From Gammaproteobacteria bacterium (lineage in GTDB: Bacteria > Pseudomonadota > Gammaproteobacteria > Eutrophobiales > Eutrophobiaceae), in NCBI GenBank assembly GCA_965221695.1, contig OZ244905.1, positions 288,001 through 352,000 of the forward strand: a stretch of DNA of 64,000 bases. The letters are read 5' to 3'. Every line of letters starts with the position of its first letter. Position 1 is the first letter of the stretch. The notes beneath the pieces were generated by a model, which did not search any database, had not been told where the DNA came from, and saw only the letters and a program-made list of their open reading frames with translations. Positions 1-64,000 of this stretch are shown one piece after another. A program made the translations under genes and the position numbers.

Positions 1-28
1 AAAAATCGACTTTGATTACGTCGAGTAA
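1..28 (+). CDS. rnr: 3' end of probable ribonuclease R (partial)
   Basis: Reads KIDFDYVE-stop, resembling the end of the RNase R S1 domain; TAATG overlap with rlmB; rnr-rlmB synteny is conserved. Confidence 0.6.
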
Positions 29-780
29 TGCCAGCAAAAAAAATCGAGCTTATTTGTGGTTATCACGCAGTCAGGCATGTTCTGGATCGGCGTCCCCAGG
101 ATGTGCTGGAGGTGTTCATATCAAGCGGCAAGCAGCGCTCGGCAAAACTGGACGAACTGTTAAGTGGGTGTGAACGCAATACCATCTCGGTGCAGCGCGT
201 TTCATATTCCAAGCTCGACAGGATGCTGGACACGACCCACCACCAGGGCATTGCGGCACGATGCCGGCAACCTGACACGGCACAGCGTCTGAGTATCGAT
301 GACCTGTGCGCAACCGCACCGGAACCTGGCGCAATGATACTGGCGCTGGACCGGGTGATGGATCCGCATAACCTCGGCGCGTGCATCAGGACGGCAGAGG
401 CAGCCGGTGTGAATACCGTGCTGTTGCCAAAGTCCCATAGCGCGCCGCTGAGCAGCGTTGTAAGTAAAGTGGCCAGCGGCGCGCTGGAAAACGTAACAGT
501 CATCAAGGTCACCAACCTTGCGCGCGCGCTCAGGCAACTGCGCAGTGCCGGTTACCATATTATCGGCGCCTGCGACACCGCCGGCAAAACAATTTACCAG
601 GTCGGTATCCGGTTCCCCGCAGTCCTGGTGATGGGTTCGGAAGAGACGGGCCTGCGGCGCAACACCCGGGAACATTGCGATGAGTTGGTCAGAATTCCGA
701 TGCGCGGTTTGGTGGAAAGCCTGAACCTGTCGGTCGCCGCGGGCGTGTGCCTGTATGAATTCAGGCGGCAGGGCAGTTGA
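28..780 (+). CDS. rlmB: 23S rRNA Gm2251 2'-O-methyltransferase
   Basis: SpoU/TrmH motifs HQG, LDRVMDPHNLGACIRTA, MGSEETGL and VESLNLSVA. Confidence 0.95.
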   Translation: MPAKKIELICGYHAVRHVLDRRPQDVLEVFISSGKQRSAKLDELLSGCERNTISVQRVSYSKLDRMLDTTHHQGIAARCRQPDTAQRLSIDDLCATAPEPGAMILALDRVMDPHNLGACIRTAEAAGVNTVLLPKSHSAPLSSVVSKVASGALENVTVIKVTNLARALRQLRSAGYHIIGACDTAGKTIYQVGIRFPAVLVMGSEETGLRRNTREHCDELVRIPMRGLVESLNLSVAAGVCLYEFRRQGS

Positions 781-859
781 GATAAGCGATTTCATTTGCT
801 GAAACCTCTTCGTTGTGAGATTATTTTCAGACGCATTGAACAACCAAGGGAGAAGAATC

Positions 860-1096
860 ATGAGTGAACCCGAATGCCCGCAAAAGAGTCCTTACGCAGT
901 TGAACTGGAGGCCGGGGTTTATTTCTGGTGCAAATGCGGCCACTCTGCCAATCAGCCGTTCTGTGATGGATCGCATGCCGGCTCCGACTTCACGCCGGTG
1001 CGGTTTGAAGTCGACGACACAAAAACGCTTTGGCTCTGCGGTTGCAAACGCAGCGGCAACTCCCATCTTTGTGACGGCACACATAACTCACTCTGA
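860..1096 (+). CDS. Small protein with two CDGSH 2Fe-2S domains (MiNT-like)
   Basis: WCKCGHSANQPFCDGSH and LCGCKRSGNSHLCDGTH; ATG at 860 after GGGAGA. Confidence 0.9.
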   Translation: MSEPECPQKSPYAVELEAGVYFWCKCGHSANQPFCDGSHAGSDFTPVRFEVDDTKTLWLCGCKRSGNSHLCDGTHNSL

Positions 1097-1118
1097 GCCT
1101 GAGCGGATGTCCCCCCTT

Positions 1119-1282
1119 GTAGCGCGGGCGTCTCAGCCCCTGAGATCGCAGGTATACCACCCCCTGGGAGCGCGGGTGTCTCGCCCCCGGGAGCGCGGGT
1201 GTCTCGCCCCCGGGAGCGTGGGTGTCTCGCCCCCGGGAGCGTGGGCGTCTCGCCTGCAGGCAGGCGGAACGCCTGTGTTCCC
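1119..1282. repeat. REP-like array: four tandem 23-bp units plus one inverted partner
   Basis: GGGAGCGYGGGYGTCTCGCCYSC units at 1166, 1189, 1212 and 1235; inverted degenerate copy ending at 1282; degenerate GTAG-initiated unit at about 1119; lies between convergent genes. Confidence 0.8.
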
Positions 1283-1304
1283 AACCCGGCATTGGTTGCT
1301 TTAG

Positions 1305-2519
1305 TCAAGCACTTGCTGTAGTGGCGCGTTGTGCGCCAAAAGGCAGTTTTTGTATGCCTCGGTTGGTGTTGGAACAGAGTATGCGCCAGGCAGTAATCAA
1401 CAGGTCAGGACCGAACAATCGCTCCCGGCTCCAGCCGTCTTCAGCGGAATAGAATTCATCCATGGCCTCGCGGGCGAATATATCCTCGTTGTTGAATTTT
1501 TCCGGGACCAGATCGCGCCACAGGTAGTTCATTTCGTCAAAAAACCTCTTTTTCTCCTGTTCGTTCTTGACTTTTGACCCCCAGCCGATCAAGTACCTGT
1601 GGGTTCGTTCCGTGACTGGCACGTACCATTCGAAATGAACTATATGGGGCGCAGGGAAGGGGTCGACGCGCAAAACGCCCGGCATCCAAATTCCCACTTC
1701 AGGGATCATATCCTGCATCACCCCCGGCTCGTCGGGCAGGTATCGGGCTGAGATGGTTTTCCCAGCAGCGACTTCCACCTCCCACAGTGGCGTGCCTGCG
1801 CCCCGAATCAACCTTACACCGCAAGGCCCGTCGTGTTCCCGGTTGCCATTGATCACTTCCATGCCCCGGTCCTCGCCCAGGCCGGTATCACCCAGCACTG
1901 TCGGCACCTTGAAGCCGCGCACCAGCGGAGAATTCCGGTGCATATAGGCATGGGCCGGGTCAAACCCGTTTTCTGCGCCAAGGCGCCAGTTACAGTTCAC
2001 TTCCTTGGCCCAGCCCTGCGGGAACATCAACAGGTCTTCATCCAGGAACCCAGGGGGGACATCGGTTTCAAATTCTGTCGGTTCACCGTCGCCGATAAAT
2101 ACAAATACCAGCCCCTGGGTTTCCTTAATCGGATAGGTCTTGATCCTGTGTCTGCCGATAAGAGCGCTGTGTGGATCCGTGATGATATTGATGAGTTCTC
2201 CGGATCTCAGGTCGTAGGTGAAACCGTGATACCAACAGGTGATCGTCTCGCGCGTGTAGCATTCCGGTTTTTTAGACAGGGGCACACCCTTGTGAATACA
2301 TTGATCGTGTATCGCATAGACCTGCCCATTCAACCGGCGGAAAAGAATCCTTTCTCCCAATATGATCTCGCATCGGAAATGCGCTATGGGTTCGCCGTTG
2401 CCGGCGCTGGCATCCGCTTCCAAGAGTTCATGACTGAAGAATGCGGGATACCAATGGTTGCGAAAACCCAGATTGGCATCGAGATAGCCCTGCCAGGGCG
2501 ATGGCGCGTTCTCAGGCAT
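1305..2519 (-). CDS. Rieske oxygenase of the 2-oxoquinoline 8-monooxygenase (OxoO)/carbazole dioxygenase (CarAa) type
   Basis: LGFRNHWYP, Rieske CIHKG...CWYHG, NWRLGAENGFDPAH, FEWYVP and NRGIQ; start placed at MPENAP, 5 bp past the upstream gene stop. Confidence 0.88.
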   Translation of the reverse strand: MPENAPSPWQGYLDANLGFRNHWYPAFFSHELLEADASAGNGEPIAHFRCEIILGERILFRRLNGQVYAIHDQCIHKGVPLSKKPECYTRETITCWYHGFTYDLRSGELINIITDPHSALIGRHRIKTYPIKETQGLVFVFIGDGEPTEFETDVPPGFLDEDLLMFPQGWAKEVNCNWRLGAENGFDPAHAYMHRNSPLVRGFKVPTVLGDTGLGEDRGMEVINGNREHDGPCGVRLIRGAGTPLWEVEVAAGKTISARYLPDEPGVMQDMIPEVGIWMPGVLRVDPFPAPHIVHFEWYVPVTERTHRYLIGWGSKVKNEQEKKRFFDEMNYLWRDLVPEKFNNEDIFAREAMDEFYSAEDGWSRERLFGPDLLITAWRILCSNTNRGIQKLPFGAQRATTASA

Positions 2520-2524
2520 CCGGC

Positions 2525-3241
2525 TCAGGCAAGCGCCAGCAGTTCCAGCGCAAATTGGGCCGTGGCGGATGCCATGGGCACATGATCCGTGGCAAAGCTG
2601 ACAACTTTGCCGCACGGCAGCGCCGCCTGCATCTGGCGCTGGCATTCGATGGGTATGGCTTTGTCCTGCAGTGTCTCGAAATAGACCCGGGGTATCCGGC
2701 CGTAATTTTTCTCGCTCAGACGCAACGGCGTGGCCAGGGGCTTGCGCGCCATGGGACGTTGCAGTCTAGCGGCTTTGTCCACGGCCGCTTGCGGCGAGGT
2801 GTTGTAAATGAGGCTCGCCAAATGCTCTTTTCTGAAACTGACCGCGCCGTCCTGGCTGACATCGCAATGGCTGATAACTGGTGACGGGATCGGTTGGTTG
2901 TCCCAGAAGCTCTTCGGCGAACTACCGTCCGGCAGCAGAAATGCCGCGACATAAACCAGCGTTTTGATACGTTCAGGCTGGTGTTCAGCCGCCTGAGAGA
3001 TGGTTATACCTCCGAGACTGTGACCCACCAGAACCACGGGTTCCGCTTGCCGCTCCAGGATCTCGATGACCCGTCCGCAATAGCTGTCCAGGGTAATCTC
3101 GGATAGAGGAGTTTGATCCTTACCTTGGCTGGGCAGATCAGGCGCAATGACCTCATGCCCGGCCTGCTTAACAGGTTCACGCACCGAGTCCCAACTCCAA
3201 CTGCCGGAAAATGCGCCGTGTATCAATACAAATGCGGTCAC
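2525..3241 (-). CDS. Alpha/beta hydrolase, SABP2/methylesterase-like
   Basis: FVLIHGAF, GHSLGG nucleophile elbow, QDKAIP Asp and TDHVPM His. Confidence 0.88.
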   Translation of the reverse strand: MTAFVLIHGAFSGSWSWDSVREPVKQAGHEVIAPDLPSQGKDQTPLSEITLDSYCGRVIEILERQAEPVVLVGHSLGGITISQAAEHQPERIKTLVYVAAFLLPDGSSPKSFWDNQPIPSPVISHCDVSQDGAVSFRKEHLASLIYNTSPQAAVDKAARLQRPMARKPLATPLRLSEKNYGRIPRVYFETLQDKAIPIECQRQMQAALPCGKVVSFATDHVPMASATAQFALELLALA

Positions 3242-3267
3242 TTAATCTCTCCTGACTGACGTATTAT

Positions 3268-3304
3268 TTAATGAACCTCTGAGACTTAATCAGAGGTTTC
3301 TTAA
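3268..3304. repeat. Solo terminal hairpin of the window's MITE family
   Basis: GAACCTCTGAGACTTAATCAGAGGTTTC matches the right end of the copies at 20634 and 48347. Confidence 0.75.
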
Positions 3305-3569
3305 TTATAAAATATGTTTCCTGATTTTATCGATATCCTGAACAATTATTTGTCACTTTTGTCCATGCGCCATTGTTGCGCCTGTAATTGCAAGCATGTG
3401 CGTAGCCGGCCAAGCAACCGCCGCTTGTTTTGCCGTATTGTTTTGTTCGCACAATACAAACACCGCCTCAGTTGCTGCTTTGACCTGAAATCGTGCGTCC
3501 GTAACAGGTGAGATTACAAGGCTGTGTTCCTGCTGTTGCAGGGAAGGGACGGGAGAATGCCCTGGACCG

Positions 3570-4259
3570 TCAACGTCGCAAAAATGCGATCCAACGGTAG
3601 AAATTCAGCAGACTGGAAAGAGAGGCAGCAACATAGGTGAGCGCAGCGGCGCTGAGGATCCGGCGCGCAACAGGCTCTGCGCTACGCGGCAGATAATTAC
3701 CCTCAATCAAGAGCGGCAAGGCGCGGTTAAAACTGGCGTCCAACTCCACCGGCAATGTCACCAGGTGAAAAATAACCGGCAGCATGAGTATCAGGATGCC
3801 GGAAGCGAGCATCAGGATGCCGACCAACGGTGATTTTATCAGTATCGTTACGAACGGAAAGCTGACCAGCACGATCGATGCTATTTTCTCGGTATACGCG
3901 ATATACTTGGCCAATTTCCAACGTAGGTAAAGAGGTTTAAAACCAAACTTATGCTGCAAAGCATGGCCGACTTCATGCGCGGCAATGACCACCGAAGTCA
4001 GGGATTTGCGCTCAAAGACACCGGGAGACAGGCGCACGGCTCTGGTTTCCGGGTCGTAGTGGTCGCCGCCGTTTTCCAACGCTTCAACCTTACACTCGGC
4101 CAGTTTCAGGTGAGTGATTAAATGGCGAGCCAGTTCTCCACCGGTTCCGGGCAATTCATCTATTACCTTGTCGTAACGTTTGAAAACATATTTTGTCCAC
4201 AAGTTGGGACCCAGGATCAGCGCCAGTAGTAGAATAAAGCCTATGATACCGAGCAACAT
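3570..4259 (-). CDS. Membrane zinc metallopeptidase (YugP/Zn_peptidase_2)
   Basis: DHYDP, AAHEVGHALQH, TLPVELDAS and AAALTYVA motifs. Confidence 0.9.
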   Translation of the reverse strand: MLLGIIGFILLLALILGPNLWTKYVFKRYDKVIDELPGTGGELARHLITHLKLAECKVEALENGGDHYDPETRAVRLSPGVFERKSLTSVVIAAHEVGHALQHKFGFKPLYLRWKLAKYIAYTEKIASIVLVSFPFVTILIKSPLVGILMLASGILILMLPVIFHLVTLPVELDASFNRALPLLIEGNYLPRSAEPVARRILSAAALTYVAASLSSLLNFYRWIAFLRR

Positions 4260-4281
4260 GACAAGGTCCTCTGATTTTACA

Positions 4282-5376
4282 ATGACTCCGGCGCAATATT
4301 ATCAGTCCGATATTGACAAGGGCAGGATCATATCTGATCCGGATCAGGCCGTTGTCATCAGTCGCGCGCAGTCATTATACGACGATCTGACGGGAGCTGG
4401 CGTGAATAGTCGCGTCAAACGTTTTTTCAGGCGGTTATCATCAGCCCGGCAAGACCAGGTCAAGGGTTTGTATCTCTGGGGCAGAGTCGGCAGCGGCAAA
4501 ACCTATATAGTGGATATGCTATACGATTGCCTGCCTTTTGATCACAAGTTGCGCGTGCATTTTCACCGCTATATGCAATGGGTGCACGCACAATTGAAAC
4601 AGCTCAATGATGTGAAAGAACCGTTGAGACGGGTTGCAGACAAGTTAGCCCGCGATACCCGCGTAATCTGTTTCGATGAGTTCCACGTTTCCGATATCAC
4701 TGATGCGATGCTGTTGAGCGGACTGTTGCGCGAATTGTTCCGGCACGGAGTCACCTTAATCGCCACCTCCAACGAACATCCGGATAAGTTGTATTGGGGT
4801 GGCCTACAACGCGAGCGTTTTTTGCCGGCAATTGAACTGATTAAACAGCACACCCATGTTGTCAGTCTTGATACCGGTGTCGATTATCGCTTGCGTTACC
4901 TGGACCAGGCCCGGACTTACCACTATCCACTGAATACTGATAGCAGTCAACGATTGAAAGAGAGTTTTACTAAAATTGCGTCGAAAGATGCCGTAGAGAA
5001 TATTTCCATTGAAATCGAAGGCCGAACGTTCACAGTAAAACGACTCGCTTCCGGTGTGGCCTGGTTTGATTTCATCGAACTGTGCGACGGCCCAAGAGGT
5101 GTTGCCGATTACATCGAGATTGCCCGACAGTTTCAAACGGTGTTTGTAGAAGGCATTATCCAAATGAACGATGCGGAGAATGACCTGGCAAGACGTTTTA
5201 TCAACATGGTGGATGAATTTTATGATCGTAATGTCAAACTGATTATTACCGCGCAAGCCAGCGCGCAGGAACTATATGTTGGTAAACGCCTGCGGCAAGA
5301 GTACGCGCGCACAGCAAGCAGGCTCATCGAAATGCAATCCCATGAGTATCTTGGCCGCCCACATTTGTCTGATTGA
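4282..5376 (+). CDS. zapE: AFG1/ZapE family ATPase
   Basis: GLYLWGRVGSGKT Walker A, HFHRYM, CFDEFHV, GLQRERF and RTASRLIEMQS. Confidence 0.92.
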   Translation: MTPAQYYQSDIDKGRIISDPDQAVVISRAQSLYDDLTGAGVNSRVKRFFRRLSSARQDQVKGLYLWGRVGSGKTYIVDMLYDCLPFDHKLRVHFHRYMQWVHAQLKQLNDVKEPLRRVADKLARDTRVICFDEFHVSDITDAMLLSGLLRELFRHGVTLIATSNEHPDKLYWGGLQRERFLPAIELIKQHTHVVSLDTGVDYRLRYLDQARTYHYPLNTDSSQRLKESFTKIASKDAVENISIEIEGRTFTVKRLASGVAWFDFIELCDGPRGVADYIEIARQFQTVFVEGIIQMNDAENDLARRFINMVDEFYDRNVKLIITAQASAQELYVGKRLRQEYARTASRLIEMQSHEYLGRPHLSD

Positions 5377-5497
5377 TGAGATGGAGCAGGGCTATCACGT
5401 CACCGCCGCGATGTGTGTTATTATTCAACCATCCGGAAAAAACAATAATAAGACAAGCTCGGCTTAATTCGGGCTTGCCAGGCTAGAGGAGGCGTTA

Positions 5498-7549
5498 TTG
5501 GTGTCCTATACAACCGAAAACATTCGAAATATTGCTATTACCGGCCATAGTGGATCAGGCAAAACAACATTAGTGGAAGCCTTGCTGCTGGGCGCCGGCG
5601 CGATCAACCAGAAAGGTTCGGTAGAGCGAGGCACTACAGTTTGCGATTTTGATGCCCAGGAGAAGACACATCAGCATTCATTGGACAGCGCTATAGCCAG
5701 CCTGGATTACCAGGGCAGTCACATCAATCTCATTGATACACCTGGATATCCTGACTTTATGGGACGCGCATTATCAGCCTTGGCCGCCGTGGAGACCTGC
5801 GCGGTGGTTGTAAATGCCCAGTCCGGCGTTGAGATGGTAACTCGCAAAATGATGGAACAAGCCGGAGAAAGAGGACTGGATCGCCTGTTTATTGTGAATA
5901 AGATCGATGCCGATGACATAGACCTCGAGTCTCTCTTGCAACAACTCAGAGACACCTACGGCAGCGAATGCCTGCCTTTGAATCTGCCGGCAGCGGGAGG
6001 ATCCGAAGTAGTAGATTGTTTTTTTCAGTCCGAAGGTAAGGAAACCGACTTTATGTCCGTTGCGGAGGCGCATACTAATATCGTTGACCAGGTGGTCGAA
6101 CTCGATGAGGAACTGATGGAGAAGTACCTGGAACAAGAGGAGGATATCGACCCGGAACAGCTTCATGAGCCTTTTGAACAGGCTCTTCGCGAAGGGCATT
6201 TCATTCCGGTATGCTTTGTTTCTGCGGAAACCGGCGCAGGTGTACAGCAATTGCTGGATATTTTTGCCCGATTGATGCCGAATCCTGCCGAAGGTAATCC
6301 GCCTCCCATATTCCGGAACCAGGGTGACGCAGCGGAACAGGTCGACATCAGTCCGGACCCTGACGCGTCTGTGATTGCTCACGTATTTAAAGTCAATATC
6401 GATCCGTTCGTCGGCAAGCTCGGTGTGTTCAGGATCCATCGTGGCACAGTGACTAAGGAGAGTCAGTTGTTTATCGGGGACAGCCGTAAACCGTTCAAAG
6501 TAGGACACTTGTTGAAACTGCAGGGCAAGGATCATACCGAAATCGAACAGGGCGTGCCCGGAGACATCTGCGGTGTGGCAAAAATTGACGAGCTTCGTTT
6601 TGACTCGCTGTTACACGATTCTCATGATGATGATCAGGTCTACCTGCAATCCGTGGATAAGCCTGCGCCCATGTATGGTTTGGCTATCCAGGCAAAGAGC
6701 AGGGGAGATGAACAGAAAATATCAGACGCGTTGCACAAGCTACTGCTTGAAGATCAGAGTTTCCTGGTGGAGCACAATGCGACGACCAATGAAACAGTCA
6801 TACGCGGAATGGGTGAGTTTCATTTGCGTATCATGCTGGAAAAACTGAAAGATCGGCATAATGTGGAAGTCACGACTAGAACGCCGAAAATCGCTTATAA
6901 GGAAACCATCACTGCCAATGCCGAAGGTCATCATCGGCATAAGAAGCAGACCGGCGGCGCCGGACAATTCGGCGAAGTCTTCCTGAGAGTTGAACCCTTA
7001 GCAAGAGGAGGGGGCTTTGAGTTTGTCGATGCCGTGGTCGGCGGAGTCATCCCCAAACCCCTGGTCCCTGCCGTTGAGAAAGGAATCAGACAGGCCCTGG
7101 ACAGTGGCGCCCTGTCTGGCAATCCCATACAGGATATCAGGGTGACGGTGTATGACGGGAAACACCACTCGGTTGATTCCAAGGAAGTGGCGTTCATCGC
7201 CGCCGGTAAGAAAGCGTTCCTGGACGCGTTTCATAAAGCCAGGCCAGTTGTCTTAGAGCCGATTGTGGATATCAATGTGACTGCTCCCAGCGACGCCATG
7301 GGCGATATCAACGCTGATATATCCGGCAAACGAGGACGCATCAGCAACACGCTGGCAATGACAGGTGGGATATCGACCATTACCGCCAGCGTGCCATTGA
7401 GCGAATTAGATAATTACCACTCACAACTGAAATCCATGACCGGAGGAACAGGTTCTTTTTCTCTCAGCTTCAGCCATTATGATCCGGCGCCGGCCAAAAC
7501 ACAGAAAGAACTTATTGCCGCTTACAAACCAAAGGAAGAAGACGAATAG
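5498..7549 (+). CDS. Elongation factor G paralog (EF-G II type)
   Basis: GHSGSGKTT, DTPGYPDF, NKID, HKKQTGGAGQFG and HSVDS; lacks the canonical RGITI; GTG at 5501 may be the true start. Confidence 0.92.
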   Translation: MVSYTTENIRNIAITGHSGSGKTTLVEALLLGAGAINQKGSVERGTTVCDFDAQEKTHQHSLDSAIASLDYQGSHINLIDTPGYPDFMGRALSALAAVETCAVVVNAQSGVEMVTRKMMEQAGERGLDRLFIVNKIDADDIDLESLLQQLRDTYGSECLPLNLPAAGGSEVVDCFFQSEGKETDFMSVAEAHTNIVDQVVELDEELMEKYLEQEEDIDPEQLHEPFEQALREGHFIPVCFVSAETGAGVQQLLDIFARLMPNPAEGNPPPIFRNQGDAAEQVDISPDPDASVIAHVFKVNIDPFVGKLGVFRIHRGTVTKESQLFIGDSRKPFKVGHLLKLQGKDHTEIEQGVPGDICGVAKIDELRFDSLLHDSHDDDQVYLQSVDKPAPMYGLAIQAKSRGDEQKISDALHKLLLEDQSFLVEHNATTNETVIRGMGEFHLRIMLEKLKDRHNVEVTTRTPKIAYKETITANAEGHHRHKKQTGGAGQFGEVFLRVEPLARGGGFEFVDAVVGGVIPKPLVPAVEKGIRQALDSGALSGNPIQDIRVTVYDGKHHSVDSKEVAFIAAGKKAFLDAFHKARPVVLEPIVDINVTAPSDAMGDINADISGKRGRISNTLAMTGGISTITASVPLSELDNYHSQLKSMTGGTGSFSLSFSHYDPAPAKTQKELIAAYKPKEEDE

Positions 7550-7870
7550 AGCTGTAACTTCAACAAGACGCAACGGAAGTTGCGCGCCTGCCTGTGCGTA
7601 AATCCTCATGATCATAGCTCTGTACGCCCCGACAGCTTGTAACTTTTGACACAGACCGGAATTTCCACCATACCACTCCCGCCCTCGCTCAATGCCATAC
7701 GGGGGCAGGTAGGTCAGCTAATAAAATTTACACAGCAAACCAGTGATGGAAACAAACGGTTATTTATATCTTTTTATCATATAGATAGTAAAATTAAGCT
7801 CTTTTCTTCATAAAACTTACCTGTTATCGTTGGCGCCCCTGTCGAAATTTATGGGCCATTTATCGCTGTT

Positions 7871-9565
7871 ATGTACCAATATGACGAATACGATCAGCAG
7901 ATTGTCAATGAGCGAGTAGAGCAGTTTCGCGACCAGACGCAACGTTATCTGGCCGGAGAACTGAGTGAAGATGAATATCGTCCGTTGCGACTGATGAATG
8001 GCTTGTACATACAGAGGCATGCGCCGATGCTGCGCGTGTCCATCCCTTACGGCCTGTTGTCCTCGGCCCAGTTGCGTATGCTGGCCTACATTGCTGAGAA
8101 GTACGATAGGGGCTATGGTCACTTCAGCACCCGGCAGAATATACAGTTCAACTGGCCCAGACTTGAAACCGTGCCCGATATTCTGACGCACCTTGCCAGT
8201 GTGCAAATGCACGCAATCCAAACCAGCGGCAACTGCATACGCAACATCACCTCTGACCACTTTGCAGGGATTGCCGAGGATGAGTTGGAAGACCCTCGCC
8301 CTTATTGCGAAATCATTCGCCAATGGTCCACCTTCCATCCTGAATTTTCGTTTCTTCCGCGTAAGTTCAAGATTGCCGTATCAGGGGCCGAGAGTGATCG
8401 AGCGGCCGTTCAAATCCATGATATCGGCATCTATCTGGTCAGGAATGAAGCGGGTGAAACAGGCTACAAAATACTTGTAGGCGGCGGCCTGGGACGCACC
8501 CCATACCTGGGTGTCTGTATTCGGGATTATCTGGAAAAGCGTCATCTGTTGTCTTACCTGGAAGCCATTCTGCGCGTTTACAACCAATTAGGCCGGCGCG
8601 ACAACATTCATAAAGCCAGGCTCAAGATACTGGTGAATGCGGTTGGAGCGGAACAATTTACCGATATGGTTGAAACCGAATGGCGCGCAATCAAGGACTC
8701 GGCGCTGTTGCTGGACCAGGCTGAGATAGACCGGGTCAAGGGTTTTTTCGCCGAGCCGAAGTTTGATAGCGCCGCAGCCGATGATGCGACGTTCGCAAAA
8801 CGTCTGGTGTTGCAAAAAGATTTCAATCTGTGGACGCAGCGCAATGTCAAGGCCCATAAAGCGCCCGGTTACCGAGCTGTTTACCTCTCTCTCAAATATC
8901 CGGGCGTTGCACCTGGCGATGCCAGTAGCGCGCAGATGAATCATATTGCGGATCTGGCTGATAACTACAGCTATTCGGAAATACGCGTGACCCATGACCA
9001 AAACCTGATCCTGCCCCATGTCAGACAAGGAGACCTCTATCCACTCTGGATTGCTCTGAAAAAGCAGCGTCTGGCCACACCCAACATTGGTTTGCTGACG
9101 GATATGATCTGTTGCCCGGGGCTGGATTTCTGCAACCTGGCAAATGCCGGCTCCATAGATGTCGCCGAACAAATCAATGACCGGTTTGCTGAATTGGACT
9201 ATCTACATGATATCGGTGATTTCCAGATTAAGATGTCGGGCTGTATGAATGCCTGCGGCCATCATCATGTAGGACATATCGGTATATTGGGCGTTGACAA
9301 AAAAGGCAAAGAATTCTATCAGCTAACGCTGGGCGGATCCGCAGGAATCAATGCGCGGCTTGGGGACCGTCTTGGCCCTGCCGTCGCCAAAGAAGATGTG
9401 GCAGAGACCATAGACAGGATATTACGCGTGTATCTTGAGCTGCGTGAAGGAGAAGAGCAGTTCCTCGAAACCTACCTGCGCGTAGGAACAGACCCGTTCA
9501 AGGACAGAGTCTACGCGACTGAAAGTGAGCCTGTAGAGGAGTTCAAGGCCGTTGCGGGTTATTAA
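7871..9565 (+). CDS. cysI: Sulfite/nitrite reductase hemoprotein (Pseudomonas CysI type)
   Basis: STRQNIQFNW, TSGNCIRN, LPRKFKIA and siroheme/4Fe-4S ligands CPGLDFC...SGCMNAC; followed by DUF934. Confidence 0.88.
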   Translation: MYQYDEYDQQIVNERVEQFRDQTQRYLAGELSEDEYRPLRLMNGLYIQRHAPMLRVSIPYGLLSSAQLRMLAYIAEKYDRGYGHFSTRQNIQFNWPRLETVPDILTHLASVQMHAIQTSGNCIRNITSDHFAGIAEDELEDPRPYCEIIRQWSTFHPEFSFLPRKFKIAVSGAESDRAAVQIHDIGIYLVRNEAGETGYKILVGGGLGRTPYLGVCIRDYLEKRHLLSYLEAILRVYNQLGRRDNIHKARLKILVNAVGAEQFTDMVETEWRAIKDSALLLDQAEIDRVKGFFAEPKFDSAAADDATFAKRLVLQKDFNLWTQRNVKAHKAPGYRAVYLSLKYPGVAPGDASSAQMNHIADLADNYSYSEIRVTHDQNLILPHVRQGDLYPLWIALKKQRLATPNIGLLTDMICCPGLDFCNLANAGSIDVAEQINDRFAELDYLHDIGDFQIKMSGCMNACGHHHVGHIGILGVDKKGKEFYQLTLGGSAGINARLGDRLGPAVAKEDVAETIDRILRVYLELREGEEQFLETYLRVGTDPFKDRVYATESEPVEEFKAVAGY

Positions 9566-10046
9566 GGACGGCCGAGTAGTCGAGGACAACTGGGAAAGAA
9601 TTTCCCTGTCTGACCCAGAGCAAGCATTGCCAGCAGGCGATGTCATCGTGCCTTTAGACTATTGGCTCAAAAACAGGGAACTGCTGACCCGGCGTCGCGG
9701 CAGGATTGCCGTTTGCCTGAACGGGGATGACAATCTTGCTGATATTTCCGATTCACTGGAGCAGTTTGAGCTTATTGCCCTGGAGTTTCCCAAGTTTACT
9801 GACGGGCGGAGTTATTCCCATGCCCGGTTGTTGCGAGATCGATTCAACTATCGCGGCGAACTGCGCGCGTTGGGGGATACGCTTCGGGATCAGTTATTCT
9901 TTATGCAACGTTGTGGAATCGATTCCTACCAGATTCGTGAAGACAAGGACGCGCAAGACGCGCTAAAAGGATTATCCGGCTTCAGTGTGAAATATCAAAC
10001 AGGCGCAGATGGCGAACCGCCCATTTACAAGCTCAGGCAGAAATGA
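9552..10046 (+). CDS. DUF934 family protein (sulfite reduction associated)
   Basis: FPKFTDGRSYSHARLLR and GELRALGD..RDQLFFMQRCG; overlaps cysI. Confidence 0.9.
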   Translation: MRVIKDGRVVEDNWERISLSDPEQALPAGDVIVPLDYWLKNRELLTRRRGRIAVCLNGDDNLADISDSLEQFELIALEFPKFTDGRSYSHARLLRDRFNYRGELRALGDTLRDQLFFMQRCGIDSYQIREDKDAQDALKGLSGFSVKYQTGADGEPPIYKLRQK

Positions 10047-10080
10047 AATATGAGTTTAGCGCAAATTTGCTTCTCCGGAT

Positions 10081-10231
10081 CATTCTGGCTTGTGCAGAGT
10101 TTCCTATGATACAGGGATGTATCGTCAAAATCGGCGATAGTAAGCCATTGATTATGAGAAGAAAACAAAAATCGAAATTTTATTTTTCGTACTCTGACAA
10201 GTCTTGGATGGACTTGTTCAGAGTTTCTTAA
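10081..10231 (-). mobile_element. MITE-like element, copy A (degenerate at one end)
   Basis: Reverse complement reads AAGAAACTCTGAACAAGTCCATCC...GATACATCCCTGTATC..GGAAACTCTG and is collinear with the copies at 20634 and 48347. Confidence 0.8.
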
Positions 10232-10233
10232 AT

Positions 10234-10575
10234 TTAATCCTTGAGTGAACTCAGCCCTGTCTCCAGATTATCGTGAATTGTGAACAGGCTCACCAGTCCG
10301 CTTATTTCAAATATCTTCATGATGTTTTCATTTAGGGAACACACTGAAAATGCTCCGGAATTCTTGGCAAAGCTCTTTGTGGCAAAAATCAGCACCCGCA
10401 AACCTGCGCTTGAGATGTAATTCACATCAGCAAAATTAATGATCATCTTATCGCAACCGTTTTTTATTTCCTCTGCGACCTTGTCATGCACCTGTCCTGA
10501 ATTGGTTGCGTCAACCCGCCCCTTAAGATTAAGAATAACAATACCGTCCTGATTTGCTGTTTCAATTGCGTTCAT
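10234..10575 (-). CDS. STAS-domain anti-anti-sigma factor (RsbV-like)
   Basis: GRVDA, VNYISSAGLRVL phospho-Ser motif and IFEISG. Confidence 0.92.
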   Translation of the reverse strand: MNAIETANQDGIVILNLKGRVDATNSGQVHDKVAEEIKNGCDKMIINFADVNYISSAGLRVLIFATKSFAKNSGAFSVCSLNENIMKIFEISGLVSLFTIHDNLETGLSSLKD

Positions 10576-10687
10576 AATTGTTCTCGTTCACTAATTGGAT
10601 TAACGATCTGGATACCGATAGCATATTATAGACTTTTGAATTAAACTGTCCAAATATTTTACAATCAATAAAACTCAGAGTAAGTCT

Positions 10688-11158
10688 ATGCAGCGGAAAC
10701 AACAAAAAACTACCTGGGTATTGGAAGATCTAGCCGGATTGACGGATTTTTCTGATCAGTTCAGAGCGTACTGTGTGCAACAGGACCTGGATGAGGGTAA
10801 AATATTCGAACTTGAACTGTCCCTGGAAGAGTTGATTGTCAACTCATTTAACCACGGCTACAAGGATCATGAACAAGGGACTGTCACCATAGAGGCCGAA
10901 GACAACAGCACGGAAGTCAGGATAAGTTTGCAAGACAATGCGCCACCTTTTGACTTATTCAGGGATGCGCCGCCCCCGCGACTGGGTGGAAAAACCCCGG
11001 AGCCTGAACCTGAGCCCAGCTCGAAAACGACCAAAGAGCTGGAACAGGAGAAAGAGGGTGGTCTCGGTATCCACTTGGTTAAAAGCCTTAATGACAAAGT
11101 CGAATACTATGGTTCCAAGGATGGAAACATCGTTGTCATTATTAAATCCAAATCCTGA
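10688..11158 (+). CDS. Anti-sigma factor Ser/Thr kinase (RsbW-like HATPase)
   Basis: EELIVNSFNHGY, DNAPPFD and GGLGIHLV. Confidence 0.9.
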   Translation: MQRKQQKTTWVLEDLAGLTDFSDQFRAYCVQQDLDEGKIFELELSLEELIVNSFNHGYKDHEQGTVTIEAEDNSTEVRISLQDNAPPFDLFRDAPPPRLGGKTPEPEPEPSSKTTKELEQEKEGGLGIHLVKSLNDKVEYYGSKDGNIVVIIKSKS

Positions 11159-11206
11159 CCAAGCAAAATCCTGACTGACAAAACCTGAATTGGGTTGACC
11201 CGGAGA

Positions 11207-14014
11207 TCAGTCCCGGGGTCCTGTGTATTGAAAGGACAGGATGGTGATATCATCGAATTGATCGGCGCGCCCGATAAACCTGAGCACGCTTCTGAAAACT
11301 GAGCTTGTCATATCCTTGGCGTTGTTAAACTCATTTTTTTTCAGCAACTCCTCCAACCGGGCATCGTCATAGAATTCATCTCTTATGTTCTGCGCCTCGG
11401 TGACGCCATCGGTATATAACAGCGCGATATCGCCCGCTTCCATATCAATGGATTGTTGCCTGAACTCAATGCCCTCGAATGTGCCTACCAATGGCCCCTG
11501 GACTTGTTCGAGACATATCAACTCTCCGTTGTTTTTCTTGATATACGGCAGGTTGTGCCCCGCGTTGGTTATCAGCAGCTTGCCGGTATTCAAGTCCATA
11601 ACGCCGATTATCAATGTGACAAACATGTTGCTGTCATTATTTAAGGACAGTTCATTGTTGACCCGGGTGATGATATCTTTTGTCTGCTTGGTTTGATCCA
11701 GCACTTTGTTGAGTAGGGCCTTGGTCACCGACATGAACAGAGATGCGGGTATGCCTTTGCCGGATACATCGCCCACACAGAAGTAGACCTTATTATCCTG
11801 CATAAGAGAAAAATCGTAAAAATCTCCCGAAACGCTTTGCGCTGGTTTCAGAAAAGCCTCCAGGGTGAACCCCTCGCCTTGGATCGGGTCCGGCAACATG
11901 TCCATCTGCACCTTCTGTCCGATCCTGAGATCCTGGGCCAGCTTGTCATTATGTGACTTGATTGTCTTGAAAGCGCCTTTCAGTTGCTCGCTGGCGCGGG
12001 TAACTTTATTCCGGCTCCAGATGAATATCAGGGTCAGCGTCAGGATCAAAACGGCGGTTAAACCGCTACCTGCCAGGGTTTGCCGGGTAAAGGCCTTGAA
12101 TGTCGCTAAAGCCTCTTCACTGTTAAACTCGTTGATAATGCCAAATCCGTAAACGTTGTTCCATCTCCAGTAGCCGACTACTTTTTGTCCCAGGTAATTG
12201 TCATACTCATCCAGTTCGCCGCCGCTGCCGCCGGCTATCACGCGCTGAACGGAAAGGGGCAGGTCCGCAGGTTTTGCAGCTTTTCCTCGCGCGCCGGCAG
12301 CCATCCCAATCACGGATTGTGTGTCCGCTTCCAACCAACCTTGATCCAGCATTTGTTCTTTCCAGCGGGGTTCGCTGATAAAACGTCCCGCCGCATCAAC
12401 CAGATAAATCTCGCCATAATTACCTGAATAGCCTCGTCTGAGGATTTTTGCCAGCGCTCGCTGTGGAGAGACCATGAAGAAAACCGCTCCCTTGTTTTCA
12501 TCCATCAAGGCCCCGAAAACAATATTTTGCGTGAGCAAATCATCAGTAGCTTCCCGGTTTGGGAATGCGATCATCATATTATGTTTCAGGAGATGTTCTC
12601 TGGCTTCCTCAGGCAGCGTAAAATAATTGCCGATGCGTTCTGCCCGGCTGCTGGATAGAACAATGCCGGTGTTATCGACGATCAGGTAGTCTTCGACGAT
12701 TTCAGGGTTGAGCATCGCGAAACTCTCGGGGAATTGCTGCAAACTCTGCGTTATCGCAATCTCATCTGCCTGTTCGACATTCGGACGAGCCAGGCCCGCC
12801 GCTTGCCGCTCCGGCGACTGAAGCGGGAATTCCTGCAATGCTTGCAAGGAAGCCAGAGACAGTTGCCGGCTGGCTGCTTGCGCAAATTTGACCGTATCCT
12901 GGCTGGTTTCATGCATCCAGTCCAACGTCGCGTTCTGGGTGGCATCCAGGGTAAATTTCAACTCGTCCCTGACCTTGGCGTAAGACTGAATCCTGTTTTC
13001 ACTCAGGAACCACCAGGAAAGCCCTAGAATCATGAAGGTGACCACCACCGCGGCAACAATGAGCGGCCAGCCCTGCCAGAAGTTCCTGAGAAAGAATTGC
13101 AGGGACGTAGCGTCGGCGGTTGTGTTTTCTTTTTCCTCTTCGGGGGCAGTTTTACTGGTTAACCGCCTTACCAGCGCCTCGCGCGCGGACGCTTTTTCTT
13201 CGGAAACGGGAGAAGTGTAACCACTGGCGGCCAGACGTTTAGCCAATCGGGATTTGCCGCTCTGGGCGTCTCTCTTTTTTATGGTAGCAGCGCCCAGTAT
13301 CAGTGAAAGCAGAGCAAGACCAGCGGCCAGGGCCAGAGTAATCATCAACACCACATTCAGACGCCATTGCTTGTCACGGTATCCGGCAATTTCTCCTGAA
13401 GTTCTGTAGTCCAGAGTTTCAAAAAACCTGTCCAGCGGTTTCATGATTTTTTCTTTGGCCAGGTGGTATTGCTCGCCATGGAGCAAGTTACGCGCCAGGC
13501 CCTGGTTGGGAACGCCTTTGGTTTGGTTATCAAAAAGACCCACCATGGCGTTCATGGCTCGGTTCTCGAGGTTCACGAGCTCGTTGGACTCGTCTTCCGT
13601 TTCCCGTAACAGCGCAAATTCTGTTTCCGTGAATTCGGCCTCTTTCATCAACTCCTTCAATGGTTTGGGAAAGGTGTCCGGGCGCGGTGGAATGCCTGTG
13701 GCAGAGATAAAATCCCAGTAGATATTATGATAATCTACCGGACGCGGGGCATCTCCGCTTCGTATTGCCAATATCTTGTCGAAATACTCCTTGAACTTTG
13801 GATTGCCAGTGACGGTATATGTCCTGGCCATACGGGTGAGATCATCAGAGCTTTGTCGCAGCTCATCAGCCAGCAGATACGATTGGTACCGTCGGTCCGC
13901 CGCAGCATCGATTTTTGCCTGATTTTCGATCACCTCCAGGTAGAGGAGCAGCGAAATCAGCATCAGCGTCATAATTGACGCGAAAATCATGAGTGTGTGT
14001 TTTTGTATATCCAT
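11207..14014 (-). CDS. Membrane sensor PP2C/SpoIIE phosphatase (RsbU-like)
   Basis: VSGDFYD, GDVSGKG, NAGHN, LYTDGVTEA and DDIT; four hydrophobic segments flank two extracytoplasmic regions. Confidence 0.9.
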   Translation of the reverse strand: MDIQKHTLMIFASIMTLMLISLLLYLEVIENQAKIDAAADRRYQSYLLADELRQSSDDLTRMARTYTVTGNPKFKEYFDKILAIRSGDAPRPVDYHNIYWDFISATGIPPRPDTFPKPLKELMKEAEFTETEFALLRETEDESNELVNLENRAMNAMVGLFDNQTKGVPNQGLARNLLHGEQYHLAKEKIMKPLDRFFETLDYRTSGEIAGYRDKQWRLNVVLMITLALAAGLALLSLILGAATIKKRDAQSGKSRLAKRLAASGYTSPVSEEKASAREALVRRLTSKTAPEEEKENTTADATSLQFFLRNFWQGWPLIVAAVVVTFMILGLSWWFLSENRIQSYAKVRDELKFTLDATQNATLDWMHETSQDTVKFAQAASRQLSLASLQALQEFPLQSPERQAAGLARPNVEQADEIAITQSLQQFPESFAMLNPEIVEDYLIVDNTGIVLSSSRAERIGNYFTLPEEAREHLLKHNMMIAFPNREATDDLLTQNIVFGALMDENKGAVFFMVSPQRALAKILRRGYSGNYGEIYLVDAAGRFISEPRWKEQMLDQGWLEADTQSVIGMAAGARGKAAKPADLPLSVQRVIAGGSGGELDEYDNYLGQKVVGYWRWNNVYGFGIINEFNSEEALATFKAFTRQTLAGSGLTAVLILTLTLIFIWSRNKVTRASEQLKGAFKTIKSHNDKLAQDLRIGQKVQMDMLPDPIQGEGFTLEAFLKPAQSVSGDFYDFSLMQDNKVYFCVGDVSGKGIPASLFMSVTKALLNKVLDQTKQTKDIITRVNNELSLNNDSNMFVTLIIGVMDLNTGKLLITNAGHNLPYIKKNNGELICLEQVQGPLVGTFEGIEFRQQSIDMEAGDIALLYTDGVTEAQNIRDEFYDDARLEELLKKNEFNNAKDMTSSVFRSVLRFIGRADQFDDITILSFQYTGPRD

Positions 14015-14058
14015 GGTGTTTGAAAATTATCGAACACCAGTTATCATCACCTGCGTGT

Positions 14059-14087
14059 CCGCGCCCCGCTCGCGTCGCGGGGCGCGG
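14059..14087. other. GC-rich 11-bp stem-loop downstream of ssb
   Basis: Perfect inverted repeat CCGCGCCCCGC-N7-GCGGGGCGCGG; no U-tract. Confidence 0.5.
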
Positions 14088-14114
14088 CTTAAGGCCAACA
14101 CTCGGCGCGACAGT

Positions 14115-14591
14115 TCAAAACGGTATATCGTCGTCAACAAATTCCCCCTCATTGCCGGCAGGCTTTGTGTTTTGTCCCGACTGAGGCGCAGGGGCTTCAG
14201 GGGCTTGTTGGCGCTCCCGTCTTGGGGGACCGGAGAAGTCCTCACCTGCGCTGCTTTTGCTGTCCAGCATTTGCATTTCATTGGCCACAATTTCAGTCGT
14301 ATAGCGTTCATTTCCATCCCGGTCCTGCCACTTGCGCGTTTGTAAGCGTCCTTCGACGAAGACTTTTGAACCTTTGCGTAGATATTCTGAGACAATTTCC
14401 GCCAAACGACCGAAAAATACAATCCGATGCCACTCGGTTCGTTCCTGCAGATCTCCCGATTCCTTATCTCGCCACGAATCAGTTGTCGCCAGGCTGACAT
14501 TTGCGATAGGCGAACCACCGGCAGTGTATCTTACATCCGGATCGTTTCCAAGATTTCCAATGAGAATGACTTTATTTATTCCTCTGGCCAT
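14115..14591 (-). CDS. ssb: Single-stranded DNA-binding protein
   Basis: [20 protein letters not shown] and C-terminal DDDIPF; divergent from uvrA. Confidence 0.98.
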
Positions 14592-14771
14592 GCTTCCACT
14601 CCTTTCTGATTAAGATTAAACAAAGGAACCTTCGATTACTTCAAAGGCCCCATAAAATACAACCATGATCGGGCTGTTTTTTTCGCCTGGTGTAAATCCG
14701 GCTTGGACTCACGCCAAGCATCCCTTATATTAGCAGGTTAATTTTATTCCGGCCAAACATATGTAGCCATC

Positions 14772-17651
14772 ATGGATACCATACGGATCAGGGGCGCCAG
14801 AACGCATAACCTGAAGAATATCAACCTGGATTTTCCCAGGAATCGGATGATCGTTATCACGGGATTGTCCGGCTCGGGGAAGTCCTCCCTCGCGTTCGAC
14901 ACCATCTATGCAGACGGGCAGCGGCGCTATGTGGAATCGCTTTCCGCTTATGCCAGGCAGTTTTTGTCAATGATGGAAAAACCCGATGTCGATCATATTG
15001 AAGGGCTCTCTCCGGCCATCAGCATAGAACAGAAGTCGACCTCACATAATCCGCGCTCTACAGTAGGCACTATTACAGAGATCTACGATTATCTGAGACT
15101 GTTATTCGCCCGAGTAGGCGAGCCCCGCTGTCCGGAACACCATACCCCTCTGGCCGCGCAGACTATCAGTCAGATGGTGGATCTGATACTGGAACAACCT
15201 GAAGGAAGCAGGTTGATGCTGCTTGCTCCCGTCATCCAGGGAAGAAAAGGCGAACATGTTCAGGTAGTGGAACGAATCAGGGCTGAGGGTTTCGTGCGCG
15301 CGCGCATCGATGGAAAAGTGCATGAGTTGGATAACGCGCCAGCCTTGGAGCAGCGCAGAAAACACACCGTTGAGGCGATAGTCGACCGCTTCCGGGTGCG
15401 GCCGGATATTGGTCTGCGTTTGGCCGAATCCCTTGAGACAGCGGTACGGTTATCCGACGGCCTGGCAATTGTCGCCTCTATCGACGATGCCGACGCCGCT
15501 GATATCGTATTTTCAACCCGGTTTGCCTGTTCGGAATGTGGTTACAGCCTGGGTGAGTTGGAGCCCCGATTATTCTCTTTCAATAATCCGGTCGGCGCCT
15601 GTTCTCGCTGTGACGGTCTGGGGTTGATTCAGTTTTTCGATGCCGACAAGATAATTCAGGATCGCGCGTTAAGCCTGCAGGACGGCGCCATACGCGGCTG
15701 GGACCGGCGCAACGCCTATTACTTCCAGCTAATCAAATCCTTGGCAAAACACTATGGCTTTGCCATTGATACGCCGTATTTCCAACTGGACGAGGAGATC
15801 CGGAACGTGATCCTGCACGGCAGCGGAGATGAAAAGATTAACTTTGATTATCTGCATAGCAAGCGCGGTATCGTCCGACGCGCCCATACTTTCGAAGGCA
15901 TTATTCCGAACATGCAGCGACGCTACCGGGAAACCGAATCCATGATGATTCGGGAAGACCTGAATAAATACCAGAGTAATCAGCCCTGTCCGGCCTGTTC
16001 GGGGCAGCGTCTCAACCAGGCAGCAAGGCACGTATTCGTGGACAATGCCAACTTGCCGGCAATAACTTCCAAGACTGTGATGCAGGCTCGGGACTTCATT
16101 CAAAGCCTGGTCATACCGGGACAGCGCGGGGAGATCGCAAAGCGCATATTGAAGGAAGTTGATGACAGGTTGCGCTTTCTTGTCAATGTGGGACTGGATT
16201 ATCTGACCCTGGACCGGAGCGCGGAAACACTGTCCGGCGGTGAGGCACAACGCATTCGATTGGCCAGCCAGATCGGCGCCGGCCTGGTCGGCGTCATGTA
16301 TGTTCTGGATGAGCCTTCCATAGGTCTGCACCAACGTGACAACAAGCGCTTGCTGAATACATTGCGACAATTGCGCGATCTGGGTAATACGGTGATCGTT
16401 GTGGAGCACGATGAGGAAGCCATCCAAACTGCCGATCATGTCATTGATATGGGACCGGGGGCCGGGGTCCATGGTGGCGAGGTGGTGGCGCAGGGGAGCC
16501 CTGATGATGTCTCCCGTTGCCGTGATTCGCTTACCGGCGCTTACCTTTCGGGAAGAAAACGCATTGACATGCCGTTACGCCGGGTGAAACCTGATGCGGA
16601 ACGAATGGTGGTCTTATCCGGCGCCACAGGCAATAACCTGAAATCGGTGCGGTTGGAATTGCCGTTAGGTCTGATGACCTGTGTAACCGGCGTTTCCGGC
16701 TCGGGTAAGTCGACCTTGATCAATGACACCTTGTACCGGGTTGTTGCGCTCGAAATGAATTACGGCAACTCCAAACCAGCCCCTTTCCAGACTATCTCTG
16801 GTCTTGAATATATCGACAAGGTGGTGGATATCAATCAAAGCCCCATAGGCCGTACCCCGCGCTCAAACCCGGCTACTTATACCGGTTTGTTTACGCCTGT
16901 CAGAGAGCTGTTTGCCGCCACCCAGGAGGCCCGTTCCAGGGGTTACAAACCCGGGCGTTTCAGTTTTAATGTGAAAGGAGGGCGATGTGAAGCCTGCCAG
17001 GGAGATGGGCTCATAAAGGTGGAAATGCATTTTTTGCCGGACATGTACGTGATGTGTGATGTCTGCAAAGGCAAACGCTATAACAGAGAAACTCTGCAAG
17101 TCCGTTATAAGGGTAAAAACATCCACGATGTTCTGGAAATGACGGTGGAAGACGCCAATGAGTTCTTCTCACCGACGCCATTCATTGCACGCAAACTGCA
17201 AACTCTGGTAGATGTGGGGTTATCCTATATCCGTCTGGGCCAAAACGCCACCACGCTGTCCGGTGGCGAAGCGCAGCGGGTGAAACTGTCCAAAGAATTG
17301 TCCAAACGGGATACAGGCAAAACCTTGTACATACTGGATGAGCCGACTACCGGCCTGCATTTCCATGATGTCAACCAGTTGCTCGGTGTGTTGCGCCGGT
17401 TACGCGATCACGGCAATACCGTGGTTGTCATCGAACATAATCTGGATGTCATCAAGACCGCGGATTGGATCATCGACCTGGGACCGGAAGGCGGTGACGG
17501 TGGTGGAGAGATTATTGCCGCAGGCGCGCCGGAAGATATCGCAAAACTACCTCATTCCCATACCGGACGGTATCTGGCGTCGGTGATAGATAAACACGGC
17601 CCGGTCGAACCGGAAACCTCATCCCGACAATCGGAGTTATTGTCGGCATGA
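14772..17651 (+). CDS. uvrA: Excinuclease ABC subunit A
   Basis: Two ABC ATPase modules ([26 protein letters not shown] twice) and zinc fingers. Confidence 0.98.
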
Positions 17652-18583
17652 CTGCGCTGGTATGCGGCTCATTCGCCTATGACCGGATCATGGTATATCC
17701 GGGACGCTTCAAGGAAGACATACTCCCAGATAAGATACATATTCTCAATGTCTGTTTTGTTGTGCCGGATATACAGCACGAATTTGGCGGCTCCGGCGGA
17801 AATATCGTCTATAACATGAATCTGCTGAACCTGGATTGTCTGCCTATGGGCACGGTAGGGATTGACTTTGGCGAATACGAAAAATGGTTGGCGAGATACG
17901 GAGTCGACCAACAGCACTTGCGGGTCATAGACGACACTTACACCGCGCAATGTTTCATCACCACAGATCTGGAAAACAACCAGATAACAACATTCCAGCT
18001 TGGCGCGATGGCTTATTCCCACGAAAACAAGGTATCCATGGCGGAGGGCGTCAGCATCGGCATCGTGGCGCCGGACGGAAAAGCCGGAATGTTGCAACAC
18101 GCAAGTCAGTTTGCCGAGGCGGGGATCCCGTTTATCTTTGACCCTGGCCAGAATGTCACTGTGCTAACCGCCGACGAATTGTTAGTCAGTTTCAGGCATG
18201 CGACCTGGCTGATCTTTAATGATTATGAATGGCAATTGGTGGAAGACAAGACCGGATTGACCAGCGCCACCGTTCTGAACCTGGTCGACACCTTGATTGT
18301 TACCCGCGGCGCCTCAGGCTCGACAATTTATACCCGCTCAGGGCAAGTTGAGATCCCCTCCGCACAGGCGGAACGGCTAGCCGACCCGACCGGTTGCGGA
18401 GACGCCTACCGGGCGGGACTGCTGTACGGCCTTATGCATGATATGGACTGGGAGACGACCGGAAGGATTGCCTCGCTCATGGGCAAGATTAAAATCGAAA
18501 CGCAAGGAACTCAGAATCATGAATTTACCTGGCAGGAGTTTCTCGAGTTATTCGAGCGCCACTTTGGATATTCCCTGAAATAA
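17648..18583 (+). CDS. PfkB family nucleoside/adenosine kinase
   Basis: GSFAYD, FDPGQ and [12 protein letters not shown]; ATGA overlap with uvrA. Confidence 0.88.
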
Positions 18584-18708
18584 AGGGTCGCTCATTGAGC
18601 GACTCAGTATTCGACTGATCTCCTGCTGTTGCTGGAGTGGCGCCTGAGACCTGTGCCAACAGTTACATACATGTGCAACGCCCTGATCATGAGAGATTAG
18701 AAATGCCC

Positions 18709-18737
18709 TTGTATCTTCGGGAACTTTACCCTATACT
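18709..18737 (+). promoter_or_regulatory. Sigma70 promoter of the rpsF operon
   Basis: TTGTAT-17 bp-TATACT. Confidence 0.65.
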
Positions 18738-18784
18738 GCGCGCTGCTGACTGAGGGGCCTCTAACTTTATCGGAAGTTCCTTCT

Positions 18785-18833
18785 ATCCTTGCCTCACTGC
18801 TGGTCGGGAGGCTGAATCCACGAGGATATTACA
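18785..18833 (+). promoter_or_regulatory. S6:S18 ribosomal protein leader (autoregulatory RNA)
   Basis: ATCCTTGCCTC...GGGAGGCTGAATCC..GAGGA directly before rpsF, matching the recalled proteobacterial rpsF leader layout. Confidence 0.7.
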
Positions 18834-19349
18834 ATGAGACACTATGAAATTGTGTTTCTGGTCCACCCGGATCAGAGCGAGCAGGTTCCTGCGATGATCG
18901 AGCGTTACCGCGCTATGATCGAATCGAACCAGGGGACCATTCACCGGCTGGAGGATTGGGGGCGGCGCCTGCTGGCCTATCCGATCAACAAGGTCCATAA
19001 GGCGCATTACGTTCTGATGAACATTGAGTGCGATCAGGCCACCTTGGACCAGATCAACAACGCCTTCAGGTTCAATGACGCGGTTATTCGTGATCTCATT
19101 TTTCGCAGGGATGCTGCTATCACGACGCCGTCTCCGCTTGCCAAAAGCAAGGAACAGGAAAAAGAACAGACCGACGGCGCTTCGAATGACGCTATCGATG
19201 AGGAGACGGGCGGCAATCTTCCCGCAGTTGAAGATGCCGGCAACAACGATAGCAAAACTGAAACATTACCTCCCTCCCCAGAGCGGCAGGAACCGGATCA
19301 GCAGGAGCCTGGAACGGATAGCGAACAGACCAATCCAGAAACCACTTAA
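18834..19349 (+). CDS. rpsF: 30S ribosomal protein S6 with long acidic tail
   Basis: [18 protein letters not shown]...[14 protein letters not shown]...FRFNDAVIR. Confidence 0.97.
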
Positions 19350-19369
19350 CCGAAAGATACAGGTGAGAC

Positions 19370-19594
19370 ATGGCAAGATATTTCAGAAGAAAACGCTTTT
19401 GCAAGTTTTCTGCGGAAGGTGTTGATGAGATTGATTATAAGGATATCAATACGTTGAAAGCATATATTACGGAAACAGGTAAAATTGTGCCCAGCAGGAT
19501 ATCCGGCGTCAAGGCGAAATACCAAAGACAGTTGGCAGCCGCAATCAAACGCGCGCGCTACCTGTCGCTGCTGCCTTACAGCGACGCTCATTAA
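19370..19594 (+). CDS. rpsR: 30S ribosomal protein S18
   Basis: [13 protein letters not shown] and [13 protein letters not shown]. Confidence 0.98.
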
Positions 19595-19696
19595 ACCTTA
19601 ATTGCTCACACCGATGCGCTTGTGACCACCGGATTAGTGTTTGCTGTTAATGCAATGTTCAGGATAAAGCCGGCGTTTCTGGCGTAGGGGAGCGAG

Positions 19697-20605
19697 ATGA
19701 AGACGTTAGGCAACTACTTGCTGAGGACTCGCGTTCATTCGGCGCTGACCATCAGCGTATTGACCCTGCTCTCGATATTCATTTCACCTTTTTCCTATTT
19801 CATCAGCGGCGCGCCGATGGGCCTTGTTGCTTTGCGCAAAGGACCGGTTATCGCTCTCCAGGTTGCCGTCGGCAGCTCGCTGTTGATAGCGCTGCCAGCC
19901 CTGGCTTTCAACCTGCAGCTTGGAATGCCCATAGCATTCCTGCTAAGCGTTTGGCTCCCGGTCATATTGTGCGCGGGAGTATTACGAAGCACACAATCGC
20001 AAGGGCTGATGGTCATGTGCGCGATTACACTCGGCATAGTATTTCTGGCTCTGATTTACTTCATGATGGAAGATATACAAACATGGTGGCAGGAATGGTT
20101 TGAGTTATGGAAGGAATACGCGATCTCAGCAACGGCCGGGCAACGACTTGAACAAGCACACGAGTTTATCCGCAATATGCTATCGGCAATTTTAGCATCG
20201 GGTTTCGTTATCAGCCTGATACTGACCATGTTGCTGGCGCGCTGGTGGCAGTCTGCGCTCTTTAATCCGGGCGGTTTCAGAAAAGAATTTTATGCTATGC
20301 GGCTGCCGCGCGTTATGCTCTTTCCGACGCTGGCGGGATTGCTGCTATTGCTGGTTGCAGCCGACTTCGCATCCATTGCAATCCGGGACTACGTAATCCT
20401 GATGTTGATCCAGTACCTGTTTCAGGGATTATCGGTCATACATGGTTTTCTGTTTGTGAATGCGCGCTCCAAGGCCTGGTTGATTGCAATCTACTGCCTG
20501 TTTTTTATATTGCCGCACTATACCCTGTTATTCGTGAGCTGTGTCGGCATTGTGAATGCATTTCAGGGCGGAAAACCGATTCAAATCAGCGATAAGAGCG
20601 CATGA
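19697..20605 (+). CDS. DUF2232/YybS-like membrane protein
   Basis: Multi-TM protein with LARWWQSALFNPGGF, in its typical position between rpsR and rplI. Confidence 0.85.
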   Translation: MKTLGNYLLRTRVHSALTISVLTLLSIFISPFSYFISGAPMGLVALRKGPVIALQVAVGSSLLIALPALAFNLQLGMPIAFLLSVWLPVILCAGVLRSTQSQGLMVMCAITLGIVFLALIYFMMEDIQTWWQEWFELWKEYAISATAGQRLEQAHEFIRNMLSAILASGFVISLILTMLLARWWQSALFNPGGFRKEFYAMRLPRVMLFPTLAGLLLLLVAADFASIAIRDYVILMLIQYLFQGLSVIHGFLFVNARSKAWLIAIYCLFFILPHYTLLFVSCVGIVNAFQGGKPIQISDKSA

Positions 20606-20633
20606 TTATGCTATGCTTGGGAAATCGTATACC

Positions 20634-20791
20634 TAAAGAAGCTCTGAACAAGTCCATCCTGGACTTGTCAGAGCACGCAAAACAAAAAATCGATTTTTGT
20701 TTTGCTATCAAATTCAATGACTTATCGTCATCGAATTTGGCGATACATCCCTGTATCGCAGGAACCTCTGACTTAATCAGAGTTTTCCTAA
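20634..20791 (+). mobile_element. MITE-like element, copy B (152 bp plus TAA flanks)
   Basis: Ends AGAAGCTCTGAACAAGTC and GACTTAATCAGAGTTTTCC; (C)TAA on both sides; five internal hairpins. Confidence 0.85.
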
Positions 20792-20821
20792 GCAGGGTTC
20801 CTTTAAGTCAGGAGTGAAATA

Positions 20822-21286
20822 ATGCAGGTGATATTACTGGAAAAAATCGGCAGGCTGGGCGAGTTGGGACAACAGGTCAACGTTAAACCCGGTTATGGCA
20901 GGAATTATCTTATCCCGAAAGGTAAAGCGGCGCCGGCTACCCCGGAAAACATAGAGAAATTCGAGGCGCGGCGCGCTGAACTGGAGAAGGCGATGGCCGA
21001 TGACTTTGCCAGGGCGCAACAGCGGGCGGAAAAACTCAACGAACTGGAAGTTGTCTTGAACCGGCAAGTTGTCTCTGATGACAGGTTGTACGGTTCCGTG
21101 GGTGTGAACGAGATTACTACAGCAGTTGCCGAAGCGGGCCATGACATTTCAAAACACGAAGTCAAGTTGCCCGATGGGCCATTCAAGTCGGTGGGCGAAT
21201 ATGAAGTTGAACTGCATCTGCACGCGGATGTAAACGCCCGAATTAAACTGATCGTGGCCGCTGAGCAGGAAACCGAAAAGGGCTGA
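20822..21286 (+). CDS. rplI: 50S ribosomal protein L9
   Basis: MQVILLEK, VKPGYGRNYLIP and LYGSV. Confidence 0.98.
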   Translation: MQVILLEKIGRLGELGQQVNVKPGYGRNYLIPKGKAAPATPENIEKFEARRAELEKAMADDFARAQQRAEKLNELEVVLNRQVVSDDRLYGSVGVNEITTAVAEAGHDISKHEVKLPDGPFKSVGEYEVELHLHADVNARIKLIVAAEQETEKG

Positions 21287-21305
21287 GCGCGGCTGGCAGC
21301 CCGAT

Positions 21306-22700
21306 ATGGCCGAACCCGCTTATACCTCGCCCGACCCCGAAACCAGGGGGCTGAAAGTCCCTCCACACTCCATTGAGGCCGAGCAGTCAGTGCTTGGCGG
21401 AATGTTTCTGGACAAAGATGCTCTCATTAAGGTGGTGGAGCGTGTGCAGCCGGATGACTTTTATCGCCGGGACCACAGGATAATCTACAATGCCATCAAT
21501 GCGCTGGATGACGAGGGGAGGCCCATTGATCTGGTAACGGTTGGCGAGTGGCTGGAAGCCCATAGACAGTTGGATGATGCCGGCGGTTTGTCTTACCTGA
21601 CAGAGTTGGCGGAGAACACGCCCAGCGCAAGCAATGTCAGCGTCTATGCGGATATTGTGCGCAAACGCTCAATCCTTAGACAACTGATCAGCGCGACCAC
21701 ACAAATCAATGAAACCGTCTTCAACCCGATGGGTCGCAGCAGCGAGCAGGTGCTTGATTTTGCTGAACAGGCGATTTTTGCAATAGCTGAGCAGGAAACC
21801 AGGGGAAAACGAGCTTACTACACCGTCAAAGACCTGCTGAGAGGGGCCTTGGAACGGGTAGAAGAGCTCTATGAGAAGAAAACGGCTATTACTGGTATCG
21901 CCACCGGTTTTAGTGATTTTGATGAGCGCACCGCCGGTTTGCAGAAATCCGACCTGATCATCATCGCCGGTAGACCTTCCATGGGCAAAACGGCGTTTGC
22001 CATCAACATAGCCGAGCATGTGGTTATCAAGGAAGAGTTGTGCGCGGTAGTCTTCAGTATGGAGATGCCAGGTGAACAACTGGCCATGCGTATGATGTCA
22101 TCTCTGGGGCGGGTAGACCAGCAACGGGTTCGCACCGGAAAACTACAAGATGATGATTGGCCGCGCCTGACTTCGGCGGTCTCTATGTTAAAGGAGAAAA
22201 AACTGTTTATCGATGATACGCCAGCGTTGACGCCAGCGGAGTTGCGGTCAAGATGCCGGCGCATAGCCAAGGAGCACGGCCTGGACCTGATCATCATTGA
22301 TTATCTGCAATTGATGCAGATTCCAGGTACCTCAGAGAATCGCGCCACGGAAATTTCCGAGATCTCGCGCTCCTTGAAAGCAATGGCCAAGGAATTGCAG
22401 GTGCCTGTTGTCGCCTTGTCTCAGCTCAACCGAAGTCTTGAACAACGCCCAAATAAGCGGCCGGTCATGTCCGACTTGCGCGAATCGGGCGCTATCGAAC
22501 AGGACGCCGATGTCTTGGTATTTATTTACCGTGATGAATTCTACGATGAGGACAGCCCTGACAAAGGTATAGCGGAAATCATTATCGGCAAACAACGTAA
22601 TGGTCCCACCGGCACGGTAAAAATGACTTTTCTGGGGCAGTACACCCGGTTTGAAGACTATACAGACGAACCTTCATATCTGCCGCACGGAGATGAATGA
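21306..22700 (+). CDS. dnaB: Replicative DNA helicase
   Basis: PPHSIEAEQSVLG, GRPSMGKT, IDYLQL and SDLRESGAIEQDAD; no intein. Confidence 0.98.
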   Translation: MAEPAYTSPDPETRGLKVPPHSIEAEQSVLGGMFLDKDALIKVVERVQPDDFYRRDHRIIYNAINALDDEGRPIDLVTVGEWLEAHRQLDDAGGLSYLTELAENTPSASNVSVYADIVRKRSILRQLISATTQINETVFNPMGRSSEQVLDFAEQAIFAIAEQETRGKRAYYTVKDLLRGALERVEELYEKKTAITGIATGFSDFDERTAGLQKSDLIIIAGRPSMGKTAFAINIAEHVVIKEELCAVVFSMEMPGEQLAMRMMSSLGRVDQQRVRTGKLQDDDWPRLTSAVSMLKEKKLFIDDTPALTPAELRSRCRRIAKEHGLDLIIIDYLQLMQIPGTSENRATEISEISRSLKAMAKELQVPVVALSQLNRSLEQRPNKRPVMSDLRESGAIEQDADVLVFIYRDEFYDEDSPDKGIAEIIIGKQRNGPTGTVKMTFLGQYTRFEDYTDEPSYLPHGDE

Positions 22701-24090
22701 GCCGGCCCGCAAGGTAAAGACCCGATACCAATGCAGCGATTGTGGCGCAGTCACGCCCAAGTGGACCGGACAATGCGCGGATTGCAATGCTTGGAATACC
22801 TTAACGGAGTTGGCACAGCAACAGACAACCCCTCTCGCTGAACGGTTTCAGCCCTATGGCGCCGGTCAGTCCGTAATCCGCAAACTGGACGAGGTAGATC
22901 AGAACGAACTGCCACGCATGTCAACCGGGTCCGCTGAACTCAATCGCGCTCTGGGCGGCGGTCTGGTCAGCGGTTCTGTGATCCTGCTGGGCGGCGACCC
23001 GGGCATTGGCAAATCCACGCTGCTGTTGCAGGTTCTGTTATCACTATCAGACCGGGAGCGGATAACAGCTTTGTATGTCAGCGGGGAAGAATCCATCGAA
23101 CAACTCAGCCTGCGATCCGCCCGGTTAGGTTTGCCTAGCGCCGAACTACTTGTGCTGGCTGAAAACCGCCTGGAACATATCTTTAGCGCCGCGCGCCAAC
23201 ATCGGCCTCGGGCGCTCGTGATCGATTCCATTCAGACCGTATTTTCCGATGCTTTGCAGTCTGCGCCCGGTTCTGTGGCACAGGTGCGTGAGTGTGCGGC
23301 AAGACTGACGAGCTTTGCAAAACAGGCTAACACTGCAGTTTTCCTGGTCGGACATGTCACCAAAGAGGGCGCTCTGGCAGGTCCCCGGGTACTGGAACAT
23401 ATGGTTGATACGGTGTTGTATTTCGAAGGCGACAGCAATAGCCGTTATCGTATGATTCGTTCCGTAAAGAATCGTTATGGCGCAGTCAATGAACTAGGCG
23501 TATTTGCCATGACTGATAAAGGCCTGCGCGAGGTCAGCAACCCTTCGGCCATTTTTCTGGCTGCCCATGGCGAACCGGCGCCGGGAACATCTGTTCTGGT
23601 GACCCGGGAGGGTAGTCGCCCGCTTCTGGTTGAAGTCCAGGCGCTGGTTGACCAGAGCCACAGCAGCCAACCGCGCCGGGTAACTGTGGGCCTGGATCAA
23701 AACCGGTTATCTATGCTGCTCGCGGTGCTGCACAGACATGCGGGCGTTGGCGCTTGGGACCAGGATGTGTTCATCAATGTGGTCGGCGGCATCAAGCTCA
23801 CGGAGACTGCGGCAGACCTGGCTATCCTTGTAGCCATCATGTCGAGCTTGCGCGATCGTTCCCTGCCTGAAGATCTGGTTGTGTTTGGCGAAGTTGGCCT
23901 GACCGGCGAAATAAGACCTGTCCAACAAGGACAGGAACGTCTTAAAGAAGCGCAAAAACATGGCTTTAACAAGGCTATCATTCCCGCTGACAACAACCCT
24001 AAAACGAAATTGAAGCAGGTTAAGATATTTCCGGTCAGAAAGTTGAGCCAAGTCATTGACGCATTGCAGGAAATTGAACAAAAAATATGA
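22693..24090 (+). CDS. radA: DNA repair protein RadA/Sms
   Basis: C4 zinc finger, GDPGIGKST and KNRYG; start set at the ATG overlapping the dnaB end. Confidence 0.97.
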   Translation: MNEPARKVKTRYQCSDCGAVTPKWTGQCADCNAWNTLTELAQQQTTPLAERFQPYGAGQSVIRKLDEVDQNELPRMSTGSAELNRALGGGLVSGSVILLGGDPGIGKSTLLLQVLLSLSDRERITALYVSGEESIEQLSLRSARLGLPSAELLVLAENRLEHIFSAARQHRPRALVIDSIQTVFSDALQSAPGSVAQVRECAARLTSFAKQANTAVFLVGHVTKEGALAGPRVLEHMVDTVLYFEGDSNSRYRMIRSVKNRYGAVNELGVFAMTDKGLREVSNPSAIFLAAHGEPAPGTSVLVTREGSRPLLVEVQALVDQSHSSQPRRVTVGLDQNRLSMLLAVLHRHAGVGAWDQDVFINVVGGIKLTETAADLAILVAIMSSLRDRSLPEDLVVFGEVGLTGEIRPVQQGQERLKEAQKHGFNKAIIPADNNPKTKLKQVKIFPVRKLSQVIDALQEIEQKI

Positions 24091-24106
24091 AAGAGTACTA
24101 GATTTC

Positions 24107-25387
24107 TCAATAGAGAGGTTTCTTATTTTTTTCAGATTCCAGGCGTCGACGAAGCCCGGATGTCAGCTCTTGGGCCATGCCGATTTCCTGCTCCGACAAC
24201 TCCTGCAGCAGTGTCTCGCGCCGATGCATATCCATTTGGTTGCCGTCATTCATCAACAGGTTGTACCAGGCCAGGGCTAATGGCTTGTTAGCGCTGACAT
24301 CATCCAGGCCGTTGAGATAGATTAGAGCCAGGCTACGCTGGGCCAGGGCATAGCCTTGTTCAGCGGATTTCTCATACCATTCAATTGCTTGGGTCGGGTT
24401 TTTTTCTGTTCCGTCTCCATTGGCATAGGCGGCGCCCAGCCGATACTGGGCAGGGGCATAGCCTTCCTGCGCCGATCGGGTGAAATGCTCGAAGGCTTTT
24501 GCATAATCCTGCTCAAGTGTGTTACCCAGGGCATAGGCCATGCCCAGTTCATAATTGGATACAGCGCCGGAGTTTGCCAGTGGAGCAGGGCGCTGCGTAT
24601 CGGTTTGTGCTGCAGGCGCCAGATTCTCAGTATCCGATTTTGTCAATCCTGTTGCCATGCCGGAAGATTGTTCCTGTTCCTTATCCTTGCCGAACAAACG
24701 GCCCAAAAAACCTTTTTTTTCGGTTTTAGTCGGAGTTGATACCTGGGGAGTTGACACTTGGGTTTGTGGCTGTGCCGGACTTGTGGCCAAGGGCTTGGGT
24801 TTTTCGTCCCGGCTGAACAAACGCTTGATGAAACCCGGCTGTGTCGCCTCGGCATCGGAAGGCCGCTTGTTAACCTTGAGCGGAGGCAAGGATGCAGCTT
24901 CAATCTCTAGTTCTTCCCTGGTCTTTGCCGAACTGATACGTCGCAGACTGGCGAGGTTTCTGGCTGCATCCTTATGACCTTGCCGGGCAGCTTTTTCATG
25001 CCAGTGGATAGCCTCGGTATCGCTTTGCGGCGTTCCTTCACCCATCATGTACATATTGCCGAGGCGATACTGCGCATCGGCATAACCTTGTTCCGCAGCG
25101 CTGGCATACCAGCGTGATGCGCGCGCGACATCCGTTTCCACGCCAGCGCCGCGGTGATATAACACCCCGATCTCAAACTGGGCCAGGGCATTGCCCTCTT
25201 CGGCTAGAGCATAAAACAGTTCATAGGCAACATCGTACTCCTGGTTTTGTAATGCCTGGTAAGCGGCATCCAGGGTTTCTGAACTGGCGTTGGCGACTTG
25301 GTTTTCATCGCTTTCTGCATCAGCAGCATTACTCTCCGCAGCGACCAGGGCAATGATTAAAACGGCGGGAAGGAAAAATCGAATCAC
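24107..25387 (-). CDS. Secreted Sel1-like repeat protein
   Basis: Signal peptide; two blocks of SLR repeats (AQFEIG.LY..G.G, AQYRLG..Y..G.G) separated by a low-complexity linker. Confidence 0.88.
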   Translation of the reverse strand: MIRFFLPAVLIIALVAAESNAADAESDENQVANASSETLDAAYQALQNQEYDVAYELFYALAEEGNALAQFEIGVLYHRGAGVETDVARASRWYASAAEQGYADAQYRLGNMYMMGEGTPQSDTEAIHWHEKAARQGHKDAARNLASLRRISSAKTREELEIEAASLPPLKVNKRPSDAEATQPGFIKRLFSRDEKPKPLATSPAQPQTQVSTPQVSTPTKTEKKGFLGRLFGKDKEQEQSSGMATGLTKSDTENLAPAAQTDTQRPAPLANSGAVSNYELGMAYALGNTLEQDYAKAFEHFTRSAQEGYAPAQYRLGAAYANGDGTEKNPTQAIEWYEKSAEQGYALAQRSLALIYLNGLDDVSANKPLALAWYNLLMNDGNQMDMHRRETLLQELSEQEIGMAQELTSGLRRRLESEKNKKPLY

Positions 25388-25560
25388 GGTTCACATACGA
25401 AAGCTATGTTAAGATAACATCTTATTGTACTTTAAAACCCGGTCGCTGAGAATACTCAAAATGTTCTGATAAGTCCATTGCGGGCTTTACAGAACAGCGC
25501 CCTCTTACAGCGCATAAACTCCCGGCTCAGACATAACCGGTTTTGTGGCATACTGCACCG

Positions 25561-26961
25561 ATGAAGGCGAAAACACTGTATGACAAGTTGTGGGATGAAC
25601 ATGTAGTCATGGACTATGGCAATGACGCCTGTCTGCTTTACATAGATCGCCAGCTTGTGCATGAAGTTACATCGCCCCAGGCATTTGAAGGGCTGAAACT
25701 GGCCGGACGCAAGCCCTGGCGCCGCGCAGCCAGTCTTGCCGTGCCCGATCACAACGTGCCCACGCGCGACAGGGCTTCCATCGCTGATCCTGTGTCAAAG
25801 AAACAATTGGATGCTCTGGACAGAAACGTCAGGGAATGGCGCATTCCCTATTTTGAACTGTCTGATGAACGTCAGGGCATTGTGCATGTTATAGGTCCGG
25901 AACAGGGTCTGTGCCTGCCCGGAATGACGATCGTGTGTGGCGATTCCCATACCACCACAAATGGCGCGCTGGCCGCTCTCGCCATGGGCATAGGCACTTC
26001 TGAAGTCGAGCATGTGCTGGCGACTCAGACCCTACCCGCAAAAAAATCCAGGAACATGCGAATCGATGTGACAAACAGATTGCGATCGGGCCTCACGGCT
26101 AAAGACCTGGCGCTGCATATCATCGGCAGGATTGGGACAGCCGGTGGAGTCGGATTTGTCATCGAATTTACCGGCGCTGGCGTTGCCGCGTTGTCCATGG
26201 AGGGGCGCATGACTTTGTGCAATATGGCCATTGAAGCCGGCGCCCGCACCGGCATGGTTGCGGTGGATGACAAGACCGTTGACTACATCAGGGGACGTCC
26301 ATTTGCGCCCACCGGAGTTATCTGGAACCAGGCCGAGACATACTGGAGAAGCTTGCGCAGCGATCCGGATGCCGAGTTTGATCAGGTTGTCGAGATCGAT
26401 GCCGGCCAGACGCCGCCCTGTGTTACCTGGGGCACTTCCCCGGAAATGGTGGCATCCGTGCGCGATAATGTGCCTGACCCTGCCGAAGAACCGGATCCGG
26501 TAAAGCGGGAGGGCATGGCGAACGCGCTATCCTATATGGGGCTGACGCCGGGCACACCTATCAGTTCCATAAGACCGGATAAAATTTTTATCGGTTCTTG
26601 CACCAATTCTCGGATTGAGGACTTGCGTGATGCCGCTCGGGTGATTGCCGGTAAAAAAATTGCAGAGAACATCAAGTTGGCCCTGGTTGTGCCGGGATCG
26701 GGACTCGTCAAACGTCAGGCGGAAGCGGAAGGATTGGATCGGGTATTCACCGACGCCGGTTTTGAGTGGCGAGAACCTGGTTGCTCCATGTGTCTGGGCA
26801 TGAATGAAGACAGATTGAATCCAGGCGAACGTTGCGCTTCCACTTCAAACCGTAATTTTGAGGGGCGCCAGGGCGCCGGTAGCCGCACCCATCTGGTCAG
26901 TCCGGCCATGGCCGCGGCTGCGGGCATTGTCGGCCATTTTGTCGACCTGAACGATTTGTGA
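25561..26961 (+). CDS. leuC: 3-isopropylmalate dehydratase large subunit
   Basis: [34 protein letters not shown] and [12 protein letters not shown]. Confidence 0.97.
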
Positions 26962-26987
26962 CAGACCCGTCTGAGGATGCGATAGAG

Positions 26988-27653
26988 ATGCAGGCATTCA
27001 CCGCAATTGACGGACTGGTTGCGCCGTTAGACAGATCCAACGTGGATACAGACGCCATCATTCCCAAGCAGTTCCTGAAATCCATCCGCCGTAGCGGTTT
27101 CGGCCCGAACCTGTTTGATGCCTGGCGCTACCTTGATGTGGGGGAGCCGGAACAGGATTGCAGCCATCGTCCTTTAAGAGATGACTTCGTGTTGAATAAA
27201 TCCCGTTATCAGGGCGCTCAAATTCTGCTGGCGCGGGAAAATTTTGGCTGCGGCTCATCCCGTGAACATGCCGTCTGGGCCTTGTATGAATACGGTTTCC
27301 GTTGTGTGATTGCGCCGAGTTTCGGCGACATATTTTTCAACAATGCCGGCAAGAATGGTTTATTGAATATTATTCTTCCTGTGCAACAGGTTGATGAGCT
27401 GTTTAAGGAAGTTGAAGCAAACGAGGGATATCGTCTGAAAATAGCGTTGCGCCCACAGACGATTACCACTCCGTCCGGCAGTGAGTTGAGTTTCGAGATT
27501 GAGACTGCGCTCAAGGAAAGACTGCTGCAGGGCCTGGATGATATTGGCATTACCCTCGAACACAGCGATTTGATCCAGGCATATGAACAACGCAAAGCAG
27601 TGGAAAGGCCCTGGCTTTTTCCGGACCTATCGAACGAATACCAAGGAGATTGA
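26988..27653 (+). CDS. leuD: 3-isopropylmalate dehydratase small subunit
   Basis: [24 protein letters not shown] and GLDDIG. Confidence 0.97.
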
Positions 27654-28840
27654 TCGTGAAAGAAGCAGTGATCGTCGCCGCCGCGCGCACGCCTATAGGC
27701 AAGGCCTGGCGCGGGGCATTCAATAATACCAAGGCGCCGACCCTGGGTGGTCATGTGATTGCCGAAGCGGTGCGTCGGGCAGGATTGGAACCAGAAGAAA
27801 TCGATGATGTCATCGTCGGATGCGCTATGCAAATGGGGACAACCGGTTGGAATGTCGGCAGAACCAGCGCCCTGGCAGCAGGTCTTCCCGCCACCACCGG
27901 CGCCATGTGCCTTGATCGGCAATGCTCATCCGGCATGATCGCCATCGCCAATGCGGCAAAACAGGTGATCATGGATCACGCTCCCGCAGTGGTTGCCGCG
28001 GGTCTTGAGACCATCAGCCTGGTGCAGAACGATGCGTTTACTATGGTCAGCAAGAGCCTGGATGATGCTGTGACCCGTTACAGCGCCCATGCCTATATGC
28101 CCATGTTGCAGACTGCGGAAATCGTCGCTCGGCGTTACCGCGTCAGTCGGGATGCTCAGGATGAGTTCGCGCTGCAGAGCCAACAACGCACTGCGGCTGC
28201 CCAGCAGTCCGGGAAGTTTGACCAGGAACTGGCGCCCCTGAAAACCACCAAGGCAATCTTTAATAAGGAAAGCGGAGAGACGAGCTACCAGGAAGTTGTC
28301 CTGGATCGGGATGAAGGCAATCGTCCGGACACAACCCTGGAAGGTTTGCAAGGTTTGCCCTCAGTCATTGAAGGCGGTTGTATCAGCGCCGGGAATGCCA
28401 GCCAACTGTCGGATGGCGCCTCAGCCTGTGTGCTCATGGACAGTCGCCTGGCCGAGCAAAAAAACCTGAAACCACTGGGCATTTATCGCGGCATTGCCGT
28501 TGCCGGTTTGGAGCCTGATGAAATGGGTATCGGTCCTGTTTATGCCGTGCCAAAGTTACTTAAGCAGAACGGTTTGGCCATGGATGATATCGACTTGTGG
28601 GAATTGAACGAGGCATTTGCGGTGCAAGTGGTGTATTGTCGGGACAAACTAGGCATCCCCAATGAAACGCTGAACGTCAACGGCGGCGCCATTTCCATCG
28701 GACACCCCTACGGCATGTCAGGCAACCGCATGGTGGCCCATGCCCTGATTGAAGGCAAGCGACGCGGGAGTCGCTACGTAGTATGCACAATGTGCGTCGG
28801 CGGCGGCATGGGCGCCGCCGGCCTGTTCGAGGTCGCTTGA
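27650..28840 (+). CDS. Acetyl-CoA C-acyltransferase (thiolase)
   Basis: RQCSSG catalytic Cys, NEAF, GHPYG and CVGGGMG. Confidence 0.93.
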
Positions 28841-28957
28841 AGGCGGTCTTATGTCAGTGGCGCGGGGTCGGTGCGTGTGAGTTCAGCGACCAGCAATGTC
28901 AGCGCGGTCAATGTCTGCGGATTGAGAGGATGTTCAGAAGGGCAGAGAAAATTAACG

Positions 28958-28988
28958 ACCCCCTGACTTAATCTCAGAGGTTCCTTAG
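28958..28988. repeat. Degenerate solo terminal hairpin of the MITE family
   Basis: CTGACTTAATCTCAGAGGTTCCTTAG matches the MITE right end. Confidence 0.7.
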
Positions 28989-29019
28989 CTCAACACATAA
29001 GGCAAACATCATCTCATCT

Positions 29020-29059
29020 TTGACAAATCAACTTGTTGTCATTATGATGCATTGCACAA
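29020..29059 (+). promoter_or_regulatory. Sigma70 promoter of phaC with putative PhaR operator
   Basis: TTGACA-17 bp-TATGAT, overlapped by TGCATTGCACAA (29048-29059), which fits the recalled PhaR motif TGCRNYGCASMA. Confidence 0.7.
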
Positions 29060-29090
29060 TCCATTTATCACATCGCGGATCATAACTAAT

Positions 29091-30878
29091 ATGAGCAAAA
29101 CGGAACAAGGCAGTCAGGCTTCATTTAATATGGAGCAACTGACTGGGATCATGTCGGATATCGCCGGACAATATCATACTTTGACACAGGACTTCCTGGC
29201 GCGCCAGGGGCAGTTTGCGAACGACAACATGGATGTGATGGGAATAGGACAGGCCATGCTGGAGCTCAGCGCCTCCATGATGAAACATCCGGAAAAACTG
29301 TTCGAGGCGCAAACGCGCGCCTGGCACACATATTCCGATATCTGGTTGAATACTACCCGCGCTATGTTGGGCGAAGAAAGCGCTCAAGTCAGACAAGCTG
29401 ATAGCGGAGACCGACGCTTCAAACACACCGCGTGGGATGAGAATCCGTTCTACAGTTTCATCAAGCAGTCGTATCTGGCAACTGCTGACGCCGTTCAATC
29501 CGTTCTCGCCAATACTGAAGGAATGGATGAAAACACTGCCAGGAAGGCGCGTTTTTACACCAGGCAGTTTGTGGACGCCATGTCTCCGACAAATTTCTTC
29601 CTCACCAATCCTGAGATAGTGGAAGCTACGCTGGAATCAAAAGGAGAAAACCTGCTCAAGGGGATGCAAAATTTTATCGATGACATTGACTCTGAAACCG
29701 GACAACTGCGTATAACCATGACAGACAAGGACGCGTTTCAGGTGGGCCGGAATATTGCCACGACGCCAGGTAAGGTGGTTTTTCAGAATGATCTGTTTCA
29801 GTTGCTGCAGTTCGAACCATCTACCGTTCAGACCTGTAAGACTCCAATGCTGATAATTCCGCCCTGGATTAACAAATATTACGTGCTGGACCTGCAACCG
29901 GGGAATTCCTTGATCAAGTGGTTGGTGGACCAGGGGCATACGGTATTCGTCATCTCCTGGGTTAACCCTGATGAAAAACTGGCGGACAAGGATTTTGCCG
30001 ATTATGTCACGGAAGGAGCGCTGACAGCTATTGATGCGGTGGAAAAAGTCACGGGAGAACATGGCGTCAACTTGGTCGGTTACTGTATCGGAGGAACCCT
30101 GCTGGCTGCAACGCTGGCCTATATGCAGGACAAAGGGGACAAGCGCGCCTTGTCAGCGACTTTTTTTGTCGCGCTGATTGATTTCTCCATCCCAGGGGAC
30201 CTGGGTGTGTTTATCGATGAGCAGCAACTTGAGAACCTGGAAAAGACCATGAACGAAAGAGGCTACCACGATGGCAAGGAGATGGCCGCCACATTCAACA
30301 TGTTGCGCGCCAATGATCTTATTTGGTCTTTCTATGTGCGCAATTATCTGCTTGGGAAAGATCCGTTTCCGTTTGATCTGCTTTACTGGAATGCCGACTC
30401 CACTCGCCTCCCTGCCAAGATGCACAGCTCATACCTGCGCACGATGTACCTCAATAACGAATTCAAGAAGCCTGGAGGCATGTATGTAGCCGGCGTACCT
30501 ATTGATGTCAGCGCCATTCAGACTCCGGCATACTTCATTTCCACAGAAGAAGATCATATCGCGCCCTGGGAAGGAACTTACCTGGGCGCGCAATTGCTAT
30601 CCGGGCCGATCCGGTTCGTCCTGGGCAAGTCCGGACATATTGCCGGCATCATCAACCCGCCCGCCGCAAACAAGTATGGTTATTATACCGGCCCCGAGGT
30701 TGATGTTCCTTCCGACGAGTGGCGCGCGCAGGCTGAACTGCATTCCGGTTCCTGGTGGACGGACTGGCTGGCATGGCTGGAACAGTATGCCGGCGCTGAA
30801 ATTCCCGCACGCCGGCCCGGTGACAATGACCAACTCATTCTCGAAGACGCGCCGGGAAGCTACGTCAAGGTTTTGTGA
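29091..30878 (+). CDS. phaC: Class I poly(3-hydroxyalkanoate) synthase
   Basis: DRRF, PPWINKYYVLDL, lipase box GYCIGG, DHIAPW, SGHIAG and GSWW. Confidence 0.95.
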   Translation: MSKTEQGSQASFNMEQLTGIMSDIAGQYHTLTQDFLARQGQFANDNMDVMGIGQAMLELSASMMKHPEKLFEAQTRAWHTYSDIWLNTTRAMLGEESAQVRQADSGDRRFKHTAWDENPFYSFIKQSYLATADAVQSVLANTEGMDENTARKARFYTRQFVDAMSPTNFFLTNPEIVEATLESKGENLLKGMQNFIDDIDSETGQLRITMTDKDAFQVGRNIATTPGKVVFQNDLFQLLQFEPSTVQTCKTPMLIIPPWINKYYVLDLQPGNSLIKWLVDQGHTVFVISWVNPDEKLADKDFADYVTEGALTAIDAVEKVTGEHGVNLVGYCIGGTLLAATLAYMQDKGDKRALSATFFVALIDFSIPGDLGVFIDEQQLENLEKTMNERGYHDGKEMAATFNMLRANDLIWSFYVRNYLLGKDPFPFDLLYWNADSTRLPAKMHSSYLRTMYLNNEFKKPGGMYVAGVPIDVSAIQTPAYFISTEEDHIAPWEGTYLGAQLLSGPIRFVLGKSGHIAGIINPPAANKYGYYTGPEVDVPSDEWRAQAELHSGSWWTDWLAWLEQYAGAEIPARRPGDNDQLILEDAPGSYVKVL

Positions 30879-30919
30879 GTTTGTGCTGTCTAAGCAGCGT
30901 CCTGAGCATGAGTTAGCCT

Positions 30920-31561
30920 ATGAAAGTAACGATCGTGCCTGTCACGCCTTTTCAGCAGAATTCTACTATCCTGCAATGCGAAAGGACTAATCGCGCCGCT
31001 ATCGTTGACCCTGGCGGGGATCTGGACAAGATCATGGCAAAGGTTGAAGACCTTGGCGTCGAACTGGAGAAGATCCTGGTCACCCACGCCCATATCGACC
31101 ATGCCGGAGGGGTGGCGGAGCTGTCCGAGGCCACAGGACTACCCATAGAGGGGCCACAGCAAGGAGATAAATTCTGGATTGACTTGCTGGAAGAGCAGGG
31201 AGCCATGTTCGGTTTTCCCGGAGCATCGCCGTTTACGCCGGATCGCTGGCTTAAAGATGGGGATGAGATCAAACTGGGAGACCTCCGCATAGAGACCCGG
31301 CATTGTCCCGGGCATACTCCCGGACACATTATCTTCTATCACGATGCAACTAAAATCGCGATCGTTGGCGATGTGCTATTTAAAGGTTCCATAGGTCGCA
31401 CGGACTTTCCCCGCGGCGATTATGCAACCCTGATTCATTCCATAAAGAATCGTCTCTGGCCGCTTGGAGACGATGTGCAATTTGTACCCGGTCACGGACC
31501 CGTTTCAACATTCGGACAGGAACGTCTGACAAATCCGTTTGTGGGTGATAATGTCGGATAG
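30920..31561 (+). CDS. MBL-fold hydrolase (YcbL/GloC-like)
   Basis: THAHIDHAGG, PGHTPGH, GDVLFKGSIGRTDFP and PGHG. Confidence 0.92.
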   Translation: MKVTIVPVTPFQQNSTILQCERTNRAAIVDPGGDLDKIMAKVEDLGVELEKILVTHAHIDHAGGVAELSEATGLPIEGPQQGDKFWIDLLEEQGAMFGFPGASPFTPDRWLKDGDEIKLGDLRIETRHCPGHTPGHIIFYHDATKIAIVGDVLFKGSIGRTDFPRGDYATLIHSIKNRLWPLGDDVQFVPGHGPVSTFGQERLTNPFVGDNVG

Positions 31562-31630
31562 CAGGATAGGGTAATATGAGGTAATCTGATTATTCGGATA
31601 TACTATTTTCGACCTTCAAGAGGAATAAAA

Positions 31631-32260
31631 ATGAAACTATATATCTTTCCCCCTTCGCCCAATTCATTGCGCTGCCAGGCCGTAGCCAATCAGATAGGCG
31701 TTGACCTGGAACTGGTTACCGTAGACCTGCATACCGGCGCGCAAATGCATGCCGAGTTTGCCGCGTTGAACCCGAATAACAAGATTCCTACATTGGTGGA
31801 CGGCGATTATGTCTTGTGGGAGTCCAGCGCCATTATGTTATATCTTGCTAAAACCGGCCCGGAGAACGACTTGATTCCTGAAAATGCTCAGGATAGGGCG
31901 CGCACGATGCAATGGTTGTTCTGGAATGAGTCTCATTGGGGGCCGACCTGTGGCATCTTCACTTTTGAGAATCTGGTCAAAAAGATCATGAATATCGGAG
32001 ATCCGGATCCGGCGCAACTGGAGAGAGGCAAGAGTGAACTCGAACGCTTCGGAACGGTGTTAAACGATCATTTGAAAGATCGGGAAACATTGATAGGCGA
32101 CACCGTAACTGTTGCCGATCATGCCATCGTGTCGTGGCTGGTGCATGCGGAACATGCAAGCATCCCGGTTGCTGACTACGCGGAAATTACGCGCTGGTCA
32201 GGAAACATCCTGGGTTCATCAGCCTGGCAGCAAGCGCTTGCGACAATACCCAGCGGCTGA
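31631..32260 (+). CDS. Glutathione S-transferase
   Basis: SPN, LNPNNKIPTL, LWESSAIM and TVAD. Confidence 0.92.
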   Translation: MKLYIFPPSPNSLRCQAVANQIGVDLELVTVDLHTGAQMHAEFAALNPNNKIPTLVDGDYVLWESSAIMLYLAKTGPENDLIPENAQDRARTMQWLFWNESHWGPTCGIFTFENLVKKIMNIGDPDPAQLERGKSELERFGTVLNDHLKDRETLIGDTVTVADHAIVSWLVHAEHASIPVADYAEITRWSGNILGSSAWQQALATIPSG

Positions 32261-32281
32261 GTAACCACCTGCGCCCGGCGC

Positions 32282-33649
32282 TTAGCTTGCCAGGCGCTGC
32301 CCGGTCATATGCAGGTATTCTTCCTCGAAGAAGAACTGCTCCGCGCCGAACGCCGGTTTCAGATCATCCAGCCAGGTTGCGCGCGCGTCGAATTCAGCAA
32401 AGAATGGTTGCTGTGTCCAGGTTTCATTGCGGCCTTGCAGAAAACGCAGTAGAAATACCTTTTGGTTGTTGATTTCTGTCACACCTTGCACCTGTACCTT
32501 GCCTGGCGAGGCGCTCATGGAAGGGCCGCGCACAGTACGGGCAAGCCCGGACACGGACTGGTATGCTTTTTGGTAAACTTCGAGCGCCCGAGCTAAAGGC
32601 GCTTCAAAGTAACGCCTGGCGCCGGTATCCCGTTCGACAAACATGTAATAAGGTATCATCCCAAGTCGCACCTGCTCCTGCCACATCCTCGCCCAGACTG
32701 CCGGGTCATTATTGATTTTGTCCAGCAACGGTCCCTGACAGCGGATTTCTGCCCCGGTGTTGCGAATTCTCTGGATGGCGCGTCGGGTCATATTGGATTC
32801 CAGCTCCCGCCAATGATTGAAATGAGCCATGAAGGCCACATGTTTGCCTGACCGCACTACTTTTTCCAGCAGGCGCAACAGATCATCGGCATCTTCATCG
32901 GTGACAAAACGATGCGGCCAATAGGTCAGGGCTTTGCTGCCTATTCGCAAAGTTTGAACATGCTGAAGTGAGTGATCAAACAGCGGTTCGATATAAAACT
33001 TCAGGTGATGGGTTTTCATCACCATCGGATCGCCTCCGGTAAGCAACAGGTCGGAGACTTCCCTATGCCGTTTCAGATACGCGTACAGTCCATCCGCTTC
33101 GCTGGCTGAGAAGCGGATTGATTTGTCTCCGACAAATTGCGCCCAGCGAAAACAGAAAGTGCAATAAGAATGGCAAACCTGGCCCTGTGATGGAAAAAAC
33201 AGGACGGTTTCGTGGTATTTGTGCTGCATGCCACCTAAAGTCTCACCATTAAGTATTGGCACGTTCAACTCCATTTGACCGGCAGGATGGGGATTGAGAT
33301 CCATGCGAATCTGAGTCGCCAAGGCATGGACTTTCTTGGGGTCGGCGTCGGAACTTAACAGTTTTGCCATTTGCTCAAAAGCTTCCGGTTCCAGCATATC
33401 TCTTTGGGGAAAAGTGAGCAGGAACATGGGATCAGTCTCGGCGCGATCCCAATCGATAAGCGTGTCAAGAACATAGCGATTGACCCGAAAGGGCAATACC
33501 TTTGCTACTACCTGGATATCATGGTGTAACTGTTCTGGAAGTTGGTAGAGTTGGCTTATCTGGTGAAGGTTTTTCTCTGTGTAGACTTTGAACTTTGTGC
33601 TCGGAACAAGTTCAGGTTTTCTGGCAAATGCAGCATAATTCAATGACAC
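32282..33649 (-). CDS. KamA-family radical SAM aminomutase (lysine 2,3-aminomutase-like)
   Basis: GMQHKY, CHSYCTFCFR, LLTGGDPM, HFNH, PYYMF and SASPGK. Confidence 0.85.
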   Translation of the reverse strand: MSLNYAAFARKPELVPSTKFKVYTEKNLHQISQLYQLPEQLHHDIQVVAKVLPFRVNRYVLDTLIDWDRAETDPMFLLTFPQRDMLEPEAFEQMAKLLSSDADPKKVHALATQIRMDLNPHPAGQMELNVPILNGETLGGMQHKYHETVLFFPSQGQVCHSYCTFCFRWAQFVGDKSIRFSASEADGLYAYLKRHREVSDLLLTGGDPMVMKTHHLKFYIEPLFDHSLQHVQTLRIGSKALTYWPHRFVTDEDADDLLRLLEKVVRSGKHVAFMAHFNHWRELESNMTRRAIQRIRNTGAEIRCQGPLLDKINNDPAVWARMWQEQVRLGMIPYYMFVERDTGARRYFEAPLARALEVYQKAYQSVSGLARTVRGPSMSASPGKVQVQGVTEINNQKVFLLRFLQGRNETWTQQPFFAEFDARATWLDDLKPAFGAEQFFFEEEYLHMTGQRLAS

Positions 33650-33855
33650 TCTCCCTATATTTTTTGGGCCCTTTGCTTTTAGTATCTGCCCAGCGAGTTA
33701 TTCAGTTTTATTTGTGAGTTGAAAAAGTATAACAGGGTTTCAGGGCCATAGCAATATCGATGTCGGGCGCAGTTAATGTTATCTACCGTTTGCCATTGAT
33801 GGTTTACGCCGCGATAATGATCCTGTTTTTATTGCGATCGCTGGCGTTGAGAGCC

Positions 33856-34497
33856 ATGCTGCTTAACACAAACAAAACGAAAATGCCCGATATGAATAGC
33901 GCCTTACCAGGGCGCGTCACAGTTCTGCCCACTGCAGAGAGCCATTATGTCCATGGCCGACCCCTGAAACCGCCATTCCCGGAAAAGACGTTGCCGGCTT
34001 TGTTTGGTCTGGGTTGTTTTTGGGGAGCGGAGAGAAAATTCTGGCTGCTTGACGGTGTTTACACTACCGCGGTCGGCTATGCCGGAGGCTATACGCCTAA
34101 CCCCACTTATCGCGAAGTATGCAGTGGAATGACAGGCCATAATGAAGTGGTTTTGGCTGCTTATGATCCTGAGACGATCTCCTACCAGGAATTGCTGCGT
34201 GTATTTTGGGAATCCCATGACCCGACCCAAGGCATGCGCCAGGGCAACGATCTGGGAACGCAGTATCGCTCCGGCATTTATACGTTCAACGATGAGCAAA
34301 TGAAGGATGCCCGGGAATCAAGAGAGAGTTACCAACTGGCTCTGGCAGGTAACGGTTACGGCAGTATCACCACCGAGATAAAAGATGCGCCGACATTTTA
34401 TTATGCGGAAGATTACCACCAGCAATACCTGGCAAAGAACCCCGGTGGTTATTGTGGATTGGGTGGAACTGGTGTCTGCTTTGCGAGTCCAGGGTGA
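33856..34497 (+). CDS. msrA: Peptide methionine sulfoxide reductase A
   Basis: [17 protein letters not shown] and [10 protein letters not shown]; exact start uncertain. Confidence 0.95.
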
Positions 34498-34511
34498 ATA
34501 TCGCTTTCGGG

Positions 34512-35024
34512 TCAGTTGCCGGGCACGCCAGCGGCATATTTGCTGATCCATTCTTCCGCCGCGTCTTCCCGGTTGATAATGAACGGACCCTCGCGAAATT
34601 TCTTTTCCTTGATATATTCCTCAATATAGCAGGTCTGTTCCACTATACGCGCGCGGCTGGCCTCCGCCTGATGCCCAAGCCATAGGCCAATCTCGTAATA
34701 ATCGCCCCGGTCGCGCACCATCACGACTTTGCCGCGGATTTTCTCCGTCCCGCCTTTCAAGGTGATTGTCGCTTCAATAGCCGTTCCGGGTTCCAGATAT
34801 TTGTCAGACTCGAACAACAGTCCGGCGTTACCCCGGTTATCTTGTGACTGCTCTTCTTCATTAGCTGGTGAAAGTCGTTTGCATTCCAGGGGAAAACCGC
34901 GCCGATGTTGTATAAACCCGGTTTTGATGTCGGTAATAGGGACATCGCTGATATCCTTCAGGCAAGTCCTGCGCTTGTCGCGGGAACGTCTATTTATGAT
35001 TCTGCTTACTTTTTCAAATAACAT
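34512..35024 (-). CDS. PilZ-like domain protein
   Basis: GLLFESD..LEPG, GKVV and YEIG plus the RIVEQ.CYIE.Y...EDAAEEWISKYA tail typical of a proteobacterial PilZ subfamily. Confidence 0.7.
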   Translation of the reverse strand: MLFEKVSRIINRRSRDKRRTCLKDISDVPITDIKTGFIQHRRGFPLECKRLSPANEEEQSQDNRGNAGLLFESDKYLEPGTAIEATITLKGGTEKIRGKVVMVRDRGDYYEIGLWLGHQAEASRARIVEQTCYIEEYIKEKKFREGPFIINREDAAEEWISKYAAGVPGN

Positions 35025-35149
35025 CGACTCTTACCTGGTTGCAATTGCCGACTGTAGTTTATATTCTATGCATATTTTAAGTCAAGTATTTTTTGTAAAT
35101 CATAAAGTTAAACGATTTATATCAGATCACACATTAGAAACTGTCGATT

Positions 35150-35632
35150 GTGGATAGAAATATCGTTTTTTGCGCTGTAATACTGATCGCAGTCGCAACG
35201 GCCTACTCGTTTCTGGGCATCGACCGCATGGCAACAATGGATGAAGTTGTGTCTGACGATCTTGGAGCCAGCCAGATGAGGCCGCTTGCGCAAGCGGAAA
35301 TGGTTTCTGCGCAAACTGCAGAACAACAACGCAAGGCAACATTGCGCGCTGAGTATGAGAAACTGGAACAGGCCCGGGAAGGGGTCAGGAAACAGCTTGG
35401 ATTGCTCAAGTTCCGGTTATGGAAATTGCGCGTGTCGCCTGAACAGTCCAGAGCAATACAGGAACAGATGCAGCAAGGTTATACTGCGCTGAAAAATCCT
35501 CCGTTGCTAGGCGCATTCTCAAGTGTGGATGAAATTGCCCGCGAAATAGAAAAGATGAGCGGGATCAGCGTCAACCTGAAAACTCTGGAGATGAAAGTGG
35601 AGAACCAGCTCGCTGGCCAGAATCCCCGCTAA
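35150..35632 (+). CDS. Hypothetical membrane-anchored coiled-coil protein
   Basis: N-terminal hydrophobic helix followed by heptad-rich Glu/Gln/Lys sequence; fills the gap between divergent and convergent neighbours. Confidence 0.6.
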   Translation: MDRNIVFCAVILIAVATAYSFLGIDRMATMDEVVSDDLGASQMRPLAQAEMVSAQTAEQQRKATLRAEYEKLEQAREGVRKQLGLLKFRLWKLRVSPEQSRAIQEQMQQGYTALKNPPLLGAFSSVDEIAREIEKMSGISVNLKTLEMKVENQLAGQNPR

Positions 35633-36920
35633 GCTCCGCGTCAGCCACCAGCGCCCCGGCGCTTTCGTTATACTGCTTGACCAGCACAGTCATTATGCTG
35701 TTGGGACGGTGAGATTCGCCCGAAACCGCGATGGCTGTGCGCAAGTAATTTGGGGAGTAGCCGAAACGGACCTTTTTTCCGTTAATTTCTCCTGTATTGC
35801 TTTCAACCAGGATCTCGAAGCGCCGGCCCACATAGCCGCGCATATAGTCATGTTTCATCTGCGCAGCCAACTGCAGCAATTGCGCGCAACGTTGTTTCCT
35901 TAGCTGGCGCGGCAGTTGTCCCGGCAACAGGGCTGCCCGTGCGCCGGCGCGGGCTGAGTATGGAAAAACATGGATATGTGGAAACCCGATTTCCCGACAA
36001 AAATCCATGGTTTGCCGCCATTCTTGTTCGGTTTCGCCAGGAAACCCGGCGATAATGTCCGTGCTGATGTTCAAGTCAGGAACCCGTTGTCTGAGCCGCT
36101 CAACCAGCTTGATAAACTGCTTAGGTTTGCAACGCCGGCCCATGCGCCGCAATACGCTGTCACAACCGCTTTGCATGGGCAGATGCAAGTGAGGCATAAA
36201 TCCAGGTTCATTGAACAGTTCAAAAAAGTCTTCACCGATATCCCAAGGCTCCAGCGAACCTAGTCGTAATCTGGGAATCTTGGTTTCAGCGAGGACCGTT
36301 TTGATCAATGCCGGCAGGTTGGTTCCCAAGTCATGTCCATAACCGCCGATATGCACGCCGGTCAGAACTGCTTCCTGGATCTGATATGAGTGTAATGCAT
36401 TGATCTCCTCAACTATCTGCCTGATTGTCCGGCTGCGCTCCGCGCCCCGGGCCAGCGTGACAACGCAGAATGCGCATCGATGCCGGCAGCCGTCCTGTAT
36501 CTTGATGAATGCCCGGTTGCGCCCCCGGCTGAACAGGGCAGTTGTTCCCGGTTCTGTGGTTGCATTCGGCATGGTCTTCAAGTCCAGCCGTTGTGTTACG
36601 ATATCCGTCAGGCGATCCTTGTCCTGGTTGTCCACGACCAGGTCTATGCCCGGCAATTGTTTGACTGCGTCCGGATGCAGGCTCGAATAACAACCGCTGA
36701 CCACCAGCTTGGATTGTTTGTTGCTTCGCCGGATGCGCCGAATCAACTGCCTGGATTTTTTCGCCGCCTCACAAGTTACCGCGCAGGTATTGACGACTAT
36801 CAGGTCGGCATCTTCCGTGCCTGTGGTCAACTGGTTTCCCTGCGCCTGGAAAGCCGATGCCCAGCGTTCCAGTTCGGCCTCGTTCAGGCGGCACCCCAGC
36901 GCTTTAAGCGCAACTTTCAT
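35571..36920 (-). CDS. mtaB: tRNA t6A37 methylthiotransferase
   Basis: [38 protein letters not shown] and a G..PNY tail typical of MtaB. Confidence 0.85.
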
Positions 36921-38070
36921 AGTTCTCGATGGTCGCGCGCGCGATGATCAGCTTCTGTATCTCGGAGGCGCCTTCATAGATGCGTAGCGCGCGTATTTCA
37001 CGATACAGTTCTTCCACTTTTTCGCCTCGCGTTACGCCACGCCCGCCGAATAATTGGACCGCCTGATCTATGACCTGCTGCGCGGCTTCGGTTGCATGCA
37101 ATTTTGCTATGGCGGCTTCCCGCGTGATACGTTCCACCACGCAGTCCCGGGTCCAGGCGGCACGGTACACCAGCAGCGCGCTGGCATCGATAGCCACAGC
37201 CATGTCGGCAAGCTTGCCCCGGGTCATCTGCATATCTGCAAGAGTTTTGCCAAAGAGCTGCCGTGTGTTGGTGTGTCTGAGCGTTTCTTCCAGCGCACGC
37301 CGGGCGAAACCCAGCGCCGCAGCGCCAACGGTTGAGCGAAACATGTCTAAAGTGTCCATGGCTACTTTGAAACCCTCTCCGGGGCTGCCCAGCAGGTTTG
37401 TACTGGGAACCCTGCAATCCTTGAATTCAAGCCGGGCCAGGGGGTGGGGCGCAATCACTTCGATGCGCTCAGCGATTTCCAGGCCCTGTGTGCCGGCATC
37501 GACAATGAAGGCGCTGAGGCCCGCTGCGCCGCTTTCCTCACCGGTTCGGACAAACAGGGTATAAAAATCGGCGATACCGCCATTGGACACCCATGTCTTC
37601 TCGCCATTGATGATGTAGTCGTCGCCATCCGGCGTGGCTGTGGCGCTCAGCGCCGCGACATCGGAACCGGCCGCGGGTTCGGACAAGGCAAATGCAGAAA
37701 TCTTCTCGCCTTTGCGGACCGCAGGAAGGCGAGCGTTTTTTTGTTCCTGGTTCCCAAACAGCGCGATAGCGCCGCTGCCCAGTCCTTGCATTGCAAAAAC
37801 AAAATCAGCAAGACCGGAATGGCGCGCCAGGATCTCACGGATAAGACATAATGATCTGACATCCGGAGAGTTGTCGGAGTCGGGCGCCGGCGCGGCATGA
37901 TTGAGCCAGCCGCCGTCAGCCAGGAGTTTTACCAGTCTCTTGCAGGTCTGATCGACATTATCCGGATGCCGGCCGTTCAGTGCGCGCCTGGCCCACTCAT
38001 CCAGTTCAGTCGCCAGCAGTCTATGCTGATCCGTAAAAAAAGGCCAATCAAGAAAACTGTGGTCAATCAC
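36904..38070 (-). CDS. Acyl-CoA dehydrogenase of anthraniloyl-CoA (abm) clusters
   Basis: [26 protein letters not shown] and [10 protein letters not shown]; same partners as the Azoarcus abm cluster. Confidence 0.85.
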
Positions 38071-38872
38071 CTTTGAATTCCGCTTGGCTCTTATTCATAA
38101 AAGCCATGTAGGCGCGCCGGAAATCCTCCGTCTGCATGCAGATTGCCTGGGCCTGGGCCTCAGCTTCAAGAGCTTGATCCGGCGCCATATTCCATTCCTG
38201 ACGCAACATGGTTTTGGTGACGCCATGGGCAAATGTCGGTCCGTTTGAAAGCCGTTCGGCCAGTTTGCGCGCCTCAAGCGCCAACTCGTCTGTCGTTGCC
38301 AGAAAGTTATAAAATCCCCAACGATGGCCTTCTTCCGCGCTCATGCTGCGACCGCTGTAGAGCAGTTCCGAAGCGCGTCCGTGGCCGATAATCCTGGGCA
38401 GAATGGCGCAGGCTCCCATATCGCATCCGGCTAGTCCGACGCGGGTGAAAAGAAACGCGGTTTTTGCTTCCGGCGTGGCGATGCGCATATCGCTGGCCAT
38501 CGCGATACAGGCGCCGGCGCCCACGCAAACGCCGTCCACTGCAGCAATGAGCGGTTGCGGGCAGTAGAGCATGGCCTTGATGAGGTCGCCGGTCATTCGG
38601 GTAAACGCCAGCAGGTCTTTCATATTCATTTTCGTCAATGGCCCAATGATGTCGCGCACATCGCCACCGGAACAAAAATTCCCCTGCGCGCCGGCAATGA
38701 TCACAACTTTAACGTCATTGGCATCGGACAGGAGACGGAATGTATCACGCAATTCCGCGTAGGAGTCAAATGTCAGAGGATTCTTTTTCTCAGGACGGTT
38801 AAGGGTCAGTGTGGCTATGCCGTCGGAACAGGACCAGGAAAAATGTTGTGGGCGATGATCTTGCATATTCAT
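38063..38872 (-). CDS. Enoyl-CoA hydratase/isomerase of abm clusters
   Basis: [33 protein letters not shown] and [10 protein letters not shown]; start set at MNMQ. Confidence 0.88.
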
Positions 38873-38898
38873 TTGGTTTACCAGGCTCGTTATCGGGC

Positions 38899-39663
38899 TT
38901 ACATGACCTCGCCGCCGGCTATCGGAATGGACTGGCCGGTAATCGATTCGCTGCCAGGCAGGCATAACCACGCGACTGCCGTAGCCACTTCCTGCGGTTC
39001 AATAAACCGATGTTGCGGATTCATTGATTTCAGGCGTGTCTCTGCGTCCTCTCGTGTCATACCGGTCTTGTCCATAATCCTGGATATCGCTTCCGTGATC
39101 AGGTCCGTATTGGTATAGCCGGGACAGATCGCGTTGACAGTCACGCCGGTATTGGCCAGTTCCAGCGCCAGGGACCGGGTCAGGCCGATCATACCGTGCT
39201 TGGCCGCGCAATAGGCGGATACGTAAGCATATCCAGTCAGTCCGGCTGTGCTTGCAATATTGACGATACGACCCCAATCGGCCTCCAGCATTCCATCAAG
39301 CGCTTGCTTGCTGCAATAAAACGCGCCGTTCAAGTTCACAGCCAGAGTCTGTTCCCAGTTCTTGCCGTCAATACGCGCAAATGGATTACTGTAAACTGCG
39401 CCGGCATTGTTCACCAGGATGTCGACCGGACCAAAAATGGTTATCGCCCGGTCAAACCCGGTTCGCACGGCGCTTTCGTCGGTCACGTCAACCTGTATTG
39501 AGTTAGCCCGTTTCAGTTTTTTCTCATGGGCATGCAAAACGCTTTGTGTCCGACCCATGAGGGTAATCCTGGCGCCCAAACGGTCCAGTTCGGCAGCGAT
39601 GGCGGCTCCTATGCCTTTGCCTCCACCTGTAACCACTACATGTTTATCGCTGAGCGCGGTCAT
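38899..39663 (-). CDS. Short-chain dehydrogenase (3-hydroxyacyl-CoA dehydrogenase-like, abm type)
   Basis: [17 protein letters not shown] and CPGY. Confidence 0.88.
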
Positions 39664-39709
39664 TTATATCTGTTCCCGGCGTGGACCAGAATACGACAAC
39701 CCGGGTCAA

Positions 39710-40867
39710 TCAACGATTAACCGTGTGGCCGCAGGCCATGCCGGCAATGATCATCTTCTGTATGTTGGATGTCCCTTCCACTACTTGCAGAGATTTGGCG
39801 TCGCGGTAAAACCGTTCCGCAGGATATTCAGTGGAATAGCCATAGGAACCGAAGATCTTCATGCACTCGTTCGCGCTGTGCACGGCCGCCTCGGATGCCG
39901 CCAGTTTAGCCATGGAGGTCTCATACTGATTGGGCTTGCCTTGGTCTTTCAGCCAGGCAGCCTTGTACACCAGCAAACGCGCGGCCTCGTGTTCTACTGT
40001 CATTTCAGCGATCTGGGACTGGATCATCTGATGCCGAGAAATGGGCTGGCCGAATTGTGTGCGTTCATTGGCATAGTCTATCGCAAGTTGCAGCGCGCCA
40101 CCGGCCACGCCCAAGGCGCCGGCCGCGCAACCGAGACGGGTATTATTCAACTGCCACATGCACATCCTGAAACCATTATTCAGCTCTCCGAGCAGGGCGC
40201 TACGGGGGATGCGCGCGCCCTCAAACACGAATTCGCCTGTTGGAGAACAGTGCAGGCCCAGTTTGGTCTCTATCGGCCGCGCCACGCAACCCTCCAGTTC
40301 CTTAGGTTCTATGATAAAGCAACTGATGCCCTTGTTGCCTTTTTCCCTGTCCGTGTAGGCATAGAGCAGCCCGGCATCGCCGATGTGAGCGTTGGAAATC
40401 CAGATCTTGCTGCCGTGTAATTCAAAATAATCGCCCTTGTCAATAGCATAGGTCTTCATGCTGGCAACATCGGAACCCGTATCCGGCTCAGTCATGGCGA
40501 AGAAGCCGATTTTTGTGCCGCTGATCCAGCCCGGGATATATTTCTCCTGTTGCTCCCTGGAGCCGAACTTTGCTATGGAAAGCGGTGGGCCGAGGTTTTG
40601 CATATTGAACGGCAAGCGCCAGGAAGCCGACACCCGGGCAATCTGTTCCGCCATCAGCGCTGATTCCAAAAAGCCCATCCCGTTTCCGCCAAGTTGTTCC
40701 GGCAGGGCGCAGGAAAAAAAACCAAGATCACCCATTTGCGCCACGCGTTCCTGTTTAAATTCCCGATTTTTTTCCTCTTCCTCCAGGGTAGGGGCTATCT
40801 CTTCCAAGGCGAAGCGTCTGGCGGTGTCCTGCACCAGTTGCTGTTCTTCAGTTAACTCAAAAAACAT
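39710..40867 (-). CDS. Glutaryl-CoA dehydrogenase, non-decarboxylating type
   Basis: ACAD motifs; YAYTD, SPTGE, YGYSTEYP.. and V-E-G (not the Y-E-G of decarboxylating GCDH), resembling the Desulfococcus enzyme; adjacent to gcd genes. Confidence 0.8.
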   Translation of the reverse strand: MFFELTEEQQLVQDTARRFALEEIAPTLEEEEKNREFKQERVAQMGDLGFFSCALPEQLGGNGMGFLESALMAEQIARVSASWRLPFNMQNLGPPLSIAKFGSREQQEKYIPGWISGTKIGFFAMTEPDTGSDVASMKTYAIDKGDYFELHGSKIWISNAHIGDAGLLYAYTDREKGNKGISCFIIEPKELEGCVARPIETKLGLHCSPTGEFVFEGARIPRSALLGELNNGFRMCMWQLNNTRLGCAAGALGVAGGALQLAIDYANERTQFGQPISRHQMIQSQIAEMTVEHEAARLLVYKAAWLKDQGKPNQYETSMAKLAASEAAVHSANECMKIFGSYGYSTEYPAERFYRDAKSLQVVEGTSNIQKMIIAGMACGHTVNR

Positions 40868-40880
40868 CGTAGTCTCTCAC

Positions 40881-41102
40881 TTATTCGGTCTTGATAGACA
40901 TCAAGGGTTGATCTTCCTCTACCGCATCCCCTTCCTTGACGTATATTTCTTTGACTGTACCGTCACAGGGCGCATATACTGGCGTTTCCATCTTTAATGC
41001 CTCAATAATAAGTATCTCGTCATCTTCTTCGACTTTTTCATCCACAGTCACCGAGATTTTCCAGATAGCGCCGGAGAGAGGCGCCAACACTTCTTCCGTC
41101 AT
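40881..41102 (-). CDS. gcdC: Biotin carboxyl carrier subunit of Na+-transporting decarboxylase
   Basis: 73-aa biotinyl domain with EALKME. Confidence 0.85.
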   Translation of the reverse strand: MTEEVLAPLSGAIWKISVTVDEKVEEDDEILIIEALKMETPVYAPCDGTVKEIYVKEGDAVEEDQPLMSIKTE

Positions 41103-41119
41103 TATTATCCTCCAAGCAG

Positions 41120-42223
41120 TTATTTCAATATAGTCAGAAATATGCCGGCCGCAATCACGGTTCCGATCACACCGGCAATATTGGGTCCCATCGCAAACAT
41201 AAGCAAATAATTCTTTCTATCCGCTTCTGAACCGACTTTCTGTGCGACACGGGCCGCCATCGGCACCGCCGATACGCCCGCGGCGCCTATCAGCGGATTG
41301 ATTTTATGCGCCGTGAAGACATTGATCAGTTTAGCCAGTAATACACCACTTGCCGTGCTGATCATGAATGCGAACAGGCCGAGCAGGAAAACCAGGATAA
41401 CATCGGCATGTAAAAAGCGGTCTGCGCTCATGGTGGCGCCGATACTGACGCCCAGGAAAATGGTCGCGATATTCATCAGGGAATTGCGCGCGGCATCCGT
41501 CAGACGCTCGACCACCTTTGATTCCCGGAACAGGTTGCCCAGCATAAACATAGAGATCAACGGAGCCGACGCGGGCACTATCAGGATAATCACCAGCGTG
41601 GCAACGATGGGAAACAGCAGTTTTTCTTTTGCCCCGACCTTGCGCCCTTTGCGCATGCGAATCTTCCGTTCATCTTCCGTGGTCAACAGGCGCATTATCG
41701 GCGGCTGGATGATGGGCACCATGGCCATGTAGGAATAGGCGGCGACGGCGCAGGCTCCCAGCAGGTGCGGCGCCAGTTCAGCCGCCAGAAAGATGGTTGT
41801 GGGTCCGTCTGCGCCGCCGATAATACTGATAGTAGCCGCGTCCTGCAGATCGAAACCCATCCACCAGGCAAGAAAAAACGTCAGGTATACCCCGACCTGC
41901 GCGCCGGCGCCAAGAAAGATAAGGCGGGGTTGCGCAAGCAGCGGGCCAAAATCTGTGAGCGCGCCCAGTCCGAGGAAGATCAGGGGAGGTATGATGCGCC
42001 ACTCGATTCCGTGGTGATAGAAGCGCCACAGCAGCCCGTCTCCAGGGTCCATTAACCCGGTCAGGGGCAGATTGGCTAGCAGAATGCCAAATCCTATCGG
42101 CAACAACAGTAGTGGTTCATATTGTTTGGCTATGGCCAGGTAGATTAATGCCAGTCCTATCAGCCACATTGCCAGCAATTCGCCGGTGACCGCGAAAATG
42201 CCCATGTTTTCTATAAATGCCAT
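41120..42223 (-). CDS. gcdB: Na+-translocating decarboxylase beta subunit
   Basis: YEPLLLLPIGFG, IIGGADGPT, AAYSYMA, GVSAVPMAAR and AMGPN (OadB/GcdB family). Confidence 0.95.
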   Translation of the reverse strand: MAFIENMGIFAVTGELLAMWLIGLALIYLAIAKQYEPLLLLPIGFGILLANLPLTGLMDPGDGLLWRFYHHGIEWRIIPPLIFLGLGALTDFGPLLAQPRLIFLGAGAQVGVYLTFFLAWWMGFDLQDAATISIIGGADGPTTIFLAAELAPHLLGACAVAAYSYMAMVPIIQPPIMRLLTTEDERKIRMRKGRKVGAKEKLLFPIVATLVIILIVPASAPLISMFMLGNLFRESKVVERLTDAARNSLMNIATIFLGVSIGATMSADRFLHADVILVFLLGLFAFMISTASGVLLAKLINVFTAHKINPLIGAAGVSAVPMAARVAQKVGSEADRKNYLLMFAMGPNIAGVIGTVIAAGIFLTILK

Positions 42224-42231
42224 GAATCGAG

Positions 42232-42360
42232 CTACTCGTCCTGTTCAGTATCCTTGCTGTCCGGCGTCAGCGCCAGCAGTTTAATGATCACATACAACAT
42301 CCCCATACCGGCTGCCACGCCGCCGATACCGTTAAAGAAAACTTCCAATACTTGTTCCAT
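42232..42360 (-). CDS. Small membrane subunit of the decarboxylase (OadG/GcdD-like), 42 aa, absent from the ORF track
   Basis: Translated by hand: MEQVLEVFFNGIGGVAAGMGMLYVIIKLLALTPDSKDTEQDE; single TM helix; 15-bp and 8-bp gaps to its neighbours. Confidence 0.8.
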   Translation of the reverse strand: MEQVLEVFFNGIGGVAAGMGMLYVIIKLLALTPDSKDTEQDE

Positions 42361-42375
42361 AAGTCGAATTCTATA

Positions 42376-44109
42376 CTATCTTCTGATGATCCTGGGCAGC
42401 ATCATCTGGTGTCTTGGACAGATTGAGCGAGGATTCTGGTGCGCGGCGCCGGCAAACGCCGTGAGATAATTTCTGAGTTCAACCAGGTCCACGATTTCGT
42501 CGACGAGGCCGTAACGCGCGCAATATTCAGGGTTGGAATGTTGCCGATATTGCTCGGCCAGGGCGTTCATCTTGTCAGCCACCTCATCCAACGGTTTACC
42601 CGCGTCTTTTTGTTTGACTGCGCGTCTTGAGTACATGGCAACCGCCGCGGTTTCTCCATGCATGACCGCAATCTCGGTAGCCGGGGTGCCTAGCGTGAAC
42701 GCATTGTGGCGATTCGCGGTCGGTCCACCCATCAGGTAATGGGCCGCGGCCGTGCCTTTGCGCAGAACGACAAGCATCATGGGAATGTCGGTTTGCTGTA
42801 TAGAATAAATCAGGGACTGGCCCAGACCCAGCAACTCGGCTTTCTCTGCCAGCTCGCCAACGTCTATGCCTGAAGTATCCTGGAACCAGACAATCGGAAC
42901 CCGGTCTCGACCGCAGTGAGTGACAAACTCGTTCATCTTGATCAGCCCCTGGCGATACAGTTTCCCTCCCATACCCGGATAGTCTGCATACTCCGGATAG
43001 CCTTTGCCGAGGTAACCGGAACGATTTCCGATACATCCAACCACGAAACCGTCCAGTCTGCACAACCCCGTATAAACCTCCGGGCCATAGTCGGGACGGA
43101 ATTCCATATGTTCACTGGCATCTACTAACCGGGCCAGAATTTCGTCGAATGAATACACTTCTTTCTGGTTGGAGGGCAGCAGGCAATACAAATCTTCAGT
43201 CGCGTAGGCTGGCTCAGCAGGCTCTGCTACCCGAAAAAAACGGGGTTTATAAGCGGGTATGGCCTCCATGTAGTCTCTGATGCCATCCAGCACCTCGGTC
43301 TCTTCCTCGAAGACCTCGGTAAAGAAGCCCGTCTCATGGTAATGAGTCTCGACCCGTCCAGGTGGTTTGGCGCTGAATGAACGGGTCATTTCAACCAGTT
43401 CTTCCAGGGCCTCAGCGCTGAATCCACCTTTCGGGGACATACCCGAGACGATGCCAACGCCACCAACAGCTATGTTCGCGTTCTTGTGAGCCAGGAGAAT
43501 AGTGGGACTGATGCCATGGTAGCCGCCGCCGGCAGGATTTGTGCCGTAGATGCCGGCAAGCACGGGGATACCAAGCTGGTTCAATTCCGCATGGCGAAAG
43601 AATGTGGCGCCCGATCCGCGCCGGTTGGCATAGAACTTTTCCTGCTCATCCAGTTTCACACCACTGCAGTTAACCAGCCAGATCAAGGGCACATTAAGTC
43701 GCTTGGCCAAGTCGGTAACACGTAAGATGTTCTCCGATTGGCCCGGCAACCAGGCGCCGGCCAGCACCTTGTTGTCAAAACCGATCACCACTGCCCAACG
43801 TCCCGCCACCCTGGCAAGCCCGTCTACCACATTGGTTGAACCGTTGGCATTGTCTGAAGGATTGTACAAACTGTGCAAAGGCCGCCAGGAACCCGGATCG
43901 ATGAGATGTTCCAGGCGTTGCCAGACAGTCATTGTGCCGCGCTGGTTGATCTGTTCGGTGGAGAAACCCGCCTGCTCGATATCTTTTCTGCATTGCGCAA
44001 TGTCCGCTTCCACCTGTTTAAGCTGTTCGATGCTTGCGGCAGCGCGCTTGATCCGGCCGGACTTCAACTGTTTGCCAAATCGTTGCATGTTCTCGAAATA
44101 AGATTTCAT
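42376..44109 (-). CDS. gcdA: Glutaconyl-CoA decarboxylase alpha (carboxyltransferase) subunit
   Basis: DNKVLAGAW.PGQ, NCSGVK.DEQEK, GTNPAGGGYH.ISP, GKLYRQGLIKMNEF and HQMMLPRII, all as recalled for Acidaminococcus GcdA. Confidence 0.92.
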   Translation of the reverse strand: MKSYFENMQRFGKQLKSGRIKRAAASIEQLKQVEADIAQCRKDIEQAGFSTEQINQRGTMTVWQRLEHLIDPGSWRPLHSLYNPSDNANGSTNVVDGLARVAGRWAVVIGFDNKVLAGAWLPGQSENILRVTDLAKRLNVPLIWLVNCSGVKLDEQEKFYANRRGSGATFFRHAELNQLGIPVLAGIYGTNPAGGGYHGISPTILLAHKNANIAVGGVGIVSGMSPKGGFSAEALEELVEMTRSFSAKPPGRVETHYHETGFFTEVFEEETEVLDGIRDYMEAIPAYKPRFFRVAEPAEPAYATEDLYCLLPSNQKEVYSFDEILARLVDASEHMEFRPDYGPEVYTGLCRLDGFVVGCIGNRSGYLGKGYPEYADYPGMGGKLYRQGLIKMNEFVTHCGRDRVPIVWFQDTSGIDVGELAEKAELLGLGQSLIYSIQQTDIPMMLVVLRKGTAAAHYLMGGPTANRHNAFTLGTPATEIAVMHGETAAVAMYSRRAVKQKDAGKPLDEVADKMNALAEQYRQHSNPEYCARYGLVDEIVDLVELRNYLTAFAGAAHQNPRSICPRHQMMLPRIIRR

Positions 44110-44234
44110 TATGACTTTTTCCTCAACCAGGAACGAGTAATGTTAGCAGGTCTTAATAATGCGGGTAGCAGGCATTATAAATCAGGAACAAGAAACTGGA
44201 TACCCGCTGTTGGGAGAATGGTATAGTAGTTTCC

Positions 44235-44633
44235 ATGTCTATGCGGATATTACAACCACCCGGCTGGCCATATCCCCGAGGTTACTCCAATGGCATCATG
44301 GCGCGTGGCAGGATGATCTTCATCGCCGGACAAATCGGTTGGGATGAAACAAATATCATACAAAGCGACCGCCTCGCTGACCAAGTTCGCCAGGCCCTGA
44401 AAAATACCCTTGCAGTGCTGAGCGAAGCGAATGCCGGACCTGAACATGTCGCCAGGATGACCTGGTATGTCGTTGATAAACAGGAATATTTGTCGTCCCT
44501 GAAAGAAATCGGAAAAGCGTACCGGGATGTTATGGGCAACAACTACCCGGCAATGGCATTGTTAGAGGTGTCCGGATTACTTGAGGACAGGGCAAAAGTG
44601 GAAATCGAAACCACAGCCGTCCTACCAGATTGA
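44235..44633 (+). CDS. RidA/YjgF family protein (abm-cluster type)
   Basis: LQPPGW..PRGYSNG, AGQIGW and AKVEIETTAV. Confidence 0.9.
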   Translation: MSMRILQPPGWPYPRGYSNGIMARGRMIFIAGQIGWDETNIIQSDRLADQVRQALKNTLAVLSEANAGPEHVARMTWYVVDKQEYLSSLKEIGKAYRDVMGNNYPAMALLEVSGLLEDRAKVEIETTAVLPD

Positions 44634-44800
44634 GCCCGCTGAAAGTCAATGGGACCTAAAGTCAGCTAAAGGCCGCTTAACTGTTTTGACGCATTGCTCC
44701 TGACCAGCCAAACACGACGGCGCGGACGAGATCATATCTTAGTACAGTATCAGGGCAGGGACGCTGGCCGTCGTCAGACTGGGTATAGCAGACATGGATA

Positions 44801-44829
44801 TTGACACTAAAATAATTTGCGCTTAAAAT
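44801..44829 (+). promoter_or_regulatory. Sigma70 promoter of rplM-rpsI
   Basis: TTGACA-17 bp-TAAAAT. Confidence 0.8.
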
Positions 44830-44861
44830 TCATCTTTTTAACGCGCATTTACTGAATCTTC

Positions 44862-45290
44862 ATGAAAACCTACACCGCCACGCCGGCAGACATCAAACCT
44901 GAGTGGCATCTTGTTGATGCCAAGGGAAAAGTCCTTGGCAGGCTTGCTACAGAAATTGCCAGGCGCTTGCGTGGAAAACACAAGCCGGAATATACCCCGC
45001 ACATGGATACCGGCGATTATGTGATCGTCATCAACGCAAAAGATGTCCAGGTAACGGGAAACAAGGCAAGCAGCAAAACTTATTATCGCCACACCGGCTA
45101 CCCAGGCGGCATCAGGTCTATCACTTTCGATAAGTTGATCCGCTCAAAGCCGGAACGGGTCATTGAAAAAGCAGTCAAAGGCATGTTGCCCAAAGGCCCC
45201 CTGGGCCGGGATATGTTTCGCAAGCTGCGGGTTTATCCCGACAGCAATCATCGCCATGACGCGCAACAACCTAAACCGCTGGAATTATAA
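44862..45290 (+). CDS. rplM: 50S ribosomal protein L13
   Basis: [25 protein letters not shown] and [10 protein letters not shown]. Confidence 0.98.
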
Positions 45291-45318
45291 CGGCGCACAC
45301 TACTACTCGGACACAGAT

Positions 45319-45711
45319 ATGGCAGACGGGATTTATTACAGCACCGGGCGCAGAAAAAGCGCCAGCGCGCGCGTATTTCTGAAGAAAGGCGAGGGGAATA
45401 TCGTCATCAATAATCGCACTATGGAACAATATTTCGGCAGGGAAACCGGTAGGATGATCGTACGGCAGCCATTGGAAAAGCTCGATATGCTGGAAAACTT
45501 CGATATCAATGTCACTGTCAGTGGTGGCGGGATTTCCGGCCAGGCCGGCGCAATCAGGCATGGGATCACTCGGGCGTTGATCAGATATGATGAAGGTCTA
45601 CGCAAAACACTGCGCCAGGCAGGGTTCGTGACTCGTGACGCACGCGCAGTCGAACGCAAGAAGGTCGGCCTGCACAAAGCCAGGAAACGTCCGCAATACA
45701 GTAAACGCTAG
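45319..45711 (+). CDS. rpsI: 30S ribosomal protein S9
   Basis: [25 protein letters not shown] and PQYSKR; start ATG at 45319. Confidence 0.98.
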
Positions 45712-45900
45712 CCCGGATAACCGCTCTTGCTCTGCGCCAACCGGCGCCGAACGGCAAGCGCATGAATGGTAATCCCGGAACACGCTGTGATGTCCGGGGT
45801 CTCATTTTTATGGGAGCTGAGAGTCAATTTGCGGGGGCAAGACGCACGCAAACCCGTGAAGCGCATACGCTGATTTGCTCGGCGAAACGCGCGCGATCCG

Positions 45901-48294
45901 ATGAGTAACGGTCTTAAAATAATCTGTCTTGGCGGGGGGCCGGCATCGCTTTATTTCTCCCTGCTGATGAAAAAAGCAAATCCCGCTCATAATATTCAAG
46001 TCATTGAACGGGGTCCCTCCGATGCTACCTGGGGTTTCGGCGTGGTGTTTTCCGATGACACCTTACGTGGGTTTATGGAAGCCGACCCGCCTAGTTACAA
46101 ACGCATCGTGGAACAATTCGCCTACTGGGACCGGATAGAGACCCGCATACACGGCGCAAGCGTGGTGAGTGGCGGGCACGGATTCTGCGGATTGTCGCGG
46201 CTTAAGCTGTTGAATGCGTTGCATGATCGTTGTGAGGAACTGGGTGTAGCCCTGAAATTCAACACCGATATTACCGACCTGGCGCAGCTTGAGATCGATA
46301 AACACGATCTGGTCATAGCCGGAGACGGCATCACTTCTATGCTCCGCAGCGCCTATGCGGAGGCATTCGGCGTCAGCATGGACTGGCGGTCCAATCGTTT
46401 CTGCTGGCTGGCGACTACCTTGCCGTTGGATAATTTTACTTTTACTTTTCGGAAAAACGAACATGGCTGGTGGTGGACACACGGCTATCGCTACGAACAA
46501 GGCATGTCTACCTGGATCGTGGAATGCAACCGGCAGACCTGGTTGAACGCAGGAATGGATGCGTTCTCGGAACAAGACACCCGCGCTTATATCGAGGAGG
46601 TGTTCAGGGAAGACCTGCGCGGCCATCCTGTCATCACCAACCGCTCGGTCTGGCGCGAATTCCCTGTTGTGCGCAATGCCAGGCTCTACCACAGGAACAT
46701 CGTGTTGTTGGGTGATGCCGGGCGATCGGCCCATTTTTCTGTCGGTTCCGGCACCAAGCTTGCCATGGAGGACGCGATTACACTGGCCGGCATATTCCGG
46801 GATCAGGGCGATTGCGTCCCGTCCGCGCTAAAGGCATACCAGCAAATCCGTAAACCAGAGGCGGATCGTCTGCAACGCGCTGCGGTGACCAGTTTGCGCT
46901 GGTTTGAGAATGTGGAGCGCTATGCCGGCCAGGATCCATTGCAGTTCACATTCAACATGCTTGCCCGCTCCAAGCGGGTCACCTATGACAACCTGAGACT
47001 GCGTGATCCCTCATTTATTCGCGCCACAGACCAGTGGTTTGCAACCAATACTCAGGCGTTGACCGGTTTCGACGACATCGATACGGAAAACCCTGTTGCG
47101 CCGATGTTTCAACCGTTCAGAATAGGGCGGATGCGAGTGGAAAACCGCGTTCAGCTCTCCGCTATGTGCCAGTATTGCGCGTCAGACGGGGTGCCTGGTG
47201 AATGGCATTTTGTGCATTACGGCTCACGGGGAGTGGGCGGAGTCGGCCTGGTGAATACGGAAATGTTGTGCGTGTCGGCAGACGCTCGAATCACCCATGG
47301 CTGCGCCGGATTATGGAATGCGGAGCAAACAGAGCAATGGCGGCGTATCTGCGTGTTTATCCATCAGCACAGTAGGGCAAAAGTCTGCGCGCAAATCGGT
47401 CATGCCGGCCGCAAAGGCGCGACCTGCATCCCTTGGCAAGGCGGGATCGATCAACCACTGCCGTCTGAGGACTGGGAGATCATGGCGCCGTCGCCGTTGC
47501 CGTACCTGGAGCATAGCCGGGTCCCGCGGGAGATGACCGGCGCGGATATGGAGCGAGTGGAACAAGATTTCGTGAACGCAACGAAAAACGCGATTGCCGC
47601 CGGTTTTGATATGCTGGAGTTGCATATGGCGCACGGTTACCTGCTGTCGTCCTTCATTAGCCCTTGCGCCAACCTGCGCCGGGACGAACATGGCGGGGAC
47701 ATCAATGGCCGGGCTCGTTTCCCGTTGCGAATCTTGCGCGCCGTGCGCCGGATCTGGCCCGTAGAGCGTCCTTTGTCGGCGCGCATCTCAGCTACTGACT
47801 GGACTGGCGACGGGCTCTCCGAACAGGATCTGCTGACTTTCGTCCGATTGTTAAAAGACAACGGCGTCGACCTCATCAATGTCTCCACCGGACAGGTGGT
47901 CAGCTACGAAGAACCTGTCTATGGGCGAATGTACCAGGCTCCGTTTTCTGACCTGATCCGCAACGAGGTAGGGATTGCGACCGTGGTAGCCGGCAATATT
48001 ACCAATGCCGATCAAGTCAATACGCTGATCGCCGCAGGCAGAACCGACCTGGTGGCGCTGGCGCGCCCGCTTATGAACGAACCCCAGTTCGTGCTGAATG
48101 CTGCGGCCCGTTACGGATATCGCGCGCAGCGCTGGCCGGAACAGTACGCCGCGGGCAAATTCGCGGCCGAGTTGATTGCTGAGCGGGAGCGTAGCGAAGA
48201 GATCGAGCTGAAAATCAGCGCAAAACCCCCGAACCCACAGGAAATACTGGCCGTCGCGATCGCCAGGGGTGAAGTGTTTCTGGAGAAACCCTGA
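45901..48294 (+). CDS. Bifunctional 2-aminobenzoyl-CoA monooxygenase/reductase (AbmA) / salicylyl-CoA 5-hydroxylase family
   Basis: N-terminal FAD monooxygenase (GGGPA, WGFGVVFSD, GDA..AHFSVGSGTKLAMED) fused to an OYE barrel (QIGHAGRK, HMAHGYLL). Confidence 0.92.
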   Translation: MSNGLKIICLGGGPASLYFSLLMKKANPAHNIQVIERGPSDATWGFGVVFSDDTLRGFMEADPPSYKRIVEQFAYWDRIETRIHGASVVSGGHGFCGLSRLKLLNALHDRCEELGVALKFNTDITDLAQLEIDKHDLVIAGDGITSMLRSAYAEAFGVSMDWRSNRFCWLATTLPLDNFTFTFRKNEHGWWWTHGYRYEQGMSTWIVECNRQTWLNAGMDAFSEQDTRAYIEEVFREDLRGHPVITNRSVWREFPVVRNARLYHRNIVLLGDAGRSAHFSVGSGTKLAMEDAITLAGIFRDQGDCVPSALKAYQQIRKPEADRLQRAAVTSLRWFENVERYAGQDPLQFTFNMLARSKRVTYDNLRLRDPSFIRATDQWFATNTQALTGFDDIDTENPVAPMFQPFRIGRMRVENRVQLSAMCQYCASDGVPGEWHFVHYGSRGVGGVGLVNTEMLCVSADARITHGCAGLWNAEQTEQWRRICVFIHQHSRAKVCAQIGHAGRKGATCIPWQGGIDQPLPSEDWEIMAPSPLPYLEHSRVPREMTGADMERVEQDFVNATKNAIAAGFDMLELHMAHGYLLSSFISPCANLRRDEHGGDINGRARFPLRILRAVRRIWPVERPLSARISATDWTGDGLSEQDLLTFVRLLKDNGVDLINVSTGQVVSYEEPVYGRMYQAPFSDLIRNEVGIATVVAGNITNADQVNTLIAAGRTDLVALARPLMNEPQFVLNAAARYGYRAQRWPEQYAAGKFAAELIAERERSEEIELKISAKPPNPQEILAVAIARGEVFLEKP

Positions 48295-48346
48295 TTCAAC
48301 CGCTTCCCGACCCGCTGCTCAGGTCAAAATTAACTTGAAAGAGTAC

Positions 48347-48504
48347 TAAGGGAAACTCTGAACAAGTCCATCCTGGACTTATCAGAGCACGAAAAACAAA
48401 AATGCGATTTTTGTTTTCCTCACAATATCAATGCTTTACAGTCATTGATATTGACGATACATCCTTGTATCGTAGGAACCTCTGACTTAATCAGAGGTTC
48501 CTAA
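48347..48504 (+). mobile_element. MITE-like element, copy C (152 bp plus TAA flanks)
   Basis: GGGAAACTCTGAACAAGTC...GACTTAATCAGAGGTTCC; CTAAG reads at both junctions; collinear with copy B. Confidence 0.88.
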
Positions 48505-48570
48505 GGTTAATCATGGGTTATACTGTTCCGAAAATCTGATGCTGAAGGCGGTCATAGCAGGAGAGAGAAC

Positions 48571-49884
48571 ATGAAACAATACTCAAATGACGAGTTGTCG
48601 GGCCTGGTAAAAGAAGATTCGGTTCATAAAAAAGTCTATACGGACCCTGAAATCTTTGACCTGGAAATGGAGCGCATCTGGAACAAGTCCTGGATATATG
48701 TGGGACATGACAGCCAGGTCAAACAGCCGGGCGATTATTTTGCCACAAGCATCGGCAAGCAACCGGTTGTCATGACCCGACACCGGGATGGCAAGGTGCA
48801 TGTGCTGTTCAACCGTTGCAGTCACAAAGGCGCTCAAGTTGTGGGAGACACTTGCGGAAACCTGCCGCAACTGCGTTGCAGTTACCATGGTTACGTGTTC
48901 GATACCGATGGGACATTGCTCCACATCCCCAGGGAAGAAGGCTATAGCGGGGTTGGATTTGGCAAAGGCAGCGCCGAATCCAACATGCAACAAGCGCCGC
49001 GTGTCGACAGTTATCACGGACTGGTGTTCGCCAGTCTGACAAGCAACGGGCCGGATTTACAAACATGGTTAAGCGGCGCCGCGGCATCCATCGATAACTT
49101 GGTGGAACGCTCTCCTGAAGGGCGCATTGAAATTGCCGGCGGTTGTTTCCGCTACCTGCATGATTCCAACTGGAAGATGTTTGTGGAAAACCTGAACGAC
49201 GCCATGCACCCCATGGTTGTGCACCAGTCTTCCAGCGGCACCGCAAAGCGAGTATTTGATGAACGCTTGAAAGAAGGCGATCCGGTCCCGTTTGAACTGG
49301 AGATGCTGGCGCCGTTTACTAACAACTACGAGTTCTTTGAAAAAATGGGACTCACGGCCTGGGATTACGGGCATAGCGTCACCGGTGGAAAATTCAGCAT
49401 TCACTCAGCCTATTCGCCCATACCCGGTTACATGGACGCTTTGATCGATAAATACGGCGAACAGAAGGCCAAGGAAATCCTCGCGGTAAACCGCCACAAT
49501 ACCGTTGTCTACCCCAGTTTTACCTTGAAAGGCGCCATCACTTCGATCCGTGTCGTCAAGCCGGTGGCGGTAGATAAGACGGTTATCGAGTCATGGGTGT
49601 TCAAGCAGGTGGGCGCTCCTGAGGAACTGTTCCGGCGATCCATCACCTATTGCAACCTGATCAATTCCCATGCCAATCTGGTTGGCCCGGATGACTATGA
49701 AGCCTATCACCGCTTGCAGCATGGCTTGCAGACAGAAGACGGCAATGAATGGGTGAGTCAGCATCGTTATCTAGGCAAGGACGAAGTGGATGAGGATGGC
49801 GCCCGGCACGCGGCGGGCACCTCCGATATGGTCTTTCGCCACCAGTTCCAGACCTGGAAGAACTACATGGTTGGCCTTCAATGA
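48571..49884 (+). CDS. Rieske ring-hydroxylating oxygenase alpha subunit, IadD (indole-3-acetate oxygenase)-like
   Basis: CSHKG...CSYHG; NWKMFVENLNDAMHPMVVH; RSPEG.IEIAGGC, FSIHS.Y and RHNTV segments resemble my recollection of Variovorax IadD (not aligned). Confidence 0.88.
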   Translation: MKQYSNDELSGLVKEDSVHKKVYTDPEIFDLEMERIWNKSWIYVGHDSQVKQPGDYFATSIGKQPVVMTRHRDGKVHVLFNRCSHKGAQVVGDTCGNLPQLRCSYHGYVFDTDGTLLHIPREEGYSGVGFGKGSAESNMQQAPRVDSYHGLVFASLTSNGPDLQTWLSGAAASIDNLVERSPEGRIEIAGGCFRYLHDSNWKMFVENLNDAMHPMVVHQSSSGTAKRVFDERLKEGDPVPFELEMLAPFTNNYEFFEKMGLTAWDYGHSVTGGKFSIHSAYSPIPGYMDALIDKYGEQKAKEILAVNRHNTVVYPSFTLKGAITSIRVVKPVAVDKTVIESWVFKQVGAPEELFRRSITYCNLINSHANLVGPDDYEAYHRLQHGLQTEDGNEWVSQHRYLGKDEVDEDGARHAAGTSDMVFRHQFQTWKNYMVGLQ

Positions 49885-49965
49885 CGCCATTGTCAATGCT
49901 TCGGACAATCAACATAGCCAGAGCTTTTCTGCGCTCTTCTTTTTTTAGAACAGGACTGAATTCTC

Positions 49966-50466
49966 ATGCAGACCCCGCAGCAAACCAACCCGCCTGATCT
50001 CCGATCATTGGAACAATTTCTGTATCACGAAGCGCGCCTGCTGGATGAACAACGCTGGGAGGAATGGAATGCCCTATACCTTGAAGACGCTGAATACTGG
50101 GCGCCGGCGGCGCCGGACCAGGAGGATCCGCACAACCATGTCTCGCTTATCTATGAAACGGGGCTGCTCAGGGCCGTGCGCATCAAACGTTACAGGCACC
50201 CCAATGCTTTTTCCCTGCAACCTCAACCCCGTAGCGCGCACCTGGTAAGCAATGTCATGCTGGACAGCTTTGATGAGAATACCCTGGAGTGCCAGGTCAA
50301 TTCCCGTTTCATCATGTTGCAGTATCGGCGCGAGAAACAGGATGTGTTTGCCGGGACCTACCAGCACAAACTGCGCATTGAGGGGAATGAATTCAGGATC
50401 GCCGCCAAGCGTATCGACTTGCTCAACTGCGACGCGCCGCTGGAAAATATACTCATATATTTCTAA
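49966..50466 (+). CDS. Ring-hydroxylating oxygenase beta subunit (IadE-like)
   Basis: FLYHEARLLD, YWAP and KRIDLLNCDA. Confidence 0.9.
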   Translation: MQTPQQTNPPDLRSLEQFLYHEARLLDEQRWEEWNALYLEDAEYWAPAAPDQEDPHNHVSLIYETGLLRAVRIKRYRHPNAFSLQPQPRSAHLVSNVMLDSFDENTLECQVNSRFIMLQYRREKQDVFAGTYQHKLRIEGNEFRIAAKRIDLLNCDAPLENILIYF

Positions 50467-50766
50467 ATGCCCTCCGCACAAGGGAAATCCACTGATTCCG
50501 CCGCGTACCGGAAATTCAGGCGCATTCACAACAGATTGTCCTGGATACTGATCACCGCGCTGGTCGGCCTGGCGCTGGCATTTGATCTGTTCAACGTCTA
50601 CGCAAAAAAGCTCATGGGCGCTCCGCTGGTAGAACACAGCGTGATTTCCATCGGCATGTTCATTGCGCTGTTGATCATCCTGATTATTCTTGCCGCCGCA
50701 GTGTATTACACACTCAGGATCAATGCCGCTTACCTGGAGCTGCGCGAGTCCCAGGACGATGACTGA
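50467..50766 (+). CDS. DUF485/YjcH-like membrane protein
   Basis: Two TM helices; overlaps the actP-like gene, the canonical pairing. Confidence 0.8.
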   Translation: MPSAQGKSTDSAAYRKFRRIHNRLSWILITALVGLALAFDLFNVYAKKLMGAPLVEHSVISIGMFIALLIILIILAAAVYYTLRINAAYLELRESQDDD

Positions 50767-52318
50767 CCTGAATTATCCTGCGATTGCGTCGTTTGTACTG
50801 TTTATTATCGCCACATTGTTTATCACCGTGTATGCCGCGCGCCGCACACGTTCCAGAAAAGACTTCTACGTGGCAGGCAACGCCATCGGGGGCATACAGA
50901 ACGGCATCGCCATTTCCGGGGATTATATGTCCGCCGCTTCTTTCCTGGGCCTGGTGGGGCTTTTTTTTCTTGGCGGCTATGACACCATCTATTTTATCGT
51001 AAACCTGATTCTGAGTTGGGCGGTGGTGCTGTTTCTAATCGCCGAAAAGCTGCGCAACCTGGGCTCCTATACCTTTGCGGACGCGGTGTCGGTCAGGCTG
51101 GCGACACGACCGATACGGATACTCGCAGCTACCGTCACCCTGGCTGTAGCCATCCCGTACATGCTGGCGCAGATGGTCGCCGCCGGCGCTTTGTTCGAAT
51201 CTCTGTTCGGCCTCAGTTTCAGCCAAGGTGTGCTGGCAGTTGGCGTTCTGATGACTATTTATATCACTTTCGGCGGTATGATCGCGACCACCTGGGTGCA
51301 GATCATCAAGGCCGCGCTGCTGGTTGGCGGCGGCACCGTTCTTACAGTGGGGGTGCTTGCCAGTTTCAACTTTGACGTCAACAGATTGGCCGAACTGGCC
51401 GTGGCGGCGCACCCGCAAGGCATAGCCATCATGCAGCCGGGACTACTCTACCCGGACCTTATTTCCGTAGTTTCCCTGAGCCTCGCGTTTATCGGCGGCA
51501 CTGCGGGATTGCCCCATGTCCTGATGCGTTTTTTTACCGTGCCGGACGGTGTACAAGCCCGGCGTTCGGCTGCCTGGGCCATGGGAATCATCAGCTATTT
51601 CCAATTGCTGGTACTGTTCATCGGCCTTGGAGCGATAGTATTGTTGACGAACAATCCTGAATTCAGCGCCGGCGGTCTGCAGTTGCGTGGCGGCAGCAAT
51701 ATGGCGGCGATACACCTTTCGCAAATCATTGGCGGCAATATCTTCATGGGGTTTATCTGCGCGGTCGCATTTGCCACCATTCTCGCAGTAGTGTCAGGTC
51801 TGATGCTGTCCGCCGCCGCCACTATTTCCCACGACCTTTATGCCGGCGTTATCCGCAAAGGAGAATGCGACGAAGCTGAAGAGTTACGCGTGTCTCGATT
51901 GACAGTAGTCGTGTTGAGCGTTATCGGTATCTTGCTTGCCCTGATGTTCGAGGGCCAGAATGTGGCCGTGCTGGCCACCTTGCCTCTGGTAATCGCGGCC
52001 AGCGCCAACTTTCCCATTCTGTTCCTGTTCATGTACTGGAAAGGTTTCACCACCCGTGGCGCGCTGTTCGGCGGTTACACCGGATTGGCTCTGGCTGTCA
52101 GTCTGATCATTCTTGGCCCGACCGTCTGGGTTAACGTACTGGGTTACGAACAAGCGTTGTTTCCCTACACTTATCCGACCTTATTTTCCATGGGCGCTTG
52201 TTTCCTGTTTGCCTGGTTTTTCTCGATCACAGACAACAGCCCGCGCGCCGCCGCGGAAGCCGCCGCGTTTGCCGAACAGCAGCGCCGCTCACATTTGGGC
52301 GAACTGTCGTGCGGCTGA
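50759..52318 (+). CDS. Sodium:solute symporter, ActP-like
   Basis: NGIAISGDYMSAASFLG, GGMIATTWVQIIK, GTAGLPHVLMRFFTVP and AVAFATILAVVSG. Confidence 0.92.
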   Translation: MTDLNYPAIASFVLFIIATLFITVYAARRTRSRKDFYVAGNAIGGIQNGIAISGDYMSAASFLGLVGLFFLGGYDTIYFIVNLILSWAVVLFLIAEKLRNLGSYTFADAVSVRLATRPIRILAATVTLAVAIPYMLAQMVAAGALFESLFGLSFSQGVLAVGVLMTIYITFGGMIATTWVQIIKAALLVGGGTVLTVGVLASFNFDVNRLAELAVAAHPQGIAIMQPGLLYPDLISVVSLSLAFIGGTAGLPHVLMRFFTVPDGVQARRSAAWAMGIISYFQLLVLFIGLGAIVLLTNNPEFSAGGLQLRGGSNMAAIHLSQIIGGNIFMGFICAVAFATILAVVSGLMLSAAATISHDLYAGVIRKGECDEAEELRVSRLTVVVLSVIGILLALMFEGQNVAVLATLPLVIAASANFPILFLFMYWKGFTTRGALFGGYTGLALAVSLIILGPTVWVNVLGYEQALFPYTYPTLFSMGACFLFAWFFSITDNSPRAAAEAAAFAEQQRRSHLGELSCG

Positions 52319-52330
52319 GTGAAGAATACT

Positions 52331-53968
52331 ATGAGCACGGTATATAAAGAGTTTCTGAAGACAGAGACCAGGGTTTCCGCCCAGGCTTTTCTGCACATCC
52401 CGCGTCAGGCTACCAGGGAATATCACGATCGGTCTGTTGATTATACCTATGCAGAGGCGCTGCAGGCAGTCAATGCCTTAAGCGAGCAATACGCCGAAGC
52501 CGGCTACGGCCACGGCATGCGTGTGGCGCTCATGCTGGACAACCGGGCAGAGTTTTTTCTGCATTTTCTTGCTCTGAACAAACTCGGTATCAGTATTGTG
52601 CCGGTGAATTCCAGTTTTCTGCCTCGGGAAATCGCTTATGTCATCACTCATAGCGACGCCTGCCTGGTTTTGTGTCTGCCCTGTTATCGGGACAAGACGC
52701 GGGCGGCCCTTGCCGCTGAACACACGACCATTCCAATTGCCGATACCGATTCATTGTCCCGGTTGCCTGTCTGCAGCGAGACAAAGAGGTCAGGCGCACC
52801 GCGCAAGAACACGGAGGTGGCAGTGCTGTACACCTCCGGAACCACCGGCACGCCCAAAGGTTGCATGTTGAACAACGAATACTTCACCTGTATGGGAGAA
52901 TGGTATGCCAATATCGATGGTTACTGCCGGCTGGCATACGCAGAGGAGAGGATGCTGACACCGCTGCCACTGGTACACATGAATGCGCTGTGTTCCATGA
53001 TGGCGATGATTATGAGCGGTGGCTGCATAATTCAATTGGATCGTTTTCATGCGTCAAGCTGGTGGGAAACAGTGCGTGAATCCAGGGCGACTTGCCTGCA
53101 TTATCTCGGTGTCATACCGGCAATTCTGTTGAACCAGCCTGAAACAGCGCATGACAACATGGGGCGGCAGATCAAGTTCGGGTTCGGCGCCGGTGTCGAC
53201 CCGAAACATCTGCAACGTTTCGAACAACGCTTCGGTTTTCCCCTGGTGGAAGGTTGGGCCATGACCGAAACCGGCACGTATGTCTGTATCACGGCCAACA
53301 AGGAGCCCCGCCATATCGGTACCCGCTGCATCGGCAAGGCGCCCGATGTGATTGAATATCGCCTGGTGGATGAAGAGGGCAACAATGTGGCCGAAGGCGA
53401 ACCGGGAGAATTATTGATCCGCGCCAGTGGAGACAACCCGCGCAAAGGCTTCTTCTCCGGTTATTACAAGAACCCGGAAGAAACAGCCAAGGTCTGGGAG
53501 GGGGGCTATTTTCATACCGGCGACGTGGTGCGAATCAGCGCGGATGGCTCCTTTCATTTCGTGGATCGGCGCAAGAATATCATCCGGCGCAGCGGTGAAA
53601 ACATCGCCGCAGTGGAAGTTGAGAACGTGCTGTTCCAACACCCTTTGGTCGCCAACTGCGCGGTAGCGCCTGTTTACGATGAGACCCGCGGCGAAGAAGT
53701 AGGCGTCTGCGTCATCCTCGACACATCCTCAGAGGAATATACCGGTTCCGAAACTGAACTGGCCGAAACCTTGTTTGCATTTTGCGCAGAGCGTTTAATC
53801 TACTACAAAGTCCCGGCCTGGTACCTGTTTGTCGCTGAACTGCCTATGACCGCGTCACAGAAACTTCAGCGCGGCGAAATCAAGGCGCTTGTCAACAAAC
53901 TGGTGGAAGAGGGCCGTTGTATCGACTTGAGAGAGCGTAAACGCAGGAAAAAAAATGTTGCCGTATGA
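52331..53968 (+). CDS. Acyl-CoA ligase (CaiC-like AMP-binding enzyme)
   Basis: YTSGTTGTPKG, WAMTE, FHTGD and RRSGENI. Confidence 0.92.
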   Translation: MSTVYKEFLKTETRVSAQAFLHIPRQATREYHDRSVDYTYAEALQAVNALSEQYAEAGYGHGMRVALMLDNRAEFFLHFLALNKLGISIVPVNSSFLPREIAYVITHSDACLVLCLPCYRDKTRAALAAEHTTIPIADTDSLSRLPVCSETKRSGAPRKNTEVAVLYTSGTTGTPKGCMLNNEYFTCMGEWYANIDGYCRLAYAEERMLTPLPLVHMNALCSMMAMIMSGGCIIQLDRFHASSWWETVRESRATCLHYLGVIPAILLNQPETAHDNMGRQIKFGFGAGVDPKHLQRFEQRFGFPLVEGWAMTETGTYVCITANKEPRHIGTRCIGKAPDVIEYRLVDEEGNNVAEGEPGELLIRASGDNPRKGFFSGYYKNPEETAKVWEGGYFHTGDVVRISADGSFHFVDRRKNIIRRSGENIAAVEVENVLFQHPLVANCAVAPVYDETRGEEVGVCVILDTSSEEYTGSETELAETLFAFCAERLIYYKVPAWYLFVAELPMTASQKLQRGEIKALVNKLVEEGRCIDLRERKRRKKNVAV

Positions 53969-55121
53969 AGATATTGCTCTGGTCGCCGCAACCAGTCTGC
54001 GTTATGTGAAACGTAGCGAACGCAGCGCGGCCTGGTTTATCGGCATGACGTTTGCTCGTATGCTGGAACGCGCCGGATTGCGAAAACACGATGTGGACGG
54101 CCTGGCGATTGCCAGTTTTACCCTGGCGCCAGACAGTGTGGCGAGCATGACTGAATACCTGGATATATCACCGCGTTGGCTGGAACAGATCCCGATGGGC
54201 GGCGCCAGCGGACCAGTCGCCACCAAGCGCGCGGCGCGGGCGGTACAGTCCGGCGATGCCGAGGTCGTGGCGTGCATCGGAGGCGATACCGCATCGGCGG
54301 ACACATTCGTCAATCTGGTGGAGCGCTTCAGCCGGTTTTCGACAGACGCGGTATATCCCTATGGCGCCGGCGGGCCAAATACGGTGTTTGCCATGATTAC
54401 CCGCCATTACATGGAACAGTATGGCGCGCAGCGCGAAGACTTTGGTCGTATCTGTATCGCCCAACGAGAAAATGCCCTGGCTGCGGGTCGCGCAATGTTC
54501 AATACACCGTTATCCATGAAGGATTATTTGGGCGCGCGCCCCATCTGCGATCCCTTGCGTTTGTATGATTGCGTGATGCCCGTTGCCGGCGCTGACGGTT
54601 TTCTGGTAATGCCGGTTGCCCGGGCGGAGGCCCTGGACCTGCCCTATGCCAGGCTGCTGGCCGCGGGAGAGCGGCACAACGCCTGGTCTGACGACGATGT
54701 GCATTTTCGCGCCGGTTGGCGACTCTACCGGGATGAATTGTACGATCAGGCGGGGGTCGATCCAGACAACATTGACTTTTTGCAGACCTACGATGATTAC
54801 CCCGTAATAGCCATGATTCAGATGGAGGACCTCGGATTTTGCGACAAAGGCGGGGCGCCGGATTTTGTGCGCACGCGCGCGCTGACCTGGAACGGTGGAG
54901 GGCTACCGCATAATACCTGCGGCGGGCAATTATCCGCGGGACAGGCCGGCGCTGCCGGCGGTTTTCTTGGCACGGTCGAGGCCATCCGACAACTGACCAC
55001 AACCGGTTTGCCTAACCAGATTCCCGGCGCAAAAACCGGCATGGTAAGTGGCTATGGCATGGTCAACTATGATCGCTGTCTGTGCACCAGCGCCGCGCTT
55101 CTGGGCCGGGGACGGCAATGA
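53955..55121 (+). CDS. Thiolase-fold protein (SCP2/Ltp2-like) lacking the N-terminal catalytic Cys
   Basis: MGGASG in place of CxSG; DPLRLYDC, QTYDDY, NTCGGQLS and EAIRQL. Confidence 0.85.
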   Translation: MLPYEDIALVAATSLRYVKRSERSAAWFIGMTFARMLERAGLRKHDVDGLAIASFTLAPDSVASMTEYLDISPRWLEQIPMGGASGPVATKRAARAVQSGDAEVVACIGGDTASADTFVNLVERFSRFSTDAVYPYGAGGPNTVFAMITRHYMEQYGAQREDFGRICIAQRENALAAGRAMFNTPLSMKDYLGARPICDPLRLYDCVMPVAGADGFLVMPVARAEALDLPYARLLAAGERHNAWSDDDVHFRAGWRLYRDELYDQAGVDPDNIDFLQTYDDYPVIAMIQMEDLGFCDKGGAPDFVRTRALTWNGGGLPHNTCGGQLSAGQAGAAGGFLGTVEAIRQLTTTGLPNQIPGAKTGMVSGYGMVNYDRCLCTSAALLGRGRQ

Positions 55122-55558
55122 AAGACCAATCAGGCCCTCCTGCCGCGCGCTCCCATCTTTGGCAGCGCGTCAACCAGACTGCCGCTGAGGGAACGCTCAG
55201 ACTGCAGGTCTGCAAACACTGCGGCAAGACGCAGTATCCGCCGCAGGAATTCTGCAGTGTTTGTCTGAGCGATGACTTATCGTGGGAACAGGTCAACCCT
55301 TTAGGCAAAACGCTTTCATGGACTACAAGCCATGCCAGCAACAACCGGTTTTTCAAGGATCGATTGCCTCTTCACATTGGAATGATTAAACTGGATTGCG
55401 GTCCTGTTATGATTGCTTATCTGGCAGCGTCCTGTTTACGCGCCGGCAGCAGGACACAAATCTCGGTTTATCCTGATAAATCCGGCCAGGCCGTCTTCCT
55501 TGCCGCGCCGCCGGGCTCAGATCCTGCGCCTGAATTCAGCAACATACTGATTGAATAA
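55118..55558 (+). CDS. DUF35 zinc-ribbon/OB-fold protein
   Basis: CKHCG..QYPP..FCSVC zinc ribbon plus OB fold; ATGA overlap with the thiolase gene. Confidence 0.88.
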   Translation: MKDQSGPPAARSHLWQRVNQTAAEGTLRLQVCKHCGKTQYPPQEFCSVCLSDDLSWEQVNPLGKTLSWTTSHASNNRFFKDRLPLHIGMIKLDCGPVMIAYLAASCLRAGSRTQISVYPDKSGQAVFLAAPPGSDPAPEFSNILIE

Positions 55559-55632
55559 TCGCTAACCTGCAAACACTGGCCGTTTCGGATACCCGTTTGC
55601 TCAGGAGCCGACGCTGCCACAGGAGATGAAAT

Positions 55633-56364
55633 ATGATAAAAAAAAATCAAGTAGTGGTCGTTACCGGCGGCAACCGGGGTATCGGCGCGGATATTACCCG
55701 GCGCTTTCTCAACAGCGGCTACCTCGTCGTCAATATATCCAGGCAGCCCCCTGAGTTTGCGCATGAACGCCTGATCAATTATACCGCTGACCTGGCGAAT
55801 CAACAGGCAACACGGGAAGTCGGCATGGAGATAGCGAAACAGCATGAGGTTACGAACTTCATTCACAATGCCGGCGTCATCCGTCCCGATTTGCTTGAAA
55901 ATGTCAGTCTTGAAGACCTGGATTACTTAACCCAACTGCACTTGGGCAGCGCGATCACTTTGGCGCAACAGTTTGTGCCGGCAATGCGCGCGGCGCAGTT
56001 CGGCAGGATCATCCTCATCTCATCCCGCGGCGTGCTGGGCTTGGTGACTCGTACCAATTATGCGGCTACCAAGGCCGGACAGATTGGCATCACGCGCACC
56101 TGGGCATTGGAATTGGCAAAAGACGGGATTACGGTGAATTGTGTGGCGCCCGGGCCGATTGTGACGGATATGTTCCATGAGCTGGTTCCGGACGACAGCG
56201 AACAAAAGACACAGATCGCGGAGAGCGTTCCGGTCAAACGCTTGGGTACTCCTCAAGACATCGGGCGCGTGGTTGAATTTTTGTGCGCGCCAGACAGCGG
56301 CTTCATTACCGGACAGACCTGGTATATCTGTGGCGGCGCCAGCCTGGGCTCGCTGGCTTTGTGA
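55633..56364 (+). CDS. Short-chain dehydrogenase/reductase
   Basis: TGGNRGIG, NAG, YAATK and TRTWALELA. Confidence 0.9.
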   Translation: MIKKNQVVVVTGGNRGIGADITRRFLNSGYLVVNISRQPPEFAHERLINYTADLANQQATREVGMEIAKQHEVTNFIHNAGVIRPDLLENVSLEDLDYLTQLHLGSAITLAQQFVPAMRAAQFGRIILISSRGVLGLVTRTNYAATKAGQIGITRTWALELAKDGITVNCVAPGPIVTDMFHELVPDDSEQKTQIAESVPVKRLGTPQDIGRVVEFLCAPDSGFITGQTWYICGGASLGSLAL

Positions 56365-56445
56365 TATTGGATAATTCTTATGCTCGCATATCCCTTGTTG
56401 GGCGCGCGGGCGTTAGCCAGCCATACGATTCCAGAGAAACTCAAG

Positions 56446-57690
56446 TCAAATTATGACCAATATCAGATAAAACGCCGCGAATAATGTCAGCGCCCAGACG
56501 CAGACCACACTGTAGCGAGTCAGTCCTGGCGCTGGCTGCATCTTTGCCGGCACATCTTCGGAATGCATGGCGCGGTGAATTAGCCAGGCCAGCGCTGGCG
56601 CAGTCAGAAACGCCAGGGTAGTGGCGATATCGATCAGGGTTTTGAATGATTGAAGGAAAAACATGATGATGGACAGGGAAATCAGGATCATTCCCAGGAT
56701 AGTAGCCAGATAAATCCTGAAGCGCAGCTTCTCCGGCAATGCTTCGTTCCTGAAACAATTAACCAGAGCGCATACAGTGCGTGGGTAGCCATCGTGTATG
56801 ACCAGTACGGTGGATAGCATGACTGCGAATGCGGCAATGGCAATAATTGGCCTGGTCCATTGTCCCAAGAGCGAAGAATAAATGTTGACGAGTTGCGCTG
56901 AAAACTCGGCCGGAGAAGATGAAAACTGCAGGTCGGAACCATGCATCACCGCAGCCCCCAGCATCAGAAAGCAGAGCGCGGTCACGATAGTCGAGCAATA
57001 CCCGACGTGATAATCCAGTTTTACCTCTGCGGCGGACAGCTTGTTCTGTTTGTTCTTTTCCAGGACCCACAACGATTGCCAGATGCAGGTTTCGAATGGC
57101 GCCGGCATAAAGCCGATCAATGCCGCCAGAAACAAAATCGATGACCTGTTGAATACGTCAGGTGTGAGAATATCGGCCTGCCCCCAGTCGATCAAGGGCA
57201 TGGAGAGTGACGTTGCCGCCAGGGTAGAGACAAACAGGATCAGGAGCAGGATTTTTGTAATACTGTCCAACCAGTGGTACTGGCCGGCTATCAGGCAGAT
57301 GCCGGAAAAAGCACAGATACAAGCAGCCACCACGGCGATAGGCAGGTTCAGGTTAAAACTGATCACTGCCAGACCGCTCGTCACCAACACCACTGCTGCA
57401 AACCCGGTAAACATCACACAAAATATCACCAGCGCGCACAGCCATACGGCCCAGCTTCCCTGACGGCGAAAACCGGTCAGCAAGTGTTGCCCGGTGGCGT
57501 AAGCGTATTCATGTCCGAAACGGAAGATCGGGTATTTCATAGCAAAAGCCAGCAGGATGAACAACAACAAGTCCATCCCGTAAAGGGCGCCGGCGCGGGT
57601 TGCCTGCACCAGGTGGGATACCCCGATAGCCGCGGCAGCCATCAACAGTCCGGGACCAAGAACTGTGAACAGCCTGTATTTCCATTTCAT
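56446..57690 (-). CDS. NRAMP-like/APC-fold membrane transporter
   Basis: LGPGLLMAAAAIGVSHLVQATRAGA.YG; about 11 TM helices; start set at MKWK because the upstream in-frame extension runs through a MITE remnant. Confidence 0.8.
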   Translation of the reverse strand: MKWKYRLFTVLGPGLLMAAAAIGVSHLVQATRAGALYGMDLLLFILLAFAMKYPIFRFGHEYAYATGQHLLTGFRRQGSWAVWLCALVIFCVMFTGFAAVVLVTSGLAVISFNLNLPIAVVAACICAFSGICLIAGQYHWLDSITKILLLILFVSTLAATSLSMPLIDWGQADILTPDVFNRSSILFLAALIGFMPAPFETCIWQSLWVLEKNKQNKLSAAEVKLDYHVGYCSTIVTALCFLMLGAAVMHGSDLQFSSSPAEFSAQLVNIYSSLLGQWTRPIIAIAAFAVMLSTVLVIHDGYPRTVCALVNCFRNEALPEKLRFRIYLATILGMILISLSIIMFFLQSFKTLIDIATTLAFLTAPALAWLIHRAMHSEDVPAKMQPAPGLTRYSVVCVWALTLFAAFYLILVII

Positions 57691-57755
57691 CAGAGCATGA
57701 TAACCACGGTTTGCGCATTTGACCACCATAACAACGCCTCCCCGCCTGGATACGC

Positions 57756-57793
57756 GCTCTGACAAGTCCAGAATGGATTTATCAGATCTTTCC
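57756..57793 (-). repeat. Left-end fragment of the MITE family
   Basis: Reverse complement GGAAAGATCTGATAAATCCATTCTGGACTTGTCAGAGC matches the first hairpin of copies B and C. Confidence 0.75.
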
Positions 57794-57920
57794 AAAATTT
57801 ACACGGCAAAAAACGTATGCCTCTATCTTGACCTGCTTCTCAAGGTTTGGGATAAAGCTCTTGAAACAAAACCGGATTTGATGGATGATGGCAAGATGGT
57901 AAAAAACACTTAGGTTTCCC

Positions 57921-59165
57921 ATGGATGCTATTCCGATTCCCTGGAGTAAGATACGTATTTATTTTTTGCTTCTCCTCTTTCTGACAGGTTGTGACGCGCA
58001 ACAACCGGCGGATGAATCTGCGCCGGTTGCTATCTCATCCGGCGAGAAGGATACGTATGTGGACACCAGCAAGGGACCTCTGTCCAAGGACATTTTTGGT
58101 AAGGTTGCCAGTTTGCCGGAAACGCCGCATCCCCACTGGGTCTGGATTTATGATATCGCCGCCAGTTCAATGCCGGACGGGCGCGCCTATCTGTATGATG
58201 GAAACAGCGCACGGTTGCTGGGCATGCTCAATACCGGATATTCCTTCAATGCGTTGAATATTCCCAGCCATTACCGGGAAGTCTATTCGGCTGAAACATA
58301 TTATGCCAGAACAACCCGCGGGGCACGCGCCGATGTGGTCAGTATTTACGACCCGTTCACGCTATTACCGGTAACTGAAATAGCGATCCCTGCAAAACGC
58401 GTGTCCACCCTGCCCAGGCTGGCAGATTCTGCATTGACCGACGATGATCGTTTTATGGCTGTTTTCAACCTGACGCCGGCGGCGTCATTGAGCATTGTGG
58501 ATCTGACGCAGCGCCGATTTGCCGGAGAAGTTATGATCCCCGGCTGCGCAATGGCTTATGGCGCCGGCGACAGACGTTTCTTCGCACTGTGCAGCGACGG
58601 GACGCTGCTGCTGATCGACCTGACAGAAGAGGGCGGGCAGGCCACATCGCAAAGAAGCGAGCCTTTTTTCAACGCGCTTGAGGATCCGATCCTGGAGACC
58701 GGCGCCCGTCAAGGCAACGTTTGGTATTTCATGTCGGTTCTGGGAAAAGTCCATCCGGTGGAAATCGCTGCCGGCGGACCGGATTTTCCCGATACCTGGT
58801 GGTACCTGGATGAGCAGGATCGAGACAACAACTGGCGCATAGGAGGAATACAGGCCGTCGCCCTGCATAAGGCGACTGAACAGCTCTACCTGTTGATGCA
58901 TCAGGGTGATTTCTATTCCTACGAAGCGCCCGGACCGGAAATCTGGGTTTATGATCTGGCCACCCGCGCGCGCCTGAAAAAAATCAGGACCAGACATCCC
59001 AGCATATCGATCGCAGTGAGTCAGGATGACAGTCCGCTGCTATACACGATAACCGAAGATTTGAAGAGATTGGAAATCTATGACGCAATTAACGGTGAAT
59101 ACCTGCGCTCAGCCGGAGAACTGGGTATCACGCCGTTTTTAATTGAGCCGTTGCCGTTGCTATAG
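57921..59165 (+). CDS. TTQ amine dehydrogenase large (beta-propeller) subunit, MauB/AauB-like, with lipobox
   Basis: YSAETYYAR.TRG.R.DVV, FNLTPA.S, PGC, CSDG, WRIGG.Q, LLMH, EIWVYD and VSQD..PLLY; N-terminal LTGC lipobox. Confidence 0.88.
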   Translation: MDAIPIPWSKIRIYFLLLLFLTGCDAQQPADESAPVAISSGEKDTYVDTSKGPLSKDIFGKVASLPETPHPHWVWIYDIAASSMPDGRAYLYDGNSARLLGMLNTGYSFNALNIPSHYREVYSAETYYARTTRGARADVVSIYDPFTLLPVTEIAIPAKRVSTLPRLADSALTDDDRFMAVFNLTPAASLSIVDLTQRRFAGEVMIPGCAMAYGAGDRRFFALCSDGTLLLIDLTEEGGQATSQRSEPFFNALEDPILETGARQGNVWYFMSVLGKVHPVEIAAGGPDFPDTWWYLDEQDRDNNWRIGGIQAVALHKATEQLYLLMHQGDFYSYEAPGPEIWVYDLATRARLKKIRTRHPSISIAVSQDDSPLLYTITEDLKRLEIYDAINGEYLRSAGELGITPFLIEPLPLL

Positions 59166-59221
59166 AGCAAGATTCAAACATTCATATCAATTTATTCCGC
59201 CGATGATTGTGAGGGTAAAAC

Positions 59222-59740
59222 ATGAGGTTTTTTGATCGCTGGTTCCAAGATAGGAGCCGCTCCCTGGCGCTCCGCACATCGCGCCGGAGCTTTTTGCAGA
59301 AAGCCGGTATCCTGTTGGTTGGCGCCGGCGCTGTGCCGTTGCTGCCCGTCGCCAGGGCGAATACGGCGCCGGAGGACAGCTCGATTGCCGGACCTGAAGG
59401 CGATCCGGAAAAATGCGAGTACTGGCGCAACTGCGGTATGGATGGTTTTCTTTGCTCTTGTTGCGGCGGCAGCCACATCAGTTGCCCGCCTGGCACAGAG
59501 ATGGCGCCCATGACCTGGGTAGGCACCTGTAAAAACCCTGCGGACGGGCGCGACTATATTATTGCCTACAATGACTGCTGCGGCAAAAGCACCTGCAATC
59601 GCTGCATGTGCAATCGCAACGAGGGCGACCTGCCTAATTATTTCCCATCCAAGAGCAATGATATCAACTGGTGTATGGGCTCCAGTAACAATGTCTATCA
59701 CTGTACGACCACTATATTGCTGGGATTGGCGGTGAGCTGA
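59222..59740 (+). CDS. TTQ amine dehydrogenase small subunit, AauA/MauA-like
   Basis: Tat motif SRRSFL; C.YWR.C..DGFLCSCCGG, W in TWVGTC, Y.DCCG and W in DINWC (both TTQ tryptophans present). Confidence 0.93.
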   Translation: MRFFDRWFQDRSRSLALRTSRRSFLQKAGILLVGAGAVPLLPVARANTAPEDSSIAGPEGDPEKCEYWRNCGMDGFLCSCCGGSHISCPPGTEMAPMTWVGTCKNPADGRDYIIAYNDCCGKSTCNRCMCNRNEGDLPNYFPSKSNDINWCMGSSNNVYHCTTTILLGLAVS

Positions 59741-59755
59741 CCTTAGGTTGGTCCG

Positions 59756-61075
59756 ATGGGCATATCTATCTGCAATGATGAGATAGCTTCACTGGTTCAG
59801 CCGGACCGGGTGCATAAACGGGTTTACACGGACCCGGCCATATTCGACCTGGAGATGGAACGCATATGGGGCAATGCCTGGATCTATATCGGCCACGAGA
59901 GCCAGGTGAAACGCCCTGGAGACTTCTTTACCACTACGCTGGGCAAACAATCGGTTATCGTCACCCGGCATAGCGATAACCGGATCTATGTGCTGTATAA
60001 CCGCTGCGCTCATAAGGGCGCTCAGTTGATCGCGCAACCCTGCGGTCACGCGCGGCAACTACGTTGCGCGTATCATGGCTATGTATTCGATACGGCCGGC
60101 GTCCTCACGCATATCCCCCGGGAGGAAGGATACAAAGATACGGACTTCGCGCGTGCTACGACTCTGACCGGCATCCGCCAAGTAGCCAGGGTCGAGACGT
60201 ATCGCGGCTTTATTTTTGCCAACCAGGCGCCGCATGGAGCCGATTTGGCAAGCTGGTTGGGACTGGCCACCACTTCCCTTGATAATGCCGTCGACAGGTC
60301 GCCTACTGGCGAGATCGAGATGACCGGCGGTGTATTGCGTTATCTGCATGACGCCAACTGGAAGATCCTGTTGGAAAACGTATCTGACAATATGCATCCT
60401 GCGGTCACTCACCAGTCTGCGTGGCAACCGGCAAAACGTCTCGCCAGTGAATATCCGGAAGATCAGAAGCCTTTGCCGCTTGCCATGCTGGAACCTTTCG
60501 GTTCAAGTTACGAGTTTTTCGACAAGATAGCAATGACCACTTGCGGCAACGGCCACACCTGGTCCGGCGGCAATGCAACAATCCATATCGGTTATCCGCG
60601 TGAATCGAAATACGTGCGCGACCTGGTGGCAGTCCACGGAGAGGAGCAGACCAAGCGCATACTTTCCATGCAACGGCAGAATACCATCATCTATCCCAGT
60701 ATCGCGTTCAAGAGCGCATTACAGACGATCCGGGTTTATCGCCCCATAGCTGTCGACAAGACAATACAGGAGACCTGGACGTACAAGCTGGGCGGGGTAT
60801 CAGACGATGTGTTGCATACTTCGACGCTTTACAACCAGTTGATCTTCTCGCCGTTTTCCATAGCCGGCCATGATGATTATGAAGCTTACCACCGCATCCA
60901 GCACGGACTGCAGGCAGACGCTTCCGAGTGGGTGAGTCAGCACCGCCATTATGGCCGCGACCAGCGCAATGATGACGGGACCGTACAGGCACGCGGCACC
61001 AGCGATATCGTATTCCGACACGAGTTTGAAGCCTGGAAGAACTACATGACATTATCGCATGTGGAAGCCTCCTGA
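59756..61075 (+). CDS. Second IadD-like Rieske oxygenase alpha subunit
   Basis: CAHKG...CAYHG; ENVSDNMHPAVTH; clear paralog of 48571-49884. Confidence 0.9.
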   Translation: MGISICNDEIASLVQPDRVHKRVYTDPAIFDLEMERIWGNAWIYIGHESQVKRPGDFFTTTLGKQSVIVTRHSDNRIYVLYNRCAHKGAQLIAQPCGHARQLRCAYHGYVFDTAGVLTHIPREEGYKDTDFARATTLTGIRQVARVETYRGFIFANQAPHGADLASWLGLATTSLDNAVDRSPTGEIEMTGGVLRYLHDANWKILLENVSDNMHPAVTHQSAWQPAKRLASEYPEDQKPLPLAMLEPFGSSYEFFDKIAMTTCGNGHTWSGGNATIHIGYPRESKYVRDLVAVHGEEQTKRILSMQRQNTIIYPSIAFKSALQTIRVYRPIAVDKTIQETWTYKLGGVSDDVLHTSTLYNQLIFSPFSIAGHDDYEAYHRIQHGLQADASEWVSQHRHYGRDQRNDDGTVQARGTSDIVFRHEFEAWKNYMTLSHVEAS

Positions 61076-62579
61076 AAGAATAAAGCACAAACCGCATCCT
61101 GGACAAAGCCCGACAGCAGAGGAAGCCGGTCGAGCTTTGATGTTCAAGCCAATCAAACTCGGGGCTCTCACCCTGGAGCAGCGCACCTGGGTGCCGGCGA
61201 TGGTGCCATGGCGCTCCAACGAGGACGGTTTCGTCACCGATGACGTGCTGGACTGGTATCAGCGTTTCGCTCAAGGACAACCAGGGGCCATCGTCATCGA
61301 GGCAACTGGCATTCGGGATATTCCCAGCGGGCCGTTGTTGCGTATCGGCGATGATCGATTTATACCGGGATTGAGGGAGCTGGTGGATGTAGTGAAATCA
61401 GCAAGCAACGGAAAAACCCGCCTGTTGATACAAGTGATCGACTTTCTGACTATACGCCGACGGCCGGATCCGGCTAAATATTTCTCCCGTTTTCTGGTTA
61501 TTACAGACCGTCACAGGGCAATACTGAACGCCCATGATTGGCCGGAAGAACGCGTTAGGACACACTTGGCCGAGTTGCAGGATGAGGAGCTTGACGGGAT
61601 TTTAACTGAAAGGGAACTGGAGACGCTGCGTATGGGATATCGGGAGCGGGTCACTGACCTGCATCTGCCTCATATCAGAAACCTACCCCAGACAATGCCT
61701 GAGCTGTTTGCCCAGGCCGCGCGGCGCGCGATGGAAGCAGGAATCGATGGCGTAGAACTCCATTACGCCCACGCCTACACAATGGCGTCATTTCTGTCCG
61801 CAACCAATTCCCGTAATGACGGTTACGGCGGCAACCGGGAACAACGCGCGCGCCTGCCCCTGAAAACCTTCCGACATGTGCGCAATATGGTTGGCTCCGA
61901 TTATTGTGTGGGCTGTCGCTTTCTTTCCGATGAATGCATCGAAGGAGGCAGTGACGTCGACGATGCCGTGTATTACGCGGTGGAATTTGCGCGGGCAGGC
62001 ATGGATTTTATTTCTCTCTCCCGGGGCGGCAAATTCGACGATGCCAAACAACCGCAAATTGGTTGGGCTGCCTATCCTTATACGGGGCGCAGCGGCTATG
62101 AATGCATGCCTGGCTACATCTCCGATAAAAAAGGTCCTTTTGGCAGAAACATTGAGCCGGTTGCCCGCATCAAACTAGCCATCAATAACGCGGGATATGC
62201 CACTCCCGTAGTCGTCATCGGCGGTTTGCACGGATTTCAACAGGCTGAGACGCTACTGCGCGAGGGAAAGGCGGATATTATCGGCGCCGCCCGTCAGAGC
62301 CTTGCCGACCCTGACTGGTATCTCAAGCTCAAGTTAGGCAAGGGCGACCAGATAAGAGTGTGCGAATATACCAATTACTGCGAAGGGCTGGATACAAAAC
62401 ACAAGCAGGTCACCTGCCAGTTATGGGACCGGTTGTATTTTAATGAGCCAGGGGTTAAATTATCGATTGACGGGCGCCGCCGGCTGCTCGCTCCTGAATG
62501 GGCAGACCTGCCTGATGCGCTTCCGAGCGCCCGGCAAGCGTCCGCAAAAGACGCGCCGGCAAAGACATTCGGCAAATAG
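61059..62579 (+). CDS. NADH:flavin oxidoreductase (Old Yellow Enzyme family)
   Basis: GVELHYAHAY, DGYGG..E.R.R, ARQSLADPDW and a C-terminal Cys cluster CEYTNYC...C. Confidence 0.88.
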   Translation: MWKPPERIKHKPHPGQSPTAEEAGRALMFKPIKLGALTLEQRTWVPAMVPWRSNEDGFVTDDVLDWYQRFAQGQPGAIVIEATGIRDIPSGPLLRIGDDRFIPGLRELVDVVKSASNGKTRLLIQVIDFLTIRRRPDPAKYFSRFLVITDRHRAILNAHDWPEERVRTHLAELQDEELDGILTERELETLRMGYRERVTDLHLPHIRNLPQTMPELFAQAARRAMEAGIDGVELHYAHAYTMASFLSATNSRNDGYGGNREQRARLPLKTFRHVRNMVGSDYCVGCRFLSDECIEGGSDVDDAVYYAVEFARAGMDFISLSRGGKFDDAKQPQIGWAAYPYTGRSGYECMPGYISDKKGPFGRNIEPVARIKLAINNAGYATPVVVIGGLHGFQQAETLLREGKADIIGAARQSLADPDWYLKLKLGKGDQIRVCEYTNYCEGLDTKHKQVTCQLWDRLYFNEPGVKLSIDGRRRLLAPEWADLPDALPSARQASAKDAPAKTFGK

Positions 62580-62589
62580 ATACCTGTGG

Positions 62590-63024
62590 TTAGCCCATCT
62601 GGCGTTCCTTTATTTCGTCCAGGGTTTTACAATCAATACACAGGGTTGCCGTCGGTCTTGCTTCAAGGCGTTGAATGCCGATCTCCCCACCGCAAACTTC
62701 GCAATAGCCGTAATCGCCTGCATCCAACATCATCAGCGATTCATTGATTTTTTTGATAAGTTTTCGCTCGCGATCACGCGTCCTTAGTTCGAGCGCAAAC
62801 TCCTCTTCCTGGGTGGCCCGATCGTTGGGATCGGGAAAGTTTGAGGCTTCGTCCTGCATATGATGCACGGTTCGCTCCACTTCCTCCATCAGAGCCTGCT
62901 TCCAATCAGTCAACATTTTGCGAAAGCGTTCAACCTGGGCTGGATTCATGTACTCTTCCGCCACAGTCTTGCCGCTCGTCTGTTTTGTCTTGGAGGATTT
63001 TTTCCCCGTTGCGACTTTTTTCAT
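62590..63024 (-). CDS. dksA: RNA polymerase-binding transcription factor DksA
   Basis: DPNDRA, LELRTRDRERKL and C4 zinc finger CEVC...CIDC. Confidence 0.97.
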   Translation of the reverse strand: MKKVATGKKSSKTKQTSGKTVAEEYMNPAQVERFRKMLTDWKQALMEEVERTVHHMQDEASNFPDPNDRATQEEEFALELRTRDRERKLIKKINESLMMLDAGDYGYCEVCGGEIGIQRLEARPTATLCIDCKTLDEIKERQMG

Positions 63025-63398
63025 CTTAGATTTACACCGAAATGCATTTCAACACATGCCCTTGGACGATACCACAAAGGTTCTGGGAAACTCTGAATCA
63101 AGCTATTTCCGCATTTGGCGCGGTACAGACTGCAGGCATATCAGAGCTTCTTCGTCATGTTCATTTGATATCATTCTGTATTTGATGTCAATGGAAATGC
63201 AAGCGCGTTCCGGCGACAGGCATTTTCCAATGTCAATGTTAGAGCCATGATTTGCATCTTGCCAGGGTGTCTGCGCGCAATGCGTATCCTATTCAAGGCA
63301 GCGTGGCCATTTCAGGGTAGCTGCCCTGTAATGTGGTTATGCGCTCTCCTCTGTATGCCACTTGTTTCCTGGCGCGTGAAAAGGTATGGTGATAACTC

Positions 63399-64000
63399 AT
63401 GCGGCTTCGCAAAATCAAACTCGCCGGCTTCAAGTCCTTTGTTGATCCTGTCACGCTGCAGGTATCCGATAATCTGGTCGGCATAGTCGGGCCGAACGGT
63501 TGTGGCAAGTCCAATATTATCGACGCAGTCATCTGGGTGATGGGTGAGAGTTCCGCCAAGCATCTGCGCGGTAATTCGTTGACGGACGTAATATTTAACG
63601 GATCCGGCGCCAGACACCCGGTCGGCCAGGCTTCGGTGGAGCTTGTGTTTGATAATTCTGACGGCAAACTGGGCGGTCCCTATGCCGGATATTCTGAGGT
63701 TTCCATCAAGCGGCAGTTGAGCAGGGATGCGATATCCACATATTTTCTCAATGGCACACGTTGCCGGCGCAAGGATATTCAGAGCATCTTCCTCGGAACC
63801 GGGATCGGGCCGCGCAGCTATTCGATCATTGAGCAGGGTGTGATATCCAGGTTGATCGAAGCCCGGCCTGAGGATTTGCGTGTATTTCTAGAAGAGGCGG
63901 CAGGCATATCAAAATTCAGAGAACGCCGTCGTGAAACAGAAAACCGGATCAAGCACACGCGCGAGAATATCAGCAGACTGACGGATATTCTGGAAGAACT
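63399..64000 (+). CDS. smc: Chromosome segregation protein SMC (5' part; runs off the window)
   Basis: Translated by hand: [17 protein letters not shown]...[28 protein letters not shown]...YSIIEQG. Confidence 0.96.

Follow-up and report, generated by a model that had tools for sequence, protein, structure and literature searches.

A conserved ~26-kb gammaproteobacterial island combining amine dehydrogenase, iad-type, abm-like and Na+-pumping decarboxylase genes

Do the catabolic genes clustered at one gammaproteobacterial locus work as a single route, or do they serve separate ends? The initial annotation had proposed a route from indole-alkylamines through indole-3-acetate (IAA) and anthraniloyl-CoA to glutaryl-CoA, with Na+ pumping. 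We analysed a 64,000-nt window from a Gammaproteobacteria bacterium (GCA_965221695.1, contig OZ244905.1, forward strand 288,001-352,000); all positions are those of the window. The region is one conserved ~26-kb catabolic island that combines an amine dehydrogenase, iad-type genes, abm-like genes and a Na+-pumping decarboxylase. Its limits (36904-62579) are the outermost ORFs in the ORF listing of the window. Every gene family that the annotation had placed there was recovered, largely by Pfam and NCBIfam searches. To these we add the small genes gcdC and gcdD, read from the ORFs, as well as rplM-rpsI, a DUF485 gene and an Nramp-like permease. The genes lie in two divergent arms: gcdADBC-acd-SDR-ECH-ACAD on the minus strand, and RidA through a 506-aa OYE on the plus strand, with the Nramp-like permease as a minus-strand exception.

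An orthologue of the first Rieske oxygenase gene (alpha1) was present in all 22 congeneric genomes, at 82-91% identity and without internal stops. The block of TTQ heavy chain, TTQ light chain, alpha2, OYE and dksA was kept in all five congeners inspected. The gene arrangement is therefore more than chance juxtaposition. Scanning of the island's ORFs revealed no local regulator, and promoter and terminator scans of the island were not clearly above shuffled sequence. One promoter-like site (44801-44829, 11 of 12 positions, from scans that overall did not clearly exceed shuffles) lies ahead of rplM-rpsI (44862..45711, plus strand; Pfam L13 and S9), a housekeeping pair outside the pathway.

We observed that six plus-strand genes match iadD, E, F, G, H and J of the Variovorax iad locus (L102) in the same order, at 46, 40, 45, 55, 41 and 51% identity. 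They encode the IadD-type Rieske oxygenase alpha1 (48571..49884, 437 aa; 460 bits to 7YLS_B), the IadE-type beta (49966..50466, 166 aa; PF00866), an IadF-type CoA ligase (52319..53968, 549 aa; AMP-binding), an IadG-type thiolase-like protein of the SCP-x type (53955..55121, 388 aa; Thiolase_C_1), an IadH-type DUF35 protein with zinc ribbon and OB fold (55082..55558, 158 aa; PF12172 and PF01796; compared with the DUF35 part of IadH) and an IadJ-type SDR (55633..56364, 243 aa; adh_short). Each was the genome's best match to its Variovorax counterpart, with runners-up at 31% (IadF), 28% (IadG) and 34% (IadJ) identity, and beta and IadE were reciprocal best matches. L102 was recognised as the iad locus by its alpha, which scored 994 bits to solved IadD over 429 residues, with ~15 differences counted on the printed alignment. 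Its order is reductase, alpha, beta, ligase, thiolase, DUF35-SDR, cyclase, SDR.

The best solved match of both Rieske alphas in the island was PDB 7YLS_B, an entry cited in the structure paper on Variovorax IadD/E. PMC10374108 reports nine residues lining the IAA pocket of IadD, mutation of which abolished IAA binding. All nine were identical in alpha1. This signature (N-L-H-H-F-H-K-R-Y) was common to IadD, alpha1 and 78 others among 90 aligned alpha sequences, and neighbouring paralogue groups depart from it. Gene order and pocket residues thus agree with the annotation in assigning the Rieske enzymes to the IadD family. A Rieske alpha query matched 23 times in the genome, which indicates that the organism uses oxygen.

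The second IadD-family paralogue, alpha2 (59756..61075, plus strand, 439 aa; 409 bits to 7YLS_B), was 52% identical to alpha1 and kept seven of the nine pocket residues (changes L211V and H311Q). It has no beta gene of its own; the island has two alphas and one beta. Next to it lies a truncated FadH/BaiCD-type OYE with an internal insertion (61059..62579, plus strand, 506 aa; PF00724 in two stretches), whose best NCBIfam model, BaiCD, covers positions 140-360 only. The likely role of alpha2 and this OYE is in a side step or on a variant substrate.

Upstream of alpha2 are the TTQ amine dehydrogenase genes. The heavy chain (57921..59165, plus strand, 414 aa; PF06433, 171 bits) begins with a lipoprotein-type leader bearing an L-T-G-C lipobox-like sequence, and the light chain (59222..59740, plus strand, 172 aa; PF02975, 167 bits) has a Tat-type leader (S-R-R-S-F-L). 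Two light-chain Trp positions, which we take to be the TTQ-forming ones, aligned with AADH and were kept. The annotation had read the pair as an AADH acting on tryptamine. Membership of the TTQ family was upheld and the light chain was nearer the AADH small subunit, its best solved match (157.6 bits vs 131 for MADH), but the heavy chain was equidistant from the two solved enzymes (161 bits to MADH, 159 to AADH). TTQ genes adjacent to iad clusters fell into two clades, not one. The genome contains four TTQ structural pairs, with mauE, a mauD-like gene and one CCP_MauG gene in trans. A second pair adjoins PaaK (732 bits vs 646) and PaaZ (996 vs 563), and follows the same amine-to-arylacetate logic as the island.

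Two transport systems accompany these genes. A DUF485 small membrane protein and an ActP-type Na+/carboxylate symporter (50467..52318, plus strand; PF04341 and PF00474; symporter 693 bits to NF006903, cut-off 750) were found in most congeners and were missing at this place in G019. An Nramp-like permease (56446..57795, minus strand, 449 aa) matched PF01566 weakly (43.5 bits) and NF037982 at 62.9 bits (cut-off 50); congeners retain it next to the cluster (72-80% identity).

The AbmA-like gene (45901..48294, plus strand) encodes a 797-aa flavoenzyme that joins an FAD monooxygenase domain to an OYE reductase domain and whose score to NF006101 (1031.7 bits) falls 46 bits below the cut-off of 1078. 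Its N-terminal half was VioD-like and its OYE half scored 288 bits to solved OYEs. Its partners are a RidA-family deaminase (44235..44633, plus strand, 132 aa; PF01042) and, on the minus strand, an SDR (38899..39663, 254 aa; Pfam adh_short), an enoyl-CoA hydratase family protein (ECH; 38063..38971; NF006107 468.9 bits, cut-off 330), whose true start is probably later than the listed GTG, and an acyl-CoA dehydrogenase (ACAD; 36904..38070, 388 aa; Pfam ACAD domains). A Ralstonia megaplasmid locus (L111) matched this set gene for gene (AbmA-like 48%, SDR 56%, ECH 60%, ACAD 54-66%, RidA 60%), with its SDR part fused to the AbmA-like protein and its ECH beside it; the same set there bears out the reading of these genes as a module. 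ECH (65-70%) and ACAD (59-61%) homologues also occurred in L037, L039 and L063, and RidA homologues (54-59%) beside AbmA-like genes in L037, L039, L059 and L053.

The AbmA-like enzyme is a candidate for action on 2-aminobenzoyl-CoA, as had been proposed, but its score lies under the cut-off of its NCBIfam family, and that family, named for salicylyl-CoA 5-hydroxylase, also holds a salicylyl-CoA hydroxylase. In anthranilate-grown cells, anthraniloyl-CoA, hydroxyanthraniloyl-CoA and a probable cyclohexanedione-carboxyl-CoA are described in PMC3534580. At E<=1e-100, no AbmA-like match was found in 8 of the 22 congeners, all of them with alpha1 and seven of them 96-100% complete; one of the eight (G009) keeps gcd, acd, ECH, ACAD and RidA beside alpha1. 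This absence counts against an obligatory chain.

The minus-strand arm opens with genes predicted to act between glutaryl-CoA and crotonyl-CoA. The carboxyltransferase subunit of glutaconyl-CoA decarboxylase is encoded by gcdA (42376..44109, 577 aa; Pfam Carboxyl_trans). Its product matched solved GcdA 1PIX (743 bits) and also 3GF3 (703 bits). Between gcdA and gcdB lies a tentative gcdD-like small membrane ORF with a hydrophobic stretch (42232..42360, 42 aa), which had tblastn matches (55-71% identity) in congeners. The Na+-translocating decarboxylase beta subunit, gcdB (41120..42223, 367 aa), scored 518 bits to PF03977 and 493 bits to TIGR01109 (OAD_beta; cut-off 190.6). The biotin carrier gcdC (40881..41102, 73 aa; 65-86% identity in related loci) contains E-A-L-K-M-E-T, presumably the biotinyl-lysine-type motif. 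Directly downstream of gcdADBC is acd (39710..40867, 385 aa), which probably encodes a non-decarboxylating glutaryl-CoA dehydrogenase like that of Desulfococcus; its best NCBIfam model, NF045552, gave 429.7 bits (cut-off 470). The annotated glutaryl-CoA dehydrogenase and gcd genes are thus in place. SDR, ECH and ACAD come next in the same orientation. Neighbouring genes lie no more than 46 bp apart or overlap by no more than that, the over-called ECH start excepted, and the whole run is a probable operon.

Family searches of the island ORFs found no IadC-type reductase, IadI-type cyclase, IadA/B, aldehyde dehydrogenase or anthranilate-CoA ligase. The annotation had put the aldehyde dehydrogenase, isatin hydrolase and Rieske reductase outside the window, which proved correct: none of the genome's 14 PF00171 matches lies within it, and the IadI-like and IadC-like matches are all elsewhere. 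For the missing steps, which it advised seeking elsewhere, the rest of the genome offers weak candidates. The genome's only IadI-like (cyclase-family) protein, at 2.02 Mb, had 33% identity and adjoins a DNA methylase; IadC-like matches reached 26-28% and the best IadA match 24%; a candidate aroyl-CoA ligase 2.5 Mb off scored 314 bits, below the family cut-off of 375.

We assessed recurrence in 71 related loci outside the genus (alpha below 85% identity), which are not independent of one another, counting genes no more than 10 kb from the oxygenase. AbmA-like genes occurred in 10 of the 71, with several orders represented in the record titles, and TTQ amine dehydrogenase and OYE506-type genes in 4 each. 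OYE506 homologues (61-73%) adjoin IadD-type clusters in L024, L039, L053 and L066. L039 combined the core and OYE506 with the complete abm-like set and with IadI and IadA/B, and in L049, L051 and L066 an AbmA-like gene (65-67% identity) lies directly ahead of the alpha gene, as in the island. Three loci outside the genus (L023, L025 and L028) had gcd-acd beside alpha1 and no AbmA-like gene within 10 kb. These three may be close kin, so the gcd-acd/alpha1 link may reflect shared descent. Co-occurrence of the modules was thus repeated in other lineages, but the AbmA-like gene is not universal within the genus.

In the leading reading, to which we give an even chance, the island would carry an aryl-ethylamine and its acid down to crotonyl-CoA, our best guess for these being tryptamine-type amines and IAA. 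We infer the substrates, the step order and the links between modules throughout. The periplasmic TTQ dehydrogenase, with its lipoprotein heavy chain and Tat-exported light chain, would convert the amine to the aldehyde, and an unlinked aldehyde dehydrogenase or oxidase would yield the arylacetate. This acid, or IAA from outside, may be taken up via DUF485/ActP. Alpha1-beta would then oxygenate the pyrrole ring with electrons from an unlinked reductase, and the IadJ-type SDR would bring the product to the dioxindole-acetate level. The IadF-type ligase would form the CoA ester, from which the IadG-type and DUF35 proteins would release acetyl-CoA to leave an isatin-level C8 product. Ring opening and loss of one carbon would give anthranilate, to be activated by an unlinked ligase. 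The AbmA-like enzyme would hydroxylate and reduce the aroyl-CoA, RidA would remove the enamine nitrogen, and ECH, SDR and ACAD would carry out ring opening and chain shortening, with glutaryl-CoA as the product. Acd would form glutaconyl-CoA, and GcdABCD would decarboxylate it to crotonyl-CoA with Na+ pumping.

The same genes could instead be separate catabolic units, a reading that we consider possible but unlikely. The iad-type genes would take IAA to anthranilate or isatin, which would be excreted or salvaged (e.g. for tryptophan synthesis), the TTQ enzyme would act on an unrelated amine, and the abm-like and acd-gcd genes would act on aroyl-CoA from another source. The congeners that keep alpha1 and lack an AbmA-like match point this way, as do the location of IadI, aldehyde dehydrogenase, aroyl-CoA ligase and reductase outside the island and the unrelated genes inserted between its blocks in congeners (a photolyase in G022; a TonB receptor, a hydantoinase and a Mo hydroxylase in G014). 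In this genome rplM-rpsI, its sole copy, separates RidA from the AbmA-like gene; it is not in this gap in 4 congeners. Against separate units stand the recurrence of AbmA-like, TTQ and OYE506 genes beside IadD-type clusters and the AbmA-like gene immediately before alpha in three of them. A 20-kb span is ~0.5% of a 4-Mb genome, and we judged the recurrence, informally and on loci that are not independent, to be higher than unrelated units would give.

One chain might also serve a different arylacetate or arylpropionate, in the manner of the ibuprofen ipf genes, with the AbmA-like enzyme taking an aroyl-CoA that bears a hydroxyl or another substituent (e.g. salicylyl-CoA); we regard this as improbable. 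Besides the family name and sub-cut-off score of the AbmA-like protein, it is favoured by the position of alpha1, which is separated from IadD at the level of the family's major branches and whose own branch contains no biochemically tested enzyme. Among organisms that have been tested, Sphingopyxis Root154 is the nearest (55% identity); it degrades IAA, but IAA did not induce its iad-like operon. In ibuprofen degradation, as PMC9195938 has it, the ipfDE thiolase releases propionyl-CoA. The identical nine-residue pocket, from which neighbouring paralogue groups differ, and the six-gene iad order argue for indoles. Decay to remnants without present function would fit a pathway that looks incomplete inside the island and the lack of a local regulator among the scanned ORFs, but is very improbable given intact ORFs kept at 61-93% identity across congeners and an alpha1 without internal stops in every one. 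The single chained route drew support from iad collinearity, the Ralstonia match and recurrence, but the enzymes from the isatin level to aroyl-CoA are absent from the island and the AbmA-like gene is not universal. Overall, our data suggest that the modules probably work as a single route, with several connecting enzymes outside the island.

We found no paper describing this module combination, in agreement with the annotation; its constituent kinds are already known. The Variovorax paradoxus locus (iadCDEFGHIJK2; IAA to anthranilate; gene roles as given in 10.1101/2025.10.25.684584 and PMC10374108) shares with the island the D, E, F, G, H and J families and their order, at 40-55% identity. 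It also has the IadC reductase, IadI cyclase, IadA/B, an ABC binding protein and a MarR regulator, all absent from the island. DUF35 is fused to an SDR domain in Variovorax IadH and unfused here, and the island, unlike the Variovorax locus, has DUF485/ActP as its presumed uptake system and joins the iad-type module to TTQ, abm-like and gcd genes. Variovorax too has a second, alpha2-type oxygenase near iad (L103, about 10 kb away).

In the ibuprofen ipf cluster of Sphingomonadaceae, too, a CoA ligase and a Rieske alpha-beta oxygenase take part. By description rather than sequence, its logic is the same, a thiolase-like protein with DUF35 removing the acyl side chain as acyl-CoA (PMC9195938 for the ipfDE thiolase), whereas substrate and product differ. 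The heavy and light chain families and export signals of the TTQ pair are those of Alcaligenes AADH and Paracoccus MADH. Here, however, the two genes are adjacent with no accessory gene in between, accessory genes are single and unlinked despite four structural pairs, and neither solved type is closer to the heavy chain than the other.

The Azoarcus evansii abm and Arthrobacter sp. Rue61a anthranilate-CoA routes use a monooxygenase/reductase of the same NCBIfam family as the island, whose AbmA-like gene has no adjoining anthranilate-CoA ligase. The Azoarcus abm cluster reportedly includes ECH, SDR, ACAD and RidA partners. Compared with it by description rather than by Azoarcus sequence, the island has partner genes split to the other arm, tightly packed behind acd-gcdADBC. 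These last genes resemble Acidaminococcus GcdA (743 bits to 1PIX), with GcdB over its cut-off, a biotin carrier and a small membrane ORF, and Desulfococcus Acd, the best model being of the same type at a score below cut-off. To our knowledge, the pair of gcd and non-decarboxylating acd is otherwise known from anaerobes. In the island, by contrast, acd-gcd occurs in an oxygen-using organism, in one same-strand run with abm-like genes.

The catabolic island at 36904-62579, which runs from the first to the last ORF of the block, differs from its housekeeping surroundings. Its gene content was as the initial annotation had listed it, slightly extended. The left flank carries a MiaB-like radical-SAM gene, MsrA, PhaC, a thiolase, aconitase-type genes, RadA, DnaB and UvrA, and the right flank carries dksA and an SMC-type gene. 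On the minus-strand arm, in transcription order, we observed gcdA (42376-44109), a 42-aa membrane ORF, gcdB, a 73-aa biotin-carrier ORF, an Acd-type ACAD, an SDR, an ECH and a second ACAD. The plus-strand arm diverges from gcdA. It begins with RidA, rplM-rpsI, a 797-aa AbmA-like fusion and the Rieske oxygenase subunits alpha1 and beta, continues with DUF485, an ActP-type symporter, a CoA ligase, a thiolase-like gene, DUF35 and an SDR, and ends with an Nramp-like permease (minus strand), the heavy and light chains of a TTQ amine dehydrogenase, a second Rieske alpha subunit (alpha2) and a 506-aa OYE-type protein (OYE506).

The genome studied (G000) is a single contig of 3.54 Mb with 55% G+C, and its nearest records are titled MAG: Gammaproteobacteria bacterium. 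An alpha1 query returned 23 matches in this genome and up to 41 in congeners; the 23 matches suggest that the organism relies heavily on oxygenases. PF11723 assigns a further Rieske oxygenase, at the far end of the window (1305-2645, minus strand), to the homotrimeric ring-hydroxylases. Other minus-strand genes encode a 935-aa protein whose sole match is a C-terminal SpoIIE phosphatase domain (11207-14014) and a 426-aa Sel1-repeat protein (24107-25387). ORFs of 455, 170 and 160 aa (32282-33649, minus; 34512-35024, minus; 35150-35632, plus) gave no Pfam match.

Promoter-like sites numbered 7 and 9, against shuffle means of 9.0 and 10.4, and did not define transcription units. Terminator-like sites numbered 22 and 20, against shuffle means of 14.7 and 13.7 (sd ~3.8), a signal too weak to define such units. 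The rplM-rpsI pair at 44862-45711, between RidA and the AbmA-like gene, is the sole copy in G000 and is preceded by the region's best promoter-like site (11/12 positions, from 44801); in four congeners the gap between RidA and the AbmA-like gene lacks rplM-rpsI. The scan for terminator-like sites found no clear one between rpsI and the AbmA-like gene. At the other end of the minus arm, the MiaB/RimO-type radical-SAM gene (35571-36920) has a 17-bp overlap with the end of the 388-aa ACAD gene. Because the overlap is on the same strand, this gene may be co-transcribed with the catabolic genes.

We compared the iad-type genes with a Variovorax iad locus (L102), found by searching within a Variovorax genome. 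Its alpha subunit scored 994 bits against the solved IadD, from which it differs at roughly 15 of 429 positions by a count on the alignment. In order, the locus encodes a TPP enzyme, a POR/DUF6537 protein, a 330-aa FAD/NAD/2Fe-2S reductase, alpha and beta, followed by a ligase, a thiolase, a DUF35-SDR fusion, a cyclase and an SDR, an order that fits the published iadA to iadJ order. Two other candidates for this locus proved paralogous: a plasmid match (H36/L015) had no ligase or thiolase and a different alpha pocket signature, and the first Variovorax contig match (L084) had no thiolase or DUF35 and another gene order. The main alpha of L084 keeps the IadD pocket signature. The window genes follow the order of L102 and are 46, 40, 45, 55, 41 and 51% identical to IadD, E, F, G, H and J, respectively. 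Each of these six reference proteins found its best G000 match inside the window (IadD and IadE as reciprocal best matches), and the runner-up for IadF, G and J was only 28-34% identical.

The best solved match of both alpha subunits was PDB 7YLS_B (460 bits for alpha1), an entry cited in the Variovorax IadD/E structure paper (PMC10374108). That paper places N210, L211, H216, H221, F251, H311, K322, R329 and Y362 in the IAA pocket (PMC10374108). We observed that alpha1 keeps 9/9 of these residues and alpha2 7/9 (L211V, H311Q). Of 90 aligned family members, IadD, alpha1 and a further 78 have the complete signature. Other signatures mark three paralogue groups, and the signature therefore does discriminate. 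About 10 kb from IadD, a further Variovorax alpha, accompanied by a beta (L103:2927-4710), has the alpha2-type pocket N-I-H-H-F-Q-K-R-Y. It does not group with the window alpha2 in the tree, and the same two pocket changes may therefore have arisen twice.

The initial annotation took the Rieske enzymes to be of the IadD type. Family, gene order and the alpha1 pocket bear this out, but a FastTree phylogeny separated alpha1 and alpha2 from IadD at the level of major branches and placed them with the alpha of Sphingopyxis sp. Root154 (55% identity), the nearest cultured carrier. This strain is described as degrading IAA and as having a fragmented iad-like operon that is not induced by IAA (PMC11630574). 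In family membership, gene order and pocket residues, the sequence comparisons argue strongly for an iad-type assignment. We rejected by reasoning a direct formation of aroyl-CoA at the DUF35/thiolase step, as retro-aldol logic leaves CoA on the acetyl unit.

The 797-aa AbmA-like protein has the FAD monooxygenase plus OYE reductase architecture of NF006101, the AbmA / salicylyl-CoA 5-hydroxylase family (model positions 1-763 of 768). Its score of 1031.7 lies 46 bits under the model cut-off of 1078. The pAL1-type Arthrobacter plasmid was sought for its tested anthranilate-CoA ligase, and all 40 matches listed were from Ralstonia. As reference we used a Ralstonia megaplasmid locus (L111) that carries the annotation of this family. 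There, an AbmA-like gene fused to an SDR is lined up with MarR, ECH, ACAD, CoA ligase, thioesterase and RidA. Identity to L111 was 48% for the AbmA-like protein, 56% for the left-arm SDR, 60% for ECH, 54-66% for the 388-aa ACAD and 60% for RidA. These matches suggest that the left-arm SDR-ECH-ACAD trio belongs with the AbmA-like gene and RidA. The ECH, SDR, ACAD and RidA set was also matched gene for gene in three further loci (L037, L039 and L063). Anthranilate-grown Arthrobacter is reported to contain anthraniloyl-CoA, hydroxyanthraniloyl-CoA and probably a cyclohexanedione-carboxyl-CoA (PMC3534580). We consider these CoA esters to fit a RidA-type deamination step.

GcdA scored 743 bits against the solved Acidaminococcus GcdA (1PIX), and GcdB scored 493 bits against TIGR01109 (cut-off 190.6). 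The 73-aa ORF, with a biotinyl-lysine-type motif, is the predicted GcdC, and the 42-aa hydrophobic ORF the predicted GcdD. The best model for Acd was NF045552, although its 429.7 bits lie under the cut-off of 470. For the abm-like and gcd genes, family membership and gene neighbourhood make the assignments strong. Behind acd and gcdADBC, on their strand and hardly spaced from them, comes the SDR-ECH-ACAD trio. Such packing, the one piece of evidence on the endpoint, points to a route ending at glutaryl-CoA.

The TTQ chains scored 171 bits (heavy, PF06433) and 167 bits (light, PF02975). The light chain has a Tat-type leader, the heavy chain a lipobox-like one, and both Trp positions that we take to be TTQ-forming are kept in the light-chain alignment to aromatic amine dehydrogenase (AADH). 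The light chain was closest to the AADH small subunit (157.6 bits, against 131 for Paracoccus denitrificans methylamine dehydrogenase (MADH) and 151.7 for the full-length 3C75 chain); the heavy chain was equidistant (161 bits to MADH and 159 to AADH). Among the 120 heavy-chain homologues listed, no named AADH was found, and the TTQ tree therefore comprises unnamed sequences only, with a midpoint root. In this tree, the window heavy chain clustered with the iad-adjacent one of a related locus (L023; support 0.99), and those of L085 and L094 formed another clade. The putative maturation genes mauE (100 bits, cut-off 27), mauD-like (181 bits, cut-off 188.6) and CCP_MauG are each single and unlinked to the four TTQ structural loci. 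The sole CCP_MauG domain in G000 is part of a 612-aa ORF (L114, G000:C1:1517652-1519490) whose N-terminus carries an SCO1/SenC domain.

G000 has four heavy/light TTQ pairs. The second (L115, G000:C1:889436-896207) has PaaK (732 bits, cut-off 646) and PaaZ (996, cut-off 563) at a distance of 1-3 kb, and a TRAP transporter and a deacetylase-family gene in the vicinity; it probably serves the conversion of phenylethylamine to phenylacetate. The third (L116, G000:C1:2432809-2440009), between a TonB-dependent receptor and an ACAD plus carboxyltransferase, may serve a branched-chain amine route. The fourth, at 2.99 Mb, has an IclR regulator and a fatty-acid desaturase as neighbours. By analogy, the pairing of TTQ genes with acid-degrading sets supports a tryptamine-type role for the iad-adjacent pair. 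Taken together, such arrangements suggest that TTQ paralogues generally feed amines into acid-degrading sets, a logic that could help in assigning their substrates.

We assessed recurrence in 80 loci obtained by searching genome contigs with an alignment of alpha sequences. Nine of them, with alpha identity of at least 85%, were treated as the same genus; in the other 71, which are more distant and are not independent samples, a gene counted as present when a match covered at least 50% of the query and reached the identity cut-off set for that gene (30-60%). All five genes of the core (beta, ligase, thiolase, DUF35 and SDR) were present in 27/71 loci, and in 21 of the 42 with full 10-kb flanks. 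An AbmA-like gene lay within 10 kb of alpha in 10/71 (6/42 with full flanks), under titles from Lysobacterales, Parvularculaceae, Alphaproteobacteria, Woeseiaceae, Pseudomonadales and Steroidobacteraceae. Within the same distance, four loci carried a TTQ gene, four an OYE506-type gene and three gcdA plus acd. One locus (L039) combined the core, OYE506, IadI and IadA/B with the whole abm-like set. No other loci outside the genus come as close to it as the three with gcd (72-77% alpha identity); the gcd link may therefore be inherited. Among the 22 other genomes of the genus, alpha1 was present in all and the AbmA-like gene in only 14. Congener G009 lacks the AbmA-like gene, yet has gcd, acd, ECH, ACAD and RidA beside alpha1.

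The initial annotation had listed an aldehyde dehydrogenase, an isatin hydrolase and a Rieske reductase as not in the window, and this held. No aldehyde dehydrogenase was found in the window, and 14 matches lie elsewhere in G000. No IadC-type FMN/2Fe-2S reductase stands beside the oxygenase; the best G000 matches, elsewhere, were 26-28% identical. Since an IadC-like gene lay within 10 kb of alpha in only 1/80 related loci, lack of an adjacent IadC appears to be the rule in the IadD-type family. The IadI cyclase-family amidase was also not found in the window, and the sole IadI-like match in G000 (33%), a candidate isatin hydrolase, lies at 2.02 Mb beside a DNA methylase; IadI-like genes occur in 26/80 related loci and IadA-like genes in 15/80. 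The best G000 homologue of the Ralstonia abm-linked ligase, whose ORF aligned over only 302 residues in this comparison, belongs to the benzoate-CoA-ligase family and is a candidate for the activation of anthranilate. It is found at 2.84 Mb, where it neighbours hydantoinase B and A and an amidase; a second ligase and a thiolase complete the cluster (L112, G000:C1:2838408-2849053). The iad-like and TTQ genes of congener G014 are separated by a TonB receptor, a hydantoinase pair and a molybdenum hydroxylase of three subunits; the pair and the hydroxylase are candidates for the missing ring opening and aldehyde oxidation. Several congeners have an additional CoA ligase after the IadJ-type SDR, absent there in G000.

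These data bear on the single pathway proposed in the initial annotation. Its gene content and its iad, abm-like and gcd assignments stood; its unity was partly supported. Chaining of the modules is a reasonable inference from their recurrent co-localisation, weakened by the absent connecting enzymes and by the congeners without an AbmA-like gene. Such a chain would order the TTQ dehydrogenase, iad-type side-chain removal, CoA-dependent aerobic dearomatisation and then glutaryl-CoA. In the lower abm pathway, RidA would deaminate, and ECH, SDR and ACAD steps would lead to glutaryl-CoA, followed by Acd and Gcd. That the genus carries a complete periplasm-to-central-metabolism route of this kind for tryptamine-type indole alkylamines, ending at glutaryl-CoA, seems to us doubtful.

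If real, the chain would link three partly understood pathways. To our knowledge, the lower part of the aerobic 2-aminobenzoyl-CoA (abm) pathway has not been resolved so far, and the island is a testable proposal for it: the packing of the abm-like trio with acd-gcdADBC would show that this part ends at glutaryl-CoA. An oxygen-using bacterium would then conserve energy with a Na+-pumping decarboxylase, used next to oxygenases, and substituted indoles would come within its range through alpha2 and the truncated OYE (OYE506).

In the main texts of openly available articles, no description came to light of iad combined with abm or gcd, or of TTQ combined with iad. Compared to the Variovorax iad locus, the window lacks the IadC reductase, IadI cyclase, IadA/B TPP pair, ABC binding protein and MarR regulator, and its DUF35 protein lacks the SDR fused in IadH. 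In the accounts consulted, the published iad-type pathway has been studied in plant-associated bacteria and has anthranilate as its endpoint. Here, the iad core occurs in an uncultured gammaproteobacterial genus, joined to a putative upstream amine-oxidising step and a putative downstream CoA-dependent ring-degradation set.

Follow-up and report, generated by a model that had tools for sequence, protein, structure and literature searches.

A predicted sodium-pumping glutaryl-CoA cassette beside abm-type genes in an oxygen-respiring marine gammaproteobacterium

A stretch of 64,000 nucleotides (the window) from the genome of an uncultured marine gammaproteobacterium raises the question of what a predicted non-decarboxylating glutaryl-CoA dehydrogenase and a Na+-pumping glutaconyl-CoA decarboxylase might do among genes of an oxygen-dependent aryl-CoA pathway, and how they came there. 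The original prediction regarded the module as a horizontal capture, possibly of deltaproteobacterial or firmicute origin, and took it to hint at glutaryl-CoA as the end of the abm pathway. Overall, the aerobic host, the lack of the canonical decarboxylating glutaryl-CoA dehydrogenase (GcdH) and the abm-type nature of the downstream genes held up and the glutaryl-CoA hint gained support, whereas an exceptional capture from anaerobes was not supported.

The cassette and its genome

The genome comprises one contig of 3,539,060 bases (3.54 Mb) and is 96.85% complete. A chimeric contig could be dismissed: all junctions from 36132 to 48294 were bridged, with 0 differences, by contigs from three runs in three studies (one run may correspond to the source sample), and the gene order of the window recurs in congeneric genomes. 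The GC content of the cassette was 0.536–0.540 vs. 0.550 for the genome. The capacity of the host to respire oxygen was supported by four genes of the COX1 family (oxidase subunit I; best score 530.5 bits) and by ETF-QO (172.8 bits). A search of the genome for NqrB, as a sign of a more general use of sodium, returned no match at the cut-off (best 132.5 vs. 349.9). The cassette itself reads as a minus-strand operon, whose gene order and gaps of 15, 8, 17, and 13 bp were reproduced exactly from the coordinates; its family matches lie well outside what chance would give:

42376..44109, minus strand: gcdA, carboxyltransferase (alpha) subunit of glutaconyl-CoA decarboxylase (577 aa; Pfam Carboxyl_trans, 323.8 bits)
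42232..42360, minus strand: single-helix membrane peptide, a probable delta/OadG-like anchor (42 aa)
41120..42223, minus strand: gcdB, beta subunit of Na+-translocating decarboxylases (367 aa; TIGR01109, 493.4 bits, cut-off 190.6; OAD_beta, 518 bits)
40881..41102, minus strand: gcdC, minimal biotin carrier (73 aa; K37 in E-A-L-K-M; Biotin_lipoyl, 62.2 bits)
39710..40867, minus strand: acd, V-E-G-type acyl-CoA dehydrogenase (ACAD), predicted non-decarboxylating glutaryl-CoA dehydrogenase (385 aa; three ACAD domains)

Residues 2–576 of GcdA aligned with the A subunit of glutaconyl-CoA decarboxylase (PDB 1PIX, 743.3 bits; 3GF3, 703.5 bits), compared with at most 142 bits for the carboxyltransferases ranking next, and gcdA is the sole such gene in the genome. 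The runner-up (146 bits; G000:2438411-2440009, G000 being this genome) adjoins an ACAD and a biotin-domain protein. GcdB, encoded by the only OAD_beta gene of the genome, matched the solved OadB structures (6IVA/6IWW) with 389 bits. Its residues D139, Y165, N309, G313, S318, and R325 align with D203, Y229, N373, G377, S382, and R389 of OadB, which we take, from the OadB mutagenesis literature, to be essential for Na+ transport. For GcdC, matches were to the biotin domains at the C-termini of OadA, pyruvate carboxylase, and BCCP. The family profile search gave no match for the 42-aa peptide of the window, even at E ≤ 10; 34 homologues occupy the same position beside gcdB in other loci, and three of these relatives matched Pfam OAD_gamma weakly (L084, 25.6 bits with a cut-off of 27; L049, 16.3; L064, 16.0). 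The sequences thus very probably describe a module of glutaryl-CoA dehydrogenase and Na+-pumping glutaconyl-CoA decarboxylase.

Signature residues, relatives, and distribution

The translation of acd contains ...SLQVVEGTSNIQK..., i.e., V363-E364-G365, confirming that V-E-G takes the place of Y-E-G. Its best NCBIfam match was NF045552 (GlutCoADH_Des; 429.7 bits, below the cut-off of 470; second family, 355 bits) and its best PDB match 3MPI/3MPJ (349.9 bits; second, 302.8). Both V363-E364-G365 and R84 are common to the Desulfobacterales type. Among 19 aligned sequences, R84 was common only to glutaryl-CoA dehydrogenases, canonical GcdH included, and an Arg at this position was missing in the five other ACADs aligned from the same genome; it is the likely carboxylate-binding Arg, in an unchanged position. 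V-E-G was read in each of the 58 full-length ACADs located next to gcd genes among the 81 loci examined. The identity of acd to the Desulfobacterales type was 43–48%, compared with 72–81% to relatives in Woeseiaceae and Acidobacteriota. Because of this moderate identity and the score below the NF045552 cut-off, its product is predicted from two residues.

In the trees of both GcdA and the ACAD, the window genes fell inside a separate clade, made up of marine Gammaproteobacteria and Acidobacteriota that carry oxidases; the split between it and the Desulfobacterales clade has 99* support in both directions, and in the ACAD tree a long branch of 0.89 + 1.43 separates it from the characterised Desulfococcus type. 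A high-scoring heme-copper oxidase was present in 29/29 tested carriers of this clade, and COX1 in 31/31 tested carriers from Gammaproteobacteria, Acidobacteriota, and Myxococcota. This placement does not support an exceptional capture, and a recent capture from strict anaerobes was likewise rejected, given the separate clade and the low ACAD identity. GcdA identity was 70–79% across all listed non-congeneric lineages, including Desulfobacterales. Whether the module is common in aerobic Gammaproteobacteria has a divided answer: it occurred in 22/22 congeners but in only 1 of the 399 other genomes of an even class sample, and is nevertheless widespread in particular marine lineages. In most other lineages, the cassette stands alone among unrelated neighbours. 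Congeners frequently show an interrupted operon: inserts of 0.5–5.5 kb (three loci) or >6.6 kb (two loci) separate gcdB from gcdC, and among the ten congener loci with a complete ACAD1, a nirB-like gene lies on the other strand between acd and the following short-chain dehydrogenase (SDR) gene in three, and the SDR gene is absent in one.

Link to the abm pathway and alternative readings

Only 46 bp separate acd (39710) from the SDR gene (39663), which is followed by genes for an enoyl-CoA hydratase (ECH) and an ACAD, so that the continuation into abm-type genes was reproduced. The surrounding genes are:

38899..39663, minus strand: SDR, 3-hydroxyacyl-CoA/3-hydroxybutyrate dehydrogenase-like, abm-cluster gene (254 aa; PRK12429, 231.9 bits, below its cut-off, 258)
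38063..38872, minus strand: crotonase-family enzyme (PRK08258 type, ECH), abm-cluster gene (NF006107, 468.9 bits, cut-off 330); the longest ORF extends to 38971, the profile match begins at residue 32, and translation probably starts at M34 (38872)
36904..38070, minus strand: second ACAD (ACAD2), abm-cluster gene (ACAD domains; I-Y-E-G; no Arg at the R84 position)
35571..36920, minus strand: mtaB, tRNA methylthiotransferase, probably housekeeping (TIGR01579, 387.3 bits, cut-off 357); last gene on this strand, overlapping ACAD2 by 17 bp, position kept in congeners
44235..44633, plus strand: RidA family (enamine/imine deaminase type), abm-cluster gene, divergent from gcdA (Ribonuc_L-PSP, 77.6 bits)
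44862..45711, plus strand: rplM and rpsI (TIGR01066, 206.1 bits; NF001099, 191.3 bits), wedged between the RidA and abmA-type genes
45901..48294, plus strand: abmA-type bifunctional aryl-CoA monooxygenase/reductase (797 aa; NF006101, 1031.7 bits)
48571..56364, plus strand: iad-like operon by family matches (Rieske alpha/beta, ActP-type symporter, CoA ligase, thiolase-like, DUF35, SDR)

The AbmA-type protein covers 763 of the 768 positions of NF006101 (salicylyl-CoA 5-hydroxylase/oxidoreductase), but scores under its cut-off of 1078, and its aryl-CoA substrate is therefore a prediction; its nearest relatives (66–68% identity) are in G144, G425, G429, and G441. The abm-type character of the downstream genes was upheld, as orthologues of ECH (392–439 bits) and ACAD2 (391–579 bits) flank abmA in 9/9 loci fetched from other families. 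SDR orthologues (234–329 bits) lie beside abmA-type genes in 8/9 of these and in L113, and RidA orthologues (145–203 bits) are present in 8/9. SDR-ECH-ACAD-RidA is thus the set of genes that is conserved together with the abmA-type gene, a new observation of this analysis. The iad-like operon is likely the source of anthranilate; a Woeseiaceae genome (L114) carries a 68%-identical abmA inside such an operon, and the available part of a preprint gives anthranilic acid as the endpoint of the iad pathway (bioRxiv 10.1101/2025.10.25.684584).

Canonical gcdH, whose absence the original prediction had proposed to check, was not found in the genome, with paralogues examined as well: the best own match to canonical GcdH was acd itself (31% identity, 183 bits). 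With a criterion of E ≤ 1e-80, canonical GcdH was detected in 118 of 400 class genomes and in 1 of 44 cassette carriers (0/37 + 1/5 + G385 + G000), so that the two are almost mutually exclusive (Fisher p = 1.8e-5, with related genomes being non-independent). Genomes from three different families have canonical gcdH in the abm cluster: G144 has the order SDR-ECH-ACAD2-RidA-GcdH (GcdH, 483 bits to 2EBA), G359 ACAD2-RidA-GcdH-AbmA, and G340 RidA-GcdH about 11 kb downstream of AbmA; the RidA orthologue is directly followed by gcdH in L103, L118, and L119. In G307, gcdH lies beside an iad-like operon. gcdH occurs in 14/16 abm-bearing genomes vs. 104/383 others (p = 1.5e-6), near the abm cluster in only 4/16; one of the two abm-bearing genomes that lack it, G385, has the cassette. 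AbmA was present in 12/20 non-congeneric gammaproteobacterial carriers vs. 16/400 class genomes. The gcdH genes within abm clusters of three other families suggest that in this genus the sodium-pumping pair has replaced gcdH; this would in turn support an abm pathway ending in glutaryl-CoA, and the earlier hint to this effect gains weight. To our knowledge, the final steps of the oxygen-dependent anthranilate (abm) pathway have never been worked out. On balance, we lean towards a link between cassette and abm pathway in this genus.

We consider it reasonably probable, from gene content and context, that the cassette converts glutaryl-CoA to crotonyl-CoA in two steps, replaces GcdH, is fed by the abm-type pathway, and stores energy as a sodium gradient. 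The V-E-G dehydrogenase would oxidise glutaryl-CoA to glutaconyl-CoA with CO2 retained, and its electrons would pass via ETF and ETF-QO to the aerobic respiratory chain. GcdA would move the free carboxyl group to the biotin of the 73-aa carrier, and GcdB, anchored with the 42-aa peptide, would decarboxylate the carboxybiotin and export Na+. Set, in place of the ordinary decarboxylating GcdH, into the RidA, SDR, crotonase, and ACAD lower-pathway genes of a pathway that probably handles anthranilate from the neighbouring iad-like operon, the presumably co-transcribed cassette would let ring carbon exit as glutaryl-CoA. If so, an oxygen respirer would conserve the decarboxylation energy of glutaryl-CoA, which the one-enzyme GcdH route does not.

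The same enzymes might instead form a general glutaryl-CoA module (e.g., for breaking down lysine, tryptophan, or odd-chain dicarboxylates) that lies beside abm genes by chance, with the abm pathway making no glutaryl-CoA; we regard this as unlikely, though as deserving serious weight. All non-congeneric cassette loci lack abm genes nearby, cassette and abm cluster are on different contigs in G385 and about 370 kb apart in G425, and AbmA is missing in 13/15 Acidobacteriota, 5/5 Desulfobacterales, two Myxococcota, and one Planctomycetota carriers; the Acidobacteriota count indicates that the cassette does not serve the abm pathway exclusively. Operon-breaking inserts are tolerated in congeners, and abmA and gcdH might occur together just because their hosts are versatile heterotrophs. 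Our own chemical reasoning also gave no simple route from the AbmA product to glutaryl-CoA: deamination and retro-Claisen opening would lead to 4-oxopimelyl-CoA, and since its beta-oxidation would not yield plain glutaryl-CoA, at least one step is unexplained. Chance adjacency, however, accords poorly with gcdH directly after RidA in the abm clusters of three families, with its enrichment in abm-bearing genomes, with the position of the cassette adjacent to RidA in this genus, and with L056, where the cassette directly adjoins iad-like genes.

The 4-oxo group expected on the ring-opening product, together with the long ACAD branch and the score below the NF045552 cut-off, could also point to an abm-specific substituted C5/C7 dicarboxyl-CoA (oxo-/hydroxy-glutaryl- or pimelyl-CoA) as the substrate of dehydrogenase and decarboxylase. 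This appears improbable in view of the strong conservation of GcdA across lineages and towards 1PIX, the unchanged position of the carboxylate-binding Arg, the same cassette in genomes without abm genes, and its exclusion of canonical GcdH, whose substrate is plain glutaryl-CoA. Least probable of all, and very much so, is a cassette used only without oxygen, or in reverse for Na+-driven crotonyl-CoA carboxylation, with no part in aerobic energy conservation. Against it stand the strand and tight spacing that the cassette has in common with genes of a pathway starting with an O2-dependent enzyme, and the cassette being the only glutaryl-CoA route in the genome. In its favour, the 773-aa form among the four COX1-family genes may be a nitric-oxide reductase, the nirB-like gene adjoins the cassette in congeners, and strict anaerobes are the hosts from which the part of the source consulted (PMC5852087) describes the system.

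Comparison with known systems

GcdABCD of Acidaminococcus fermentans and Clostridium symbiosum (1PIX, 3GF3) has the same parts list (carboxyltransferase, OAD_beta pump, biotin carrier, and small membrane peptide), and its alpha subunit aligns end to end with GcdA of the window. Unlike these fermenters, the host respires oxygen, its biotin carrier consists of a 73-aa domain alone and its small peptide has only 42 aa; GcdC and GcdD of the fermenters are clearly longer. The cassette also has its own dehydrogenase, so that glutaconyl-CoA would come from the oxidation of glutaryl-CoA instead of the fermentation of glutamate. OadGAB (OadB-OadG, 6IVA/6IWW) shares the beta subunit with its six conserved residues, and the small peptide has relatives with weak matches to OAD_gamma; in contrast, the cassette has an acyl-CoA-type carboxyltransferase where OadA is a TIM barrel, its biotin domain forms a protein of its own, and about 60 OadB residues (between 62 and 119) have no counterpart in GcdB.

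The non-decarboxylating glutaryl-CoA dehydrogenase of Desulfococcus multivorans (3MPI/3MPJ) was reportedly the subject of work by Wischgoll in 2009 and 2010. Its V366/E367 and R87 (in 3MPI) correspond to V363/E364 and R84 of acd, and linkage to gcd genes is alike; acd differs in its identity, its separate clade, its score under the equivalog cut-off, the A-type oxidases of its hosts and its place after an O2-dependent pathway instead of benzoyl-CoA reduction. The consulted part of PMC5852087 describes this enzyme (Acd) as working with Gcd in D. multivorans and the pairing also in Syntrophus. Canonical GcdH (2EBA, 3SWO, human 1SIQ) shares the predicted substrate and the Arg with acd, and in G144, G359, and G340 it occupies the corresponding abm-cluster position beside RidA; identity is however about 30%, V-V-E-G of acd replaces T-Y-E-G, and GcdH releases CO2 itself, so that no energy is conserved. 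In Azoarcus evansii, abm gene clusters serve the metabolism of 2-aminobenzoyl-CoA under aerobic conditions (Schuhle, 2001, via the review PMC4539516); in the sections of that review available, no Gcd cassette is described for this cluster, and by its description the cluster resembles the window in having a two-domain monooxygenase/reductase with adjoining beta-oxidation-type genes.

Gene order and integrity of the contig

The cassette comprised five consecutive minus-strand ORFs separated by gaps of 15, 8, 17, and 13 bp and followed, after 46 bp, by an SDR gene. The ORF coordinates thus confirmed the layout described in the original prediction. The ORFs are as follows.

42376-44109, minus strand: gcdA
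42232-42360, minus strand: 42-aa peptide
41120-42223, minus strand: gcdB
40881-41102, minus strand: gcdC, biotin carrier
39710-40867, minus strand: acd, acyl-CoA dehydrogenase (ACAD) with a V-E-G motif
38899-39663, minus strand: SDR
38063-38971, minus strand: crotonase-family gene (longest ORF; likely start at 38872)
36904-38070, minus strand: ACAD2, a second ACAD, with an 8-bp overlap with the crotonase gene
35571-36920, minus strand: mtaB, with a 17-bp overlap with ACAD2

The genome was assembled as one contig of 3,539,060 bases (96.85% complete) with a GC content of 0.550, compared to 0.536-0.540 for the cassette. Three sequencing runs, each from a different study and one possibly that of the source sample, gave contigs that bridged all junctions from position 36132 to 48294 with 0 differences. 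With every junction bridged, a chimeric assembly, which had been raised as a concern, was excluded. A contig from run X2, at a depth of 4.5, was one base short at position 40714 inside the ACAD gene, possibly through a low-depth assembly error. A scan for regulatory sites was uninformative, with 7 promoter-like sites vs. 8.6 expected and 17 terminator-like sites vs. 11.9 ± 3.3 expected; none of the gaps between the operon's genes held a terminator-like site on the minus strand.

Comparison with other species of the genus showed that acd and SDR were contiguous in six loci, with gaps of 17-135 bp. SDR was absent from one locus, and in three loci the two were separated by an oppositely oriented nirB-like gene (an 814-aa NirB-type nitrite/sulphite reductase gene at L029:12785-15229, also seen in L031 and L032). 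Co-transcription of the cassette with the genes of the aerobic 2-aminobenzoyl-CoA (abm) pathway is therefore not conserved genus-wide. Insertions in these relatives also cluster in the short gcdB-gcdC spacer, a hotspot where three loci carry 0.5-5.5 kb and two carry more than 6.6 kb. The inserts of L025 and L026 measured 1066 and 512 bp, respectively, that of L027 (4555-10039) encoded a 969-aa UvrD-type helicase with topoisomerase zinc ribbons, and that of L023 (11056-17731) encoded a 975-aa protein of no named kind together with an MmeI-type restriction-modification enzyme. In L030 and L023, gcdC and acd lay outside the fetched flank.

Predicted sodium pump and non-decarboxylating dehydrogenase

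GcdA aligned end to end with the solved alpha subunits of glutaconyl-CoA decarboxylase (743.3 bits to 1PIX and 703.5 bits to 3GF3), while all other carboxyltransferases in the PDB comparison scored at most 142 bits, placing it among acyl-CoA carboxyltransferases of the glutaconyl-CoA-specific type. GcdB belonged to the OAD_beta family (TIGR01109, 493.4 bits vs. a cut-off of 190.6). Its residues D139, Y165, N309, G313, S318, and R325 aligned with D203, Y229, N373, G377, S382, and R389 of OadB (6IVA, 389 bits), which we take from the mutagenesis literature on OadB to be important for Na+ transport. The biotin carrier was a bare biotinyl domain of 73 aa (Biotin_lipoyl, 62.2 bits) with the biotinyl lysine, K37, in an E-A-L-K-M sequence; the usual biotinyl motif is A-M-K-M. 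The 42-aa peptide had no Pfam match even at E ≤ 10. It had 34 homologues at the same position in other loci, and three of its relatives gave OAD_gamma matches, all below the cut-off (25.6, 16.3, and 16.0 bits). From these similarities, GcdA, GcdB, and the gcdC product are predicted to couple glutaconyl-CoA decarboxylation to Na+ export.

The best family for the acd product was NF045552 (GlutCoADH_Des) at 429.7 bits, below the equivalog cut-off of 470 and 75 bits above the runner-up (355 bits). Its best solved relatives were 3MPI and 3MPJ (349.9 bits, the next scoring 302.8), and solved glutaryl-CoA dehydrogenases (GCDHs) gave at most 188.9 bits. The V-E-G motif noted at the outset was confirmed as V363-E364-G365, with V363 and E364 aligning with V366 and E367 of 3MPI, while ACAD2 carried I-Y-E-G. 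Work by Wischgoll in 2010 reportedly found the exchange of Tyr for Val before the catalytic Glu to be the key to non-decarboxylation. R84 aligned with R87 of 3MPI, the Arg that contacts the distal carboxylate in glutaryl-CoA dehydrogenases. In a 19-sequence alignment, both V-E-G clades and five canonical GcdH sequences shared this Arg, whereas five other ACADs of the window's own genome had D, G, C, A, and A at that position. All five canonical GcdH sequences (5/5) carried Y-E-G. With approximately 30% identity to these five and V replacing Y, the acd product lacked the hallmarks of a canonical decarboxylating GcdH, and it is predicted to form glutaconyl-CoA without decarboxylation.

The genome encoded 11 ACAD-family ORFs but a single GcdA and a single OAD_beta gene. 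No NCBIfam model for a decarboxylating GcdH was returned for any ACAD scanned, and the question of gcdH was settled by other means. A canonical GcdH from another genome (L103:4022-5182), which scored 483 bits against 2EBA and 385 bits against the human enzyme, was used as query, and its best match in the window's genome was the V-E-G ACAD itself (31% identity, 183 bits); canonical gcdH is therefore absent, a point that the original prediction had listed for checking. The ACAD paralogue L004 gave 165 bits to the same query. Four other paralogues were compared with the PDB and none was GCDH-like: L005 resembled isovaleryl-CoA dehydrogenase, L006 butyryl-CoA dehydrogenase, and L009 ACAD10/11, and L007 had no close match.

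Four COX1-family genes (best 530.5 bits) and ETF-QO were present in the genome. No NqrB scored over the cut-off, the only match being RnfD-like (132.5 bits vs. 349.9; G000:C1:2913317-2914060). Na+-NQR thus seemed to be absent, and the Gcd pump could be among few primary sodium pumps of this organism.

Distribution of the cassette and displacement of GcdH

All 22 other species of the genus had a GcdA orthologue (E ≤ 1e-100), and four genomes representing other genera within the family had none; in an evenly sampled set of the class, one of 399 other genomes had it (one genome unscored). Across all prokaryotes, at one genome per species, at least 524 loci encoded a GcdA relative. The best 80 of these were all from metagenome-assembled genomes (MAGs). 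Among these 80, the closest relatives after the genus itself came from Woeseiaceae, Wenzhouxiangellaceae, Lysobacterales, Oceanospirillum, and Pseudomonadales (75-79% identity), followed by Vicinamibacterales and Ca. Marinacidobacterales (72-78%), and then by Myxococcota, one Planctomycetota, and Desulfobacterales (70-73%). A full-length ACAD of the acd type stood beside the gcd genes in 58 of 81 loci (the best 80 and L022), and all 58 carried V-E-G; the other 23 were mostly on short contigs, from Desulfobacterales or Myxococcota, or from species of the genus with inserts.

According to the original prediction, the cassette had been captured from strict anaerobes by an oxygen-dependent aromatic degrader. 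This was not supported as a recent event. Trees of the ACAD and of GcdA showed the same split, separating Gammaproteobacteria and Acidobacteriota (51 ACAD and 56 GcdA sequences) from Desulfobacterales, Planctomycetota, and Myxococcota with support of 99 on both sides. For GcdA the split was shallow (branches of 0.04 and 0.048), and for the ACAD it was deep (0.89 and 1.43), with ACAD identities of 43-48% across it vs. 72-81% inside the window's clade. A strong COX1 match was found in all tested carriers from Gammaproteobacteria (14), Acidobacteriota (15), and Myxococcota (2), a weaker one in three of five Desulfobacterales carriers, and none in the Planctomycetota genome. Since the window's cassette belongs to a separate clade of oxidase-bearing carriers, it was not recently taken from a strict anaerobe. 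It belongs to a lineage of the cassette that circulates among oxygen-respiring marine bacteria. With paralogues from the window's own genome as the only outgroup, the two V-E-G clades joined with a support of 53, too weak to establish a single origin of the V-E-G type or a direction for any older transfer between anaerobes and aerobes.

Canonical GcdH (E ≤ 1e-80) was detected in 118 of 400 genomes of the class but in only 1 of 44 cassette carriers (0 of 37 and 1 of 5 in two sets, and neither G385, the sole other carrier in the class sample, nor the window's own genome). The cassette and GcdH behave as alternatives for one job (Fisher p = 1.8e-5, for related genomes that are not independent and MAGs that are incomplete).

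The flanks of the cassette in eight other lineages (58 proteins) held no consistent partner, except in L056, where the cassette directly adjoins genes like those of the auxin (indole-3-acetate) degradation operon (iad), and in G385. The latter has a family III CoA-transferase gene (L112:13575-14804, 388 bits) approximately 2 kb downstream of gcdA, a candidate glutarate-activating enzyme. In another gammaproteobacterial MAG, a 1238-aa ORF near the cassette (L040:305-4021, minus strand) matched the Pfam domain Anthrax_toxA over residues 715-788 with 87.7 bits.

Glutaryl-CoA as a proposed end point of the abm pathway

On the strand opposite to gcdA, and divergent from it, lay RidA, rplM, rpsI, a 797-aa AbmA-type gene, and an iad-like operon. 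rplM and rpsI, which encode ribosomal proteins, occupied positions 44862-45711, between RidA and the abmA-type gene amid a catabolic region. AbmA, a putative two-domain aryl-CoA monooxygenase/reductase of the flavin monooxygenase and OYE reductase type, matched NF006101 over profile positions 1-763 of 768 (1031.7 bits, below the cut-off of 1078); its substrate would be 2-aminobenzoyl-CoA or salicylyl-CoA, the two being indistinguishable from sequence. In most species of the genus, AbmA and RidA were likewise located upstream of gcdA. AbmA-type genes (E ≤ 1e-150) occurred in 16 of 400 other genomes of the class, and orthologues of the genes near the cassette flanked AbmA in loci from other families: the crotonase-family gene (ECH) and ACAD2 in 9/9, SDR and RidA in 8/9, with all four present in the window. 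SDR, ECH, ACAD2, and RidA therefore constitute a conserved lower abm set, and the genes downstream of the cassette were indeed of the abm type.

Canonical GcdH was found close to this set in several genomes. The operon of G144 was ordered SDR-ECH-ACAD2-RidA-GcdH-MarR and that of G359 ACAD2-RidA-GcdH-AbmA, and in G340 a RidA-GcdH pair lay approximately 11 kb downstream of AbmA, these three genomes belonging to three different families. In G307, GcdH stood beside an iad-like operon approximately 20 kb from AbmA. Overall, 14 of 16 abm-bearing genomes had canonical GcdH, compared to 104 of 383 others (p = 1.5e-6), and G385, one of the two without it, had the cassette. AbmA was present in 12 of 20 gammaproteobacterial cassette carriers from outside the genus, in 2 of 15 Acidobacteriota carriers (one partial), and in none of eight other carriers. 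A Woeseiaceae locus (L114; G429:C14:15000-34999) encoded a 68%-identical AbmA in the order ligase, thiolase-like, DUF35, SDR, AbmA, Rieske alpha, Rieske beta; because this AbmA lies inside an iad-like operon, it is tied directly to the iad-type route.

Anthranilic acid is given as the end product of the iad pathway in a preprint (bioRxiv 10.1101/2025.10.25.684584). Anthranilate from the iad-like route may be activated and then dearomatised by AbmA with O2. Judging by synteny, the ring product would be converted to glutaryl-CoA via RidA, SDR, the crotonase, and ACAD2; by chemical reasoning, if the AbmA product were simply deaminated and its ring hydrolysed, 4-oxopimelyl-CoA would result, from which there is no simple way to glutaryl-CoA. 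The V-E-G ACAD, from its residues and homology, would form glutaconyl-CoA and pass the electrons to ETF and ETF-QO. GcdA would then transfer the carboxyl group to the biotin carrier, from which GcdB, together with the 42-aa peptide, would remove it while exporting Na+. Taken jointly, the abm pathway would end in glutaryl-CoA and be closed by GcdH or, in this genus, by the dehydrogenase and sodium pump, with a distinct clade of Acd and GcdABCD serving as a regular energy saver that replaces GcdH in oxygen-respiring marine Gammaproteobacteria and Acidobacteriota. We consider the chances of this joint reading to be evenly balanced.

The main interest lies in a long-open pathway question becoming testable. 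The later steps of the aerobic anthranilate-CoA pathway were termed simply 'beta-oxidation' in a 2015 review (PMC4539516). The operon offers a testable end point, glutaryl-CoA, for this pathway and connects it with marine relatives of the iad operon. No link between abm and glutaryl-CoA was found in the literature searched, in which subscription papers were incompletely covered. If the cassette works as predicted, it would provide extra sodium-motive force per glutaryl-CoA in organisms that also respire oxygen. If the joint reading is true, decarboxylation-driven sodium pumping is not restricted to energy-starved anaerobes, and split-route genes would not signal anaerobic aromatic degradation, so that the reading of such genes in metagenomes would change.

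In textbooks, the split route of a non-decarboxylating dehydrogenase and a sodium-pumping decarboxylase is a mark of obligate anaerobes. PMC5852087 likewise assigns it to obligate anaerobes, and the one-enzyme GcdH to aerobes and facultative anaerobes. Literature searches aimed at aerobes, sponge symbionts, and marine MAGs, with subscription papers incompletely covered, found the cassette only in anaerobe contexts. As read from their genomes, oxidase-bearing marine bacteria that appear to have dropped GcdH show a coherent split-route clade. The window would add a case in which gcdH has been replaced in situ inside an abm cluster, together with comparative evidence that supports glutaryl-CoA as the probable end of the abm pathway. 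Compared to the known systems, the kinds of enzyme are familiar, while their setting and the ACAD clade are new.

Follow-up and report, generated by a model that had tools for sequence, protein, structure and literature searches.

The iad operon of Variovorax paradoxus CL14 (iadCDEFGHIJK2; Conway 2022, Ma 2023, Jiang 2025-26 preprint) provides the framework for interpreting the locus described here. Anthranilate is the product of iad loci (Variovorax preprint; PMC9613470), and the residues of IadD that form the IAA pocket, together with its ligand residues, are taken from PMC10374108. Parts of the locus recall other known systems. In Escherichia coli, yjcH-actP encodes an acetate/glycolate:cation symporter and its DUF485 partner, while PaaL of Pseudomonas putida has been proven to be a permease for phenylacetate, and the organism needs it to grow on this compound (PMC3224230). 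CtSal and TcLtp2 are steroid side-chain retro-aldolases bound to DUF35 partners; the roles of their YD-x-[YF] motif and of the HDCF motif of SCP2-type thiolases have been described, and in CtSal, where the motif reads YDCY, its Cys is essential (PMC12329534). Finally, 2-aminobenzoyl-CoA monooxygenase/reductase, known from Azoarcus, has as its substrate the CoA ester of the iad end product anthranilate (PMC3534580).

Results

Organization of the operon and its flanks

The locus lies within a window of 64,000 nt, the whole stretch of DNA that was analysed, from the genome of an uncultured gammaproteobacterium. The preliminary description had proposed a tight operon of alpha, beta, DUF485, ActP, CoA ligase, thiolase, DUF35 and SDR genes; the ORF list, Pfam and NCBIfam confirmed all eight ORFs, co-directional and closely packed on the + strand, with their domains as named. 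These, and the candidate signals at either end, are as follows.

48512-48524, +: candidate promoter element 47-59 nt ahead of the alpha ATG; the conserved block CATGGGTTATA bears a -10-like TATACT
48571-49884, +: IadD-like Rieske oxygenase alpha subunit (Rieske and Ring_hydroxyl_A, Pfam)
49966-50466, +: IadE-like Rieske oxygenase beta subunit (Ring_hydroxyl_B, Pfam)
50467-50766, +: DUF485 (YjcH-like) small membrane protein, symporter partner (PF04341, 40.3 bits, cut-off 28)
50759-52318, +: cation/monocarboxylate symporter of the ActP family (SSS), from a subclade linked to iad (PF00474, 311 bits)
52319-53968, +: IadF-like acyl-CoA ligase (AMP-binding domains, Pfam)
53955-55121, +: IadG-like thiolase-fold protein (Thiolase_C_1, SCP2-type thiolase fold)
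55082-55558, +: DUF35 protein encoded on its own, with zinc ribbon and OB fold (zf-ChsH2 and OB_ChsH2_C; start codon uncertain)
55633-56364, +: IadJ-like short-chain dehydrogenase (SDR domain)
56338-56357, +: terminator-like hairpin at the operon end, within the end of the SDR gene (consensus scan, weak)

The symporter ORF is listed as 50690-52318, its likely start being the ATG at 50759, which gives a protein of 519 aa. An 81-nt gap separates alpha from beta. Thereafter the DUF485 ATG abuts the beta stop, the DUF485 stop and the symporter ATG fall within an 8-nt overlap, and the ligase starts with a GTG that abuts the symporter stop and itself overlaps the thiolase-fold gene by 14 nt. The DUF35 gene overlaps the 3' end of the thiolase-fold gene by up to 40 nt, depending on its start, and is followed by a 74-nt gap before the SDR gene. 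Junctions at which reading frames overlap, or at which a stop meets a start, suggest translational coupling of the DUF485/ActP pair within the operon. The CATGGGTTATA block is the sole invariant run of columns in an upstream alignment of the window and six relatives, and we infer a promoter role for it. The terminator scan found 19 sites in the region as against 14.2 expected from shuffled sequence. Beta, ligase, thiolase, DUF35 and SDR genes are all present at 39 of 74 alpha-type loci; the recurrence of the operon gene order in relatives indicates that it did not arise by chance.

The operon is flanked by the following genes.

45901-48294, +: FAD monooxygenase-OYE-type reductase fusion, 797 aa (FAD_binding_3 and Oxidored_FMN, Pfam)
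56446-57795, -: Nramp-family transporter, convergent with the operon (Nramp 43.5 bits; NF037982 62.9, cut-off 50)
57921-59740, +: TTQ-type amine dehydrogenase, heavy chain 57921-59165 (Me-amine-dh_H) and light chain 59222-59740 (Me-amine-dh_L)
59756-61075, +: second IadD-like alpha subunit without a beta gene of its own, 52% identical to the operon alpha
61059-62579, +: OYE-family flavoprotein

The upstream fusion protein resembles 2-aminobenzoyl-CoA (anthraniloyl-CoA) monooxygenase/reductase and salicylyl-CoA 5-hydroxylase. It has the two-domain build of the former and matches model NF006101 from end to end (positions 1-763 of 768), with a score, 1031.7 bits, that lies slightly below the curated cut-off of 1078. 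Homologues of at least 40% identity adjoin 16 of the 74 alpha-type loci, and we propose that this enzyme could be the entry point for the end product anthranilate. An anthranilate-CoA ligase was also searched for, and none was identified. On the other side, the Nramp gene stands beside the operon in relatives' loci L009, L012, L014, L017, L151 and L152, an OYE homologue (at least 55% identity) adjoins 8 of the 74 loci, and the whole island is retained in L151. Among solved structures the TTQ light chain scores best with aromatic amine dehydrogenase (157.6 bits, versus 131-152 bits for methylamine dehydrogenases); the heavy chain gives no such distinction, and the enzyme is possibly an aromatic amine dehydrogenase. 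A Gcd-like Na+ decarboxylase (Pfam) is encoded on the opposite strand, 4.5-7.5 kb upstream of the operon.

The oxygenase is closest to IadDE

The alpha subunit finds its best PDB matches in IadD (7yls_B/8h2t, 460 bits; 9o71_A, 457.8 bits), the next match scoring 151 bits, and the beta subunit in IadE (7yls_A, 123.8 bits; next 57 bits). Identities are 46-47% to IadD of a Variovorax iad locus, a protein near-identical to the IadD PDB chains, and 40% to Variovorax IadE. All nine IAA-pocket residues of IadD (N210, L211, H216, H221, F251, H311, K322, R329 and Y362) are identical in alpha, and with the four Rieske ligands and D377, which completes the Fe-ligand set H216/H221/D377, all 14 positions checked are identical. 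Since alpha keeps every pocket residue, IAA should be accepted. Three IadD-like alpha paralogues in the same genome each have one or two pocket positions changed, that at 59756-61075 carrying L211V and H311Q.

In a phylogenetic tree alpha falls inside the IadD-like family with 97% support, in a clade that is sister to that of validated IadD and that it shares with Sphingopyxis Root154. Root154 is a tested IAA degrader, and the only tested organism of the clade; its iad-like genes were not significantly induced by IAA (PMC11630574).

It might be argued that the cluster has no relation to indoles and encodes a general pathway for aromatic acids, like those built on phenylpropionate or benzoate dioxygenases, as the NCBIfam models named for the oxygenase are those of benzoate, anthranilate and phenylpropionate dioxygenases and database names agree. 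These models, however, reach no more than 170-202 bits where their cut-offs are 672-830, as compared with 460 bits for IadD, and each of IadF, G, H and J has its own counterpart among the accessory genes. We therefore regard this explanation as very improbable.

The side-chain genes match those of Variovorax

Variovorax IadF matches the operon ligase at 45% identity, the next match in the genome being 30%; searched back on Variovorax, the ligase is 46% identical to IadF and 50% identical to its counterpart in a second iad-like locus. The thiolase-fold protein (55-56% identity to IadG) and the SDR (52-53% to IadJ, the next matches being 34% in this genome and 43% in Variovorax) are reciprocal best hits. 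The DUF35 protein is 41% identical to residues 34-158, in the N-terminal half, of Variovorax IadH, a DUF35-SDR fusion whose SDR half is absent from this operon. Each of Variovorax IadD, F, G, H (DUF35 part) and J thus has its best match in this genome among the operon genes, while IadE gives a tie between the operon beta and the beta subunit of another paralogue. The reciprocal BLAST comparison that the preliminary description had proposed places IadG and IadJ at the top in the reverse direction, with IadD and IadF second, by 12-25 bits, to the other iad-like locus of Variovorax. Taken with the solved structures and the conserved pocket, these matches bear out the description of the operon as iad-like: its kinship with the Variovorax iad operon, judged by sequence comparison, is well supported.

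Several iad genes are missing. The operon has no IadC reductase, and tblastn of the genome found only 26-28% identical homologues elsewhere, one of which is PaaE; an IadC-like gene is likewise absent at 68 of 80 sampled iad-like loci. Nor does it have an IadI cyclase, the sole homologue in the genome being remote (33% identical) and lying far from the operon, at genome position 2,024,578-2,025,354; an IadI-like gene is present at 29 of the 80 loci. Searches of the genome found neither an IadK-type ABC binding protein (tblastn, E ≤ 1e-5) nor, with the Variovorax proteins as queries, IadA or IadB. There is no MarR gene near the operon, and the four MarR-family matches in the genome are all more than 270 kb distant. 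The proposal that a symporter here takes the place of ABC uptake stands in so far as no IadK is found in the genome. Lack of ABC, IadC and MarR genes is nevertheless common, IadK- or IadC-like genes occurring at just 10-12 of the 80 sampled loci, and the transporter pair is itself accessory (see below). As to the preliminary description's inference of a variant outside the known rhizosphere genera, iad-like loci beyond these genera have already been catalogued (PMC9613470) and were found in 2 of 304 marine MAGs (PMC11630574).

A candidate retro-aldolase

The best PDB matches of the IadG-like protein are CtSal (9myr_A, 145.6 bits) and TcLtp2 (6ok1_A, 130.3 bits), solved as CtSal-ShyDUF35 and TcLtp2-ChsH2DUF35; the scores are modest. 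As in those systems, a DUF35 partner is encoded adjacently, and the catalytic-base Tyr of the YD-x-[YF] motif and a GGAS stretch are kept. The HDCF motif of SCP2-type thiolases is absent, its site being occupied by YDDY (residues 279-282), which Variovorax IadG shares and which does not vary across the 47 relatives scored. Its third residue is Asp, in contrast to Cys in CtSal and His in Ltp2, and because Asp stands where CtSal has its essential Cys, aldolase chemistry is not assured. At the general-acid positions the protein has Asp for CtSal Cys304 and, as in CtSal, Gln for TcLtp2 Tyr344; as neither equivalent is kept, a different general acid would be needed. The substrate would also differ, being an indole-derived thioester rather than a steroid-derived one. 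We conclude that the IadG-like protein and its DUF35 partner are probably a retro-aldolase of the Sal/Ltp2 type.

The DUF485/ActP transporter pair

The symporter resembles E. coli ActP (54.5% identity) and shares with yjcH-actP the two-gene cassette, overlapping frames and SSF fold. Its best NCBIfam family match is still ActP, yet it falls below every ActP cut-off (TIGR02711, 626 versus 1099; NF006903, 693 versus 750; NF009135, 652 versus 850), acs is not adjacent, and the pair lies inside an aromatic catabolic operon. Searching the genome with the DUF485 protein as query turned up no other member. In a tree the symporter belongs to a family-specific 30-row clade apart from the E. coli-type ActP (SH-aLRT 100%, stem 1.23), in which 28 rows adjoin iad-type genes and from which the generic ActP clade is distinguished by 23 positions fixed differently. 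Seven clade members lie outside iad operons, five beside only an IadF-like ligase and two beside unrelated genes. The order alpha-beta-(DUF485)-ActP-ligase occurs in 17 of 21 genomes of the genus, in four of another genus and in one of a third; the remaining four of the 21 have the iad operon without the pair, which is thus accessory to it. The preliminary description considered that a Na+ gradient from Gcd might drive the symporter; a Gcd-like gene does lie nearby, but inspection of the sequence gave no readout of the coupling ion, and the analysis lent this idea no support.

The genome's only other ActP paralogue, 53% identical to the window symporter, lies beside a phenylacetate cluster (paaABCDE and paaX), and it has paa neighbours in all eight genomes of the genus fetched; the genus has no E. 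coli-type copy, while other genera of the family keep such copies together with yjcH. PaaL/PhaJ of P. putida, presumably itself of the ActP family, is by description similar in being an aryl-acetate-dedicated permease encoded with its catabolic genes.

These observations bear on whether the pair could be an ordinary permease for acetate or short monocarboxylates, inserted by chance, with IAA entering by diffusion or another carrier. The resemblance to ActP models (693 bits) and to E. coli ActP would fit, as would the standard nature of the yjcH-actP cassette, the four operons without it and the unrelated toxin-antitoxin genes acquired at the same junction in relatives; moreover, Variovorax degrades IAA even without its binding protein IadK2 (Variovorax preprint). 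Against this stand the scores under all ActP cut-offs, the long, fully supported branch, the 28 of 30 clade members beside iad-type genes and the 23 clade-specific positions, and we consider a chance insertion improbable. That an ActP paralogue has been repurposed for an aryl-acetate, as the preliminary description put it, is in keeping with a separate clade tied to iad-type genes; the argument is one of gene context, and the absence of the pair from the operon in 4 of 21 genomes tells against it. On the same contextual grounds, the pair probably imports IAA or a close derivative.

Which derivative is a related question. The operon could be iad-type while its natural substrate, and the transporter's cargo, is not IAA but 2-oxindole-3-acetate, dioxindole-3-acetate or some other oxidised or related indole-acetate, or else a different aryl-acetate. 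The transporter gene directly precedes that of the ligase; in five genomes of another genus clade-mates stand beside only an IadF-like ligase (48-53% identity); the Variovorax preprint gives dioxindole-3-acetate, not IAA, as the likely IadF substrate; and the three further alphas with slightly altered pockets indicate a range of related substrates. On the other hand, the operon alpha retains the full IAA pocket, and import of a downstream intermediate would make the oxygenase of the same operon redundant. Such a substrate therefore seems to us unlikely, if less so than a chance insertion.

Discussion

On balance, we think it probable that this is an iad-type operon for the catabolism of IAA or a very close indole-acetate, and that the DUF485/ActP symporter encoded between iadE and iadF imports the substrate. 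From gene context, the pair would take up the substrate, whereupon, by homology and the conserved pocket, the IadDE-like oxygenase would oxygenate the pyrrole ring of IAA with electrons from a reductase encoded outside the operon. The IadJ-like SDR, by the role given in the Variovorax preprint, would yield dioxindole-3-acetate, which the IadF-like ligase, by homology, would convert to a CoA thioester. We infer that the IadG-like protein and DUF35 would then split this tertiary beta-hydroxyacyl-CoA by a retro-aldol reaction to acetyl-CoA and isatin. Isatin would pass through isatinate to anthranilate by means of enzymes outside the operon, and anthranilate may enter a CoA-thioester route via the upstream monooxygenase/reductase.

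As compared with CL14, D-E-F-G-H-J homologues are present in the same relative order at 40-56% identity. In contrast to CL14, no IadC, no IadI and no SDR half of IadH is encoded in the operon, no MarR gene lies near it, IadA/B and IadK2/K3 were not found in the genome, and alpha belongs to a sister clade; in addition, the DUF485/ActP pair is placed between E and F, and an anthraniloyl-CoA monooxygenase/reductase-like gene lies upstream. The missing genes, the identity to IadD of no more than 46-47%, the sister-clade position and the lack of significant induction by IAA in Root154 weigh against the proposed pathway.

A broader reading is possible, though we think it less likely than not. This family of uncultured gammaproteobacteria may have turned a branch of ActP/DUF485 into auxin-type aryl-acetate importers, one paralogue serving iad and the other phenylacetate in this genus. 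The island would then be self-contained, leading from tryptamine via the TTQ dehydrogenase to IAA, from there to isatin and acetyl-CoA via the IadG/DUF35 YDDY retro-aldolase, and on through anthranilate to anthraniloyl-CoA. Were this so, the symporter would be the first IAA importer of bacteria to work by ion coupling. If the IadG/DUF35 pair is indeed a retro-aldolase, the published iad pathway would need correction at its 'ketothiolase' step, and the enzyme would be one previously unrecognised.

Gene content and match to the Variovorax iad locus

The window (G000:C1:288001-352000) comes from a genome of 3.54 Mb in a single contig, and Pfam searches bore out each of the domains named in the preliminary description of its 48571–56364 operon: Rieske alpha, Rieske beta, DUF485, an SSF/ActP symporter, an AMP-binding ligase, a thiolase fold, DUF35 (a zinc ribbon plus an OB fold) and an SDR. 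Packing of the genes is tight: the beta gene ends where DUF485 begins, the symporter most likely begins at the ATG at 50759, giving an 8-nt overlap with the DUF485 stop, and the ligase gene begins directly after the symporter stop. The SDR gene ends in a terminator-like hairpin. The operon and its surroundings are as follows.

36904–44109, minus strand: carboxyltransferase, Na+-translocating decarboxylase beta subunit, SDR, enoyl-CoA hydratase, two acyl-CoA dehydrogenases
45901–48294: FAD-monooxygenase/OYE fusion (upstream flavoprotein)
48351–48502: copy of a ~152-nt interspersed repeat
48571–56364, plus strand: operon of eight ORFs
57921–62579: TTQ amine dehydrogenase, then a beta-less IadD paralogue (59756–61075; L211V, H311Q), then a 506-aa OYE-family protein

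The alpha subunit found its best PDB matches in 7yls_B/8h2t (460 bits) and 9o71_A (458 bits), far ahead of 9vdb_A, a ring-hydroxylating dioxygenase alpha subunit (151 bits), and of biphenyl dioxygenases (~149 bits); for beta, 7yls_A scored 124 bits and the next match 57. At all nine published indole-3-acetic acid (IAA)-pocket positions, and at the Fe and Rieske ligands, the operon's alpha has the residues of IadD, whose Rieske ligands are Cys85/His87/Cys106/His109 (PMC10374108), in agreement with the residue numbering of 7yls_B.

The Variovorax reference locus was verified as a true iad locus by its IadD, which scored >1000 bits against PDB chains. It encodes IOR-like A/B, IadC (PDR-type reductase), IadD, IadE, IadF (ligase), IadG (thiolase fold), IadH (DUF35-SDR fusion), IadI (cyclase), IadJ (SDR) and the binding proteins K2/K3, a set consistent with the gene table of PMC12852158. 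Its proteins were used as queries on the window's genome.

Best matches of Variovorax Iad proteins in the window's genome (amino acid identity of the best and of the next match)
IadD: operon alpha, 46%; next 43%
IadE: tie between operon beta, 40%, and the beta of another paralogue, 38%; next 28%
IadF: operon ligase, 45%; next 30%
IadG: operon thiolase-fold gene, 55%; next 28%
IadH, N-terminal half: operon DUF35, 41%; next not comparable
IadJ: operon SDR, 52%; next 34%

In reciprocal searches IadG and IadJ were best hits in both directions, but the alpha and the ligase slightly preferred a second iad-like locus of Variovorax. This locus (Variovorax sp. ZT5P49, G001 contig C39; fetched as L072, L090 and L095) has another gene order (alpha, beta, SDR, ligase, with a thiolase in the vicinity), and the window's genes resemble its alpha and ligase slightly more than they do the canonical iad copies. 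We conclude that the operon is a reduced-form iad-type module with an embedded, clade-specific ActP/DUF485 pair, and that it likely functions in IAA catabolism.

Genes missing from the operon

Searches of the whole genome with IadC gave only 26–28% homologues outside the operon, one of which is PaaE; the only homologue of IadI, at 33%, lies ~1.7 Mb away; and no counterpart of IadA/B or of IadK2/K3 was found. MarR-family matches in the genome all lie far from the operon, and no regulator gene was found near it within the window. Related loci were taken as the best 80 of at least 602 stretches, with 10-kb flanks; 74 are centred on an operon-type alpha and six on the type of the second alpha (59756–61075).

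Genes accompanying the best 80 related loci (of at least 602)
IadC-like: 12
IadK2/K3-like: 10–11
IadI-like: 29
IadA/B-like: 29–30

The absences are not unusual among these best 80 loci. The IadA/B-like proteins (indolepyruvate-ferredoxin-oxidoreductase-like; L016, L020, L027, L035, L038 and others) show 38–80% identity. A 2-oxoacid oxidoreductase of this kind could be a direct route from isatinate to anthraniloyl-CoA, which would be in keeping with how often anthraniloyl-CoA monooxygenase/reductase-like genes lie close by. Relatives carry an additional ligase gene, placed between SDR and Nramp, which was considered as an anthranilate-CoA ligase and rejected, its matches being to generic models only; its best counterpart in the window's genome is a distant one, at 39%.

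Four perfect inverted repeats upstream of alpha were likewise considered, as operators. This reading was rejected because the four palindromes, nested in one another, make up the ~152-nt interspersed repeat, which is missing from the same spacer in six relatives. The repeat also occurs in the window at 10095–10227 and 20638–20792, and the genome holds 88 copies of at least 130 nt, with a median identity of 94%; the copy at 48351–48502 separates the flavoprotein gene upstream from the promoter region of the operon.

Genomic surroundings

The island around the operon is kept as a whole in the genus, an uncultured gammaproteobacterial group. Upstream, the 797-aa flavoprotein matches NF006101 end to end, just below the cut-off; its family acts on benzoyl-CoA esters with an ortho substituent, anthraniloyl-CoA among them (PMC3534580). 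Genes of its type lie beside 16 of the 74 alpha-type loci (from the best 80 of at least 602). Downstream follow an Nramp-family gene, the TTQ amine dehydrogenase (aromatic amine dehydrogenase is the nearest relative of its light chain), the second IadD-like alpha and the OYE-family gene; among the same 74 loci, OYE genes were found beside eight and a TTQ light chain beside three. Counting this one, the genome encodes four TTQ pairs of heavy and light chain. The 57921–62579 genes could feed tryptamine-type amines into the pathway.

Beyond rplM-rpsI, the other strand carries genes for a Gcd-like Na+ decarboxylase and for a protein resembling glutaryl-CoA dehydrogenase. For one acyl-CoA dehydrogenase of this 36904–44109 cluster, the nearest model is that of non-decarboxylating glutaryl-CoA dehydrogenase (429.7 bits; cut-off, 470). 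The cluster is of the glutaconyl-CoA-decarboxylase type, in a genome rich in oxygenases.

That genome holds 23 matches to the operon's Rieske alpha. Three are IadD-like paralogues with pocket changes: L211V plus H311Q, K322R, and F251N plus K322H. The last two of these belong to IadD-like alpha/beta pairs at genome positions 1249341–1250654 (L099) and 422845–424652, neither with an IadF or IadG of its own; one, with K322R, directly adjoins rpoA-rplQ, and the other is of the F251N/K322H type, which also occurs in Azoarcus indigens and Achromobacter kerstersii loci.

Spread and phylogeny of the module

Beta, ligase, thiolase, DUF35 and SDR occur together in 39 of the 74 alpha-type loci (from the best 80 of at least 602); at least one of four accessory genes is present in 62, and several of the others are short contigs. 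In a quick IQ-TREE search of 85 alphas, the IadD-like family had 97% SH-aLRT support, and the window's alpha grouped with Sphingomonadales and Parvularculaceae sequences in a clade of 34 rows that neighbours a clade of Variovorax IadD and Achromobacter. Sphingopyxis Root154, which degrades IAA and whose fragmented iad-like genes were not significantly induced (PMC11630574), falls within the 34-row clade.

The preliminary description presented the operon as an iad variant outside the known rhizosphere genera. Its iad-like nature stands, but its location is not new in itself, since iad-like operons have been reported in 2 of 304 marine MAGs (PMC11630574) and auxin-degradation loci in 221 genera (PMC9613470).

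The ActP/DUF485 transporter

The symporter's best NCBIfam matches are ActP models, all below cut-off, and it is 54.5% identical to Escherichia coli ActP. Judged by position and flanking genes, an ActP gene lies inside the operon in 17 of 21 genomes of the genus, in four of a second genus and in one of a third; it was not found in the operon of the remaining four same-genus genomes, two of which were inspected directly. In one of the 17 (G117:C2:3013250-3014793) the symporter matches in two overlapping pieces; the gene may be frameshifted or decaying.

A tree of 36 ActP-family proteins set apart a 30-row clade (100% support; stem, 1.23 substitutions per site), of which 23 rows lie inside iad operons, five beside an IadF-like ligase and two among unrelated neighbours. 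E. coli ActP clusters with the family's generic copies, which are 68–71% identical to it; yjcH lies upstream of all ten copies examined. The genome's only other ActP paralogue (53% identity) adjoins paaABCDE and paaX; its orthologues in the genus have the same 733-aa gene adjacent in 8/8 cases, and paaA within the fetched flank in 6/8. At this second locus (genome 862000–880000, L097), which also has a ligase, paaA and the permease gene are separated by the gene for the 733-aa protein, which has a 4Fe-4S dicluster motif, and a CN-hydrolase and a flavin amine oxidase on the paralogue's other side are a possible amide route to an aryl-acetate.

Both ActP-type genes of the genus thus sit with aryl-acetate pathways, one in the iad operon and the other beside paa. 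PaaL is a member of the ActP family. In Pseudomonas it is a proven phenylacetate permease (PMC3224230). Two unrelated lineages (L027, L062) likewise have ActP-like genes (48–50% identity) close to their iad-like loci. Gene context thus gives good support, short of proof, to aryl-acetate uptake by the ActP/DUF485 pair. Compared with generic ActP, 23 positions are fixed differently, among them 79, 246, 282 and 410 of the 519-aa symporter, where aromatic side chains are lost, as they are in the paa-side clade; such clade-specific residues are only a hint. Alignments to the vSGLT and NIS structures (30–35 bits) are too weak to place Na2-site residues, and the proposed Na+/Gcd link to the transporter is speculation.

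The symporter–ligase junction carries inserts in three relatives (L010, 13600–18650; L011, 13830–15360; L014, 13670–16320), consisting of toxin–antitoxin-type genes (MNT/HepT pairs, ParD, DUF5615/PIN-like) and a Band-7 protein; it seems to be an insertion hot spot.

Proposed side-chain cleavage

The best PDB relatives of the IadG-like protein are CtSal (9MYR, 145.6 bits) and TcLtp2 (6OK1, 130.3 bits), thiolase-fold retro-aldolases that act with a DUF35 domain to split beta-hydroxyacyl-CoA esters (PMC12329534). The active-site motif reads YDDY in the window's protein, YDCY in CtSal, YDHF in Ltp2 and HDCF in SCP2 thiolases, and the position of Ltp2 Tyr344 is Gln, as in CtSal. YDDY is invariant in 47/47 relatives scored and in Variovorax IadG. 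Replacement of CtSal's essential Cys by Asp is a caveat for the aldolase reading.

We propose that the IadG-like/DUF35 pair would cleave dioxindole-3-acetyl-CoA to isatin and acetyl-CoA by a retro-aldol split. This would be the chemically natural step, because the tertiary beta-hydroxyl of dioxindole-3-acetyl-CoA cannot be oxidized to a ketone, and it fits the reported route through isatin. In the published iad scheme IadG is a ketothiolase, and the word 'aldol' was not found in the main text of the published iad papers searched for it.

Implications

IAA serves as a signal that links bacteria with plants or algae, and Variovorax resets plant auxin levels through the iad pathway. To our knowledge, the ABC-type IadK2 system is the only one for which the entry of IAA into degraders is understood. 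The operon is a compact iad version that lacks ABC and MarR components and includes a candidate ion-coupled importer; it should lend itself readily to testing and to transfer into other hosts. The likeness of IadG/IadH(DUF35) to steroid retro-aldolases would make chemical sense of how a tertiary alcohol loses its acetate side chain, and offers a correction of the published scheme that can be tested. An alpha ortholog (E ≤ 1e-180) is present in 33 of 121 genomes of the family, including all 21 of the genus; the operon is a core trait of this one genus, as judged by its alpha gene, which suggests steady auxin turnover in the habitat of the genus.
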